Shown: in pieces, positions 1-33,328 of the stretch
How the letters are laid out: the number at the start of each line of letters is the position of its first letter
How positions within the stretch are numbered: position 1 is the stretch's first letter
IMG/VR virus record: IMGVR_UViG_3300020564_000003
Strand: one strand, 5' to 3'
Source: an uncultured virus (IMG/VR IMGVR_UViG_3300020564_000003)
Taxonomy: Duplodnaviria > Heunggongvirae > Uroviricota > Caudoviricetes
DNA length: 33,328 nucleotides
Translations under genes and position numbers: made by a program
The notes under the pieces: model-generated
Database searches by the model: none
What the model saw: the letters and a program-made list of their open reading frames with translations, nothing else
Told to the model about the DNA's origin: nothing

Positions 1-1
1 C

Positions 2-313
2 GGAGAAGACACAGAAGTATTTACAATCGGTGCATTAGCACTAGCGTTGGAAAAACAGATTGTGACTATCCGTTTATGGGAGCGCAAAGGTTACATACCA
101 AGAGCGCCATACAGACTTCGTGCCAAGACACTTGGTGGCAAGAAAACTGGAGGCAATCGGGTATACACTAGAGCGCTGATTGAAGCCACTGTTGACGAGT
201 TCGCCAAGAGAGGCTTGATAGGCACTGCTCGCGTAGAGTGGGGCCAGCACGAAGACCTTACAGAGGCACTAATTAGCCGCTGGAAGGACATCACATCCAC
301 CGAGAGCCGTTAG
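2..313 (+). CDS. MerR-like HTH DNA-binding protein (5' truncated)
   Basis: Frame is open from the window edge: ...FTIGALALALEKQIVTIRLWERKGYIP...GGNRVY matches the MerR pattern (IG.LA...TIR.WE..G.I...R.Y). Confidence 0.6.
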   Translation, partial: GEDTEVFTIGALALALEKQIVTIRLWERKGYIPRAPYRLRAKTLGGKKTGGNRVYTRALIEATVDEFAKRGLIGTARVEWGQHEDLTEALISRWKDITSTESR

Positions 314-335
314 GCCTCATTACCAAAGGAACCAA

Positions 336-986
336 ATGCCGATTGCAAAACCGTCAGTTGATGCTGACACATACCTCGCTGAAGACAGCGAAACAATCCA
401 GCCAAAGGTTGGAACAACCGTACAAGAAGGTTGGGATGCAGTAGATGCTCTGTTAAAGACAGACAACTCAGAGTTCCCAACTGATTTCCGTTTCTCAGAT
501 GAGCCACAGCTCATCAAGTTCCTCCAAGACCGTCCGTTTGCTACTTACGAGCAGCACTGGATTGAACGTCCAAAGGGCAAGAAGTCCTTTGTATGTATCG
601 GAGACACATGCCCACTTTGCGACATCCTTGGTGATAAGCCTCGTGGCAAATTTGCTTTTAACATTCTCGTTCTTGTTGGCGAGACTACAGGTGTGCAGGT
701 TCTAACTGCTCCACCATCATTGGCTCGTCAGATTAAGAAGGCTCATGACGATGAGCGTAAGGGACCACTTGACCGTGAGTTCTGGGAAATTTCTCGCATG
801 GGAACAGGTCCAACGACACAGTACACCCTCAACTATGTACGTGGACGTGACCTTGCCGAGGAGTGGAAGTTAGACCTTGAAAACGTTAATGAACAGATTG
901 CATCTGCTGAGTCATTTACGGCAGACGAAGTAGTCCGAGAGACCCCTCGCTCTGAACTTCTTGAAATCGCACGTTCAATAGCGTAA
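336..986 (+). CDS. gp32-like single-stranded DNA-binding protein
   Basis: IKFL, QHW, CIGDTCPLC Zn motif, ISRMGTGPTTQY; SD AAGGA; directly upstream of the DNA polymerase. Confidence 0.65.
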   Translation: MPIAKPSVDADTYLAEDSETIQPKVGTTVQEGWDAVDALLKTDNSEFPTDFRFSDEPQLIKFLQDRPFATYEQHWIERPKGKKSFVCIGDTCPLCDILGDKPRGKFAFNILVLVGETTGVQVLTAPPSLARQIKKAHDDERKGPLDREFWEISRMGTGPTTQYTLNYVRGRDLAEEWKLDLENVNEQIASAESFTADEVVRETPRSELLEIARSIA

Positions 987-996
987 AACTTCCACA

Positions 997-1035
997 GTAG
1001 TAGGGGCCTGTCTTCCGTTTCCAGGCCCCTACTAC
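997..1035 (+). other. 14-bp perfect stem-loop between SSB and polA
   Basis: GTAGTAGGGGCCTG (997-1010) / CAGGCCCCTACTAC (1022-1035); no U-tract, so a stabiliser/processing site or U-less terminator. Confidence 0.6.
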
Positions 1036-1057
1036 ACACTAACTTGAGGGGTATTAA

Positions 1058-3058
1058 ATGAACATAATTACAACTAAGAAACAACTTGAAGAACTTGTTG
1101 AGTTTTACTCCAAGGTAGATGGTTTTGCATTTGACGTAGAAACAGTTGGAGAAAATAGAATCCAACCTGTTGTAAATGATGTGTTGTGGCTGTCATTAGC
1201 TACTGAGGGTCGTACAGATGTAATTCCTATGGGTCATCCTAATGGTGACTTTTTAAAGTGGGATAAAGAACTATTGTTAAGTGGTCAAAAGAAACTTGCT
1301 GCAGGTAAAGAGCTAAAAGAAACTGACTACTCAAAGAACCAAGCCAAGTGGACTCCAGTGTTTGATGCGCCACCAGAGCAGTTGTTGCCAGGCGATGTGT
1401 TTAAAGCATTAAAGCCATTGTTTTTTAGTGACCAGTTAAAGGTTGGTCATAACATTAAGTTTGACCTCAAATCAATTGCTAAGTATTACAGAGGCGTAGT
1501 ACCCAAGAAGCCTTTCTTTGACACTTTGATGGCTGCTTTTGTTATTGACAACCGTAATCGTGGAAAGCTTGGCCTAAAAGACTGTGCTGAAAAGTATCTG
1601 AAGATTAAAGTTGAAAAAGGTATTGGAGCAATGGTTGAGGTCCACTCCTTTTCAGAGGTAGCACATTACTCAGGGTTTGACTCTGAGGTTACTTGGAAGT
1701 TGTACAAAGAGTTGGCGCCTAAGTTAACTGGAAGTCTTGCTCGTGTGTGGGGTTTAGAGATGGATATTGTTGGCGCACTTTGTGACATGGAGTTAGCTGG
1801 AGCAACTGTTGATGTGGAAGAGTTAACTAATTTAAAAAAACGCCTTGAGATAGACATTGATGCTGCAGTTGCTCGTGCATACCGACTTGCAGGTAAGCCA
1901 TTTCCTATGAACTCTGTGCAAGAAAAACAGAAACTGTTATTTTCACCTAAAGAAGAAGGTGGTCGTGGTATTAAACCTAATCTCAAGGTTAAGATTGCTT
2001 TGACTACTAAGGGTCAAGATATGTTAGCCGCAAGGTTACCTTTGACTATTAACCAGTACTCTGTTTCATCAGAAGCGTTAGAGTTTTATCGCTCTAAAGA
2101 TGAGCTTGTTGATGCCATTCTTGAGTATCAAGACTTAAACAAACTTATGACTACATATGTAATGCCTTATCTAGGCGGAGACATTGTCCGTACTAATGCA
2201 GGTAAGTCACGCATTATTGAAAAGAAATCTCTTTTAATTAACGGAAAAGTACACACAAGCTTTAAGTCGCACGGAGCAGAGACAGGGCGTTTTTCCAGTA
2301 GTGACCCAAACTTACAGAACATTCCAAGCAGTGGTCAGTATGGAAAATTGATTCGTAATCTCTTTGTAGCACCTGATGGTTACAAGTTAGTAGTCGCTGA
2401 TTACTCTCAGATTGAGCCACGAATTGTTGCTTCATTTTCTAACGACCCAATTATGATGGACAACTATTTAAATGGTAAAGACATCTACACAACTATTGGC
2501 GACACCGTTGGCCTTGACCGTAAAGCAGGTAAAGTACTGGTTTTAGCTATGACCTACGGTGTGGGGCCTGACAAAATTGCTTCGTCTCTTGGATTAACTG
2601 TGGACGCAGCAAGAAAACTTTTGAATGACTTTACCGACAGGTTTAATGCGATTGCTAAATACAAAGCAAAGGTCACGCGATTAGCTAGCCAACAATCTCC
2701 AACTCCTTTTGTAGAGACTGTTTTTGGTCGCCGTCGTTACATCCCTGACCTAAAGTCCACAGATAAAGGACTTCGGAGCAGAGCAGACCGACAAGCATTT
2801 AACACCGTTATCCAAGGTTCTGCAGCAGATTTGATGAAACTCGCCATTGTTAGAGCACATTCTTGTTTTATAGATGAGCCAGATGTTAATGTGGTGTTGA
2901 CGGTACACGATGAACTCGTTACAGTTGCACGTGAAGATTTAGCAGAAGAGACAGCCGAAGCAATTCGGTTATCTATGGAAGGTATCCACCTACCAGAGAT
3001 GACTGTTCCTCTTATTGCTGATGTAAAAATTGTAGACAAGTGGGGAGAAGCAAAATGA
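1058..3058 (+). CDS. polA: Family A DNA polymerase with 3'-5' exonuclease
   Basis: ExoI FDVET, ExoII GHNIKFD, TGRFSSSDPNLQNIP, motif A DYSQIE, motif B RKAGKVLVLAMTYG, motif C VHDEL. Confidence 0.97.
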   Translation: MNIITTKKQLEELVEFYSKVDGFAFDVETVGENRIQPVVNDVLWLSLATEGRTDVIPMGHPNGDFLKWDKELLLSGQKKLAAGKELKETDYSKNQAKWTPVFDAPPEQLLPGDVFKALKPLFFSDQLKVGHNIKFDLKSIAKYYRGVVPKKPFFDTLMAAFVIDNRNRGKLGLKDCAEKYLKIKVEKGIGAMVEVHSFSEVAHYSGFDSEVTWKLYKELAPKLTGSLARVWGLEMDIVGALCDMELAGATVDVEELTNLKKRLEIDIDAAVARAYRLAGKPFPMNSVQEKQKLLFSPKEEGGRGIKPNLKVKIALTTKGQDMLAARLPLTINQYSVSSEALEFYRSKDELVDAILEYQDLNKLMTTYVMPYLGGDIVRTNAGKSRIIEKKSLLINGKVHTSFKSHGAETGRFSSSDPNLQNIPSSGQYGKLIRNLFVAPDGYKLVVADYSQIEPRIVASFSNDPIMMDNYLNGKDIYTTIGDTVGLDRKAGKVLVLAMTYGVGPDKIASSLGLTVDAARKLLNDFTDRFNAIAKYKAKVTRLASQQSPTPFVETVFGRRRYIPDLKSTDKGLRSRADRQAFNTVIQGSAADLMKLAIVRAHSCFIDEPDVNVVLTVHDELVTVAREDLAEETAEAIRLSMEGIHLPEMTVPLIADVKIVDKWGEAK

Positions 3059-3429
3059 GTACTGCAGACTGGTGGGCTAAACAACTTGGAGCGCAACCTG
3101 CGCAACCTGCTGCACGTCCCGCAGATGTGCCAATGCCACCTTCACAGCAGCCATTGGCTGCAATGCCACAGCCTGCATACACGCAACCACTTTCTAAAGC
3201 ACAAAGTGCAAGTCAAACTGATTCCTGCCCTGAGTGCGGCGGTAACAACTACATGGCAGTCCAGAACGCTGCAGCCAGATGTTATGACTGTGGGTACCCA
3301 ATAACACAAGCAGGAAGTCGTTACGGTTCATTGACTGGAGCCACAGTAGAAGGCAGTGCAAAGTCTGCGCAAGGAAATGACGTTCAAAGTAATTGGAATC
3401 CACAAGGGATTATTGGGAGAGTAAATTGA
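3055..3429 (+). CDS. Zn-ribbon protein with Pro/Gln-rich N-terminus
   Basis: ATGA overlap with the polA stop; CPECG...CYDCG. Confidence 0.75.
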   Translation: MSTADWWAKQLGAQPAQPAARPADVPMPPSQQPLAAMPQPAYTQPLSKAQSASQTDSCPECGGNNYMAVQNAAARCYDCGYPITQAGSRYGSLTGATVEGSAKSAQGNDVQSNWNPQGIIGRVN

Positions 3430-4472
3430 TAAATGCTGATGCACGCAAACTTATTGCACAACTTAACAAGAAGTTTAAAGGCGATGTTGTCGTTATGGCG
3501 TCCGATATTCGGAGCGACATTATTCCTCGTATCACTAGTGGCTCTACTACCCTTGACTTTGTATTGGGTGGGGGTTTCCCTGGTAACCAATGGAATGAAC
3601 TCATTGGGGAACCGTCGCACGGCAAGACAGCTCTCGCTCTTAAAACTATTGCAGCGAATCAAGCATTAAACGCTGACTACACAACTGTGTGGGTAGCTGC
3701 CGAACAATGGGTGCCAGAGTACGCCGAAATGTGTGGCGTAGATACGTCTCGCGTTATTGTTATTGAAACGTCTGTTATGGAGGAGGCATACCAAGCAGTC
3801 ATTGAGTTTGCTGAGTCCAAATCTGTAGACGCAATTGTTATTGATTCATTACCAGCCCTCTCCCCAATGCCAGAGATGGAAAAAGATATGAGCGAGGCAA
3901 CCGTTGGTCGTGGAGCACTTCTTACAAATAAGTTTTTCCGTGTAGTTGGCACAGCAATGAAACGTTCTCTAACTGAGGATGAGCGTCCTGTTCTTGGGTT
4001 GATTATCAACCAGTACCGAATGAAAATCGGTGTAATGCACGGTGACCCTCGCACAACCCCTGGCGGAGAAGGAAAGAACTATGCGTTCTTTACCCGCTGT
4101 GAAGTACGCCGTAAGGAATGGATTGAAATTGGTTCAGGCACAAACAAGGTTAGAGTTGGACAACAGATTGTTGTTCGCACATTAAAGAACAAGACTGCAC
4201 CACCACAGCGTGTTGCATACTTTGATTTCTACTTTGCGCCAGGTGGCGCCTGTGAACCTGGGGAGTTTGATTTTGCTAAAGAAATCGCCTCTCTTGGTGT
4301 AATCATGGGCGTTATTGAACGCAAAGGTGGTTGGTTCTATCACGGTGAGCGTAAGTGGCAGGGCATTGAGTCTGTCATTGCAAGTATCCGTGAAGAAGTT
4401 GACCTTAAAGAAGCAATACAAACTGCAGTACTCTCATCAGATGCAGCACCATTGGCAATTGATGAAGACTGA
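3426..4472 (+). CDS. recA: RecA/UvsX-like recombinase
   Basis: Walker A GEPSHGKT, VIDS, INQYRMKIGVMHGDPRTTPGG, KNKTAPP; likely TTG start overlapping the upstream TGA, SD GGGAG. Confidence 0.93.
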   Translation: MINADARKLIAQLNKKFKGDVVVMASDIRSDIIPRITSGSTTLDFVLGGGFPGNQWNELIGEPSHGKTALALKTIAANQALNADYTTVWVAAEQWVPEYAEMCGVDTSRVIVIETSVMEEAYQAVIEFAESKSVDAIVIDSLPALSPMPEMEKDMSEATVGRGALLTNKFFRVVGTAMKRSLTEDERPVLGLIINQYRMKIGVMHGDPRTTPGGEGKNYAFFTRCEVRRKEWIEIGSGTNKVRVGQQIVVRTLKNKTAPPQRVAYFDFYFAPGGACEPGEFDFAKEIASLGVIMGVIERKGGWFYHGERKWQGIESVIASIREEVDLKEAIQTAVLSSDAAPLAIDED

Positions 4473-4779
4473 AGGCCAAAAGCAATCCCAGAAGCACGAA
4501 AAAAGACTAGCTAAGAAAATTGGCGGTAAAACTATGGCTGCATCTGGAGCCTTTTGGTCCCATAAGGGAGATGTTCGGTCAAGCGACCTCTTGATTGAGC
4601 ATAAGTTTACAGGGAAGAAATCTTTTTCTGTAAAGGCAGAGGTGTTGAAGAAAATAACGACAGAGGCCATCCTTGATGGACGTATGCCAGTATTGGGCGT
4701 CCATTTAGATGGGGAGAATTACGTAATTCTTCTTGAAGACGACTTTCTAGAGATGAGGGACCGTCTAAAGGATGCTTAA
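4462..4779 (+). CDS. PD-(D/E)xK nuclease, Holliday-junction-resolvase-like
   Basis: E..LAK, SGA, KGDV, LIEHK motifs. Confidence 0.75.
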   Translation: MKTEGQKQSQKHEKRLAKKIGGKTMAASGAFWSHKGDVRSSDLLIEHKFTGKKSFSVKAEVLKKITTEAILDGRMPVLGVHLDGENYVILLEDDFLEMRDRLKDA

Positions 4780-4782
4780 TAT

Positions 4783-5115
4783 ATGTACGAAAATGAATCA
4801 CCGTGGTGGTCTAAAGCACGTTGCTTTGGAGCCGCACCTAAAAGCCAAGAGGAAGAAGATATTTTCTATCCTCCAAGAGATAAGGACCGATATAAATTAA
4901 TTGCCGATAAAGCCAAGGTTTATTGCCTTGGTGAAAATGGTAAGAATCCGTGCCCTGTACTAAAAGATTGTTTGTGGGATGCAGTCACTCGTGACGAACC
5001 ACACGGAATCTGGGGAGGATTGAGCCACAGAGAAAGAAATGCTTTAATACGTAAGTGGAAAAAATCATTCGCTAAGAAAATGACTCTTAAGGAGTTTATT
5101 TTCAGTAAGGACTAA
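4783..5115 (+). CDS. whiB: WhiB family transcription factor
   Basis: Four Cys (C...C...CPV...C) plus GIWGGLS..ER. Confidence 0.92.
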   Translation: MYENESPWWSKARCFGAAPKSQEEEDIFYPPRDKDRYKLIADKAKVYCLGENGKNPCPVLKDCLWDAVTRDEPHGIWGGLSHRERNALIRKWKKSFAKKMTLKEFIFSKD

Positions 5116-5116
5116 C

Positions 5117-5974
5117 ATGGCTACAGAACTAAAGAAGTTCTTAGATGCAAAGAAGACGACAACACGCTTATTGGGTGATGTTGAACGGTACCTTATGCGC
5201 CGTCCGTTAGACGACCGCCGCCAAGACGTACTCCACCCGTCAGAAATAATCAAACCTGACTGGTGTCACCGTTATTCGTACCATTTACTAACGGGTGGAG
5301 AAGCGAATAGAACCAAACCAAATCTTAGATTGCAAAACATATTTGACGAAGGACACTACATTCACGCTAAATGGCAGTCTCGTTTTCAGGCAATGAATGT
5401 TCTTTATGGAAAGTTTGAGTGTTTAGCTTGCCAGGTAATGACCATAGGTATTTCTCCAGCCTGCAAAGATTGTGGGCGTAAAGATGTTATGGAGTACCGA
5501 GAAGTCACCCTTGTAGATGACAACCTACGGATTGCAGGTCATACAGATGGTTGGATTAAAGACATCGGAGATGATTGCTTAATTGAAATCAAGTCTATTG
5601 GCGCAGGAACCCTACGCTTTGAAGCCCCCGATATCCTTGCAGATGCTGGCGGAGATATGACCAAAGCATTCAACAACATTCGCCGTCCATTCCGCAGCCA
5701 CTTACTGCAAGGTCAGATGTATTTAGAATTAGCGCACCGTATGTATGGTGATGAAGCGCCAAAAGAGATTGTTTTCTTGTACGAGAATAAGGCAGACCAA
5801 GCAACTAAAGAGTTCACTGTTAAAGCAGACTATGAGATTGTTGAACGTATTTTCTTTAGCGCATCAAAGGTAATTGCTGCTGTAAAAGCAAAGAAGATGC
5901 CTGAGTGCAACGTTAGTTCTGATGGTTGCAAGTCTTGTAACTCTTTAGTGGATTTGGAGGAGTGGGGTGCTTAA
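5117..5974 (+). CDS. Cas4-like PD-(D/E)xK exonuclease
   Basis: HPSEI...C, GHYIH, GHTDG, IEIKS, Q..MY, C-terminal C...CKSC. Confidence 0.8.
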   Translation: MATELKKFLDAKKTTTRLLGDVERYLMRRPLDDRRQDVLHPSEIIKPDWCHRYSYHLLTGGEANRTKPNLRLQNIFDEGHYIHAKWQSRFQAMNVLYGKFECLACQVMTIGISPACKDCGRKDVMEYREVTLVDDNLRIAGHTDGWIKDIGDDCLIEIKSIGAGTLRFEAPDILADAGGDMTKAFNNIRRPFRSHLLQGQMYLELAHRMYGDEAPKEIVFLYENKADQATKEFTVKADYEIVERIFFSASKVIAAVKAKKMPECNVSSDGCKSCNSLVDLEEWGA

Positions 5975-6455
5975 TTTAGGTCCAATGTCGTCTTTAGCAG
6001 TAAAGCGTATGACAGAACAAAACATTAATATGTGGCCTGACCAATCAGAGCAACCAAAAATGCCACGAGACATCTCTGTCTTAGATAGTGACGAACTTAG
6101 TGCCCTCTTTACTCAGTTAACTGCTTGGTCTAATTTTGTTGCGGGTCAATTAGCTGCCTGTCAAGTAGATGAGCATGTTCTAAATAAAAAGAAAGACTCT
6201 TTAGAGGCTCAATTGTTTTTAGCTAAAGACAATTCAAAAGTTAAAGGTGAGAGAGTAACTCTCATCAAAGCTCAAGTTGCTGCTGACCCAAAGATTATGG
6301 ATTTAGAAGACCAACTTACTCACGCTTACGCATACCGCAAGATGGTAGAGGTTGTAGCCAACAACTTTGAAAGAGATGTGGCGTTGGTTTCTCGTGAGAT
6401 TACTCGTCGTACAAATGATTTCCGTTCAACACGAAAGGATAAGTTCTCCGCATGA
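5967..6455 (+). CDS. Helical protein, possibly a UvsY-like recombination mediator
   Basis: Coiled-coil character and position in the recombination block; family assignment is inference. Confidence 0.4.
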   Translation: MLNLGPMSSLAVKRMTEQNINMWPDQSEQPKMPRDISVLDSDELSALFTQLTAWSNFVAGQLAACQVDEHVLNKKKDSLEAQLFLAKDNSKVKGERVTLIKAQVAADPKIMDLEDQLTHAYAYRKMVEVVANNFERDVALVSREITRRTNDFRSTRKDKFSA

Positions 6456-6991
6456 TTATCGGCCTAACAGGTTACGCACAATCAGGTAAGGACAGTGTTG
6501 CAAATAGTCTTGTTCAAAATTATGGGTATACCCGTGTTGCATTTGCAGACAAGATTAGAGAGTTGTTAATTGAAACAAATCCTTTTATTAGAGACGGGTT
6601 TAGAGTTGAAGGCGTTGTTAGTGCCTATGGTTGGGACCAAGCAAAGATTCTGTTTCCTGAAATAAGGCATTTGCTTCAAAGTTTAGGTGTAGGTGCTCGT
6701 AAAACTTTTGGAGATGATTTTTGGATTCATCAAGCCTTGAAAGACCTAAACTCTAAAGACAATATTGTTATTTCTGATGTTAGATTTGTAAACGAAGCTG
6801 AATGTATTAAGCAACGTAATGGGCAACTTTGGAGAGTTAAACGTCCAGGAGTTGCGGCAATTAATGCCCACGTTTCTGAATCCGATTTAGATGGGTATAA
6901 AGTAGATAAGATTTTACACAACGGGGGAACGCTTGAGGAACTAGAGTCACTAGTTCACACAAGAATGGACTCCTACCCTCATGACAACTAA
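6452..6991 (+). CDS. Deoxynucleoside monophosphate kinase
   Basis: IIGLTGYAQSGKDS, FAD, R.LLQ.LG, ISDVRFVNE, H.SE. Confidence 0.92.
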   Translation: MIIGLTGYAQSGKDSVANSLVQNYGYTRVAFADKIRELLIETNPFIRDGFRVEGVVSAYGWDQAKILFPEIRHLLQSLGVGARKTFGDDFWIHQALKDLNSKDNIVISDVRFVNEAECIKQRNGQLWRVKRPGVAAINAHVSESDLDGYKVDKILHNGGTLEELESLVHTRMDSYPHDN

Positions 6992-7568
6992 GGTAATAGA
7001 CGGCGGATTAAACACTGCAGGTAATGTAACAATCGGCATTGACCAATCCCTTACAGGATTTGCGCTAACTGCGCTCTCATTAGATGACCCGAAGAAACAC
7101 ATCACTTGGGTGTACAAATCTCCTTACTTTGGAATTGAACGTCTTGTAGATATTCGTCAATGGTTAACAGACCATTTAATGTACCTAGAAGAACATGATT
7201 TAGATGTTGTAGATTTAGCAATGGAAGGGACAGTTCTTGCAAGCCAAGCAGCGTTAGTTCTTGGAGAACTTTCAGCAACGGTACGGTTAGCTATCTACGA
7301 TATGTACGGTGAAGATGACCCACGTAGATTCCCCCTTAAAGTTCCCCCAATGACATTGAAGAAGTATGCATCAGGTAAAGGGAACGCCAAGAAGCAAGAG
7401 ATGCTGTTACAGATATACAAGCGATGGGGCGTTGAGTTCAACGATGACAATGCTGCCGATTCCTACGCTTTAGCACGCCTTGTAGGAAAATTTTCAATTA
7501 ACGAAGTTGAAAAGGCAGTAGCTGAGCAAATGTCAGACCCTAAATACCGAGACCAAGCGCGGTTTTAG
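6981..7568 (+). CDS. ruvC: RuvC-like Holliday junction resolvase
   Basis: IGIDQSLTGF, AMEG, LKKYASGKGNAKK, DDNAADS. Confidence 0.88.
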   Translation: MTTKVIDGGLNTAGNVTIGIDQSLTGFALTALSLDDPKKHITWVYKSPYFGIERLVDIRQWLTDHLMYLEEHDLDVVDLAMEGTVLASQAALVLGELSATVRLAIYDMYGEDDPRRFPLKVPPMTLKKYASGKGNAKKQEMLLQIYKRWGVEFNDDNAADSYALARLVGKFSINEVEKAVAEQMSDPKYRDQARF

Positions 7569-7621
7569 ACCTATCCTTTAGTTCGGGAGTGGCACACGAA
7601 ACCGAACCAAAGGACTAACAA

Positions 7622-7912
7622 TTGAGTAACACACCAGAAGCATCACAAGAAGAGCCGTTTTTGCGAGTAAGCGCAAGCTCCAATCCGCAAAGCGTAGCCT
7701 CAGCCATTGCCCATGCAATTTACGACAAGCGTGAGGTAAAACTCCGTGCTGTTGGTGCAGGAGCAGTAAACCAAGCAGTTAAAGCAATTGCCATTGCTCG
7801 TGGGTATGTAGCCCCTCGTGGTATGGATTTAACGGATAAGCCAGGGTTTACAACTATTGAGTCACGAGACGGCGAAATTTCTGCAATCGTCTTTCACATT
7901 ACAGCAAGCTAA
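7622..7912 (+). CDS. spoVS: SpoVS-family (Alba-like) protein
   Basis: LRVSASSNPQSVASAIA, AVGAGAVNQAVKAIAIARG, PGF...EISAIVF; TTG start with SD AAGGA. Confidence 0.88.
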   Translation: MSNTPEASQEEPFLRVSASSNPQSVASAIAHAIYDKREVKLRAVGAGAVNQAVKAIAIARGYVAPRGMDLTDKPGFTTIESRDGEISAIVFHITAS

Positions 7913-7948
7913 AACCGTCGTATCCTTATACCAAAGCAAGGAGTAATC

Positions 7949-8410
7949 ATGGCAAATTGGACAGACATGGGTCACGCAATGCGACGTCGCATGGGCGCAC
8001 CTTCCAACCACCACTTAGAATCAGCAGGTAAGAATATGAGCAAAAACATTCCAACAACAGAAGAAATTTTAGCTTCTGCAGAACACGCAGCTTCACCACG
8101 TCGTTATATGGGCATGGACGCTGCAAAGTTTAACAATGTAAGCGGAACTCCAACCGTTGGTAAGCAAATGCCAAAGAAGAACACACAAGCTGGAGACCCA
8201 ACATCTGGTGGAAAAGCAAACCGCTCAAATGTTTCTGCAGGTAATGCAGCGCAGTCAGAGCGTTCAGGTGCTCGTCACCGCATCTCAGTGAAGTTTCCTG
8301 CAGGACACGACCCAGCAGCATCAGCAACAATGTCAAGTGGCAGAGCTGTTCGTTCAGTAGCTGGTCGTCAAGCACCAAACTTTAACGACGGAAACAGCGC
8401 TTCATACTAA
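7949..8410 (+). CDS. Hypothetical low-complexity protein
   Basis: SD AAGGAG; 153-aa ORF in a tightly packed operon. Confidence 0.7.
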   Translation: MANWTDMGHAMRRRMGAPSNHHLESAGKNMSKNIPTTEEILASAEHAASPRRYMGMDAAKFNNVSGTPTVGKQMPKKNTQAGDPTSGGKANRSNVSAGNAAQSERSGARHRISVKFPAGHDPAASATMSSGRAVRSVAGRQAPNFNDGNSASY

Positions 8411-8411
8411 T

Positions 8412-8669
8412 ATGCCAGACATTATTTCTTCTGCAGAGTTCGGTTCTACAAGTCAAACTGGTAGAGCAGCGCAATACCACGAAGAGACTGAAGCTCCTCT
8501 GTCACTAAGCAAGTCAACCAACACAAGTGTTGGTCAACAAACTGCTTGGCGTCCAAAAAGAGGGGCATCGTTGTCTCGTCAGACATCTGGTAGCACGTTG
8601 AACTTTGATGATGCAGGTTCAGCACCGCTTCCAAAGTCAGACGCTGGAGCAAACTTCTTAAAAGGTTAG
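8412..8669 (+). CDS. Hypothetical protein
   Basis: Starts 1 nt after the upstream stop; Ser/Thr-rich. Confidence 0.6.
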   Translation: MPDIISSAEFGSTSQTGRAAQYHEETEAPLSLSKSTNTSVGQQTAWRPKRGASLSRQTSGSTLNFDDAGSAPLPKSDAGANFLKG

Positions 8670-8727
8670 TTCGTAAGAACAAGCCCATGGAGGGCACATT
8701 ATTTTTTAAGACGATTGAGGTGATTAA

Positions 8728-9261
8728 ATGCCAGGCGGTACAAACAACTTTTCTCCTTCTCAAAACTGGCAATCACTAGGTGCTGGTGGTGTTTATGGTT
8801 ATAACAATCAGGGTGGTTCAGGAACTTCTGTAGCCCGTGACCCTATGGATGCGTCACGCATTGGTGTGGGGCGTGTTCCATCTGCCGAGTATCCTGATGG
8901 ATACCTTGGCACTATCCGCTCACGTCGTGATGACCGTTTGCTGGATAGTATCAAGTCTCGCGTCAACCAAAAAGCCTATCAACGTGGTGTGCACAAAGGT
9001 GAGCGCATTGAGCCATCTATGTACTTCTGGCCTGATGGAATCAATCCTATGTCTGGTATTGAACGTCAGATGAAAGCTAATTACGTAAATGTAAACGGCG
9101 TAAATGTTTATCAATCATTACGCAGTACACCACAAGTAGCGTTACTTCCAGCGCCTCACCTTGTTAACGACGGTAAAGCAAATACTGTTGCTACATCACC
9201 TGCAGAAATCAATGAGCGTCGTCAAGCAATGCTTGCATACTTGAAACCAGCGTGGCGATAA
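8728..9261 (+). CDS. Hypothetical phage protein
   Basis: SD GAGGTG; 177-aa ORF. Confidence 0.75.
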   Translation: MPGGTNNFSPSQNWQSLGAGGVYGYNNQGGSGTSVARDPMDASRIGVGRVPSAEYPDGYLGTIRSRRDDRLLDSIKSRVNQKAYQRGVHKGERIEPSMYFWPDGINPMSGIERQMKANYVNVNGVNVYQSLRSTPQVALLPAPHLVNDGKANTVATSPAEINERRQAMLAYLKPAWR

Positions 9262-9623
9262 TGACGCAAAAATTTGATGGTAATTACGACTACACAAAGC
9301 CATGGCGTGCACCAATTCAGCCTGACCAGGTAGCAAAGCGCTGGCAGTACAACGGACCTTTTACATCCAATATGGAGCGGTTAACAACTCAAGCACTGAT
9401 GATTATGAACGTTCCTGGTAAAGATATTCAAGCAATGGTTCGTCCACCACTTCCACAGATTCGTTTATTCCCTGACCGTTTTGGTTACGGATTCCGTGGA
9501 CAACCAGGGATTGACGATGTCGTAACTATAGACCGCGTCTATTCAGAGCCACGTGTTTCTTGGTTCTCAGGTGGACCAGCAGGATTCCAAGCTGCATCTC
9601 GTAATGAGTTGGGTGGCATCTAA
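9261..9623 (+). CDS. Hypothetical protein
   Basis: TAATG coupling at both ends. Confidence 0.7.
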   Translation: MTQKFDGNYDYTKPWRAPIQPDQVAKRWQYNGPFTSNMERLTTQALMIMNVPGKDIQAMVRPPLPQIRLFPDRFGYGFRGQPGIDDVVTIDRVYSEPRVSWFSGGPAGFQAASRNELGGI

Positions 9624-10204
9624 TGTCTAAAGAAGATAACTTTCCACATTTCGTAGAGTATTCACCAAAAGAAGCTGGGCACTTTAAAGCCTTTATTCAG
9701 CGTGCAAAGAAAGCAAGCCCAATGGGTGCTGCAGTAGACGTGCACAAAGTTAGTGACTATAAAGGTATGCGGATGTTTAGTACTCCTGATGGGTTGGCTG
9801 GTTTTGCAGTTCATCCAAGCGGTGAATTGAACTCAGTATTTAAGCACCCAGATGCTCCGTACAAAGATGTAGCCCGTCACGCAGCAGAGCACGCTGTGCT
9901 AATTGGTGGAGCAACTCATGCCTCAGCTTTTGACCCTAAACTCCCAGAGATGTATGCAAAAGGTGGAATGCGACCTTTATCCCACGTCCAATGGAACGAA
10001 GATTACAAACCAAAAGGTTGGAGTACTCGTCGTCAAGGACGACCAAGTGTTGCATTCCTTGGCGCTGACAGAAGTGTGGCAAAAGAAGCAAACACAGGTA
10101 CAGCATATAAACCAGATAGCACTCCAGTAACATCTGATTACGACACAGGTATGGACGCAGCAAAACGTTTTGGAACGAAAAATACGCGAAAGAAGAGGGG
10201 CTAA
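9623..10204 (+). CDS. GNAT-like domain protein (type found in phage polyvalent proteins)
   Basis: DG.AGFAV.P.G.L.SVF...AV..GG...AFD..LP..Y..GG..P...V.WN..Y.P.GW pattern. Confidence 0.5.
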   Translation: MSKEDNFPHFVEYSPKEAGHFKAFIQRAKKASPMGAAVDVHKVSDYKGMRMFSTPDGLAGFAVHPSGELNSVFKHPDAPYKDVARHAAEHAVLIGGATHASAFDPKLPEMYAKGGMRPLSHVQWNEDYKPKGWSTRRQGRPSVAFLGADRSVAKEANTGTAYKPDSTPVTSDYDTGMDAAKRFGTKNTRKKRG

Positions 10205-10206
10205 TC

Positions 10207-10407
10207 ATGGACGATGGCGATGGCTCATTTATGGTGGAGATTCAGGCACGTCAAATTGCTGAGAATGCAACCCGTTACAAGGGTTCACACCCATGCTCAA
10301 CCTGCGGAATTATTATGAATCCAGTACAGGTTTTACACAGCAAAGGCATGTGTGCATCTTGTTACTCTCAAAAGATGTCTGACCGTATAAAGCGGAAGAT
10401 GGTTTAA
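10207..10407 (+). CDS. Small Zn-finger protein
   Basis: CSTCG...CASC; SD GAGGG. Confidence 0.7.
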   Translation: MDDGDGSFMVEIQARQIAENATRYKGSHPCSTCGIIMNPVQVLHSKGMCASCYSQKMSDRIKRKMV

Positions 10408-10409
10408 TC

Positions 10410-11381
10410 ATGGCTAAAAAGAAAAAAGCAGCAGCAAAACCTTCAGATAAAGTAGGTATGACACCTGAGCGTGAAGCCGAAATTGCTAAAGAAACTGAAG
10501 CATCGTTAGCTGCTGCCCGCGAATCTGAGTCAAAGCGCATTGCACGTGTCGGCGCAACTGGTGTAAAGGGCACAACAGAACGTACAGCGGTAAGTGTTGA
10601 CGCTAACCCAGGAGTAAAGTTTAAAAAGAAACTTACTCGTGACACAAAAACTGGCCGTGCAAAAGTAGCAGACGTTGAAGCCCGACCAACTGTAGGGCAA
10701 GAAGACCAGGGTCCCTCTGCTGCTCCTAAAATTCAACTTCCAGGACCTGTTATCAGTACTGGAAAAAAATTAGCGCAAAAAGGTATTAGAGCCCCTAAGC
10801 GCGGCGAACTTGCTCGCGGCATCACTATTGTTGACCCAGGTCCAAAAAGAAAAAAGAAAACACGCTCAAAGACAGTTGTGCGAGACGCAGATACTGGTCG
10901 TGCACGTCAGCGACGTCCAGAAGAGTTTACAAGAACAGAAGTAGAGCCAGTAGCTCCAAAACCTGAGCGCACTCGTCCTACCCTTGCTCCAGGAGCAGGA
11001 CCACAACGTGAACCTGTCCATATTGATGTAACTGCACCTGCGGGTAACCAAGCAAGCCGTAAGTTAAAGGGATTAGCAGTTCCTCACAAAGTCATTGCTC
11101 CAGCAGTAAACCAAGCTCTTAAACATTTAGACGATATGGCAGCAACTAAAGGCACCACTGAGCACCACAGTCACGCACAGGCATTTAACGCTATTCACCC
11201 TACGATTTTAGGTATGGACGCCACTATCCACCACGCATTAGGGGTTATGCATAACCACGTAATGCACCCAAAGGATAATTCTTCTAGCGTTATAACCATA
11301 ATTAAGTCTGGTATTGCCGATAGACTATCTGAGGGTAAAAAGATGGAAACCCAGCGAGCCCAGAGACAAGGAAGAAGATAA
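10410..11381 (+). CDS. Basic, largely disordered protein with His-rich helical C-terminus
   Basis: 323-aa K/R/A/P-rich ORF. Confidence 0.75.
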   Translation: MAKKKKAAAKPSDKVGMTPEREAEIAKETEASLAAARESESKRIARVGATGVKGTTERTAVSVDANPGVKFKKKLTRDTKTGRAKVADVEARPTVGQEDQGPSAAPKIQLPGPVISTGKKLAQKGIRAPKRGELARGITIVDPGPKRKKKTRSKTVVRDADTGRARQRRPEEFTRTEVEPVAPKPERTRPTLAPGAGPQREPVHIDVTAPAGNQASRKLKGLAVPHKVIAPAVNQALKHLDDMAATKGTTEHHSHAQAFNAIHPTILGMDATIHHALGVMHNHVMHPKDNSSSVITIIKSGIADRLSEGKKMETQRAQRQGRR

Positions 11382-11680
11382 TGGCGAAGAGTATTAAAAA
11401 TCCTGCAGTTGCAGCAGCGGCAAAAGCTGGCTCAATTAAAGCAATGCCAAAGAAAGAACCAATTAAGAAAGTTCCAGTAGAAAACATTTCAAAGCCTGCA
11501 ACTAAATTTTTTGGTGTCGCAACTTTGAAAGGACGAGGAAAGCCAAAGATGGTTGAGCCTGGTTCTAAAAAAGAAGCAAAACTTAAAGCTAAATCGGAAT
11601 GGGCTGACGCGTACGAAAAGAAATCTGCTGCAAAGTCTAAAGCTAAAATGGATAAGCTTAAAGCGAAAGGTAAAATCTAA
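11381..11680 (+). CDS. Lys/Ala-rich basic protein
   Basis: TAATG coupling; histone-H1-like composition. Confidence 0.7.
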   Translation: MAKSIKNPAVAAAAKAGSIKAMPKKEPIKKVPVENISKPATKFFGVATLKGRGKPKMVEPGSKKEAKLKAKSEWADAYEKKSAAKSKAKMDKLKAKGKI

Positions 11681-11871
11681 TGGAGTGGAACGACCGTCGT
11701 AAGGCTAGAAAAGCTGCTAAAACAGGCGCTAAATTAGTTGAGGAATGGAAGCAAAACAAAGGTAGAGCACTCCACGAGACTGGCGCGTTTCGGGCACAAG
11801 ATAGTAACTGGAACCGTCCTAAGCATTCTTCACAGGCAGAGAGCCAAGCAGCAAGAGAATTGGATTGGTAA
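11680..11871 (+). CDS. Hypothetical protein
   Basis: TAATG coupling; 63 aa. Confidence 0.6.
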   Translation: MEWNDRRKARKAAKTGAKLVEEWKQNKGRALHETGAFRAQDSNWNRPKHSSQAESQAARELDW

Positions 11872-11881
11872 AGGAACTCAC

Positions 11882-12088
11882 ATGACAGTTAACTCATCAC
11901 GCTCAATGAACGCCTCACTAGATGCAGGCGCAACAGACGGCAAGTATCGCAAAGCTCGTCCAGATACAGAGGTAATTCCTGGTAACGGTGACGAAGCAAC
12001 GCTAGACAACCGTCAATCACTGCATCCTTTTTATGGTTATGGTTTCATCACATCTGAGTTCCCAAACAAGGTAAACCCAGGTAAGTAA
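11882..12088 (+). CDS. Hypothetical protein
   Basis: SD AAGGA before ATG 11882. Confidence 0.65.
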   Translation: MTVNSSRSMNASLDAGATDGKYRKARPDTEVIPGNGDEATLDNRQSLHPFYGYGFITSEFPNKVNPGK

Positions 12089-12090
12089 TC

Positions 12091-12474
12091 ATGGCTAAAA
12101 GAACTTCTAACCGTAACGCGGGACCGCTTATTGCAGCTCGTGAACCTTTTAAAGGAAATAACTTTGAAGGTCACCCAGGAGCACCACGTTCACACGGCTG
12201 GTTATCTGGCACTCAGTTTTCAGAATCTCTAAAGGGCCTAAAGAACATTGACTACACAGTTAACGACCCACGTTCTAACACGCCTTTGGCTGTACACCAC
12301 GAAGGTGGATGGCACTACCCAGATGTTTACCACAGTTCAACTACTGCACAAAAGCAAGCGGTTACTCGCCGTGCAATTGGCGTAAAGAGTGCTCGTGAAA
12401 CAAAGATGGAAGAGCGTGCAGCCAAGCGTAAAGCAAAGCAAGAAGCAACAGACCACGAGCTCTGGAACAAGTAA
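12091..12474 (+). CDS. Hypothetical phage protein
   Basis: 127-aa ORF; YTV...TPLA.H..W..PD..HS.TT..Q pattern resembles a recurrent uncharacterised phage family. Confidence 0.65.
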   Translation: MAKRTSNRNAGPLIAAREPFKGNNFEGHPGAPRSHGWLSGTQFSESLKGLKNIDYTVNDPRSNTPLAVHHEGGWHYPDVYHSSTTAQKQAVTRRAIGVKSARETKMEERAAKRKAKQEATDHELWNK

Positions 12475-12687
12475 ATGAGAACGGCAGTTGGAGCACCAGA
12501 CCCTGGTGAGTTTGAGCGTAGACAACCCCATAACTTGTTTAACGACCGACGTGTTGGAGGAAAAGCAAAGAACCGTGCTTCTCTTGAGACTTACCACGCT
12601 AAACCAGTAAAGAAGGCTTCTGGAGGTCAAGTTCCACCAAAGGGACCAAACGACCAATATCAAAAATATAAAGGTAAAAATAAATAA
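12475..12687 (+). CDS. Hypothetical protein
   Basis: Abuts the upstream stop; 70 aa, basic. Confidence 0.6.
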   Translation: MRTAVGAPDPGEFERRQPHNLFNDRRVGGKAKNRASLETYHAKPVKKASGGQVPPKGPNDQYQKYKGKNK

Positions 12688-12722
12688 TCTGTTAGGATAT
12701 TCGGACTAATACAAGGAGCACA

Positions 12723-13271
12723 ATGAGTAACGTACCTATTCTTGGCGAAAAGAAGATGGACAATGAACCGATGTTTCGGTTGTTGTACTGTCTTGTCTGT
12801 CAATCTTTAGACGAACTTCCCCCATACGATGGTGACCCAGAACAAGACCACCTGTTAGCAATCGCCTGTGAAGCACACGTATTCCCATCAGGTGAGCCAC
12901 ATAAAGGTAAGTTGTTTGTTCTCCCATTACGTGCTTGGGCAAAGACAGAGTCTAAAAAAGAAATTGTTCGTCAGATTAAAGGCGGAGGCTCTAAAGGTTT
13001 AGCCGAAGTTGATGATACTTTCTACGACTCCCGCTCTATGTTCCTTGAAGACGCAATGAAATGCTACCAACAACATAACAAGCCAAAAGACGGCTGCAGC
13101 GATTGGCAAATTAAAGAAAAATTACTCATCCCTAATACTGCAAAAGAACGTAAAGCAGAGGGTATGGGTCGCTACCAGGATGAAGCAGGTCCAAAGACCT
13201 ACCTCTGTAATTTCTGCCCAGTATCTATCGCAGTAAACCAACGCAAACAAAAACTGTTAGGACTAAACTAA
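12723..13271 (+). CDS. Cys/His-rich (probably Zn-binding) hypothetical protein
   Basis: SD AAGGAG; CLVC, H..H, C..H...C, CNFCP. Confidence 0.75.
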   Translation: MSNVPILGEKKMDNEPMFRLLYCLVCQSLDELPPYDGDPEQDHLLAIACEAHVFPSGEPHKGKLFVLPLRAWAKTESKKEIVRQIKGGGSKGLAEVDDTFYDSRSMFLEDAMKCYQQHNKPKDGCSDWQIKEKLLIPNTAKERKAEGMGRYQDEAGPKTYLCNFCPVSIAVNQRKQKLLGLN

Positions 13272-13558
13272 TGACTGAAGAGACACCCCAGATTCAAGCA
13301 GCATATTCCGTCGTAATTAAGGCAGATGGAACGCTAGAAACAATTCCTGTTACTGAGAACGTGATGCGTATTGCTAGTACCTACGACATCTATCAGACTA
13401 GCAAGCAGTTAGTATCAGAGATAGATGACTTCCTACTGGCTGAACGTGTTGCTAAAGCCGTAGTTGATGCTTTACAGCCTGTGTCTCCTGGTGAGCAGCA
13501 GCGTGCAAAGATTGCTGAAGCATTATCTGAACGTGGGATAGACCCAACAAAAGCTTAA
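13271..13558 (+). CDS. Hypothetical protein
   Basis: TAATG coupling; 95 aa. Confidence 0.7.
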   Translation: MTEETPQIQAAYSVVIKADGTLETIPVTENVMRIASTYDIYQTSKQLVSEIDDFLLAERVAKAVVDALQPVSPGEQQRAKIAEALSERGIDPTKA

Positions 13559-13577
13559 TACGCTCTAAACTAAGGCT

Positions 13578-14510
13578 ATGTTTAAGAACTTAGGAAGTAA
13601 CTCAAACCCTGTACACATTCAGGGAACTGCTACCTCCTATTTTTCCGCCCCCGAAACAGAGTTAGACCCTAAGTTATTCTCAGAAAAGACTTTAAAGGGA
13701 TGGGTTCGTAATGGAATCCTGCAACTTCTATTTGGGTTTCTAAACGAGAAGTACCGTAACCCAAACCTATGGGCACACGTATGGATTGCAGGCTCTGGTG
13801 TCTCATACCAGTGGTCAGCAGCACGTCAACCTGGAGATTTAGATGTTCTTATTGGAGTGAACTACATCCAATTCCGCAGAGCACACCCAGAGTTTAAGGG
13901 TCTTGGTGATGTAGAGATTAGCCGTATGTTGAATGAAGACTTCCGCAATCACTTACAGCCAGAGACACAGAATTGGAATGGGTACGAGGTTACTTTTTAC
14001 GTAAACCCAGGTGCTACTGACATTCGCACTATCAACCCTTACGCAGCCTACGACTTAACCCACAACGAGTGGACAGTACACCCTGAGCAAACCTCTGCGC
14101 CAGAGAACCGTGTATGGGACGAGTTTGCAAAGCGTGACCTAGTAAAGGCAACAGAGATTGTCACACGCTATACCAAGGCTCTGACTGATGTGCAGGGAGC
14201 CCAGAACGACCCAGCACGCCGTAATGCAGAGGCACAACTACACGCAGCCCTAATACAGGGCTCTGCAATGTATGAAGACATCCACGGAGCACGGAAGTTT
14301 GCTTTCCGTCCAGAGGGTGAAGGTTATGCAGATTTTTACAACTATAGATGGCAGGCTGGTAAGAAGTACGGAACCGTACCTGCCCTACGAAAGATGTCTG
14401 AGTACTGGTCAGCATACAAAGCGCAACAAGCAGACGATACCTACGGCGTTGAACTGCCCGATACTCAGACCCTAATTAGAAGAGCGGCAACCTACCGAGC
14501 AAAGGGATAG
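13578..14510 (+). CDS. Pol-beta-superfamily nucleotidyltransferase
   Basis: WIAGSGVSY...GDLDVLI (GS..DxD) and YEVTFYV third acidic residue; TAAACT -10 lies 6 nt before ATG (leaderless). Confidence 0.75.
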   Translation: MFKNLGSNSNPVHIQGTATSYFSAPETELDPKLFSEKTLKGWVRNGILQLLFGFLNEKYRNPNLWAHVWIAGSGVSYQWSAARQPGDLDVLIGVNYIQFRRAHPEFKGLGDVEISRMLNEDFRNHLQPETQNWNGYEVTFYVNPGATDIRTINPYAAYDLTHNEWTVHPEQTSAPENRVWDEFAKRDLVKATEIVTRYTKALTDVQGAQNDPARRNAEAQLHAALIQGSAMYEDIHGARKFAFRPEGEGYADFYNYRWQAGKKYGTVPALRKMSEYWSAYKAQQADDTYGVELPDTQTLIRRAATYRAKG

Positions 14511-14513
14511 ACC

Positions 14514-15008
14514 ATTAACATACTCGTATCACTAGACGGCGTACTAAGTTCGGACTCTGGGGAACCAATCCGTGCAGGAGTGGCGCTTTACTACGCCCTA
14601 AACATCAACAACCGTGTTGCCATTATGACTTCTCGCAAAGAAGCAGATGCTAAGCAATGGTTACAGTCGCACGGAATCATTAACTACGACGACTTGATTG
14701 ACTCTTCTTTTGAGCTGGCAGGTGAGGACCTAAAGAAGAGACAGTTCGTTATCTCTCGTTCCAGAGCTCCGATTGAGATGTATGTAGATGCTGACCCAAC
14801 TATGTGTGCTTGGGTGTTTGAAGAACAACGAGTTCCAGCAATCCTCTTTAGCCACCCTAATTTTGCAGCCGTTGAGAACCGACCAGATGCTCCAAAGAAG
14901 GTACGACGCTGGTCAGATATTGAAGAGGCTATTAACAAAGTCAACATCGCACGTTCAGAACAAGCTCAAAGACCAAAAGATACAGTGGCTGAACTCTGGT
15001 CTGATTGA
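14514..15008 (+). CDS. HAD-fold protein (degenerate motif I), probable ATT start
   Basis: In-frame extension INILVSLDGVL (motif I-like), IMTSR (motif II), K, MYVDAD (motif IV). Confidence 0.6.
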   Translation: MNILVSLDGVLSSDSGEPIRAGVALYYALNINNRVAIMTSRKEADAKQWLQSHGIINYDDLIDSSFELAGEDLKKRQFVISRSRAPIEMYVDADPTMCAWVFEEQRVPAILFSHPNFAAVENRPDAPKKVRRWSDIEEAINKVNIARSEQAQRPKDTVAELWSD

Positions 15009-16513
15009 TGCGTATCATCTTTAGCGGGGCTGAAGTAGGCTCCAATCGCAATCTTCTTTTCGGCTCAAAGGTTGAGTCAATGGGACTCAACTTTTGGACT
15101 CTTCGCAAAAGAGGGTTGCCTACTACCAAAAGATGGTTGATTAGCGAGCATTTTGACGCTGACACCCAGGTGTTCATTGAGTCTGGTGCAGCTCAAGCTG
15201 ACAAAGCAGGGCTCTCAAAAGAAGAATTAACTTCTTTAGCCGCTGATTACCAAGAGTTCCTTGTGGATAACTCTGAGAGAGCATCAGCTTTTATGGAGTT
15301 TGACTCCATTGTTTTGGGTAAAGAATGGGTAGAAGCACAGCGACACTTCTACGAACACGACCCTAAGTTTTGGGTAGTCTGGCACGAAGAGTATGGGCTT
15401 CCTTCCCTTAAACTAATGTCTCAGACCTACCAGAACGTAGTCATACCCAATGATGAGATTGAGGCTGTAACCAGCCTAGCCGCCCTCACACGGGGCTACC
15501 AGAGGCAGTTTGGAACTCAGTATCACGCCCTTGCCTGTGCCAAGCCAGACAACATCCGACAGGTACCATTTAGCACTGCCAGCACATTGTCGTGGCTTAG
15601 TCCAATGCGCAGAGGTGAAACAATCGTCTGGGATGGCGCTCAAATTAAGCGTTACCCAAAGCGTATGAAAGACCAGGCACGCCCTCGCTACAAACGCATT
15701 GTAGAGAAGGCAGGGCTAGACTATTTAGGGTTTAGCCAAGATAACACCCTTGAAGCGACTAGAGTTGCGGTCTGGTCATACCTACAGTTAGAGGCATCAA
15801 TGGACAAGAAAACCCCTGATTTGCACATCATTGATGGTGGCAAAAACAAGGAAGTATCTGATAACAGCGACACCCCACTTATGAGTGGTTTGATGGAACT
15901 AGGGGGGGTACTTTCTGATAACAGTGCTTCTGAGATGCGGAAACTTGAACGCCCAGAAGTAGTCCAAAGAGACCCTTCAGAGGTTCAGAACCTACCTGTT
16001 TTTGGGTACAAAATGAAGACCGTGGTTGAAACAGATGAAGACGGTAAAGATGTTCTTATGGACATCCCAGTAGTACAGACCCAGCAAACATCTTTAAGGC
16101 AATGTGACACTTGCTTTGTGGCTGCTAACTGTCCAGCCTTTAAACCACAAAACACCTGTGCTTTTAACCTGCCGATTGAAGTCAAGACCAAAGACCAACT
16201 CAAGGCTTTGATGACCTCAATGATTGAAATGCAGGGTCAAAGAGTCGCTTTTATGCGTTTTGCTGAAGAAATGAATGGTGGATACGCAGACCCAAACGTG
16301 TCTCAAGAAGTTGACCGCTTAATTAAAATGGTTAAAGAAGTTAACGACATGGCCTCAGACAAAGAGTTCATTCAGATTACAGCACAGCGTCAAGGTGCTG
16401 GTGGAGTTCTCTCTGCCATCTTTGGAGACAAAGCTCAAGCTCTGAGAGAGTTACCTCAGACCTTAAAAGAAGATACAGTCACTAAGATTATCCAGTCTTC
16501 AATAGAAGATTAA
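15008..16513 (+). CDS. TGT/DpdA-like TIM-barrel protein (degenerate) fused to a Cys-rich helical C-terminal domain
   Basis: VFIESGA, FMEFD, VVWH, YHALA, VPFSTASTLSW...RRG in the order of the phage TGT-like motifs DSGA/H.LG/S.DS.SW; CDTC...CPAF...C. Confidence 0.5.
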   Translation: MRIIFSGAEVGSNRNLLFGSKVESMGLNFWTLRKRGLPTTKRWLISEHFDADTQVFIESGAAQADKAGLSKEELTSLAADYQEFLVDNSERASAFMEFDSIVLGKEWVEAQRHFYEHDPKFWVVWHEEYGLPSLKLMSQTYQNVVIPNDEIEAVTSLAALTRGYQRQFGTQYHALACAKPDNIRQVPFSTASTLSWLSPMRRGETIVWDGAQIKRYPKRMKDQARPRYKRIVEKAGLDYLGFSQDNTLEATRVAVWSYLQLEASMDKKTPDLHIIDGGKNKEVSDNSDTPLMSGLMELGGVLSDNSASEMRKLERPEVVQRDPSEVQNLPVFGYKMKTVVETDEDGKDVLMDIPVVQTQQTSLRQCDTCFVAANCPAFKPQNTCAFNLPIEVKTKDQLKALMTSMIEMQGQRVAFMRFAEEMNGGYADPNVSQEVDRLIKMVKEVNDMASDKEFIQITAQRQGAGGVLSAIFGDKAQALRELPQTLKEDTVTKIIQSSIED

Positions 16514-16675
16514 CTATCTGATAACAGTACCTACTGTAACTTGAACTACGGTTCACCCTGCGCAGATAGATTTTGAAGTAAACAAAGTTAGCAAGTGCGT
16601 GGTAGGTTTCGCCACGGCACAATAGGTCTCCCTGTTGAGGGGTATTTACACAAACATAGAAATGGTGGTAAGGAA

Positions 16676-18712
16676 TTGGGTCTGTTTTCTTTTGAACTAA
16701 CAACTGACTTCGTCGCTTCGTACAAGGACAAGAAGGCTCCTTTTGGGTATAGGGATGCCGCTGGAAACTCGGTTGGAGAAATCACTTTTCTTCGTACCTA
16801 TTCACGCCTAAAGGCAGATGGTACTAAGGAGACTTGGGTAGATGTATGTGAGCGTGTCATCAACGGTATGTACTCACTGCAGAAAGACCACGCTAAGCGT
16901 CAGCGTCTTCCTTGGTCAGACGCTAAGGCAGCAGCCTCGGCTAAAGAAGCATTTGACCGTCTCTTCAACCTGAAGTGGACTCCACCTGGACGTGGACTAT
17001 GGGTAATGGGTACCCCACTCGTTAATGAGCAACGCAACTCTGCTGCTTTGCAGAACTGTGCGTTTGTATCTACTGGGTCAATGGTAAAGACCGACCCAGC
17101 CAAACCATTCGCTTTCCTTATGGAAGCCTCAATGCTCGGAGTGGGCGTTGGCTTTGATGATAAGGGAGCAGATAAGGACTTCACAATCTATGAACCAAAA
17201 GAAACTTACGAGTATAAAATCCCTGACACCAGAGAAGGATGGGTTGAATCTACAGCCGCCCTCATCAATTCCTACCTCAAGCCAGATACGAAGACTCCAG
17301 TATTTGATTACGAAGAAATCCGCCCAGCAGGTGCACCAATCAAAACCTTTGGTGGAACAGCCGCAGGACACGAACCTCTCTTAAGACTGCACACCCACAT
17401 CAGCAAGATGTTTACTGGTCGTGCTGGTGGGAAGTTATCTAAGACAGATATTGCTGACATTGGAAATATGATTGGTGTGTGCGTTGTCTCAGGCAATGTG
17501 CGCCGTAGTGCTGAGCTTCTCATTGGTCAGATTGATGATGATACCTTCTTAAACCTTAAGAACCCAGAGGTCTTTCCTGAACGCAACTCGTACGACCCTG
17601 CTAACCCAGGTTGGGCTTGGATGTCTAACAACTCTGTAGAAGCAAAGGTTGGTTCAGACTTCTCTAAGATTATTGACGGCATTGTCCGTAACGGTGAGCC
17701 TGGAGTTGTGTGGATGGATGTATCACGCAAGTACGGTCGTCTCATTGACCCACCTAACAACAAGGACTGGCGAATTGCTGGCTACAACCCTTGTGCTGAA
17801 CAGTCTCTTGAATCTTATGAGTGTTGCACACTTGTTGAGACTTACTTAAATCGTCACACTGATTTAGAGGACTTCAAAAGAACATTGAAGTTTGCGTACC
17901 TTTACGCCAAGACCGTAACTCTTCTTCCAACTCACTGGGAAGAGACGAACGCAATTATGCAACGCAACCGCCGTATCGGAACATCAATCTCTGGTATTGC
18001 TAACTTTGCAGATAACAACGGTTGGACTGTATTGCGTGACTGGCTAAACACTGGCTACGAAGTCGTAAAGAAGTATGACGAGTCTTACTCCGAGTGGCTT
18101 GGAATCCGTCAGTCAATCAAGATGACTACGGTAAAGCCATCAGGAACTGTGTCTATCCTTGCTGGTGAGTCTCCTGGGGTTCACTGGGCATCAGGCGGTA
18201 AGTTCTTTAACAGAGCAATCCGCTTTGCAAACTCTGACCCAATGCTTCCGCTATTTAAGATGGCTAACTACAGAGTTGAACCAGCCTCTGAATCTCCAGA
18301 AACAACAAGCGTTGTCTTCTTCCCAATTGAAACGGACGCAAAGAGAGCCGAAAAAGAAGTTTCAGTTCACGAGAAGGTTGCACTTGCTGTAGTTGTACAG
18401 CGTTACTGGTCAGATAACTCTGTTTCTGTAACCGTCACATTTGACCCTGAGAAGGAAGCAGACTCTATTGCTTCTATTTTGCATATGCACGATGGTCAGC
18501 TAAAGACGATTAGTTTCTTACCAATGGGTAATATGGTCTATCCTCAGATGCCTTACACACAGATTACATCTGAAGAGTATGAAGAAGGTCGTATGAATCT
18601 AATGCCAATTGACTTATCAGGTGTCTACGCAGGTATGGCAGCCGATGCTATCGGAGAGGCTTACTGTACAACAGACGCTTGTGAGGTCAAATTAATCAAG
18701 GACAGTAAATGA
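16676..18712 (+). CDS. nrdJ: Class II (AdoCbl-dependent) ribonucleotide reductase, monomeric RTPR type
   Basis: RTYSR, PPGRGLW, LQNCAF, GNVRRSA, NPCAEQ, TVKPSGTVS, C-terminal CTTDAC; TTG 16676 preferred to GTG 16595. Confidence 0.95.
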   Translation: MGLFSFELTTDFVASYKDKKAPFGYRDAAGNSVGEITFLRTYSRLKADGTKETWVDVCERVINGMYSLQKDHAKRQRLPWSDAKAAASAKEAFDRLFNLKWTPPGRGLWVMGTPLVNEQRNSAALQNCAFVSTGSMVKTDPAKPFAFLMEASMLGVGVGFDDKGADKDFTIYEPKETYEYKIPDTREGWVESTAALINSYLKPDTKTPVFDYEEIRPAGAPIKTFGGTAAGHEPLLRLHTHISKMFTGRAGGKLSKTDIADIGNMIGVCVVSGNVRRSAELLIGQIDDDTFLNLKNPEVFPERNSYDPANPGWAWMSNNSVEAKVGSDFSKIIDGIVRNGEPGVVWMDVSRKYGRLIDPPNNKDWRIAGYNPCAEQSLESYECCTLVETYLNRHTDLEDFKRTLKFAYLYAKTVTLLPTHWEETNAIMQRNRRIGTSISGIANFADNNGWTVLRDWLNTGYEVVKKYDESYSEWLGIRQSIKMTTVKPSGTVSILAGESPGVHWASGGKFFNRAIRFANSDPMLPLFKMANYRVEPASESPETTSVVFFPIETDAKRAEKEVSVHEKVALAVVVQRYWSDNSVSVTVTFDPEKEADSIASILHMHDGQLKTISFLPMGNMVYPQMPYTQITSEEYEEGRMNLMPIDLSGVYAGMAADAIGEAYCTTDACEVKLIKDSK

Positions 18713-18798
18713 AAACAAAGTGCTTACAATGTTTTGAAGAGTTTGAAGAACTACCAAAAGAATCTTCTGACGGTATTTGTTACTCGTGTAGAGACTAA
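18709..18798 (+). CDS. 29-aa CxxC...CxxC microprotein
   Basis: MKTKCLQCFEEFEELPKESSDGICYSCRD; ATGA overlap with the nrdJ stop, SD AAGGA, ends just before the terminator. Confidence 0.6.
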   Translation: MKTKCLQCFEEFEELPKESSDGICYSCRD

Positions 18799-18801
18799 GA
18801 A

Positions 18802-18827
18802 AAGCCCCCCAGTTATTTGGGGGGCTT
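18802..18827. terminator. Bidirectional intrinsic terminator at the convergence of the two arms
   Basis: AAGCCCCCCA-GTTATT-TGGGGGGCTT flanked by A- and T-rich tracts. Confidence 0.85.
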
Positions 18828-18833
18828 CTTCTT

Positions 18834-19223
18834 TTACTTCTTGCCTTTAGGCTGTTTGTTACTAGCCGCTGCAGAACGTGCTTGTTTCCTTGCTTTCTGT
18901 GCTGCTTTACGAGCAGCGGTTGTATCTTCTTTTGCTTTTGCTTCTCCTTTTGCAGCTTTGTCTGCTTTTGCTCTTGCTTTCTCTTCTGCAAAAGGGCGAG
19001 TCTTATCTCTAATGACTGTAATAATCTTCTTTGGGTGAGGAGTGGTAATCACTTTAATTACGTGGTCAATATTGTCTGGGTCACGGTCTTCGTGAAGGAT
19101 ATTTCCATTTTCTTGTGTTGTTTGACGACCACTCTTTACTACATTTGAAGCAAGGCGATAGTCTACATCTCGTTCAAAAGAACGGTCTCCTGCGTGGTAT
19201 GAAGTGGCTAATGGAAGTGACAT
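18834..19223 (-). CDS. Hypothetical protein, DUF4258/RelE-like N-terminus plus Lys/Ala tail
   Basis: SYHA.DR..ER.V...IITV pattern; TATCCT -10 lies 7 nt before ATG (leaderless). Confidence 0.5.
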   Translation of the reverse strand: MSLPLATSYHAGDRSFERDVDYRLASNVVKSGRQTTQENGNILHEDRDPDNIDHVIKVITTPHPKKIITVIRDKTRPFAEEKARAKADKAAKGEAKAKEDTTAARKAAQKARKQARSAAASNKQPKGKK

Positions 19224-19242
19224 AAGTACAAGGATAAAGAAA

Positions 19243-19264
19243 AAGCCCTGATTTCTCAGGGCTT
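19243..19264 (-). terminator. Intrinsic terminator
   Basis: Minus strand AAGCCCTGA-GAAA-TCAGGGCTT followed by T-tract. Confidence 0.8.
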
Positions 19265-19268
19265 ATTC

Positions 19269-19427
19269 TTACTTACTTAAAATCCGTTTGGCTTCATTAG
19301 CCTTAATGCTCATAAATCCAGTCTTTCTTGGATTCATACTTCCAGGCTTCTTATAACCTTCGCCTTTAGGCATATTTGCAATTCTGGTTGCTAATGCTGC
19401 TGCAACCTTGTCGTGATGCTTTGCCAT
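19269..19427 (-). CDS. 52-aa basic protein (absent from the ORF track)
   Basis: MAKHHDKVAAALATRIANMPKGEGYKKPGSMNPRKTGFMSIKANEAKRILSK; SD AGGGGG, TACACT -10, own terminator. Confidence 0.7.
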   Translation of the reverse strand: MAKHHDKVAAALATRIANMPKGEGYKKPGSMNPRKTGFMSIKANEAKRILSK

Positions 19428-19470
19428 TTACTACCCCCTTTCCTTCTCTGAGTGTAACACAAAAAGAAAA

Positions 19471-19490
19471 CCCCCTCATTTCTGAGGGGG
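19471..19490 (-). terminator. Intrinsic terminator
   Basis: Minus strand CCCCCTCA-GAAA-TGAGGGGG followed by TTTTCTTTTT. Confidence 0.8.
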
Positions 19491-19551
19491 CTTCCATTAT
19501 GCGCCTGCTTTTGCTATGGCTTTTGCTTTTTGCTTTGGCTACGACTTATGC

Positions 19552-20076
19552 TTAAGAAGGGAACTTCTTTAACCAACGCTTTACAACGTCAGTCTCTGTT
19601 CCTTTCCACGCGCTCCAGTCTTTACCTCCACCGCTCATAAAATAAGCGATTTGGGCATTTACCACAGGGTTGAACAGTTCAGCATTTGAAGCCAAATTGA
19701 ACTTATCCCTTCTTGCATCTCCCAATGAACCAATCATATTGATTTGGAATAGACCGTAGGAGTTGTCTCCTGTCTTACGATTACCGTTGTGAGATAGAGG
19801 GCTACCGTGTGATTCTTTCATCGCAATAGCCCACGCTTCTTTAAGGTCTTGACCTTTGAAGCCTACGGCTTGCAGTAACTCAACTAACTGAGGGTCAGTT
19901 AAATCATCTGCATTGACATACTTGGAAAGTACATCTTCTTGCGTTTCTTGCTCTACTGCTTGTGCTTCGGCTTTTTCTGGACTAAGGGCTGGTGGTAAAA
20001 CCACCATTCCTAAAGCCAAAAACATCGCTGTAAACAACGACCCAAACACAATCTTTCCTTTTGTTGTTAGTTTCAT
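19552..20076 (-). CDS. Secreted/membrane-anchored lytic transglycosylase (SLT/Rpf-like)
   Basis: N-terminal hydrophobic signal, catalytic AMKES, YGLFQIN, NPVVNA..A, WSAW; SD GGAG. Confidence 0.85.
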   Translation of the reverse strand: MKLTTKGKIVFGSLFTAMFLALGMVVLPPALSPEKAEAQAVEQETQEDVLSKYVNADDLTDPQLVELLQAVGFKGQDLKEAWAIAMKESHGSPLSHNGNRKTGDNSYGLFQINMIGSLGDARRDKFNLASNAELFNPVVNAQIAYFMSGGGKDWSAWKGTETDVVKRWLKKFPS

Positions 20077-20078
20077 AA

Positions 20079-21446
20079 TCACTCCAAATAGTCATTCACA
20101 ACCTCGGCTGCGTTTGACTGCTGGTGGCGGATACGATGCAGGTATCTCTCCGTAGTTACGATTGACTGGTGACCTAACCGCTCTTTGACCTCGTGCACAT
20201 CTACCCCGTTCTTTAACAACTGGGTAGCGTTAGCGTGCCGTAGGTCGTGAGTGGTTGGATACCAACCAATCCCTGACTTGTTGATGGCTTCGTTCCAAAT
20301 GGCTCGCCACTTGTCACGAGGTAGGTGTCCGTCGCTTTTGCTAAGGCTTTTGCTATGGCTTTTGCTAAGGCTTTCGCTTTTGCTATGGCTTTTGCTATGG
20401 CTTTCGCTTTTGCTAAGGCTTTCTACCTTGCCCTTTCCCTTGTCCTTTCTATAGTGATTGCGGTACTCCCTGACCGCTTCCTTACATACCTGACACCTAC
20501 AACCGCCCACATTGTACGAATACGCTGTTGCGTGTTGGAATGTCCTGCTTCCAATGGTGTAAGGCTTCCCTACTACGCTTGTGGTAGGGCTTTCTATTTT
20601 ACTCCTCTTCTCAACCAGGTGCTTTGAGAAGAGCAGGTCTTCTTTTGCTAAGGCTTTTGCCTTTACAAACTTCTTTATCTCTGCTACTAGAGCTGAGCTC
20701 AGAACAACAGTTCGTTTGTTGCCGTTTTTTGTTGCTGGAACAACAAGAAATCTTGTCCCCTCGGACTTTGTCCCTGCGGGCTGGTATGCGTAGCCAACAT
20801 CTGAAACTGTGCGCCTGACATAGACTTCTTTGGATTGGAAGTTAAAGTCTTTGACTCTGAGTTCTGTGGCTTCCCCATAACGGCAGCCAGAGGCTATGAG
20901 AAACTGGGCTAAAAGAACGCTTCCGTCTGTGGGTAAGTTCTTTAAGATAGCCTGAAAGTCTTTAGGCTCTAGGGTGTAGGTGGGGTCAGGCTTGGGCGTG
21001 CTTAGTCTTATGCGGTGGGTTGGGTTTGTGGCTATTGCGTCATCATCAACGGCGAGCCTGAATAAAGAACCTAAAGAAGTCTTTAGGTGTGAGAGTGTGC
21101 TTGGGCTAACCCCTTTGCTTGCGAGGTTATCCAACAATGCCTTAATGTCTTTCTTGGTAATTGCGGAGATGCGCTTAGAACCTAAAGAAGGTTGGGCATA
21201 CTTCTTTAGCAGGGTGATGTAGTTCTTACGGGTGATTACTCTGATGTCGGGTGAAAGTGCTAATTGCTCTAAGTAAGTGTTGAATGTCTTTTGGTTTTCG
21301 GGCATTAGATTAAACTCGCCTTCTTCGGCAAGTAATCCAGCGTTAAGTGCTTTAGCCCTAGATGAGTAAGTGCCTACGGATTTGACTTTTCCGTCTTGGC
21401 GGTAATAGGCGGTAAATCGCCCTTTGCGTTTGATTGCGTAAGCCAT
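20079..21446 (-). CDS. int: Tyrosine recombinase/integrase with inserted Zn-finger and repeat
   Basis: SGCRYGE (R), TKNG (K), HDLRH, LGH, TERY (Y); SAM-like N-domain; TAGGGT -10 lies 6 nt before ATG. Confidence 0.92.
   Translation of the reverse strand: MAYAIKRKGRFTAYYRQDGKVKSVGTYSSRAKALNAGLLAEEGEFNLMPENQKTFNTYLEQLALSPDIRVITRKNYITLLKKYAQPSLGSKRISAITKKDIKALLDNLASKGVSPSTLSHLKTSLGSLFRLAVDDDAIATNPTHRIRLSTPKPDPTYTLEPKDFQAILKNLPTDGSVLLAQFLIASGCRYGEATELRVKDFNFQSKEVYVRRTVSDVGYAYQPAGTKSEGTRFLVVPATKNGNKRTVVLSSALVAEIKKFVKAKALAKEDLLFSKHLVEKRSKIESPTTSVVGKPYTIGSRTFQHATAYSYNVGGCRCQVCKEAVREYRNHYRKDKGKGKVESLSKSESHSKSHSKSESLSKSHSKSLSKSDGHLPRDKWRAIWNEAINKSGIGWYPTTHDLRHANATQLLKNGVDVHEVKERLGHQSIVTTERYLHRIRHQQSNAAEVVNDYLE
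20334..20423. repeat. Tandem array of GCTTTTGCTAWG (x6) and GCTTTC (x3) inside the integrase
   Basis: Read directly; encodes ES/LSKS/HSKS repeats. Confidence 0.95.
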
Positions 21447-21483
21447 AAGGACACCCTACCAGCGAGTAACTTATGGCGCAAAA

Positions 21484-21523
21484 AAAGGGGGATAGGTTGC
21501 CAGTTGGCAATCTATCCCCCTTT
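21484..21523 (-). terminator. Long-stem intrinsic terminator between the HNH gene and the integrase
   Basis: AAAGGGGGATAGGTTGCCA/TGGCAATCTATCCCCCTTT; T-tract on the minus strand. Confidence 0.85.
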
Positions 21524-21526
21524 AGT

Positions 21527-22120
21527 TTATTTTCTTTTTGTATCTTCTTTTGCGAGCCTGTGTATCCAAGTGTTGCGTTCAGCGTGTGTTTTCTTGCGGT
21601 GGTGATTGGAACATAACACTACACACTTAGCAAGTTCCTTCTTTAGCAAGTTCATACTTACACCTTTGGCTATTCCGTTGCTAATGTCAAACTTCTTTGA
21701 GTGTATGTGGTCAAACTCCAACATCTCTACATCAGTTTCACCGCATACTTTACAAGGGTGTTTCTTCTTGTAGTTATAGACGAACAACCTTATCTCTTGG
21801 TTCTTAGTTAAATGATTGTTCTTTTGTCTTTCACTTACACAAGGCTTACATACTCCGCTTCGTGTTGCTTGGCGGTTTTGTCTTTTAGCAAGTTGGAAAG
21901 AAGATAAGGCTTTCTTCTTACCGCACTTGCTACATTGTCTTTTGCCTTGTGACTCCAACGCTAATCGTTTTGCCGTTCTATCAGCAGAACCTTTGCGTTG
22001 AATTGCTTGGCACGACTTACACCTTGCTCGTCTGCCGTATGAACCTTGCGGAAACTTGTTAAACCTTGCTAGTGGTAGTGCCTCGTAACAACCAATACAG
22101 GTCTTAGTTCTTTGTGCTAT
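21527..22120 (-). CDS. HNH endonuclease with N-terminal Zn-finger repeats (probable ATA start)
   Basis: CKVCGE...LEFDH...KCVVLCSNHH; frame extends upstream of TTG 21958 through CIGC...CKSC. Confidence 0.8.
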   Translation of the reverse strand: MAQRTKTCIGCYEALPLARFNKFPQGSYGRRARCKSCQAIQRKGSADRTAKRLALESQGKRQCSKCGKKKALSSFQLAKRQNRQATRSGVCKPCVSERQKNNHLTKNQEIRLFVYNYKKKHPCKVCGETDVEMLEFDHIHSKKFDISNGIAKGVSMNLLKKELAKCVVLCSNHHRKKTHAERNTWIHRLAKEDTKRK

Positions 22121-22295
22121 TTGTTTTGTCCCTTCGGGCTTGGCTTGTTAAGTGCCACTTACCGCAGATTTCGCATTTGTAAGTAGCACAAGGTTTCTTT
22201 CTATTGTTATTTAGCCAATGATTTTTCCAAATCAAAGACATAGCCTTTTCTGCTTTGTATTTAGTTGGGTAAGCAGTTTTCTCTTGGCACTTCAT
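22104..22295 (-). CDS. Small phage Zn-finger protein
   Basis: C..K.AY.T...A...YKCEICGKWHLTS; ATGA coupling. Confidence 0.75.
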   Translation of the reverse strand: MKCQEKTAYPTKYKAEKAMSLIWKNHWLNNNRKKPCATYKCEICGKWHLTSQARRDKTNSTKN

Positions 22296-22456
22296 ACCCC
22301 AGTTACTTTTCTTACGCAGTTGTAACAGAACCACATCACAACTTCTTTAGCACCCATAATGTCTTTGCCATTTGCTCGGACACCTTGTTGGTTACAGTTA
22401 TCGCAGACCCATAGTTCATCTGCTTCTGTAATCTTACGAACGAATAGTGTTCCCAT
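22292..22456 (-). CDS. 54-aa Zn-ribbon protein (absent from the ORF track)
   Basis: MGTLFVRKITEADELWVCDNCNQQG...MWFCYNCVRKVTGV; SD AAGGAG, coupled at both ends. Confidence 0.7.
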   Translation of the reverse strand: MGTLFVRKITEADELWVCDNCNQQGVRANGKDIMGAKEVVMWFCYNCVRKVTGV

Positions 22457-22608
22457 TACTTCTTTCTCCTTTCATCTCTTAGTGCTACTTGAAGGATACG
22501 AACCTTCTTTTGTAACTGAATGTTCTCTTTCCAAAACAATCCCATTACTGAGAGAGAGCCAACGAGAGCGATAATCATTCCTATCATTGTTCCTGTGTCT
22601 AGTACCAT
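22456..22608 (-). CDS. 50-aa membrane protein (absent from the ORF track)
   Basis: MVLDTGTMIGMIIALVGSLSVMGLFWKENIQLQKK...; SD AAGGGA; TAATG coupling. Confidence 0.7.
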   Translation of the reverse strand: MVLDTGTMIGMIIALVGSLSVMGLFWKENIQLQKKVRILQVALRDERRKK

Positions 22609-22611
22609 TTT

Positions 22612-22800
22612 TTATTCCCTTTCTGTAACTTCGGATACAACCTTCAACACATAAGTTTTATCGTTGAGGTCTTGGTCTATCATCTGTGTCTTTGCTTTAC
22701 CCACAATAACTTCCCACAAGTTGTTAGCGGTGTGTTCGTCATTGTCTATCGTTACCGCAATCGCGGTAGTTAGTTCTACTTTGTACGACTTAATTGCCAT
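22612..22800 (-). CDS. Hypothetical protein
   Basis: ATG 22800 follows the upstream stop with SD GAAGGG. Confidence 0.6.
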   Translation of the reverse strand: MAIKSYKVELTTAIAVTIDNDEHTANNLWEVIVGKAKTQMIDQDLNDKTYVLKVVSEVTERE

Positions 22801-22807
22801 TCTTCTT

Positions 22808-23029
22808 TTACCCTTCCCATAGTGTTTCATCATCATAAACAAAACCACTTTCAACCTCAATACATCTTTCGCACCAAGTTTTAGTTTTGTATTGTCTTTT
22901 ATCTTTTGCTATCCAACCAGAGCCACTTCTTACGAACCAACTCCATTTGTTGTTGTCTATCTTCTTTATCCGAAACAGGTCGTCTTTTGTTTGATAGACA
23001 CCACTAGAAACCTGATACATCTTTAACAT
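22808..23029 (-). CDS. Hypothetical protein
   Basis: SD AAGGAG before ATG 23029. Confidence 0.65.
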   Translation of the reverse strand: MLKMYQVSSGVYQTKDDLFRIKKIDNNKWSWFVRSGSGWIAKDKRQYKTKTWCERCIEVESGFVYDDETLWEG

Positions 23030-23621
23030 TTGTTTCTCCTTCCCATAAAGAAACTTCTTGTTCATCATCTTTTGCTAAACAATCTTCGCAAAGGTTCGGT
23101 GTTTTATCTCCGTAGCACTCCACTTGGTCATAACACTCAGCGCAGTAGTGGTGACTACCCATTAAGTATTCAAGTCTTTCGCAACCTGCGCTACTTGTAT
23201 CACCGCTTTCGTCACTAATAAGTTCTCCTTTTTTATACGATTGTTCGCCCCAGTAGTCGCTACCAGTTTCATAGAAAGTATAAGTAAAAGAAAGTTTCTT
23301 AAACTCTTTTGCGAGTGCTTCAACCACAGGTACAACAGGTGACCAAGCACTCTCAAAAGAATAAACAATTACTTTGTCTTCTACTGACCCATCAAAGCGA
23401 ACCTCATTCAAGTCCCACTTGCTTCCCCAGTTAGCGACATTCCATTCGTACCAATTTGCTTCTTGGTCAATAGGTCTTGGGATAACTCTGTGGCAAGAGA
23501 AGATTGACTCAGAATGAGTTTCTGTTGCTTCTGACTTAGTAATCTCAACTTTCTTTATTAGTTTAGAAAGTTCTTTAGGACTACCTTCTATTGTTAATTC
23601 GTTACTACACCAGTTCGGCAT
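23004..23621 (-). CDS. DUF1281/YubB ferredoxin-like family protein with C-terminal Zn finger
   Basis: MPNWCSN.L.I.G, WYEWN..NWGSKWD, F.SAWSP; CAEC...CEDC. Confidence 0.8.
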   Translation of the reverse strand: MPNWCSNELTIEGSPKELSKLIKKVEITKSEATETHSESIFSCHRVIPRPIDQEANWYEWNVANWGSKWDLNEVRFDGSVEDKVIVYSFESAWSPVVPVVEALAKEFKKLSFTYTFYETGSDYWGEQSYKKGELISDESGDTSSAGCERLEYLMGSHHYCAECYDQVECYGDKTPNLCEDCLAKDDEQEVSLWEGETNVKDVSGF

Positions 23622-24261
23622 TTCCTTCTCCTTCTATCTTTCGGTTAGTTAGTTTTCTGTATGAACGCGAAGTTCCGTTGCTTGTTGTGTATCCGTAACG
23701 CACTAAACGAAACGCCAGCGCACTATGAGTAACCCCAAGTTCTTTTGCTATGCGATAACCCGATACGCCACTCTCCATTAGTTCATAGATAAGTCGTGTA
23801 TAAAGTTCTGCTTCTTCACGATTAGATTTACCTTTGCCTCTAACCATAAACGCTTTAGGTTGAAGTTCTTTTAGTTGCGCTATCACCTGTGGGTCAGGCT
23901 TTACACGCTTTACTCTTTCAACAAAGAGTTCTATTACAGGCGGTGTAACAATAGGTAAGTGCTTCACCTTTGCTAATAATTCACCAGTAGGTTCTTTTAG
24001 TCCGTAAAGACGAACGGACTCTCTTGTTATGTGTAGTGGTGTTGCCAAAGATTGAAGTGTCCAACCTGCTTTGCGTAACTCAAACACATACGCTCTGCGT
24101 TCATCTAGTGGCAAGCCAATAAGAATGTCTGAAACTTCTTTTGGCAAAGTTAAATCTGATTTAGGCACTCTAGTACCAACCAAGATTTGTTCTTTCTCTT
24201 GTTTCATTCCTTTAGTTAGTCGCTTAGATTTTGTCCCTGCGGAATTAGTTTCTAGGTTCAA
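23605..24261 (-). CDS. Double helix-turn-helix DNA-binding protein
   Basis: GWTLQSLATPLHITRESVR and GVSGYRIAKELGVTHSALAFRL; TTG start with SD AAGGAG. Confidence 0.7.
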   Translation of the reverse strand: MNLETNSAGTKSKRLTKGMKQEKEQILVGTRVPKSDLTLPKEVSDILIGLPLDERRAYVFELRKAGWTLQSLATPLHITRESVRLYGLKEPTGELLAKVKHLPIVTPPVIELFVERVKRVKPDPQVIAQLKELQPKAFMVRGKGKSNREEAELYTRLIYELMESGVSGYRIAKELGVTHSALAFRLVRYGYTTSNGTSRSYRKLTNRKIEGEGNAELV

Positions 24262-24682
24262 CGCATACTCCTTTGTTAGTCATTGTTGTTAGTCGTTCTT
24301 GTAGTTTCACTACTTGTTCAGCAAACGCTTCCCTTGCGTAGTTGTGATAGTGGTCAGGGATTTGGTCAATTACTAATTGACTTAGGTTGTGAAAGGTGTC
24401 TGTTCTGTATCGCAAACCTTTATCTTTCCTAAAGCCACGAACCTCTATTGAATAAAGATTGACCCAATCGTGTTCGGGGCGAGCATAGTTTTGATAACAG
24501 ATTTTCTCTAATCTAAACTTCTTTATCACACCTGTTGATTGGTAACTTCCGTTTCTCCATTCTGTTTCTTCAATGTCAATGATTATCTGCTCACTATCTT
24601 TTAGTGTCACATAACAATAAAAAGAAAGATTGCCACTTACATTTATACTTGTTTCTTTTTGTATCTCTAGTTGTGTTGTCAT
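24245..24682 (-). CDS. Hypothetical protein
   Basis: 145-aa ORF, SD AAGGA. Confidence 0.7.
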   Translation of the reverse strand: MTTQLEIQKETSINVSGNLSFYCYVTLKDSEQIIIDIEETEWRNGSYQSTGVIKKFRLEKICYQNYARPEHDWVNLYSIEVRGFRKDKGLRYRTDTFHNLSQLVIDQIPDHYHNYAREAFAEQVVKLQERLTTMTNKGVCVEPRN

Positions 24683-24686
24683 TTAT

Positions 24687-25013
24687 TTATTCCTTATCCC
24701 ATAGGTCTGTATCTTCTTTTGCTTCAACAACTTTGTTGATTATGTGTTCGTACTTGGTTCTTGTTTCATCTCTTAGTTCATCATTGAACCTATCCCATAC
24801 ATAGTCAGCACTATCAACGCTAGACATAACATCATCAAGAAACTCATTGTTAATAAGTTCTTTATTTAGTTCAATAGGGTTGCCGTCACTATCTGTGTAG
24901 TCGGTATCTTGAATGATGTCTATTAACTCATTCTTATCAACCCAAATTGCCCAAATCTTATCGTCTTGGTTAAGCGCAGAGAGAATGTGGATAATTTCTT
25001 TTACTGTTCTCAT
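24687..25013 (-). CDS. Acidic hypothetical protein
   Basis: ATG 25013 after the upstream stop. Confidence 0.7.
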   Translation of the reverse strand: MRTVKEIIHILSALNQDDKIWAIWVDKNELIDIIQDTDYTDSDGNPIELNKELINNEFLDDVMSSVDSADYVWDRFNDELRDETRTKYEHIINKVVEAKEDTDLWDKE

Positions 25014-25018
25014 TGTTC

Positions 25019-25330
25019 CTATTCCGTATCCCATAGTTGTTCTTCCGTTGTACCTGCTAAATAAGTTTCCATAAAGTCAGCAATAAATAATTCTGTTGCT
25101 TCATTTGTTGAGTTCATTTTGTTTTCTAATACACCACGAATACTTGCGCCTAACATTTGGTCGTGTGCTTGAACACTAAAGTTTTTGGCAACATAGTCCC
25201 ACTCGTTATCAGTTAGTAATCGTTCTTCCGTATCTAACGCCTTGAAACATTCTTTATCCCATAGCGCAACAACTAACTGTGTATCAGGTTCATACTTCTT
25301 TAGTAGTTCTTTTAATTCAGATACTTTCAT
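25019..25330 (-). CDS. Acidic hypothetical protein
   Basis: MKVSELKELLKKY N-terminus; SD AAGGA. Confidence 0.7.
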   Translation of the reverse strand: MKVSELKELLKKYEPDTQLVVALWDKECFKALDTEERLLTDNEWDYVAKNFSVQAHDQMLGASIRGVLENKMNSTNEATELFIADFMETYLAGTTEEQLWDTE

Positions 25331-25344
25331 TTCCCATTCCTTTC

Positions 25345-26052
25345 TTAGTGATACTTCTTGGCACAAATCGGTCCGATACCACCAGCAACAGATTTCAATA
25401 CTGTTAATGTCTTGCCACAATGAACACAGATACCAACTTGTGCCGAATACTTAATAGCAAGTTCTAGTGTTAAGCGGTCTGTTGTATCTAACTTGTAGAG
25501 AACACCAAACTCCTTATCGTTGCGTACATACCTCTTAGCAACATCAGAGTAAGTCCAAACACTCCAACGCTTTGTTTCAGAGTTCTGTCGGATTGAATAA
25601 ACAACTCCGTCAAGTATGTAAGCACCAACCTCTGTAATCTTCATTGGCGGTGTAACTTCTTTAGCAAACTTTAGTGCGTTGATAATCTCAGACACATCTT
25701 TGCGGTCTAGTTCTTCTAAAGAAGATACTTTGCGATTGTGTAGATAGTGATTGAGAGTTTCAGTACCGCCCTCTTTCTTTTTGATTAGTGAGTTCGCAAA
25801 AGAAAGTTGCTTTTCACTAGCAGAGTTAATGACTCCTGCTTTGTTAGGTAGCGCAAGTAACTTAGTGATTAGTTCTCCAGCACCTTGAACATTGAGTGTT
25901 GTGACATCTACATCTACAAAAGAATGTGCTTTTGTTTCTAGTAATGTCTTTATGAATTGTTGTTGTCTATCACTTGCGTATCGCACTTGGTACTCTCCGT
26001 ATCCATTTGCGCCTCTTGAACCGCCTGTGCGGTGTGTAGATAGTGTTGTCAT
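25345..26052 (-). CDS. DUF6011-type Zn-finger protein with two ASxxQ repeats
   Basis: C-terminal CVHCGKTLT...S...GIGPICA; ASDRQ/ASEKQ modules. Confidence 0.75.
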   Translation of the reverse strand: MTTLSTHRTGGSRGANGYGEYQVRYASDRQQQFIKTLLETKAHSFVDVDVTTLNVQGAGELITKLLALPNKAGVINSASEKQLSFANSLIKKKEGGTETLNHYLHNRKVSSLEELDRKDVSEIINALKFAKEVTPPMKITEVGAYILDGVVYSIRQNSETKRWSVWTYSDVAKRYVRNDKEFGVLYKLDTTDRLTLELAIKYSAQVGICVHCGKTLTVLKSVAGGIGPICAKKYH

Positions 26053-26450
26053 TCTTCGTTCTCCTTATCTTCTTTTGTCCCCTCGGACTCTTGTAGTAGT
26101 CGGTCTTGTTCATCTTGTTGTTGTGATTGCCAGTTAATTACTTCTAGTGTAATTTCTTTTTTGATTGCTCTTACTTCTTTAGCAGTTACTTGAACACACT
26201 TAACTACTTCATACAATTCTGCTTTTGCTTGGTTGTTCCAAGTTTTACAATACTTCTTGGCGTTGTGTTCTGTCGCAGAGAAAGATGAGTTGATACAACC
26301 CCACTCATTTAGTTCTTTTGTTAGAACACAATAGAAGTAATCTTTGTATGCGCTACCGCGTATCACTCTGTACCCCTTGCTATTGGTAGCAACAAAATAC
26401 TTTCGTGGTGTCTTTACATAACCTGTTCGTTCTAATAGTTCTTGACCCAT
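26049..26450 (-). CDS. Hypothetical protein
   Basis: 133-aa ORF, SD GGAG. Confidence 0.7.
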   Translation of the reverse strand: MGQELLERTGYVKTPRKYFVATNSKGYRVIRGSAYKDYFYCVLTKELNEWGCINSSFSATEHNAKKYCKTWNNQAKAELYEVVKCVQVTAKEVRAIKKEITLEVINWQSQQQDEQDRLLQESEGTKEDKENEE

Positions 26451-26451
26451 T

Positions 26452-26595
26452 TCATTCTCCGTTCTTTAGTTTTGCTTGAATGTCACTTACTTTGTGGGCA
26501 GACTCTTTGTGACCTTGTGCGTTTAAGTATTCTTTCTCCTTACCTAACGCTTCTAGTATTACTGCGAGTTCTGTATTTGTTATCTCTAGTTTCAT
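26452..26595 (-). CDS. 47-aa protein (absent from the ORF track)
   Basis: MKLEITNTELAVILEALGKEKEYLNAQGHKESAHKVSDIQAKLKNGE; TAATG coupling, fills the gap exactly. Confidence 0.65.
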   Translation of the reverse strand: MKLEITNTELAVILEALGKEKEYLNAQGHKESAHKVSDIQAKLKNGE

Positions 26596-27176
26596 TAGTA
26601 GTTTTCCTTTCCAGCGAACGCCATTTCAACTAACAACTCAAACTCTTTGAGCGATAGATTTACCTGTGCTTTGTAATCTGTTCCGTAACCGCTTGTAGTT
26701 ACTTCAACAGTTGTCTGTTCTCCTAATAGTTCTTTAGAAGTAGCAACAACAGAGTTGCGAGAGCGTTCTACTTCTTCTTCAACCTGTCGGCGTAGTTCTC
26801 GCTCTTTGCGTTGCGCTTCTTCACGCAATAGTCTTTCTGCTTCTTCTTTAGACTTCGCAGAGTTCCACTTAGGTTCAAGTACCGACCACTCGGCAACAAC
26901 ATCTGCTAGGCGTGAAGTCCAGTAATACTCTTTGCCATTGTTATCTACTGCTTTAACAACAATGCCAACAGAACGATTGCCTTGTTCTGCTTTCTTGAAA
27001 GAAGGTGAGTCTTTGCGATTGCTTGGTTCGTACTCGTACTTATCAAGTGAGTAAATAGTTGCTTTAACAACATCATTCTCACGCACTTGGTCTATGTCAC
27101 GACTTGCCTTTGAGTTGTATGTCCAAGAAGGAACGATTGCGTACTCGCCATTTAATTTGATTTCAGATAGTTTCAT
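26595..27176 (-). CDS. Hypothetical protein with coiled-coil segment
   Basis: 193-aa ORF, SD GGAG. Confidence 0.75.
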   Translation of the reverse strand: MKLSEIKLNGEYAIVPSWTYNSKASRDIDQVRENDVVKATIYSLDKYEYEPSNRKDSPSFKKAEQGNRSVGIVVKAVDNNGKEYYWTSRLADVVAEWSVLEPKWNSAKSKEEAERLLREEAQRKERELRRQVEEEVERSRNSVVATSKELLGEQTTVEVTTSGYGTDYKAQVNLSLKEFELLVEMAFAGKENY

Positions 27177-27205
27177 TTGTATTACTCCGTTTCGTATTTG
27201 TTATT

Positions 27206-27230
27206 GGGGGCAACCGATTTGATTGCCCCC
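27206..27230 (-). other. 10-bp intergenic stem-loop without U-tract
   Basis: Minus strand GGGGGCAATC-AAATC-GGTTGCCCCC. Confidence 0.65.
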
Positions 27231-27244
27231 ATTGTGTAACTTCT

Positions 27245-29233
27245 TTAAGCATTAACTAGATTGCGTGCGATTGCCATACGCACTAACTCTTTGCCAAGTG
27301 TGAGAATGTCTTTTGCGCTTTGTATTGAAGTCATTAACTCAAAACTATGGCGGTAGTTATCTAAGTCTTCTGCGGTGTGTTGGTAGTGCGAGATAAGTGC
27401 CTGACAAGTAAGAACACCTGCGTTCTTCATCTCACTTACTGCTTTCTCGCCTTCATCTGTATTCCACGCGCCGTCAGTAATCATAAACAAAACCTTTATT
27501 GCTTTATCACTTTCAGCGAGAACACGCTTCGCATAAAGTAATCCGCTTTCAGGATTTGTTCCGCCGTCAGCACCAGCGTCACGAATTGTTGTACCTGCTT
27601 TTTCATCAGCACCATAAAGAAGATTGGTGCGACTATCAAAAGTAACAACAGTTGTTCGTGCTTCTACTCGTTCAAGTGCCTTCTTGATTGCCCACATAGA
27701 CTTGTAAGCGTTGTCAGCATTACGACCACTCATTGACCCACTTCGGTCTAAAAGAATAACCGCTTCAATACTTACAACATCATCACGACCCTCACTCCAT
27801 TCATCAAACACAGTATCTAATTCGTCACCGCGTAAGTAACGACCTGCGTTTAACTTTCCTGAACGCTCACCATTTAACCAAGCAGGGTCATACTCTGCTT
27901 GTAAGCGTTCAAGTTCAACACCAAACTTCTTTGCGAGCAAAGTAAGTTCGTCAGGAATACGCACTTCGTTGTATTGCGCTTTGTCAGGTGTCTTAGCGTT
28001 GCCACCAACAAGTTCTGTATCAACACCGAGTTGCTTTGCTATGTCGTTGATACCTTTACTAACTTCTTTAACAACATCAGAAAGAATGTCGCTAAGTAAA
28101 TCAGTTACTTGCTTGTTGCTACCTGTTCTACCTGCTTCTTTGCCGATACCCTTGCCACCTTCTTTTGGTGTTGTTGGTTCAACATCAACATCATCAAAAT
28201 CATCAAAGTCAAAATCAAAATCATCATCAAAAGAATTATCTTTTGGTTGTGATTGTGATTGTGATTGTGATTGTGATTGTGATTGTGATTGTGGTTGTGA
28301 TTGTGAATTAGTGTCTGCGGATTTTGTCCCCTCGGACACATCTTCTTTTGGTGTTGTATCTATAACTACTTCAACAACATTCTTTTGTGCGTTCTTCTTA
28401 GCACGCTCTTGTTCTTCTTTAGTCGCAGGGCGTACAGAAGAAGACTCATAGCCTTGTGTTGGTCTGCCTTCGTGTCCGTTAGGGTTCTTGATACGGATAG
28501 TAATTGTTGTGCCTTCACCTTCACCGCTTTGTGGTGATTGTGGAAGGGCAGGTAACTCACTAAGTAGTTCAGCAAACTTCTTAATAAGATTGAAACCAAC
28601 TTCAACATTCTCATTACCAACAAAAGTTAGTGAGATGTATTGGTCAATAACATCTGCGAGTTCTTGTTGTAGTTCAGGCTTTATGAAGTTGTCACTTGCT
28701 AGTTGTCGCAACTCAACAGGTAAATACTTGCGACCATACACAAGTGGGAACGCACGACTAATTGCTTGTTCATCAGCAAGTAAGTAATCGCACATAGTTG
28801 CGACAAGCCACGCTTTTGTAGAAGGCAACCAACCAGTTAGAAGTAACTCAATGCGTGAGTCTTCTAAACAATTAAAGGCTTCCCACAATTCGTTCTGTTG
28901 TTGTTCATCTTTAATAAGTTGAACAAGGCGTGAGCCGTTGCGTGGAGTAAATCGCAAGTGTGCTAATTCGTGGAACGCGAGTCCGTTGTAACTAGCGATT
29001 GCGTTCGGTGTGAAGTCATCTTTGATGTGAGCAACATTCAACCAAACTTCTTTTGTTGATGAATACGCAGGTGCGCCAATGTCTTTTCTATCAACAACAT
29101 TCACACTAATTTTGTGAGTTGTTAATACTGAAAGTGTTTTGCTAAAGACACTTGCTAACGCACCAACACGCTTGCGCTTTAGTGCTTCTTTCTTTTCTGC
29201 TTCTGCTTGTTGTTCTATAAAGAAGGTACTCAT
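27245..29233 (-). CDS. CobT-like VWA-domain protein with HExxH N-terminal domain
   Basis: FHELAH, N.LED.RIE, acidic linker, MIDAS DRSGSM, GGT, ITDG. Confidence 0.88.
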   Translation of the reverse strand: MSTFFIEQQAEAEKKEALKRKRVGALASVFSKTLSVLTTHKISVNVVDRKDIGAPAYSSTKEVWLNVAHIKDDFTPNAIASYNGLAFHELAHLRFTPRNGSRLVQLIKDEQQQNELWEAFNCLEDSRIELLLTGWLPSTKAWLVATMCDYLLADEQAISRAFPLVYGRKYLPVELRQLASDNFIKPELQQELADVIDQYISLTFVGNENVEVGFNLIKKFAELLSELPALPQSPQSGEGEGTTITIRIKNPNGHEGRPTQGYESSSVRPATKEEQERAKKNAQKNVVEVVIDTTPKEDVSEGTKSADTNSQSQPQSQSQSQSQSQSQSQPKDNSFDDDFDFDFDDFDDVDVEPTTPKEGGKGIGKEAGRTGSNKQVTDLLSDILSDVVKEVSKGINDIAKQLGVDTELVGGNAKTPDKAQYNEVRIPDELTLLAKKFGVELERLQAEYDPAWLNGERSGKLNAGRYLRGDELDTVFDEWSEGRDDVVSIEAVILLDRSGSMSGRNADNAYKSMWAIKKALERVEARTTVVTFDSRTNLLYGADEKAGTTIRDAGADGGTNPESGLLYAKRVLAESDKAIKVLFMITDGAWNTDEGEKAVSEMKNAGVLTCQALISHYQHTAEDLDNYRHSFELMTSIQSAKDILTLGKELVRMAIARNLVNA
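28247..28306. repeat. (TTGTGA)x10 hexamer microsatellite encoding an (SQ)n linker
   Basis: Nine perfect units and one TTGTGG. Confidence 0.95.
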
Positions 29234-30588
29234 TACTCACTCACCTTTCCGATAAGTTCTAGTTCCAAGTTGTGTCGTTGAGAGTCCAAAAGAAGTTTCA
29301 CACTAGAGCGTTCATCTTCTCTGAAGTTATTAACAAAGTTATCAACCGCAAAGTCATAACTTAGGTTCTGTGCTAAATCAACAAACTGCTTTAGCAAACG
29401 AGTTGATACAGGGGTTTCATAAACACCTGCGATTGTGTCGGCACGCATTGACTTCGCAAGTTCCAACAAAGTGTTAGAAGGAATAAACTTCTTTTCAATG
29501 TCGGTGTCGTACTCAAAGTTCAACTTAATCCAAAAGCGGTCAGCGAACGCTTCGTTAAACTTAGAAGTACCTTTGTAGCCGTCGTTGTAACACATAGCGA
29601 TAAGTAAGTTTTCATTCGCCGTAATTACTTCGCCGTCGTGTTCTAGCAAAGTTAAAACTCTGCGGTCGTCAAGCACTCCGTGAAGAACGCTTGCGATTTT
29701 TTGTGGAAGAAAGTTCGCTTCGTCAATTACTAACACGCCACCATTACGAAAGAAGTGTGTAAATAATCCGTCACGCCATACCAACTTACCTTCTTCATTT
29801 GGAACATAGCGACCAAAGAATTGTGAAGGCTCTACACCTGCGTTACAACTCATTGAACCAAACTCCAAACCATTCTTTGCGGAGAATGTCATTAAAGAAG
29901 TTGTCTTACCTGTACCTGCGTGACCTTGAATAGATACATTCTTCTTTGACTTCAATGCGTATGTATAAAGTTGGTCTTCACTTAATCCACCAGCAAACTT
30001 GCGTGGCACATAAGTTCTTACCGCTTCACTTGTTAAAGAAGGTACGAACGCAAGTGTGCGTTCGTTGTCGTTGCGTTCTACTTTGTTAATCACTATCGCT
30101 TCGTTAGCGATTGGATTTATTGTGTTGCGTACTGTCACAGGCTTTGTCCCCTCGGTCTTAGTTGTTGCGTGCTTATCGCTTCTGCCGTCAGAGCGATACT
30201 TACTTAGTAGTGTTGGGTCTTGTTCAATTAGTAACTGAACCTCATCAACAACACTTTGGATAGTGCGTGTTGTATCTATTGTTAGATTGCGTAAGCGATA
30301 CTGCTTTGTGAGTTTCTGTATTAGAACATTTGGTATCTCGTTGTTGTTAAGTGCTACTACATCAACGCTTGTCAATGGTGTTGATAACACTTCACCAATT
30401 AAGTTGTAATCAAGTGTGCCGATTGAGTTGTGTTCATCTAACTCTCGCGCACTCCAAGAATTACTTTCGCCACGACCACCATTTGTAACTCTCATAAAGG
30501 TATGAGTGTTGCCGTTATGACTTGCGATAATTACTTGCTTTGTAGTTGTTGGATTAACTTGCCCTGAGATTAGAATTGCGTATGTCAT
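29233..30588 (-). CDS. MoxR/CobS-like AAA+ ATPase
   Basis: Walker A GHAGTGKT, Walker B LVIDEAN, N.GY.G...NEAFADRF, STR; coupled to the VWA gene. Confidence 0.9.
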   Translation of the reverse strand: MTYAILISGQVNPTTTKQVIIASHNGNTHTFMRVTNGGRGESNSWSARELDEHNSIGTLDYNLIGEVLSTPLTSVDVVALNNNEIPNVLIQKLTKQYRLRNLTIDTTRTIQSVVDEVQLLIEQDPTLLSKYRSDGRSDKHATTKTEGTKPVTVRNTINPIANEAIVINKVERNDNERTLAFVPSLTSEAVRTYVPRKFAGGLSEDQLYTYALKSKKNVSIQGHAGTGKTTSLMTFSAKNGLEFGSMSCNAGVEPSQFFGRYVPNEEGKLVWRDGLFTHFFRNGGVLVIDEANFLPQKIASVLHGVLDDRRVLTLLEHDGEVITANENLLIAMCYNDGYKGTSKFNEAFADRFWIKLNFEYDTDIEKKFIPSNTLLELAKSMRADTIAGVYETPVSTRLLKQFVDLAQNLSYDFAVDNFVNNFREDERSSVKLLLDSQRHNLELELIGKVSE

Positions 30589-30612
30589 TTGGTTTTCCGT
30601 TTCTATTAGTTG

Positions 30613-30873
30613 TTAGTTGTTTATGTCGGTGTCTAGTTGGAACATCTCGTATAGCGATTTAACTTCATCAAACTTCTCACTAGCAGAACCGCACACATTG
30701 TCGGCTAGTAAAAGAAGTTTCTTTCTATCTACAATCTCACTTAGTAGTTGTAACCCTGCCGATAACACATCTTCTTTATCGTGTTCAGGATTTAAGAATT
30801 GAATTGCGATTAGCATTGAAGTAATTAGTTGTTCGTTGCTTGGGTGATTATCTTTAGTGATTTTTATTCGCAT
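30613..30873 (-). CDS. Hypothetical protein
   Basis: SD AAGGAG; 86 aa. Confidence 0.7.
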   Translation of the reverse strand: MRIKITKDNHPSNEQLITSMLIAIQFLNPEHDKEDVLSAGLQLLSEIVDRKKLLLLADNVCGSASEKFDEVKSLYEMFQLDTDINN

Positions 30874-31008
30874 TTATTTATTCTCCTTATCTAAACAAGT
30901 TGGACAAAAGAACACATACTTTCCAAGACGAGAACCCTTGTAGAAGTAAGGATTTAATTTACATACATCACACTTAGCGTTGATTGTTGCCATAGTTTCT
31001 TTCGCCAT
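30874..31008 (-). CDS. 44-aa Zn-ribbon protein (absent from the ORF track)
   Basis: MAKETMATINAKCDVCKLNPYFYKGSRLGKYVFFCPTCLDKENK; SD AAGGAG. Confidence 0.7.
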   Translation of the reverse strand: MAKETMATINAKCDVCKLNPYFYKGSRLGKYVFFCPTCLDKENK

Positions 31009-31122
31009 TTATTTATTCTCCTTTTTATTCAGTAACGATACGAGTTGGAAGTAAGAAGTAACATCTTCATCAAAAAGAATTGTCACGCCTTGTTCATCTA
31101 TTGTTGCGGTAGGTACTGACAT
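31009..31122 (-). CDS. 37-aa protein (absent from the ORF track)
   Basis: MSVPTATIDEQGVTILFDEDVTSYFQLVSLLNKKENK; SD AAGGA, abuts both neighbours. Confidence 0.65.
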   Translation of the reverse strand: MSVPTATIDEQGVTILFDEDVTSYFQLVSLLNKKENK

Positions 31123-31299
31123 TTATTTATTCCTTTCGTAGTAGAAGTCGCACATAAGCGCACTAGCGTCTATTGACCATTCACAACTATCAGTATCAAC
31201 AACTGCGTGATAGTTGTAAAAGAAGTTAATAACTACTGTAATAAATACACCGAAGATAAAACCAACAACTAAGTGACCGCGTTTATTTAAGTGTTTCAA
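31123..31299 (-). CDS. 58-aa membrane protein (absent from the ORF track)
   Basis: TTG start overlapping the upstream TGA, SD GGAG; TM segment LVVGFIFGVFITVVINFFY. Confidence 0.65.
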   Translation of the reverse strand: MKHLNKRGHLVVGFIFGVFITVVINFFYNYHAVVDTDSCEWSIDASALMCDFYYERNK

Positions 31300-31688
31300 T
31301 TTGTGATTACTCCAGTTCCGTTTAGTAGGTGAGTGATAACTGTTTCGTAGTGATTAACAAGTGAGTTGTAATCGTTGCGTGCGTTCGCACATTCAATGTC
31401 AAAAGAAGATTGAGAGAAACGATTAGCAGGTGTAGTGCGAATTGTTTTTGCGAACAAGTCACCGAAGATAGAACCGATTGACTTCTCAACAACAAAGTTG
31501 TTATCCAACTTCTCAAAAGAAACAACAGAAACATAAGTGCGATACACCTTGCGTTCTTTGTCGTGAATAGTTGTAACATTCACGCGAAACTTATCGTTGT
31601 ATGTAATCGTCATTTTGTTTTTGCGTGGTGTATGAGTGATTAGTGAAGTGTCGGTGATTACTGGTGCGATAGTTGTTGTTGTTGTCAT
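31296..31688 (-). CDS. Hypothetical protein, first gene of the leftward arm
   Basis: 130-aa ORF; leader nearly identical to that of the AAA gene. Confidence 0.7.
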   Translation of the reverse strand: MTTTTTIAPVITDTSLITHTPRKNKMTITYNDKFRVNVTTIHDKERKVYRTYVSVVSFEKLDNNFVVEKSIGSIFGDLFAKTIRTTPANRFSQSSFDIECANARNDYNSLVNHYETVITHLLNGTGVITN

Positions 31689-32956
31689 TTGTTATTCCGT
31701 TTCTATTAGTTGTTGTTTTGTATTTGTTATTAGTGAAGTGCGCAAGTGTTAATCGCACACCGCTATTCACTAACTGTTAATAACAATTAGTGAATAGCAG
31801 AATGTAATTAAAACATTTACAAGATAGAAACAATGTCACTCAGTAATAACCATTTGAGTTTGTCGCGGTAGCGTAGTTATTACATCATTCAATTTATAGT
31901 TTCTAGTTTATTTATCGTTCGCACACTAATTAGTGTTGTGTTATGCGTTAGCGTTTTTTATACACATACGATAGATAAATAATTTTCGTTAGCGAACAAC
32001 CAAAAGAAGTTATGTAATTTATTTTGTTTTACTAAATAACGAACACAATTCGTTGCGTACAAAATAAAAAAACAAAACTAACTTTTGTTTTTTCGCTAAC
32101 CGCCTGTCCCGCGAGGGAGAGCAACTTGCTGGCGCAAGCGTATAACGGATTGGGTCAAAGGCGCAAGTACCGCCCAAACTGAGCGTGAATTGAGCGTGAG
32201 TTCGTGTCGGAATAGGGGTTGCTGTCCGAGGATTGAACAGAGAGCAACCGCGCACCAAAAGAAGAACGCCAAAGTTATTTAGTGTTATTTATTTTCAGTA
32301 ATAACAAAAGAATAAATAAAAGAATAATAATTATCGTAGCGTGTATTCCAGTAACAACTGTCAAGTAATAAAAGAATAAACAAAAGAAGATTAGTAATAG
32401 TTATTTATTGTTAGTTGTTTCTTTAACTAATTGTTAGCAGATTACAAGTGCTAATAACTATTGCGAATGAGTGGGGGTTGAAGGGGGCGTAGCCCCCTTA
32501 TACAAAAGAACAATGAGTAGTAATAAATACATAAGAGAATAAGTAATAGATAGATACAACAATGAGTGTGATGAATGAATGTATTTACATAACTATTGAA
32601 TACATAACTTGTAATAACAATGTAAATAGTTAGTGATACACAATGTATTTAGTAAGTGATTAAGTACCTGATAACAACTTGTAAAGTTGGTGTTTAGTCT
32701 GGTGGTATCCGCACAAAGATTGCGATAAAAATAAGCAGTAGCCAATAGTTATTTTCACTTGCTATCAAAACTGCTATCAAACTATTTAATTACATTAGTT
32801 TTGTGCGGAGATAGAACAATAAATACTTCTTTAAGAAACAAGTTGTGAATGTAATCGTGATAAATAAAAATCTTTTGGTACAAAAGACCCCCACAGTTAA
32901 GCGTGTTTTACGCAGGGAACCCCCAGGGCTCAGACGCGGTTGAGGGGTACAGAGTG
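31689..32956. other. 1.27-kb AT-rich non-coding region between divergent units
   Basis: No credible ORF; several palindromes, hairpins and short direct repeats. Confidence 0.7.
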
Positions 32957-32980
32957 AGGCAGTAGCCGTAATATTGGCCT
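32957..32980 (+). promoter_or_regulatory. Putative leaderless promoter AGGCAGTAGCC-N-TANTAT, copy 1
   Basis: TAATAT lies 6 nt before ATG 32981, no SD; repeated at 33307. Confidence 0.6.
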
Positions 32981-33283
32981 ATGGCTAAGGAATATGCGCT
33001 AAATGGCTTTGCAGGCCTAGTGCACCAGCGTAAGAACCCACACTCTGGCACAAAAGTCAGTGTCTATCACTCCGAGCAAGCTGGTATGGACTCCAGTGAT
33101 GGAACCAAGTATTCGGCTGTATGTGAAGACCACGGCATGATTATGGGGGTCTCATCTATCTCCGCTGCTAAATCAGCTGCAATTGACTCCCCATCGTGGT
33201 GTGATGACTGTCGTGACGCAGAAACAGCTAAATTAAAAGGGCCAAGTAACCTCTCTGCAGAACAGTTTACCTCCCATACCTAA
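32981..33283 (+). CDS. Hypothetical protein with C..H / C..C motifs
   Basis: AVCEDHG...WCDDC; 100 aa. Confidence 0.75.
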   Translation: MAKEYALNGFAGLVHQRKNPHSGTKVSVYHSEQAGMDSSDGTKYSAVCEDHGMIMGVSSISAAKSAAIDSPSWCDDCRDAETAKLKGPSNLSAEQFTSHT

Positions 33284-33306
33284 TATTTTTTTATCCAGTA
33301 ACGACT

Positions 33307-33328
33307 AGGCAGTAGCCTTACTATTAGC
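33307..33328 (+). promoter_or_regulatory. Putative leaderless promoter, copy 2
   Basis: AGGCAGTAGCCTTACTATTAGC, 19/22 identical to 32957-32978. Confidence 0.55.

Follow-up and report, generated by a model that had tools for sequence, protein, structure and literature searches.

The window analysed here, by which we mean the whole stretch of 33,328 nucleotides of DNA from a lake phage, carries a replication module (1-18.7 kb) and a leftward arm of 13 kb. Its positions 1-26215 match one end of a viral record of 65 kb (G001) without any difference, and joining the two gave 72,173 bases of a genome of ~99 kb, with ~44 kb of rightward replication and tail genes outside the arm. Since the arm encodes a tyrosine integrase, the phage is probably temperate, and since a WhiB gene is present, its hosts are probably actinobacterial.

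Seven copies of a 13-bp word, named s1 to s7, lie on the plus strand of this window and all of them are found within the leftward arm. The s1 copy (TTTGTCCCCTCGG, 30143..30155) falls in a linker of an AAA_5 (CobS-like) ATPase, at residue 145 of 451, and s2 (TTTGTCCCCTCGG, 28323..28335) in a linker of a VWA protein, at residue 300 of 662, where a weak second unit, TCCGCAGACACTA (28309-28321), comes next on the sense strand. The s3 copy (TTTGTCCCCTCGG, 26074..26086) belongs to the C-terminal tail of a 133-aa ORF (26049-26450) and stands 23 nt upstream of the start of a DUF6011 gene at 26052. The s4 copy (TTTGTCCCTGCGG, 24230..24242), just past the stop codon of ORF 24245-24682 and 24 nt before the ATG (24207) of a double-HTH gene, is the 5' leader or an N-terminal extension of that gene; going by the listed ORFs, it is the only copy that may be non-coding. 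The s5 copy (TTTGTCCCTTCGG, 22125..22137), which falls where a 76-aa Zn-ribbon ORF ends and which lies at the 5' edge of an HNH gene (21527-21958), overlaps a region that acts as the HNH ribosome-binding region in the relative L070. The last two copies form a tandem pair in the interdomain linker of the integrase (residues 223-232): s6 (TTTGTCCCTGCGG, 20767..20779), which encodes PAGTK, and s7 (CTTGTCCCCTCGG, 20752..20764), which has one mismatch and reads TCCGAGGGGACAAG on the sense (minus) strand, encoding SEGTR. Judging from the alignments, s7 is the ancestral member of the pair: single orthologous copies of it are found in L014, L070 and L072, while s6 is a 15-nt (5-codon) tandem duplicate that is restricted to type-A phages (defined below) and that appears as an insertion relative to L014. 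Altogether, four of the seven copies sit in linkers of long ORFs, while s3 and s5 are each at the end of a short ORF. The array is not one operon, because a strong bidirectional terminator hairpin at 21484-21523 stands between the two integrase copies and the remaining five.

When the window was searched for TTTGTCCCYKCGG with at most one mismatch, these seven sites were recovered, all 7 on the plus strand, against 0.07 expected, and none of 100 shuffled sequences reached seven matches. The invariant core is the 12-mer TTGTCCCNNCGG, with the sense-strand form CCG[AC][AG]GGGACAA[AG]. Tolerating two mismatches added only six matches (three on each strand), and since this total of 13 does not exceed the 15.3 expected, the array has no halo of decayed copies; no copy lies in 1-20.7 kb or past 30155 of the window. 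Successive copies are separated by 15, 1358, 2105, 1844, 2249 and 1820 bp, and the internal gaps have a coefficient of variation of 0.16 (P = 0.0013 compared to random placement in the arm), over an array of 9.4 kb that corresponds to about a tenth of the genome. In the 72,173 joined bases, one further exact copy was found on the opposite strand, within a 958-aa ORF that runs rightward, so that the sense strand again carries it; with 0.14 expected (10 fixed letters, 144 kb, both strands), this match may be due to chance. These observations show that the array is polar, restricted to the arm and spaced more evenly than chance. The first-pass annotation had listed these seven copies (20752 with one mismatch) in a single orientation, with the same gaps, none in the first 20.7 kb and each embedded in an unrelated gene (integrase, Zn/HNH junction, HTH, hypothetical, VWA and AAA), and all of this was reproduced. 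Its description of a near-regular polar array in the leftward arm also stands, since the two orientations are not used equally (7:0 in the window, 7:1 across the 72 kb).

No copy lies in the region presumed to hold the promoter of the arm, neither in 30156-33328 (two mismatches) nor in the 5.6 kb beyond, where the sole near-word past 33328 is a GTGACAA core (position 3648 of L074) that is not an array member. This near-word, CCGA[AG]GTGACAAG, is found ~5 kb upstream of s1 in L074, L011 and L012, and we placed it outside the array because it is unchanged in the type-D phage L016 and antisense to its gene.

One hypothesis was that a peptide, [STP][EA]GTK, is selected in the proteins, for example as a protease or modification site in linkers. 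The first-pass annotation had read the copies as [STP][EA]GT[KR] and had nevertheless proposed selection on DNA: the reading holds as x[EA]GT[KR] for six of the seven copies in a listed ORF, while the copy at 22125 reads ARRDK, and the proposal of selection on nucleic acid was borne out. A peptide would explain why six of the seven copies share one frame and why every copy falls within a hydrophilic linker or tail, although frame sharing is weak evidence, since frames are inherited and shifts within genes must be multiples of three. Against it, the codons are fixed and rare (in six arm genes, GGG makes up 13 of 137 glycine codons and TCC 8 of 174 serine codons), and no copy of the peptide is spelled in any other way: [STPA][EA]GT[KRNS] was found seven times in 22,398 residues, each time encoded by the word. 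Moreover, s5 is in a different frame in its ORF, s4 is possibly untranslated and s3 switches gene and frame between relatives, falling in the tail of the 133-aa ORF in type-A phages but 35 nt into the DUF6011 gene, and in a different frame, in those of type B. In L075, a synonymous ACC to ACG change breaks the word yet keeps TEGTK (one case). A peptide kept in one frame with free synonymous codons is not what we found here: homologues either retain the DNA word or alter it, along with the peptide, at every site. The condition under which the first-pass annotation would have given up its idea, a conserved EGTK peptide with free codons, thus did not arise. Altogether, these results show that the constraint acts on DNA or RNA and not on the peptide, and the peptide hypothesis is largely refuted, with next to no probability left to it.

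In relatives of this phage, the corresponding places hold variant words, with the strand unchanged and the same spacing of ~1.8-2.3 kb. Type A (TTGTCCCNNCGG) is found in the window, L074, L076, L012 and L013; type B (CCGNNGTGCAAA) in L014, L015, L072 and the 55-kb record G012; type C (AAGGAAAAAATC) in L070 and L071, with five sites; and type D (CCGTGCTGACAAA / CCGTGCTGACAAAG) in L016, in which the N-terminus of the AAA protein is still 90% identical to that of the window. G012 has four sites, all in the arm and none elsewhere, with a strand ratio of 4:0, and in 13 sequences (the window and 12 related loci) every arm site of types A to D is on the sense strand and none on the opposite one; in the relative G007, one copy is antisense to its gene. 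Genomes are nearly homogeneous for word type, and even the two 'N' letters tend to agree from site to site of one genome, being CT at three sites of L015 and AG at three sites of L014. The variant words are thus concerted and syntenic across the relatives that we aligned. Comparing a type-A with a type-B genome, arm proteins are 31-84% identical, whereas identities of 80-94% are seen for most proteins of the replication module (1-18.7 kb of the window), and lower ones for a few. No comparable array was seen in the distant relatives examined (AAA identity of 46% or less), and neither relatives nor a prophage of this phage were found in 185,579 species genomes.

Such a concerted change across sites points to a phage protein reading the word, and, from these comparisons, the recognising factor is almost certainly encoded by the phage. 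We considered which arm product may read the word, as the first-pass annotation had done when it put forward the double-HTH protein. That candidate found no support as the determinant of specificity, since both of its recognition helices hardly differ between phages of motif types A, B and C. The predicted model of this protein (pLDDT 83) shows a strand-plus-HTH unit repeated in tandem, for which the PDB gave no match at E <= 0.001, and its sequence found nothing in PDB or NCBIfam searches. The HNH gene that adjoins s5 (21527-21958, with further HNH-like genes upstream) was set aside because its similarity does not track motif type: compared to the product in the window, that of type-C L070 is 86% identical and that of type-A L013 51%, and type-B L072 retains a remnant. 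The 133-aa ORF (26049-26450) was also rejected despite its 22% of A/B-fixed columns, because L076 and P0047-50 pair a B-like body with A-type sites. The acidic, helical 86-aa ORF at 30613-30873 is unpersuasive as a reader, being 81% identical in the type-D phage. Another 86-aa ORF, at 22808-23068, does co-vary with motif type; its model (pLDDT 77) has an uninformative fold and gave no function with Foldseek or the protein atlas.

A factor acting on the mRNA, at a processing site, at the target of a translational operator or at an internal translation start region, is an unlikely reader in our view. The copies in the arm and the one in the other arm are all on the sense strand, genes start 8-24 nt downstream of s3, s4 and s5, the word at s5 goes back to the ribosome-binding region of the HNH gene, and s1 is followed at equal distance by an in-frame ATG in L012 and L013. 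However, start codons are inconsistently placed across copies, with none in frame after s2, s6 and s7, so that the idea of an internal start with a Shine-Dalgarno sequence was dropped, and variants such as GCTGTGC are not Shine-Dalgarno-like. No hairpin is conserved either: the arms of a small GTCC/GGAC hairpin pair in only three of the seven copies, and a terminator-like scan flagged a single one (28325-28338). No Rfam family was detected at the copies, and the antisense copy of G007 also argues against a signal in mRNA. Less probable still is a word read by the host (Chi-like, uptake-like or orienting a translocase) or a replication signal (primase or fork sites) for the one arm that is transcribed against the rest of the genome. 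A polar array confined to the inverted arm, with a spacing near the size of Okazaki fragments, would suit such a role. Yet known Chi, KOPS and primase words are shorter than the 12-14 nt of this word, the remaining genome would be without signal, and the occurrence of four different words among close relatives that share a type of habitat speaks against a conserved host reader. DNA uptake sequences and Chi, which is polar, also lie within genes and are biased to frames that give harmless peptides, as seen here; they are, however, host-wide and shorter, whereas this word is lineage-specific within one phage group. Promoters of single-subunit RNA polymerases such as those of T7, T3 and SP6 share with this array the single orientation, the roughly 2-kb spacing and a sequence that varies between relatives, in the promoters together with the polymerase. 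They differ from it in that the word here has only 12-14 nt and four copies lie well inside genes, and a PHROGs scan found no RNA polymerase family among 74 ORFs of the window and the joined 72 kb, the part of the ~99-kb genome that was seen.

The reading that we prefer, although we hold it tentatively and rate it below even chances, is that the copies are stoperator-like polar binding sites of an immunity system. In cluster A mycobacteriophages, stoperators are described as 13-bp asymmetric sites, 20-30 per genome, that are oriented with transcription and syntenic, that are bound by a monomer with two DNA-binding domains and whose motif varies between related phages in step with the repressor (PMC9283540, PMC6550527). 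By analogy, the copies would be cis-acting nucleic-acid recognition sites for a factor whose specificity varies by lineage, placed where the leftward arm tolerates them (in protein linkers, at gene ends and in leaders) at about one per 2 kb. A monomeric DNA-binding protein with an immunity or regulatory function may bind each asymmetric 12-14 bp site in one orientation and, once bound, would act as a polar block to transcription through the arm, as cluster A repressors do at stoperators, with the even spacing capping the length that stray transcripts could reach. The changes between words A, B, C and D would then be switches of immunity type, with reader and sites shifting together. The likeness to the stoperators of L5, Bxb1 and TipsytheTRex, as far as the cited accounts describe them, extends from the ~13-bp asymmetric word in many copies, at about one per 2 kb, to the orientation with transcription, the synteny and a consensus that differs between related temperate actinobacteriophages (PMC9283540, PMC6550527). 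The polarity of the array, the constraint on nucleic acid rather than peptide, the concerted difference of the word between types A to D, the integrase, the WhiB gene and the even spacing, in which the array nevertheless differs from stoperators, all favour this reading. Several features fit it poorly. Stoperators in those accounts are mostly in short intergenic gaps of both arms, 20-30 genome-wide with an operator in the early promoter, whereas here at least four of the seven copies (six by the listed ORFs) are inside coding sequence, all seven are in one 13-kb arm, none is in the presumed promoter region and the rightward 44 kb of the 72 kb has at most one site. In addition, no repressor was found, the double-HTH protein fails to co-vary with motif type, and, given the hairpin at 21484-21523, the array is not a single operon. 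Finally, contig ends and recombination junctions occur at sites, which passive binding does not predict; this coincidence fits better with DNA cleavage, even if linkers and gene ends also tolerate junctions.

Cleavage is at the heart of the main rival to stoperator-like sites, which we regard as possible but on balance doubtful: the copies may be sites of programmed single-strand nicking or cleavage, of the kind known from tf/LUZ24-like, phiKMV-like and T5-like phages. A phage nickase would then cut a single strand wherever a copy occurs, whether in virion or in replicating DNA, and its nicks would make the flanks prone to recombination. The nick sites of tf have a short asymmetric consensus on a single strand, with 11 of 14 in one half of the genome, and relatives have similar positions with a variant consensus, from which the authors infer co-evolution of nickase and site (PMC3517423). 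The form of the array described here closely matches that of tf: like the sites of tf/LUZ24-like (5'-TACT/RTGMC-3'), phiKMV-like and T5 phages, as reported in the cited work, it has a short consensus that lies on one strand within the window, is clustered in one part of the genome and keeps similar positions with a changed consensus in relatives (PMC3517423, 10.1101/619015). Two independent contigs stop 5-6 nt past a site (L016 at s1 and L076 at s5), and Logan contigs end within sites (X6 at 22133 and X18 at 24238), although, with 31 of 155 contig pieces covered, from 4 of the 23 runs found (all of them assembled contigs), an excess of ends at sites is a hint and not a count. An exchanged gene body adjoins s3: in L076 and P0047-50, the body of the 133-aa ORF resembles that of type B while its tail is of type A, and X18 has a joint from 26094 to 26431. 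The HNH cassette has its junction exactly at s5, and the arm diverges faster than the replication module. Conversely, the adjoining HNH is not the specificity determinant, the single copy that lies beyond the arm belongs to the opposite strand, the nick positions given for tf are not evenly spaced (PMC3517423), and there is no obvious driver for a fast switching of nickase specificity between relatives that are 80-90% identical. The comparison also sets an evenly spaced array, known from sequence, on about a tenth of the genome of a probably temperate, freshwater, myovirus-like phage, with four word variants among close relatives, against sites seen as physical nicks in podoviruses and T5-like phages (PMC3517423, 10.1101/619015). 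The same junctions, at or beside s1, s3 and s5, could instead mean that the copies are signals of recombination or module exchange, where co-infecting relatives swap ~2-kb segments at short conserved junctions using the UvsX-like protein, the Cas4-like exonuclease or the RuvC of the phage, or some site-specific enzyme. The phage does encode UvsX-like, Cas4-like and RuvC-like proteins, and the sites lie in local minima of identity between relatives. We nevertheless consider this improbable: sliding identity showed no clean switch of relatedness at sites, so that the idea of mosaic blocks fails; junctions are expected anyway in linkers and gene ends; free exchange should mix motif types, but genomes are nearly homogeneous; 12-16 nt is short for homologous exchange; and the word has no dyad symmetry as used by recombinase dimers. 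A bolder combination, to which we give only slightly more credence, is that the word gives a strand-specific cutting system, encoded by the phage, its address; breaks would then be made approximately every 2 kb in the host-interaction and lysogeny arm only, turning it into exchangeable, fast-evolving ~2-kb cassettes, while the lineage addresses A, B, C and D would make exchange, or exclusion of competitors, lineage-specific.

To our knowledge, polar multi-copy DNA words of phages come in few forms only, namely stoperators, nick sites and polymerase promoters, and we know of no solution, after decades, to the purpose of nick sites in phages. The features of the present array, which are its placement in linkers of coding sequence, its even spacing and the concerted switch of its word, with at least four types, between very close relatives, are not combined in any of these three. 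The array is found in abundant uncultured freshwater phages, probably infecting actinobacteria, in which immunity and recombination are as yet beyond bench study, and its concerted variants offer a direct handle on identifying the reader. If the sites are stoperator-like, the four words would mark immunity types of these phages; if they are cut rather than bound, programmed nicks would be linked to modular exchange, and a cutting-address system of this kind, if true, would be a built-in device for module shuffling and hypervariation that has not been described for phages.

A search for the 13-mer with at most one mismatch recovered all seven positions reported by the first-pass annotation, namely 20752, 20767, 22125, 24230, 26074, 28323 and 30143 (s7 to s1 in that order), and all of these matches are on the plus strand of the window, where 0.07 are expected and where none of 100 shuffles reached seven. 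When the copies were aligned, a 12-mer, TTGTCCCNNCGG, proved invariant, with T's directly before it; on the gene-sense minus strand it reads CCG[AC][AG]GGGACAA[AG]. A search relaxed to two mismatches added only six more matches, on both strands (13 in total against 15.3 expected), and since such additions are at chance level, the motif family is sharp-edged. All seven copies are located in the leftward-transcribed arm, with no family member in 1-20.7 kb or past 30155 of the window (search to two mismatches), in agreement with the polar, arm-confined array that had been proposed.

Relatives were found through searches with the AAA_5 (CobS-like) ATPase, whose linker holds s1, and with an alignment of its homologues. 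All phages with at least 72% AAA identity carry an array whose positions, strand and spacing match those of the window, so that what relatives keep is the layout, while the word differs between phages. Type A (CCGNNGGGACAA) occupies seven sites in the window, L074 and L012, six in L013 and five in L076, the last count being limited by the contig end at s5. Type B (CCGNNGTGCAAA) is found at three sites in L014 and at four in L015 and L072, type C ((CCG)AAGGAAAAAATC) at five in both L070 and L071, and type D (CCGTGCTGACAAAG) was seen at s1 of L016, whose AAA N-terminus is 90% identical to that of the window; SVLTK, the peptide matching type D, stands at s3 of two database proteins. Genomes lack sites of another type on either strand, the A/C-like integrase site of L014 being the single exception, the 'NN' letters of the word tend to match within one genome, and 14-18 identical letters are common to three type-C sites. 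In the 55-kb record behind L072, the type-B sites are all in the arm (4/4) with none elsewhere. No comparable array was found in the examined loci of relatives at 46% AAA identity or less; L017 and L018 share arm genes (integrase, HNH, VWA and AAA). Gains of sites are seen as well: at s5, L070 has the ordinary ribosome-binding site and ATG of the HNH gene where type A has a perfect copy and ATA instead of ATG, and of the two integrase copies the one that comes first on the sense strand (s6) arose as a 15-nt duplication present in type A only. Such concerted change at dispersed sites in unrelated genes argues for a trans-acting reader with shifting specificity, the alternative being that gene conversion between sites caused it.

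The codons and frames of the copies bear on whether selection acts on DNA rather than on peptide, as first suggested. Six of the seven copies encode x[EA]GT[KR], and the word is built from codons that are rare in six arm genes, where GGG accounts for 13 of the 137 codons for Gly and TCC for 8 of the 174 for Ser, even with the motif's own codons counted in. Seven [STPA][EA]GT[KRNS] peptides occur in 22,398 residues, and every one is encoded by the word. The copy at 22125 (s5) uses a different frame of its 76-aa ORF, and s3, which in type-A phages belongs to the C-terminal tail of a gene, is found in type-B phages 35 nt into the next gene, in another frame. The copy at 24230 (s4) may be part of the HTH gene's leader, because an ATG at 24207 has its own ribosome-binding site, and the AAA-linker copy of L013 is displaced by two codons. 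Frame sharing is weak evidence, because orthologous sites inherit their frame and shifts within a gene must be multiples of three. Judged by these codons and frames, the suggestion stands and the constraint is on nucleic acid, a peptide motif being a very unlikely explanation. In the AAA linker of L075 (about 900-915), s1 still encodes TEGTK, but ACC is replaced by ACG and the word thereby loses its CCG; this is the sole synonymous loss seen.

The near-regular spacing noted at first sight was borne out. Measured centre to centre with the tandem pair as one, the six loci are 1371, 2105, 1844, 2249 and 1820 bp apart (CV 0.16), an evenness reached in only 0.13% of random arm placements, with P = 1.5e-5 when distances to the arm ends, as defined in this analysis, are included. 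Types B and C have the same gaps as type A. The evenness and the use of linkers and gene ends suggest that a site is required roughly every 2 kb and is set in the closest tolerant spot.

The first 26,215 bases of the window match one end of a 65-kb viral record (G001) without a difference, and joining the two gives 72,173 bases. L074 is a near-identical metagenome contig of 99,277 bases that has the same seven sites and extends 5.6 kb past the right end of the window. According to PHROGs and Pfam, the phage is myovirus-like, and its rightward genes include tail sheath, tube, tape measure, baseplate, 2OG-oxygenase paralogues, DnaB-like helicase, primase, PolA, UvsX-like recombinase, WhiB, Cas4-like exonuclease, RuvC, a TGT/DpdA-like gene and ribonucleotide reductase. 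The leftward arm (18834 to 32258, 13.4 kb) encodes SLT lysozyme, tyrosine integrase, HNH endonuclease, Zn-ribbon proteins, double-HTH, DUF6011, VWA and the AAA_5 ATPase. It is AT-richer than the rest (GC 0.35-0.43 past 22 kb versus 0.40-0.49 in 1-19 kb), and between one type-A and one type-B genome its proteins are 31-84% identical, whereas most replication-module proteins (1-18.7 kb) are 80-94% identical and a few lower; by this comparison, the arm is the fast-evolving part of the genome. A hairpin at 21484-21523, with an 18-bp stem flanked by A and T runs, separates the end of the HNH gene from the integrase start and is likely a bidirectional terminator; it lies next to int, in what may be the attP neighbourhood. 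The DNA was found in lake and freshwater metagenome runs, a search of 185,579 species genomes gave no related prophage, and the WhiB gene suggests an actinobacterial host. The 502-aa protein at 15005-16513 (+) is assigned to the PHROG 'queuine tRNA-ribosyltransferase' (phrog_887, E 1e-60), with no NCBIfam match, which makes it TGT/DpdA-like by homology; such genes accompany 7-deazaguanine DNA modification in other phages. G001 also holds at least six adjacent paralogous 2OG-Fe(II) oxygenase-like genes (218-251 aa; window coordinates about -37.8 to -31.3 kb; L009, L010), with two phrog_7084 genes interspersed and a FabG-like reductase next after the run.

The double-HTH gene beside s4 had been put forward as the reader. 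Its protein is a tandem repeat of a strand and an HTH each (model pLDDT 83), and Pfam labels some homologues Sigma70_r4 or HTH_11. This candidacy did not hold up, the recognition helices being the same in types A, B and C, with only two columns fixed-different between A and B. The HNH gene beside s5 was likewise rejected as specificity determinant, with identities of 86% to the gene of type-C L070 and 51% to that of type-A L013, and only a remnant left in type-B L072. An HNH-less strain is present in one sequencing run (X18, joint 21519 to 22002, among 31 of 155 contig pieces listed). The HNH ORF has a conserved in-frame upstream Zn-ribbon extension (21959-22146, minus strand) whose reading frame runs through s5 and which in type-A phages lacks a canonical start codon, with ATA where L070 has ATG. 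When all arm proteins were scanned, columns fixed-different between A and B amounted to 22% in a 133-aa ORF (26049-26450), 12% in an 86-aa ORF (22808-23068) and at most 3% elsewhere. L076 and four database proteins pair a B-like body of the 133-aa protein with A-type sites, which led us to reject it; the 86-aa ORF still co-varies with motif type, and a predicted model and fold searches gave no function for it. The reader gene may lie somewhere in the ~21 kb of genome beyond the DNA examined.

The joined 72 kb holds one further exact copy. It lies on the opposite strand within a 958-aa ORF that runs rightward, so that it again follows the sense strand, and its frame is that of the other copies (TAGTS). 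It is present in relatives whose protein is 76-83% identical and absent at 67-68%; with ~0.14 chance matches expected, its membership of the array is uncertain. The more distant relative L073 (G007), whose 958-aa protein is 67% identical, carries a pair of exact type-A words, one on each strand, at 3618-3629 (+) and 6370-6381 (-). Both stand upstream of the 958-aa homologue; one is sense (TAGTN, 694-aa ORF) and the other antisense to a 144-aa ORF. In L092 (AAA 33% identical), nine same-strand copies of a 10-mer, AGGTTAACTA, lie at 600-7730 (+), 0.3-1.4 kb apart and upstream of the AAA gene, and eight of them extend to a 17-mer, AGGTTAACTAAAGCCAC; the first seven 10-letter words have no copy on the other strand. 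The word differs from that of the array, and the kind of signal probably does as well.

Several junctions fall at the sites. Two independent contigs end 5-6 nt past a site (L016 at s1, L076 at s5), the similarity of L076 to the window restarts 11 nt before s3, and the HNH cassette starts exactly at s5. Among 31 of 155 Logan contig pieces listed, ends fall inside sites at 22133 (s5, run X6) and 24238 (s4, X18), and an X18 contig joins 26094 to 26431, beside s3. This hints that the sites are recombination-prone or cut, although linkers and gene ends tolerate junctions anyway. Sliding identity between relatives gave no clean block switches, and recombination signals are a less likely explanation of the array. 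Separately, a Gln/Ser-rich repeat in the VWA linker (28240-28310) varies in length, the window and L074 differing by 18 nt; among the same listed pieces, contigs 'go back' 49-60 nt there, and summed contig depth spikes at 28220-28730 in X18 and X6.

The copies are very probably recognition sites for a lineage-specific factor. As to what that factor does, we tentatively favor a stoperator-like polar binding-site system, in which even spacing would make sense because stray transcripts would be kept short, each site limiting how far they run. The likeness lies in asymmetric sites of 12-14 bp that point along transcription, recur about once per 2 kb and are syntenic, and in a word that changes quickly among close relatives, which are probably temperate, as PMC6550527 and PMC9283540 describe for immunity specificities. 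Against it, the arm's presumed promoter region has no site, the sites are arm-restricted and coding, the strong terminator hairpin divides the copies between at least two transcription units, and no repressor was found among the arm proteins scanned. The main rival, rather doubtful in our estimate, is that the copies are nick sites of the tf/LUZ24, phiKMV and T5 kind, which PMC3517423 describes as lying on one strand, in one genome part and at similar positions in relatives, with a changed consensus. The array matches their form closely, being on one strand and clustered in one genome part, and the junction data favor this rival. RNA-level signals, and signals read by the host or used in replication, are less likely.

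The array was not found described in the literature on nick sites, stoperators and freshwater actinophages, which was searched by topic rather than by word or phage-group name. It belongs with the polar multi-copy DNA words of phages, a known kind, and is set apart by its position in coding sequence, its even spacing, its restriction to one arm and its at least four concerted variants.

Follow-up and report, generated by a model that had tools for sequence, protein, structure and literature searches.

In T5-like phages, restriction takes effect only if recognition sites lie in the first-entering DNA; in T5 itself these sites must be in the first-step-transfer block, a pre-early function protecting the remaining DNA (PMC10644984; 10.1101/866236). 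In the Autographiviridae, restriction likewise depends on the leading region (PMC12455610). Work on conjugative plasmids reports a leading region of first-entering DNA with anti-defence functions (10.1101/2023.02.15.528439); this is single-stranded plasmid transfer, unlike the entry of phage DNA. Recognition words are also under-represented in phage genomes when compared with nulls in which composition or codon usage is kept fixed (PMC6286503).

Here we analyzed the window, a 33,328-nucleotide stretch of DNA from an uncultured virus (IMG/VR IMGVR_UViG_3300020564_000003). It contains a site-depleted arm, which is one opposite-strand gene block of a ~97-kb WhiB-encoding myovirus, an uncultured lake phage. 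Genome-wide avoidance is present in the window for GATC, CCGG, and TCGA; unlike that form, the arm adds a purge of six more tetramers in one 12-kb block, and this purge extends to almost every six-base palindrome and to a number of asymmetric sites. The arm resembles the ~10-kb early-gene block at one genome end of T5 and BF23, and the T5 reasoning, in which an early block is exposed and the rest shielded, is the reasoning applied to it here. However, the block in T5 is terminally repeated over 10.2 kb, whereas the arm is single-copy by depth and the repeats of its relatives measure 221 to 344 bp; two-step transfer is a T5 feature that we only infer for the lake phage. The T5/T7 precedent was also weaker than the preliminary description of this DNA had implied. 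T5 first-step-transfer DNA contains 130 six-base palindromes, with 130 expected from the adjacent 40 kb, and retains 16 of 16 four-base palindromes. The T5 block is not generally purged, and the lake phage arm is far more thoroughly so.

Genome entry in T7 is driven by transcription, and the anti-restriction gene, in the class I early region, is already expressed when the remaining DNA enters. The lake phage shares with T7 a short terminal repeat (predicted in the lake phage), a leader, co-oriented inward early genes, and a terminator at ~13 to 19% of the genome, but its remainder is transcribed towards the arm, so that transcription cannot internalize it. No Ocr- or ArdA-like protein was recognized, and a shield here would need to act on type II enzymes, which T7 Ocr does not.

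The cultured phages BRock and LuckySocke (Borockvirus-like Streptomyces myophages with high-GC soil Streptomyces hosts) share gene order with the lake phage across packaging, head, tail, replication, PolA, RecA, WhiB, Cas4-like, RuvC, SpoVS, and phrog_887 genes. Both carry an 11- to 12-kb opposite-strand end block and a short terminal repeat at the junction, with CAGTAGCC 36 nt inside the repeat. Unlike in the arm, all 16 tetramers are close to expected counts in these terminal blocks, which are without AAA_5, VWA, and integrase genes.

Extent and specificity of the purge

Six tetramers (ACGT, AGCT, ATAT, CATG, GGCC, and TGCA) had no starts in 20,697 to 32,970, where ~166 to 195 were expected. 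The preliminary description had reported by eye that TGCA, AGCT, CATG, GGCC, and ATAT were missing from 20701 to 32968 and common to the left. Their counts to the left of, inside, and to the right of these limits were 121/0/4, 56/0/3, 26/0/1, 15/0/3, and 38/0/3, respectively, and the effect was stronger than reported. ACGT (0 in the region and 64 to the left) had been overlooked, as had GATC, CCGG, and TCGA, which are absent from the whole window. The zero-count tetramers in the purged compartment (20697..32970) numbered nine, every one palindromic, and 62 of 64 six-base palindromes were missing from it. The longest gap in the window without any of the six tetramers was 12,275 bp, with a runner-up of 497 bp.

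These zeros were far beyond chance. The maximal-order Markov expectation for the region totaled ~183. In 300 synonymous-codon shuffles of the arm coding sequence, used as a null, the mean counts were 35.5 for ACGT, 36.4 for AGCT, 35.5 for ATAT, 14.5 for CATG, 7.8 for GGCC, and 36.5 for TGCA, and the minimum was never below 2 for any of them. Longer words followed the same pattern. Twenty-five of the 27 six-base palindromes without an internal purged tetramer were missing from the arm, where the 27 together had 9 copies versus 66.8 when counts outside the arm were scaled to its length. Palindromic flanks surrounded retained tetramer cores in 9 of 228 cases in the arm versus 332 of 1350 elsewhere. 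ACSGT, CASTG, GAWTC, GTCTC, GGATG, GACTG, and CGATG were absent or nearly so in the arm only, and interrupted sites in the arm were reduced (GCNGC, 1 versus 46; CCNGG, 1 versus 20.5; GGNCC, 1 versus 16). Non-coding arm DNA was likewise purged. The purge is site-specific, is not explained by codon usage, and is limited to the arm block.

Some words unrelated to restriction were also low in the arm (AAAAA/TTTTT, 18 versus 70; TATA, 9 versus 41), as was the Shine-Dalgarno-like GGAGG (0 versus 8.7), as might be expected if a block read by host polymerase avoided hairpins, spurious promoters, or terminators. Such a structural or expression constraint is highly improbable as the explanation: four-base palindromes cannot form hairpins, a near-perfect 40-nt hairpin is tolerated between the HNH endonuclease and integrase genes (21484..21523), close relatives differ in their purged sets, and the purged words correspond to classic type II and IIS recognition sequences.

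Of the sharp boundaries originally described, the right one held and the left one proved less sharp. All five tetramers return within about 200 bp of 32969, as described, with first sites at 32971 (ATAT), 32976 (GGCC), 33010 (TGCA), 33079 (AGCT), and 33136 (CATG). This border is only a few nucleotides wide, and the DNA across the junction from the arm shows no purge at all; the first gene of that side (32981..33283, plus strand) lies where the six tetramers return, with 14 sites in 358 bp. Its transcript is suggested to be leaderless, since a -10-like TAATAT sits 6 nt ahead of the ATG. At the left, the final AGCT sites were located at 20691 and 20696, in agreement with the earlier placement at about 20691 to 20699, but they form an isolated island. 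Leftward, ACGT, AGCT, ATAT, and GGCC are missing as far as 19586 to 19736 and TGCA as far as 20194, leaving a ragged margin (19737..20696) from which the first four are still missing bar this island and in which TGCA occurs at 20137 and 20194. The island (20691 to 20702) is the sole palindromic one at the left margin and consists of the AGCT at 20691 and an adjoining perfect 10-bp palindrome, CTGAGCTCAG (20693..20702), within the integrase gene; the palindrome is kept in relatives G002 and L003 and not in G005. In the window, the purge fades 100 to 270 bp ahead of a strong intrinsic-terminator-like hairpin (19466..19495, minus strand; 13 pairs and a T run), at which the leftward block terminates.

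The arm was recovered repeatedly. Twenty lake metagenome runs from 20 studies (2016 to 2024), six of them possibly the window's own source, held at least 53% of arm words. Independent contigs were identical across both borders and spanned them at even depth, the values for the arm and its flanks being 101.5/100.2/104.7 in run X3 and 17.9/13.9/19.1 in run X2; these depths are at contig level, the public runs found holding contigs without read starts. IMG/VR contig L001, from a different sample, had the same purge and border. An assembly chimera or a synthetic, recoded sequence, to which the initial impression of unpurged relatives when all six tetramers were pooled had lent some color, is contradicted by these runs and contigs and has virtually no chance of being correct. 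The flat depth and bridged borders, together with repeats of just 221 and 344 bp in the cultured relatives, also contradict the idea that each virion has two copies of the arm, as a long terminal repeat of the T5 or SPO1 type carrying pre-early genes. That reading is scarcely plausible, although the size of the arm (12 to 13 kb) and its early-looking genes resemble the repeats of T5 (10.2 kb) and BF23 (9.7 kb) (PMC10644984).

Conservation and origin of the purge among relatives

When the same analysis was extended to related phages, as the preliminary description had proposed, a homologous 12- to 14-kb arm with extra purged sites was found in 13 of 17 related sequences; arm-only purge was not found in the other four (G006, G017, G018, and L007). 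The purged set was specific to each of the 13 arm-bearing lineages. ACGT, AGCT, ATAT, and GGCC were purged in G002 and G005, and these four plus CATG and CCGG in L005. The sets were AGCT, ACGT, CCGG, and GGCC in G014; TGCA, ACGT, GTAC, and GGCC in G008; TGCA, GTAC, ACGT, AGCT, and CATG in G011; ACGT, ATAT, and GGCC in G021; ACGT and GGCC in G007; and GGCC alone in G019. The junction-side border fell tens to a few hundred nucleotides from a conserved motif in every lineage, and the position of the far border varied by 1 to 3 kb from site to site. The position of the purge is conserved across this lake phage family, and the purged sites are lineage-dependent. An unbiased scan of all tetramers in eight related genomes, with two more profiled for palindromic tetramers only, found multi-kilobase gaps for palindromes only; the non-palindromic AAAA, TAAA, and CGAA had 1- to 4-kb gaps with a similar score.

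The arms of the window and G002 are 87.5% identical, and non-palindromic tetramers were retained between them at 66.8%, versus 2 of 81 TGCA and 0 of 20 CATG. Of the lost TGCA sites, 78 were scored: 44 had changed synonymously, 21 non-synonymously, and 13 in non-coding DNA. The purge was produced by point substitutions. Import of the arm by recombination from a wholly site-avoiding phage lineage, which would be uninformative on entry, is consistent with the variation of genome-wide purged sets among relatives, with the genome-wide absence of AATT, AGCT, ATAT, CGCG, and GATC from G017, with an import-like 16.8-kb TCGA-free segment in the structural genes of G007, and with the non-homology of relatives to the right of the junction. 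It is nonetheless very unlikely. The homologous arm is the purged unit in the 13 sequences, each with its own set and with AAA-protein identities of 31 to 98%; ACGT is avoided genome-wide in none of the genomes examined; TGCA and CATG were lost singly in an otherwise collinear arm; and a 98%-identical relative still retains 4 CATG.

Restriction avoidance is strongly supported as the cause of the purge, because only restriction-type words are hit, the purged sets vary among lineages, sites were lost singly and mostly via synonymous changes, and non-coding DNA is also purged. This part of the original interpretation stood. The 13-mer array that had been proposed as a component of the same system proved to lie outside its core: the array is confined to the window's lineage and a single relative with 87% identity, L003 having just a boundary copy, and is missing from five other relatives with a purged arm.

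Arm genes and the predicted DNA end

The arm genes lie on the minus strand. An AAA_5 (MoxR/CobS-like) ATPase (29233..30588) is the arm marker gene in all relatives and is followed by a VWA-domain protein (27245..29233) with an N-terminal HELAH (HExxH) motif. Next come a DUF6011 protein (25345..26052), whose C terminus matches a gene in the LuckySocke terminal block, and two small paralogous, strongly acidic proteins (24687..25420; net charges, -17 and -15), candidate DNA mimics for which no fold was obtained. The block continues with a DUF1281_C (Api92-like) acidic protein (23004..23621), the HNH endonuclease (21527..21958), the tyrosine integrase (20079..21446), which is the penultimate gene and contains the left purge border, and an SLT lysozyme-like protein (19552..20082), the final gene ahead of the terminator. 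Anti-restriction function could be assigned to none of the arm proteins, and none was annotated as a DNA-transfer protein. The AT-rich non-coding leader (31771..32699, minus strand) contains short direct repeats, is free of all nine purged tetramers, and yielded no convincing sigma-70-type promoter.

The conserved junction motif, GGTTGAGGG-N10-AGGCAGTAGCC (32938..32967, plus strand), was present in 33 IMG/VR contigs, and homology among relatives ends immediately past it. Its last eight bases are the second copy of CAGTAGCC, the upstream copy lying at 32736..32743 (plus strand). Paired copies 195 to 226 nt apart were found in all 29 family contigs of sufficient length. In LuckySocke, the equivalent junction carries an exact terminal repeat of 344 bp, and a 10.9-kb block on the opposite strand reads inward from this end; the phage shares 14 region-A proteins in conserved order. 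BRock has a 221-bp repeat, demonstrated by double coverage (PMC7453282), in agreement with our sequence check. CAGTAGCC occupies repeat positions 37 to 44 in both phages. The arm probably adjoins a physical DNA end, since in both of these cultured syntenic Streptomyces phages a short terminal repeat lies exactly there, and the junction at ~32.7 to 32.97 kb would be that end and would carry a direct terminal repeat of only ~200 to 225 bp. Its predicted position is 32700..32923, with the start set 36 nt upstream of the first CAGTAGCC after BRock and LuckySocke. In the window's lineage, the end of a single contig falls at 32701, 35 nt before CAGTAGCC. Contig ends fell within 400 nt of the motif on the arm side in 8 of 33 cases, 7 of these 8 being off the predicted end, and on the other side in 0 of 33. 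The circular assemblies of complete relatives, closed by a 123-bp overlap, are uninformative on DNA ends. Because BRock and LuckySocke show no purge in their terminal blocks, terminal position alone does not create the signature.

Proposed order of entry and protection of the remaining genome

If virion DNA were base-modified everywhere but in the arm, the arm would have to avoid sites in its sequence and the order of entry would be irrelevant. A candidate modifier (15005..16513), labeled a queuine tRNA-ribosyltransferase (DpdA-like), matches phrog_887 (E = 1e-60) and is conserved in G007 and LuckySocke, and the division of purged sites into those avoided genome-wide and those avoided in the arm alone would likewise be compatible with enzymes differing in whether the modification blocks them. 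We regard this explanation as unlikely. Neither Pfam, NCBIfam, nor PDB sequences supported the DpdA-like label, and no preQ0-synthesis genes were detected in those window proteins that were scanned or in the scanned G007 ORFs (110 of 114). Guanine modification cannot shield A/T-only sites, yet several of these are purged solely in the arm (ATAT, 0 versus 33.6; TTTAAA, 0 versus 8.2; AAATTT; ATTAAT; and TTATAA). LuckySocke has the phrog_887 gene and no purged block, and we know of no mechanism for leaving one 12-kb block unmodified.

The explanation that we consider reasonably probable is that the arm is early DNA, first to enter and open to attack by type II restriction until a shield takes effect. 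The support for first entry, the other part of the original interpretation, is indirect: the junction is a physical terminus with a short repeat in the two cultured relatives, the purge begins sharply at the junction and fades just ahead of the terminator, and the far side of the junction is unpurged. A one-arm purge would also be useless unless the other 85% of the DNA were not exposed simultaneously. Under the early-entry model, the arm would be an early gene block that reads inward from the terminus of a linear ~97-kb actinophage genome, and the purged words would be recognition sites of type II restriction enzymes in the host population. The arm end would enter the cell first, and host polymerase would start at the DNA end and transcribe the arm in the direction of the terminator at ~19.47 kb. 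The other ~85 kb would enter later or conditionally; because the genes there are read in the direction of the arm, their transcription could not by itself draw this DNA in, and a second step would be needed. At least one arm product would neutralize most type II restriction before the remainder arrives. With this shield in place, the other DNA need not avoid the arm-purged sites, and GATC, CCGG, and TCGA, missing genome-wide, would belong to enzymes that the shield fails to stop.

Loss of short palindromes from the arm

The preliminary description reported that five palindromic tetramers, common elsewhere, have no copies at 20701-32968, within one opposite-strand gene block (the arm), and counting bore this out. 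TGCA occurred 121 times to the left of this region, never inside it and 4 times to its right; the corresponding counts were 56, 0 and 3 for AGCT, 26, 0 and 1 for CATG, 15, 0 and 3 for GGCC, and 38, 0 and 3 for ATAT. ACGT was also absent inside the region, with 64 copies to the left, and GATC, CCGG and TCGA had no copy in the entire window. When the six arm-specific tetramers were pooled, their longest gap was 12,275 bp (20,696 to 32,971) and the second longest was 497 bp. Nine 4-mers had zero counts in the region, every one of them palindromic, and no non-palindromic 4-mer had fewer than 2 copies there.

The loss extended to longer palindromes. Six-base palindromes were missing from the region in 62 of 64 cases, leaving TAATTA (8 copies) and TGCGCA (1 copy). 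Among the 27 that contain no purged tetramer, 25 were missing from the arm, and the 27 together had 9 copies there compared with 66.8 scaled from the phage's other 59.9 kb. Retained palindromic 4-mer cores were flanked palindromically in 9 of 228 instances in the arm and in 332 of 1350 elsewhere, and eight-base palindromes numbered 3 in the arm and 181 in the rest.

An observed/expected test under a Markov model, proposed in the preliminary description, set these zeros against expectations inside the region of 29.6 (ACGT), 29.8 (AGCT), 42.1 (ATAT), 21.1 (CATG), 10.1 (GGCC) and 50.0 (TGCA). In 300 codon shuffles that left all proteins and the arm's pooled codon usage unchanged, the respective means were 35.5, 36.4, 35.5, 14.5, 7.8 and 36.5, and zero was reached in none of the 300; the six-base palindrome total was 4, whereas the shuffles averaged 131 and never fell below 105. 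Further words were lost or nearly lost in the arm only: ACSGT (0 vs 26), CASTG (0 vs 17.6), GAWTC (0 vs 15), GTCTC (0 vs 22), GGATG (0 vs 17), GACTG, CGATG and GGACG (no copies), GCNGC (1 vs 46), CCNGG (1 vs 20.5) and GGNCC (1 vs 16). Thus, recognition-type words are under-represented relative to a null preserving codon usage and composition, and we take the purged words to resemble type II and type IIS recognition sequences. AAAAA/TTTTT (18 vs 70) and Shine-Dalgarno-like words were depleted in the arm as well, a depletion that is probably not driven by restriction. Outside the arm, ACGT, AGCT, CATG and GGCC were mildly depleted in the window (observed/expected about 0.3-0.6), and TGCA and ATAT were at the expected level.

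The sequence itself is not an assembly chimera, since 20 metagenome runs of lake or freshwater origin contain the arm. They come from 20 studies dated 2016-2024, and six of the runs are possibly the window's own source. Contigs of four of those runs were placed on 13,400-33,328. The left border was spanned by single contigs (for example, 16,399-28,275) and the right border by 28,267-33,309, with no differences; the sole point at which contigs broke, in all four runs, was a tandem TTGTGA repeat around 28.25 kb (28241-28318). The border and the absences were also as in the window in L001, an IMG/VR contig of about 98% identity from another sample, except that 4 CATG were kept.

The main rival explanation is differential base modification, with the product of the gene at 15005-16513 as the candidate enzyme. 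The sole lead in this direction is the match of this 502-aa protein to phrog_887, labelled queuine tRNA-ribosyltransferase (E = 1e-60, PHROGs), by which it could be considered a candidate DNA-modifying enzyme. Its gene is kept beside that of a 310-aa unknown protein in the related genome G007 and in LuckySocke, a cultured Streptomyces myophage. However, the label is unsupported by Pfam, NCBIfam and PDB sequences, where the protein had no match, and guanine modification could not account for the disappearance of ATAT, TTTAAA, AAATTT, ATTAAT and TTATAA from the arm alone. For 7-deazaguanine modification by a TGT-superfamily DpdA enzyme, the phrog_887 label was the one sign, and genes for preQ0 synthesis (FolE, QueD, QueE, QueC) were absent from the scanned window proteins and from 110 of the 114 G007 ORFs.

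Purged sets in related phages

A comparison with related phages, also proposed in the preliminary description, covered 17 sequences with a homologous block. Counts were split by tetramer; pooling the six tetramers over related loci masked the purge, whereas per-tetramer counts revealed arm-only sets. Sites absent from the arm and common elsewhere were found in 13 of the 17, the signal being weak in G019 and L003 having little flanking DNA for comparison. The window's arm-only set (ACGT, AGCT, ATAT, CATG, GGCC and TGCA, with GATC, CCGG and TCGA absent genome-wide) recurred without CATG in L001. ACGT, AGCT, ATAT and GGCC formed the arm-only set in G002 (CCGG and TCGA absent genome-wide, GATC with 1 copy), in G005 (GATC, TCGA and CGCG genome-wide), in L003 and in L006 (CATG with 1 copy; flank of only 2.5 kb), and with CATG and CCGG added in L005. 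The arms of G002 and G005 kept TGCA (81-82 copies) and CATG (19-44 copies). Arm-only and genome-wide losses were, respectively, AGCT, ACGT, CCGG and GGCC with GATC and TCGA in G014; TGCA, ACGT, GTAC and GGCC with AGCT and GATC in G008; TGCA, GTAC, ACGT, AGCT and CATG with CCGG and GATC in G011; ACGT, ATAT and GGCC with AGCT, CCGG and GATC in G021; and ACGT and GGCC in G007 and GGCC alone in G019, both with AGCT, CCGG, CGCG and GATC.

No arm-only purge was detected in the remaining 4 of 17 (G006, G017, G018 and L007). In G017, a complete genome of 95.7 kb (loci L177-L181), AATT, AGCT, ATAT, CGCG and GATC were at zero genome-wide and CCGG had 1 copy; ATAT, lost from the arm only in the window, is therein avoided throughout the genome. 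An unbiased scan of all 4-mers in the relatives found gaps of 10-17 kb for palindromes only; the non-palindromic AAAA, TAAA and CGAA had gaps of 1-4 kb with scores similar to those of the palindrome gaps. Six-base palindromes were depleted in all arms, except for palindromes on tolerated cores, such as TTGCAA, TCATGA and TAATTA.

Alignment of the window and G002 arms (12,638 columns, 87.5% identity) revealed how sites were lost. While 66.8% of the non-palindromic 4-mers of G002 were unchanged in the window, only 2 of its 81 TGCA sites survived, both outside the purged stretch, and none of its 20 CATG sites. Of 78 scored TGCA losses, mostly single-base changes, 44 were synonymous, 21 non-synonymous and 13 non-coding. 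The avoided set thus varies among related lineages, with sites lost by point substitution, and selection acts on the DNA word itself. This site-by-site loss in aligned arms speaks against the arm having been acquired already purged; mosaic import is unlikely given both the in-place losses and the lineage-specific purged sets of a homologous arm. A structural constraint on the arm is likewise contradicted, since the purged sets differ between relatives and a near-perfect 40-nt hairpin is tolerated at 21484-21523, between the HNH and integrase genes; the arm tolerates long inverted repeats whose centre is not a short palindrome. If the arm is indeed first-entering DNA, the loss of TGCA and CATG between relatives 87-98% identical would offer a natural experiment on the rate of purging.

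A second compartment, defined by one site, was observed in G007, where 31007-47825 (L104-L105), carrying tail and structural genes, is free of TCGA over 16.8 kb (23 expected). This segment may have come by recombination from a lineage whose whole genome avoids TCGA.

Genome layout, borders and the junction

The source phage has a size of about 95-100 kb, and its complete relatives, of 94.7-100.3 kb, assemble as circles. A 65-kb IMG/VR contig overlaps window positions 1-26,215 at 100% identity. The plus-strand genes of 1-18.7 kb encode PolA, RecA, WhiB, a Cas4-like exonuclease, dNMP kinase, RuvC, SpoVS and a class II ribonucleotide reductase. The arm is one opposite-strand block that begins with a 1.2-kb AT-rich non-coding leader (31.8-32.97 kb), in which a sigma-70-like promoter scan gave 4 matches, compared with 8.3 expected by shuffling. 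From the leader, the order is small genes, an AAA_5 ATPase, a VWA protein (27245-29233) with a HELAH (HExxH) motif near its N-terminus and QS and DF repeats, a DUF6011 protein, two small acidic paralogues (24687-25034 and 25019-25420; net charge -17 and -15; a single copy in G007 and in G014), an HTH protein, an acidic DUF1281-like protein, an HNH endonuclease, a tyrosine integrase and an SLT-like protein. Tandem 12/18-nt repeats at 20320-20445 insert a low-complexity SKSxSHSKS stretch just before the catalytic C-terminus of the integrase, and a strong terminator-like hairpin at 19,466-19,495 closes the block. No tRNA genes or Rfam families were detected in the window, and neither half of it had a megablast match among cultured-phage records.

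All non-arm genes of G007 lie on one strand. Away from the junction, the right border of the arm, come about 16 kb of small genes, then terminase, portal, capsid, sheath, tube and baseplate genes, followed by replication genes, PolA, WhiB and the remainder, which meets the arm head-on. Two transcription arms, of 12-13 kb and about 85 kb, therefore diverge from one junction.

The preliminary description had both boundaries of the compartment sharp. This held for the right border, sharp at 32,967, but the left border is ragged, with a spread of 1-3 kb between sites. At this far border the losses ended at 19,586 (ACGT), 19,736 (ATAT) and 20,194 (TGCA), just short of the terminator, and were broken only by an island at 20,691-20,702. 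The island holds a perfect 10-bp palindrome, CTGAGCTCAG (20693-20702), inside the integrase gene, the sole palindromic island at the inner margin; it is kept in G002 and L003 and not in G005.

At the right border, relatives could be aligned up to GGCAGTAGCC at 32,967, where homology ended completely and the six tetramers resumed at 39 per kb. Here lies a motif, GGTTGAGGG-N10-AGGCAGTAGCC, that 33 IMG/VR contigs share. Next to it come a -10-like TAATAT or TAAAAT and, after 6-7 nt, the ATG that opens the long arm's first gene, an arrangement that leaderless transcripts typically show. Among the other lineages checked, every site gap had its border on the junction side within about 650 nt of the motif, mostly within tens of nt. 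The DNA beyond the junction (32968-33328; L001 1-3513; G002 1-7946) is non-homologous between otherwise collinear relatives, and this flank is unusually rich in the tetramers missing from the arm.

Cultured phages provided a view of this junction as a possible DNA end. LuckySocke and BRock, both Streptomyces myophages, are tied to the family by a capsid protein of 61-62% identity and 14 proteins in matching order. The LuckySocke record has an exact 344-bp repeat at its start and end, and its last 10.9 kb form an opposite-strand block reading inward from the end, one gene of which has a DUF6011 C-terminus in common with the arm. In BRock, a 221-bp repeat shown by double coverage (PMC7453282) was confirmed in the record, and the first 12.1 kb form the equivalent block. 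Positions 37-44 of the repeat, 36 nt inside it, are CAGTAGCC in both phages. The window has an exact pair of this word at 32736-32743 and 32960-32967, and the pair recurred 195-226 nt apart in each of the 29 family contigs long enough to show it (including loci L144-L176), making CAGTAGCC a candidate packaging or terminus signal. Beyond the BRock repeat, no further CAGTAGCC stands at the corresponding offset, and the nearest one-mismatch copy is 142 nt away. Only LuckySocke therefore supports reading the pair as marking both borders of the repeat.

Contigs ended within 400 nt of the junction motif on the arm side in 8 of 33 cases and on the other side in 0 of 33. One contig of the window's own lineage stopped at 32,701, 35 nt before the first CAGTAGCC; the other seven arm-side ends were scattered. 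The public runs consist of assembled contigs, whose placement shows no starts or ends. Collectively, these data make the junction a likely DNA terminus, whose repeat would begin near 32,700. G006 and G007 have end overlaps of 123 bp, which were considered as termini and rejected as assembly overlaps.

Proposed first entry of the arm and known systems

A probable end, a sharp start, a ragged finish before the terminator and genes co-oriented with inward movement all fit first entry of the arm, as does the complete lack of purge across the junction. Purging one arm would be useless if all the DNA were exposed together, and the rest would thus have to arrive later or be protected otherwise. In the proposed mechanism, the arm would enter first from the junction end, still unprotected, and be read by host polymerase; one of its products would weaken restriction by the time the remaining 85 kb became exposed, and the words absent genome-wide would be sites of enzymes that escape the arm-encoded shield. 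Such staged delivery in a widespread lake actinophage family, with a 12-13-kb sequence-protected block first and then a broad shield from genes of no known family, by which most type II restriction would cease to matter to the other 85 kb, is a tentative reading that we place a little below an even chance.

If first entry holds, the conserved arm genes for the AAA_5 ATPase, the VWA/HExxH, DUF6011 and DUF1281-like proteins and the acidic proteins would be candidates for a broad role in anti-restriction or DNA entry. For the acidic arm proteins, searches of PDB sequences gave no match or one chance-level match, and no named Atlas cluster was found. The predicted model of the 115-aa acidic protein (pLDDT 60) was too poor for a structure search, and that of the DUF1281-like protein (pLDDT 69.5) matched only Api92, of unknown function (E = 0.0095). 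Among 185,579 species genomes searched with two marker proteins, no prophage or close relative was detected: the AAA protein had no relative, and PolA had only matches of 26-32% identity in unrelated MAGs. The Planktophila phage isolates of PMC10202952 are 39-kb phages and unrelated.

The restriction logic of an arm that enters first is established for T5-like phages (PMC10644984; 10.1101/866236) and for the leading regions of Autographiviridae (PMC12455610). The preliminary description had also invoked T5 as a precedent for site depletion, which failed on counting: the first-entering DNA of T5 has 130 six-base palindromes, with 130 expected. In T5 this region is a long direct terminal repeat (about 10 kb), whereas a long terminal repeat is contradicted for the window by flat depth over the arm and its flanks in two runs (101.5 / 100.2 / 104.7 and 17.9 / 13.9 / 19.1). 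T5 has an injection stop signal, repeat-rich non-coding DNA with DnaA boxes, at the inner border; that of the window is coding DNA and holds just the 10-bp palindrome, two 14-mer copies and terminators. The A1/A2 DNA-transfer proteins of T5 had no counterpart by annotation in the Pfam matches (22 arm proteins) or PHROG matches (18 arm proteins).

T7 combines a short terminal repeat, inward early genes and a terminator; in the window, the co-oriented block and terminator were observed and the repeat is predicted. However, the entry of T7 is driven by transcription, for which the long arm of the window is oriented the wrong way, and T7 has an Ocr-type protein near its entering end, whereas no Ocr- or ArdA-like protein was recognised among the arm proteins. 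The terminal blocks of BRock and LuckySocke, unlike the arm, are unpurged.

The vulnerability of first-entering DNA is known from a few model phages, in which single sites were demonstrated in turn. In the window, this principle is apparently recorded in the sequence to an extent that T5 does not show: the arm alone has lost at least six tetramers, almost every six-base palindrome and a number of interrupted or asymmetric sites. The pattern spans a family of abundant uncultured lake phages, with its own list in each lineage. Precedents in T5 and T7 and general studies of site avoidance are already in the literature; an arm-limited, multi-site purge was not found in the open-access papers and bioRxiv preprints that formed the scope of the search. 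If first entry is correct, the list of purged words would directly reveal the restriction specificities of a host population that has not been cultured, and such lists would yield a catalogue of specificities acting in natural host populations. Among them would be words for which no characterised enzyme is known to us, such as ATAT. A purge with a sharp start and a ragged end would also serve as a purely computational finder of the first-entering end in uncultured phages, and as a sequence-only marker of genome polarity and early regions in metagenomic ones.

The preliminary description had joined the purge to an array of 13-mers. This link was rejected as a general feature: G005, G014, G008, G011 and G007 are purged and have no array, which is therefore a separate, lineage-specific feature. 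The array consists of TTGTCCCCTCGGAC and its variants, a 14-mer family with seven plus-strand copies about 2 kb apart, confined to the arm (20753-20766, 20768-20781, 22126-22139, 24231-24244, 26075-26088, 28324-28337 and 30144-30157). A scan gave 8 matches in total, compared with 1.4 by chance, the one outside the arm having 3 mismatches (8571-8584, plus strand). All copies face one way with respect to the end predicted to enter, which makes it conceivable that they act as Chi-like or pause sites. They are embedded in unrelated genes, where they encode ..SEGTK.., and syntenic copies are present in G002, with a boundary copy in L003.
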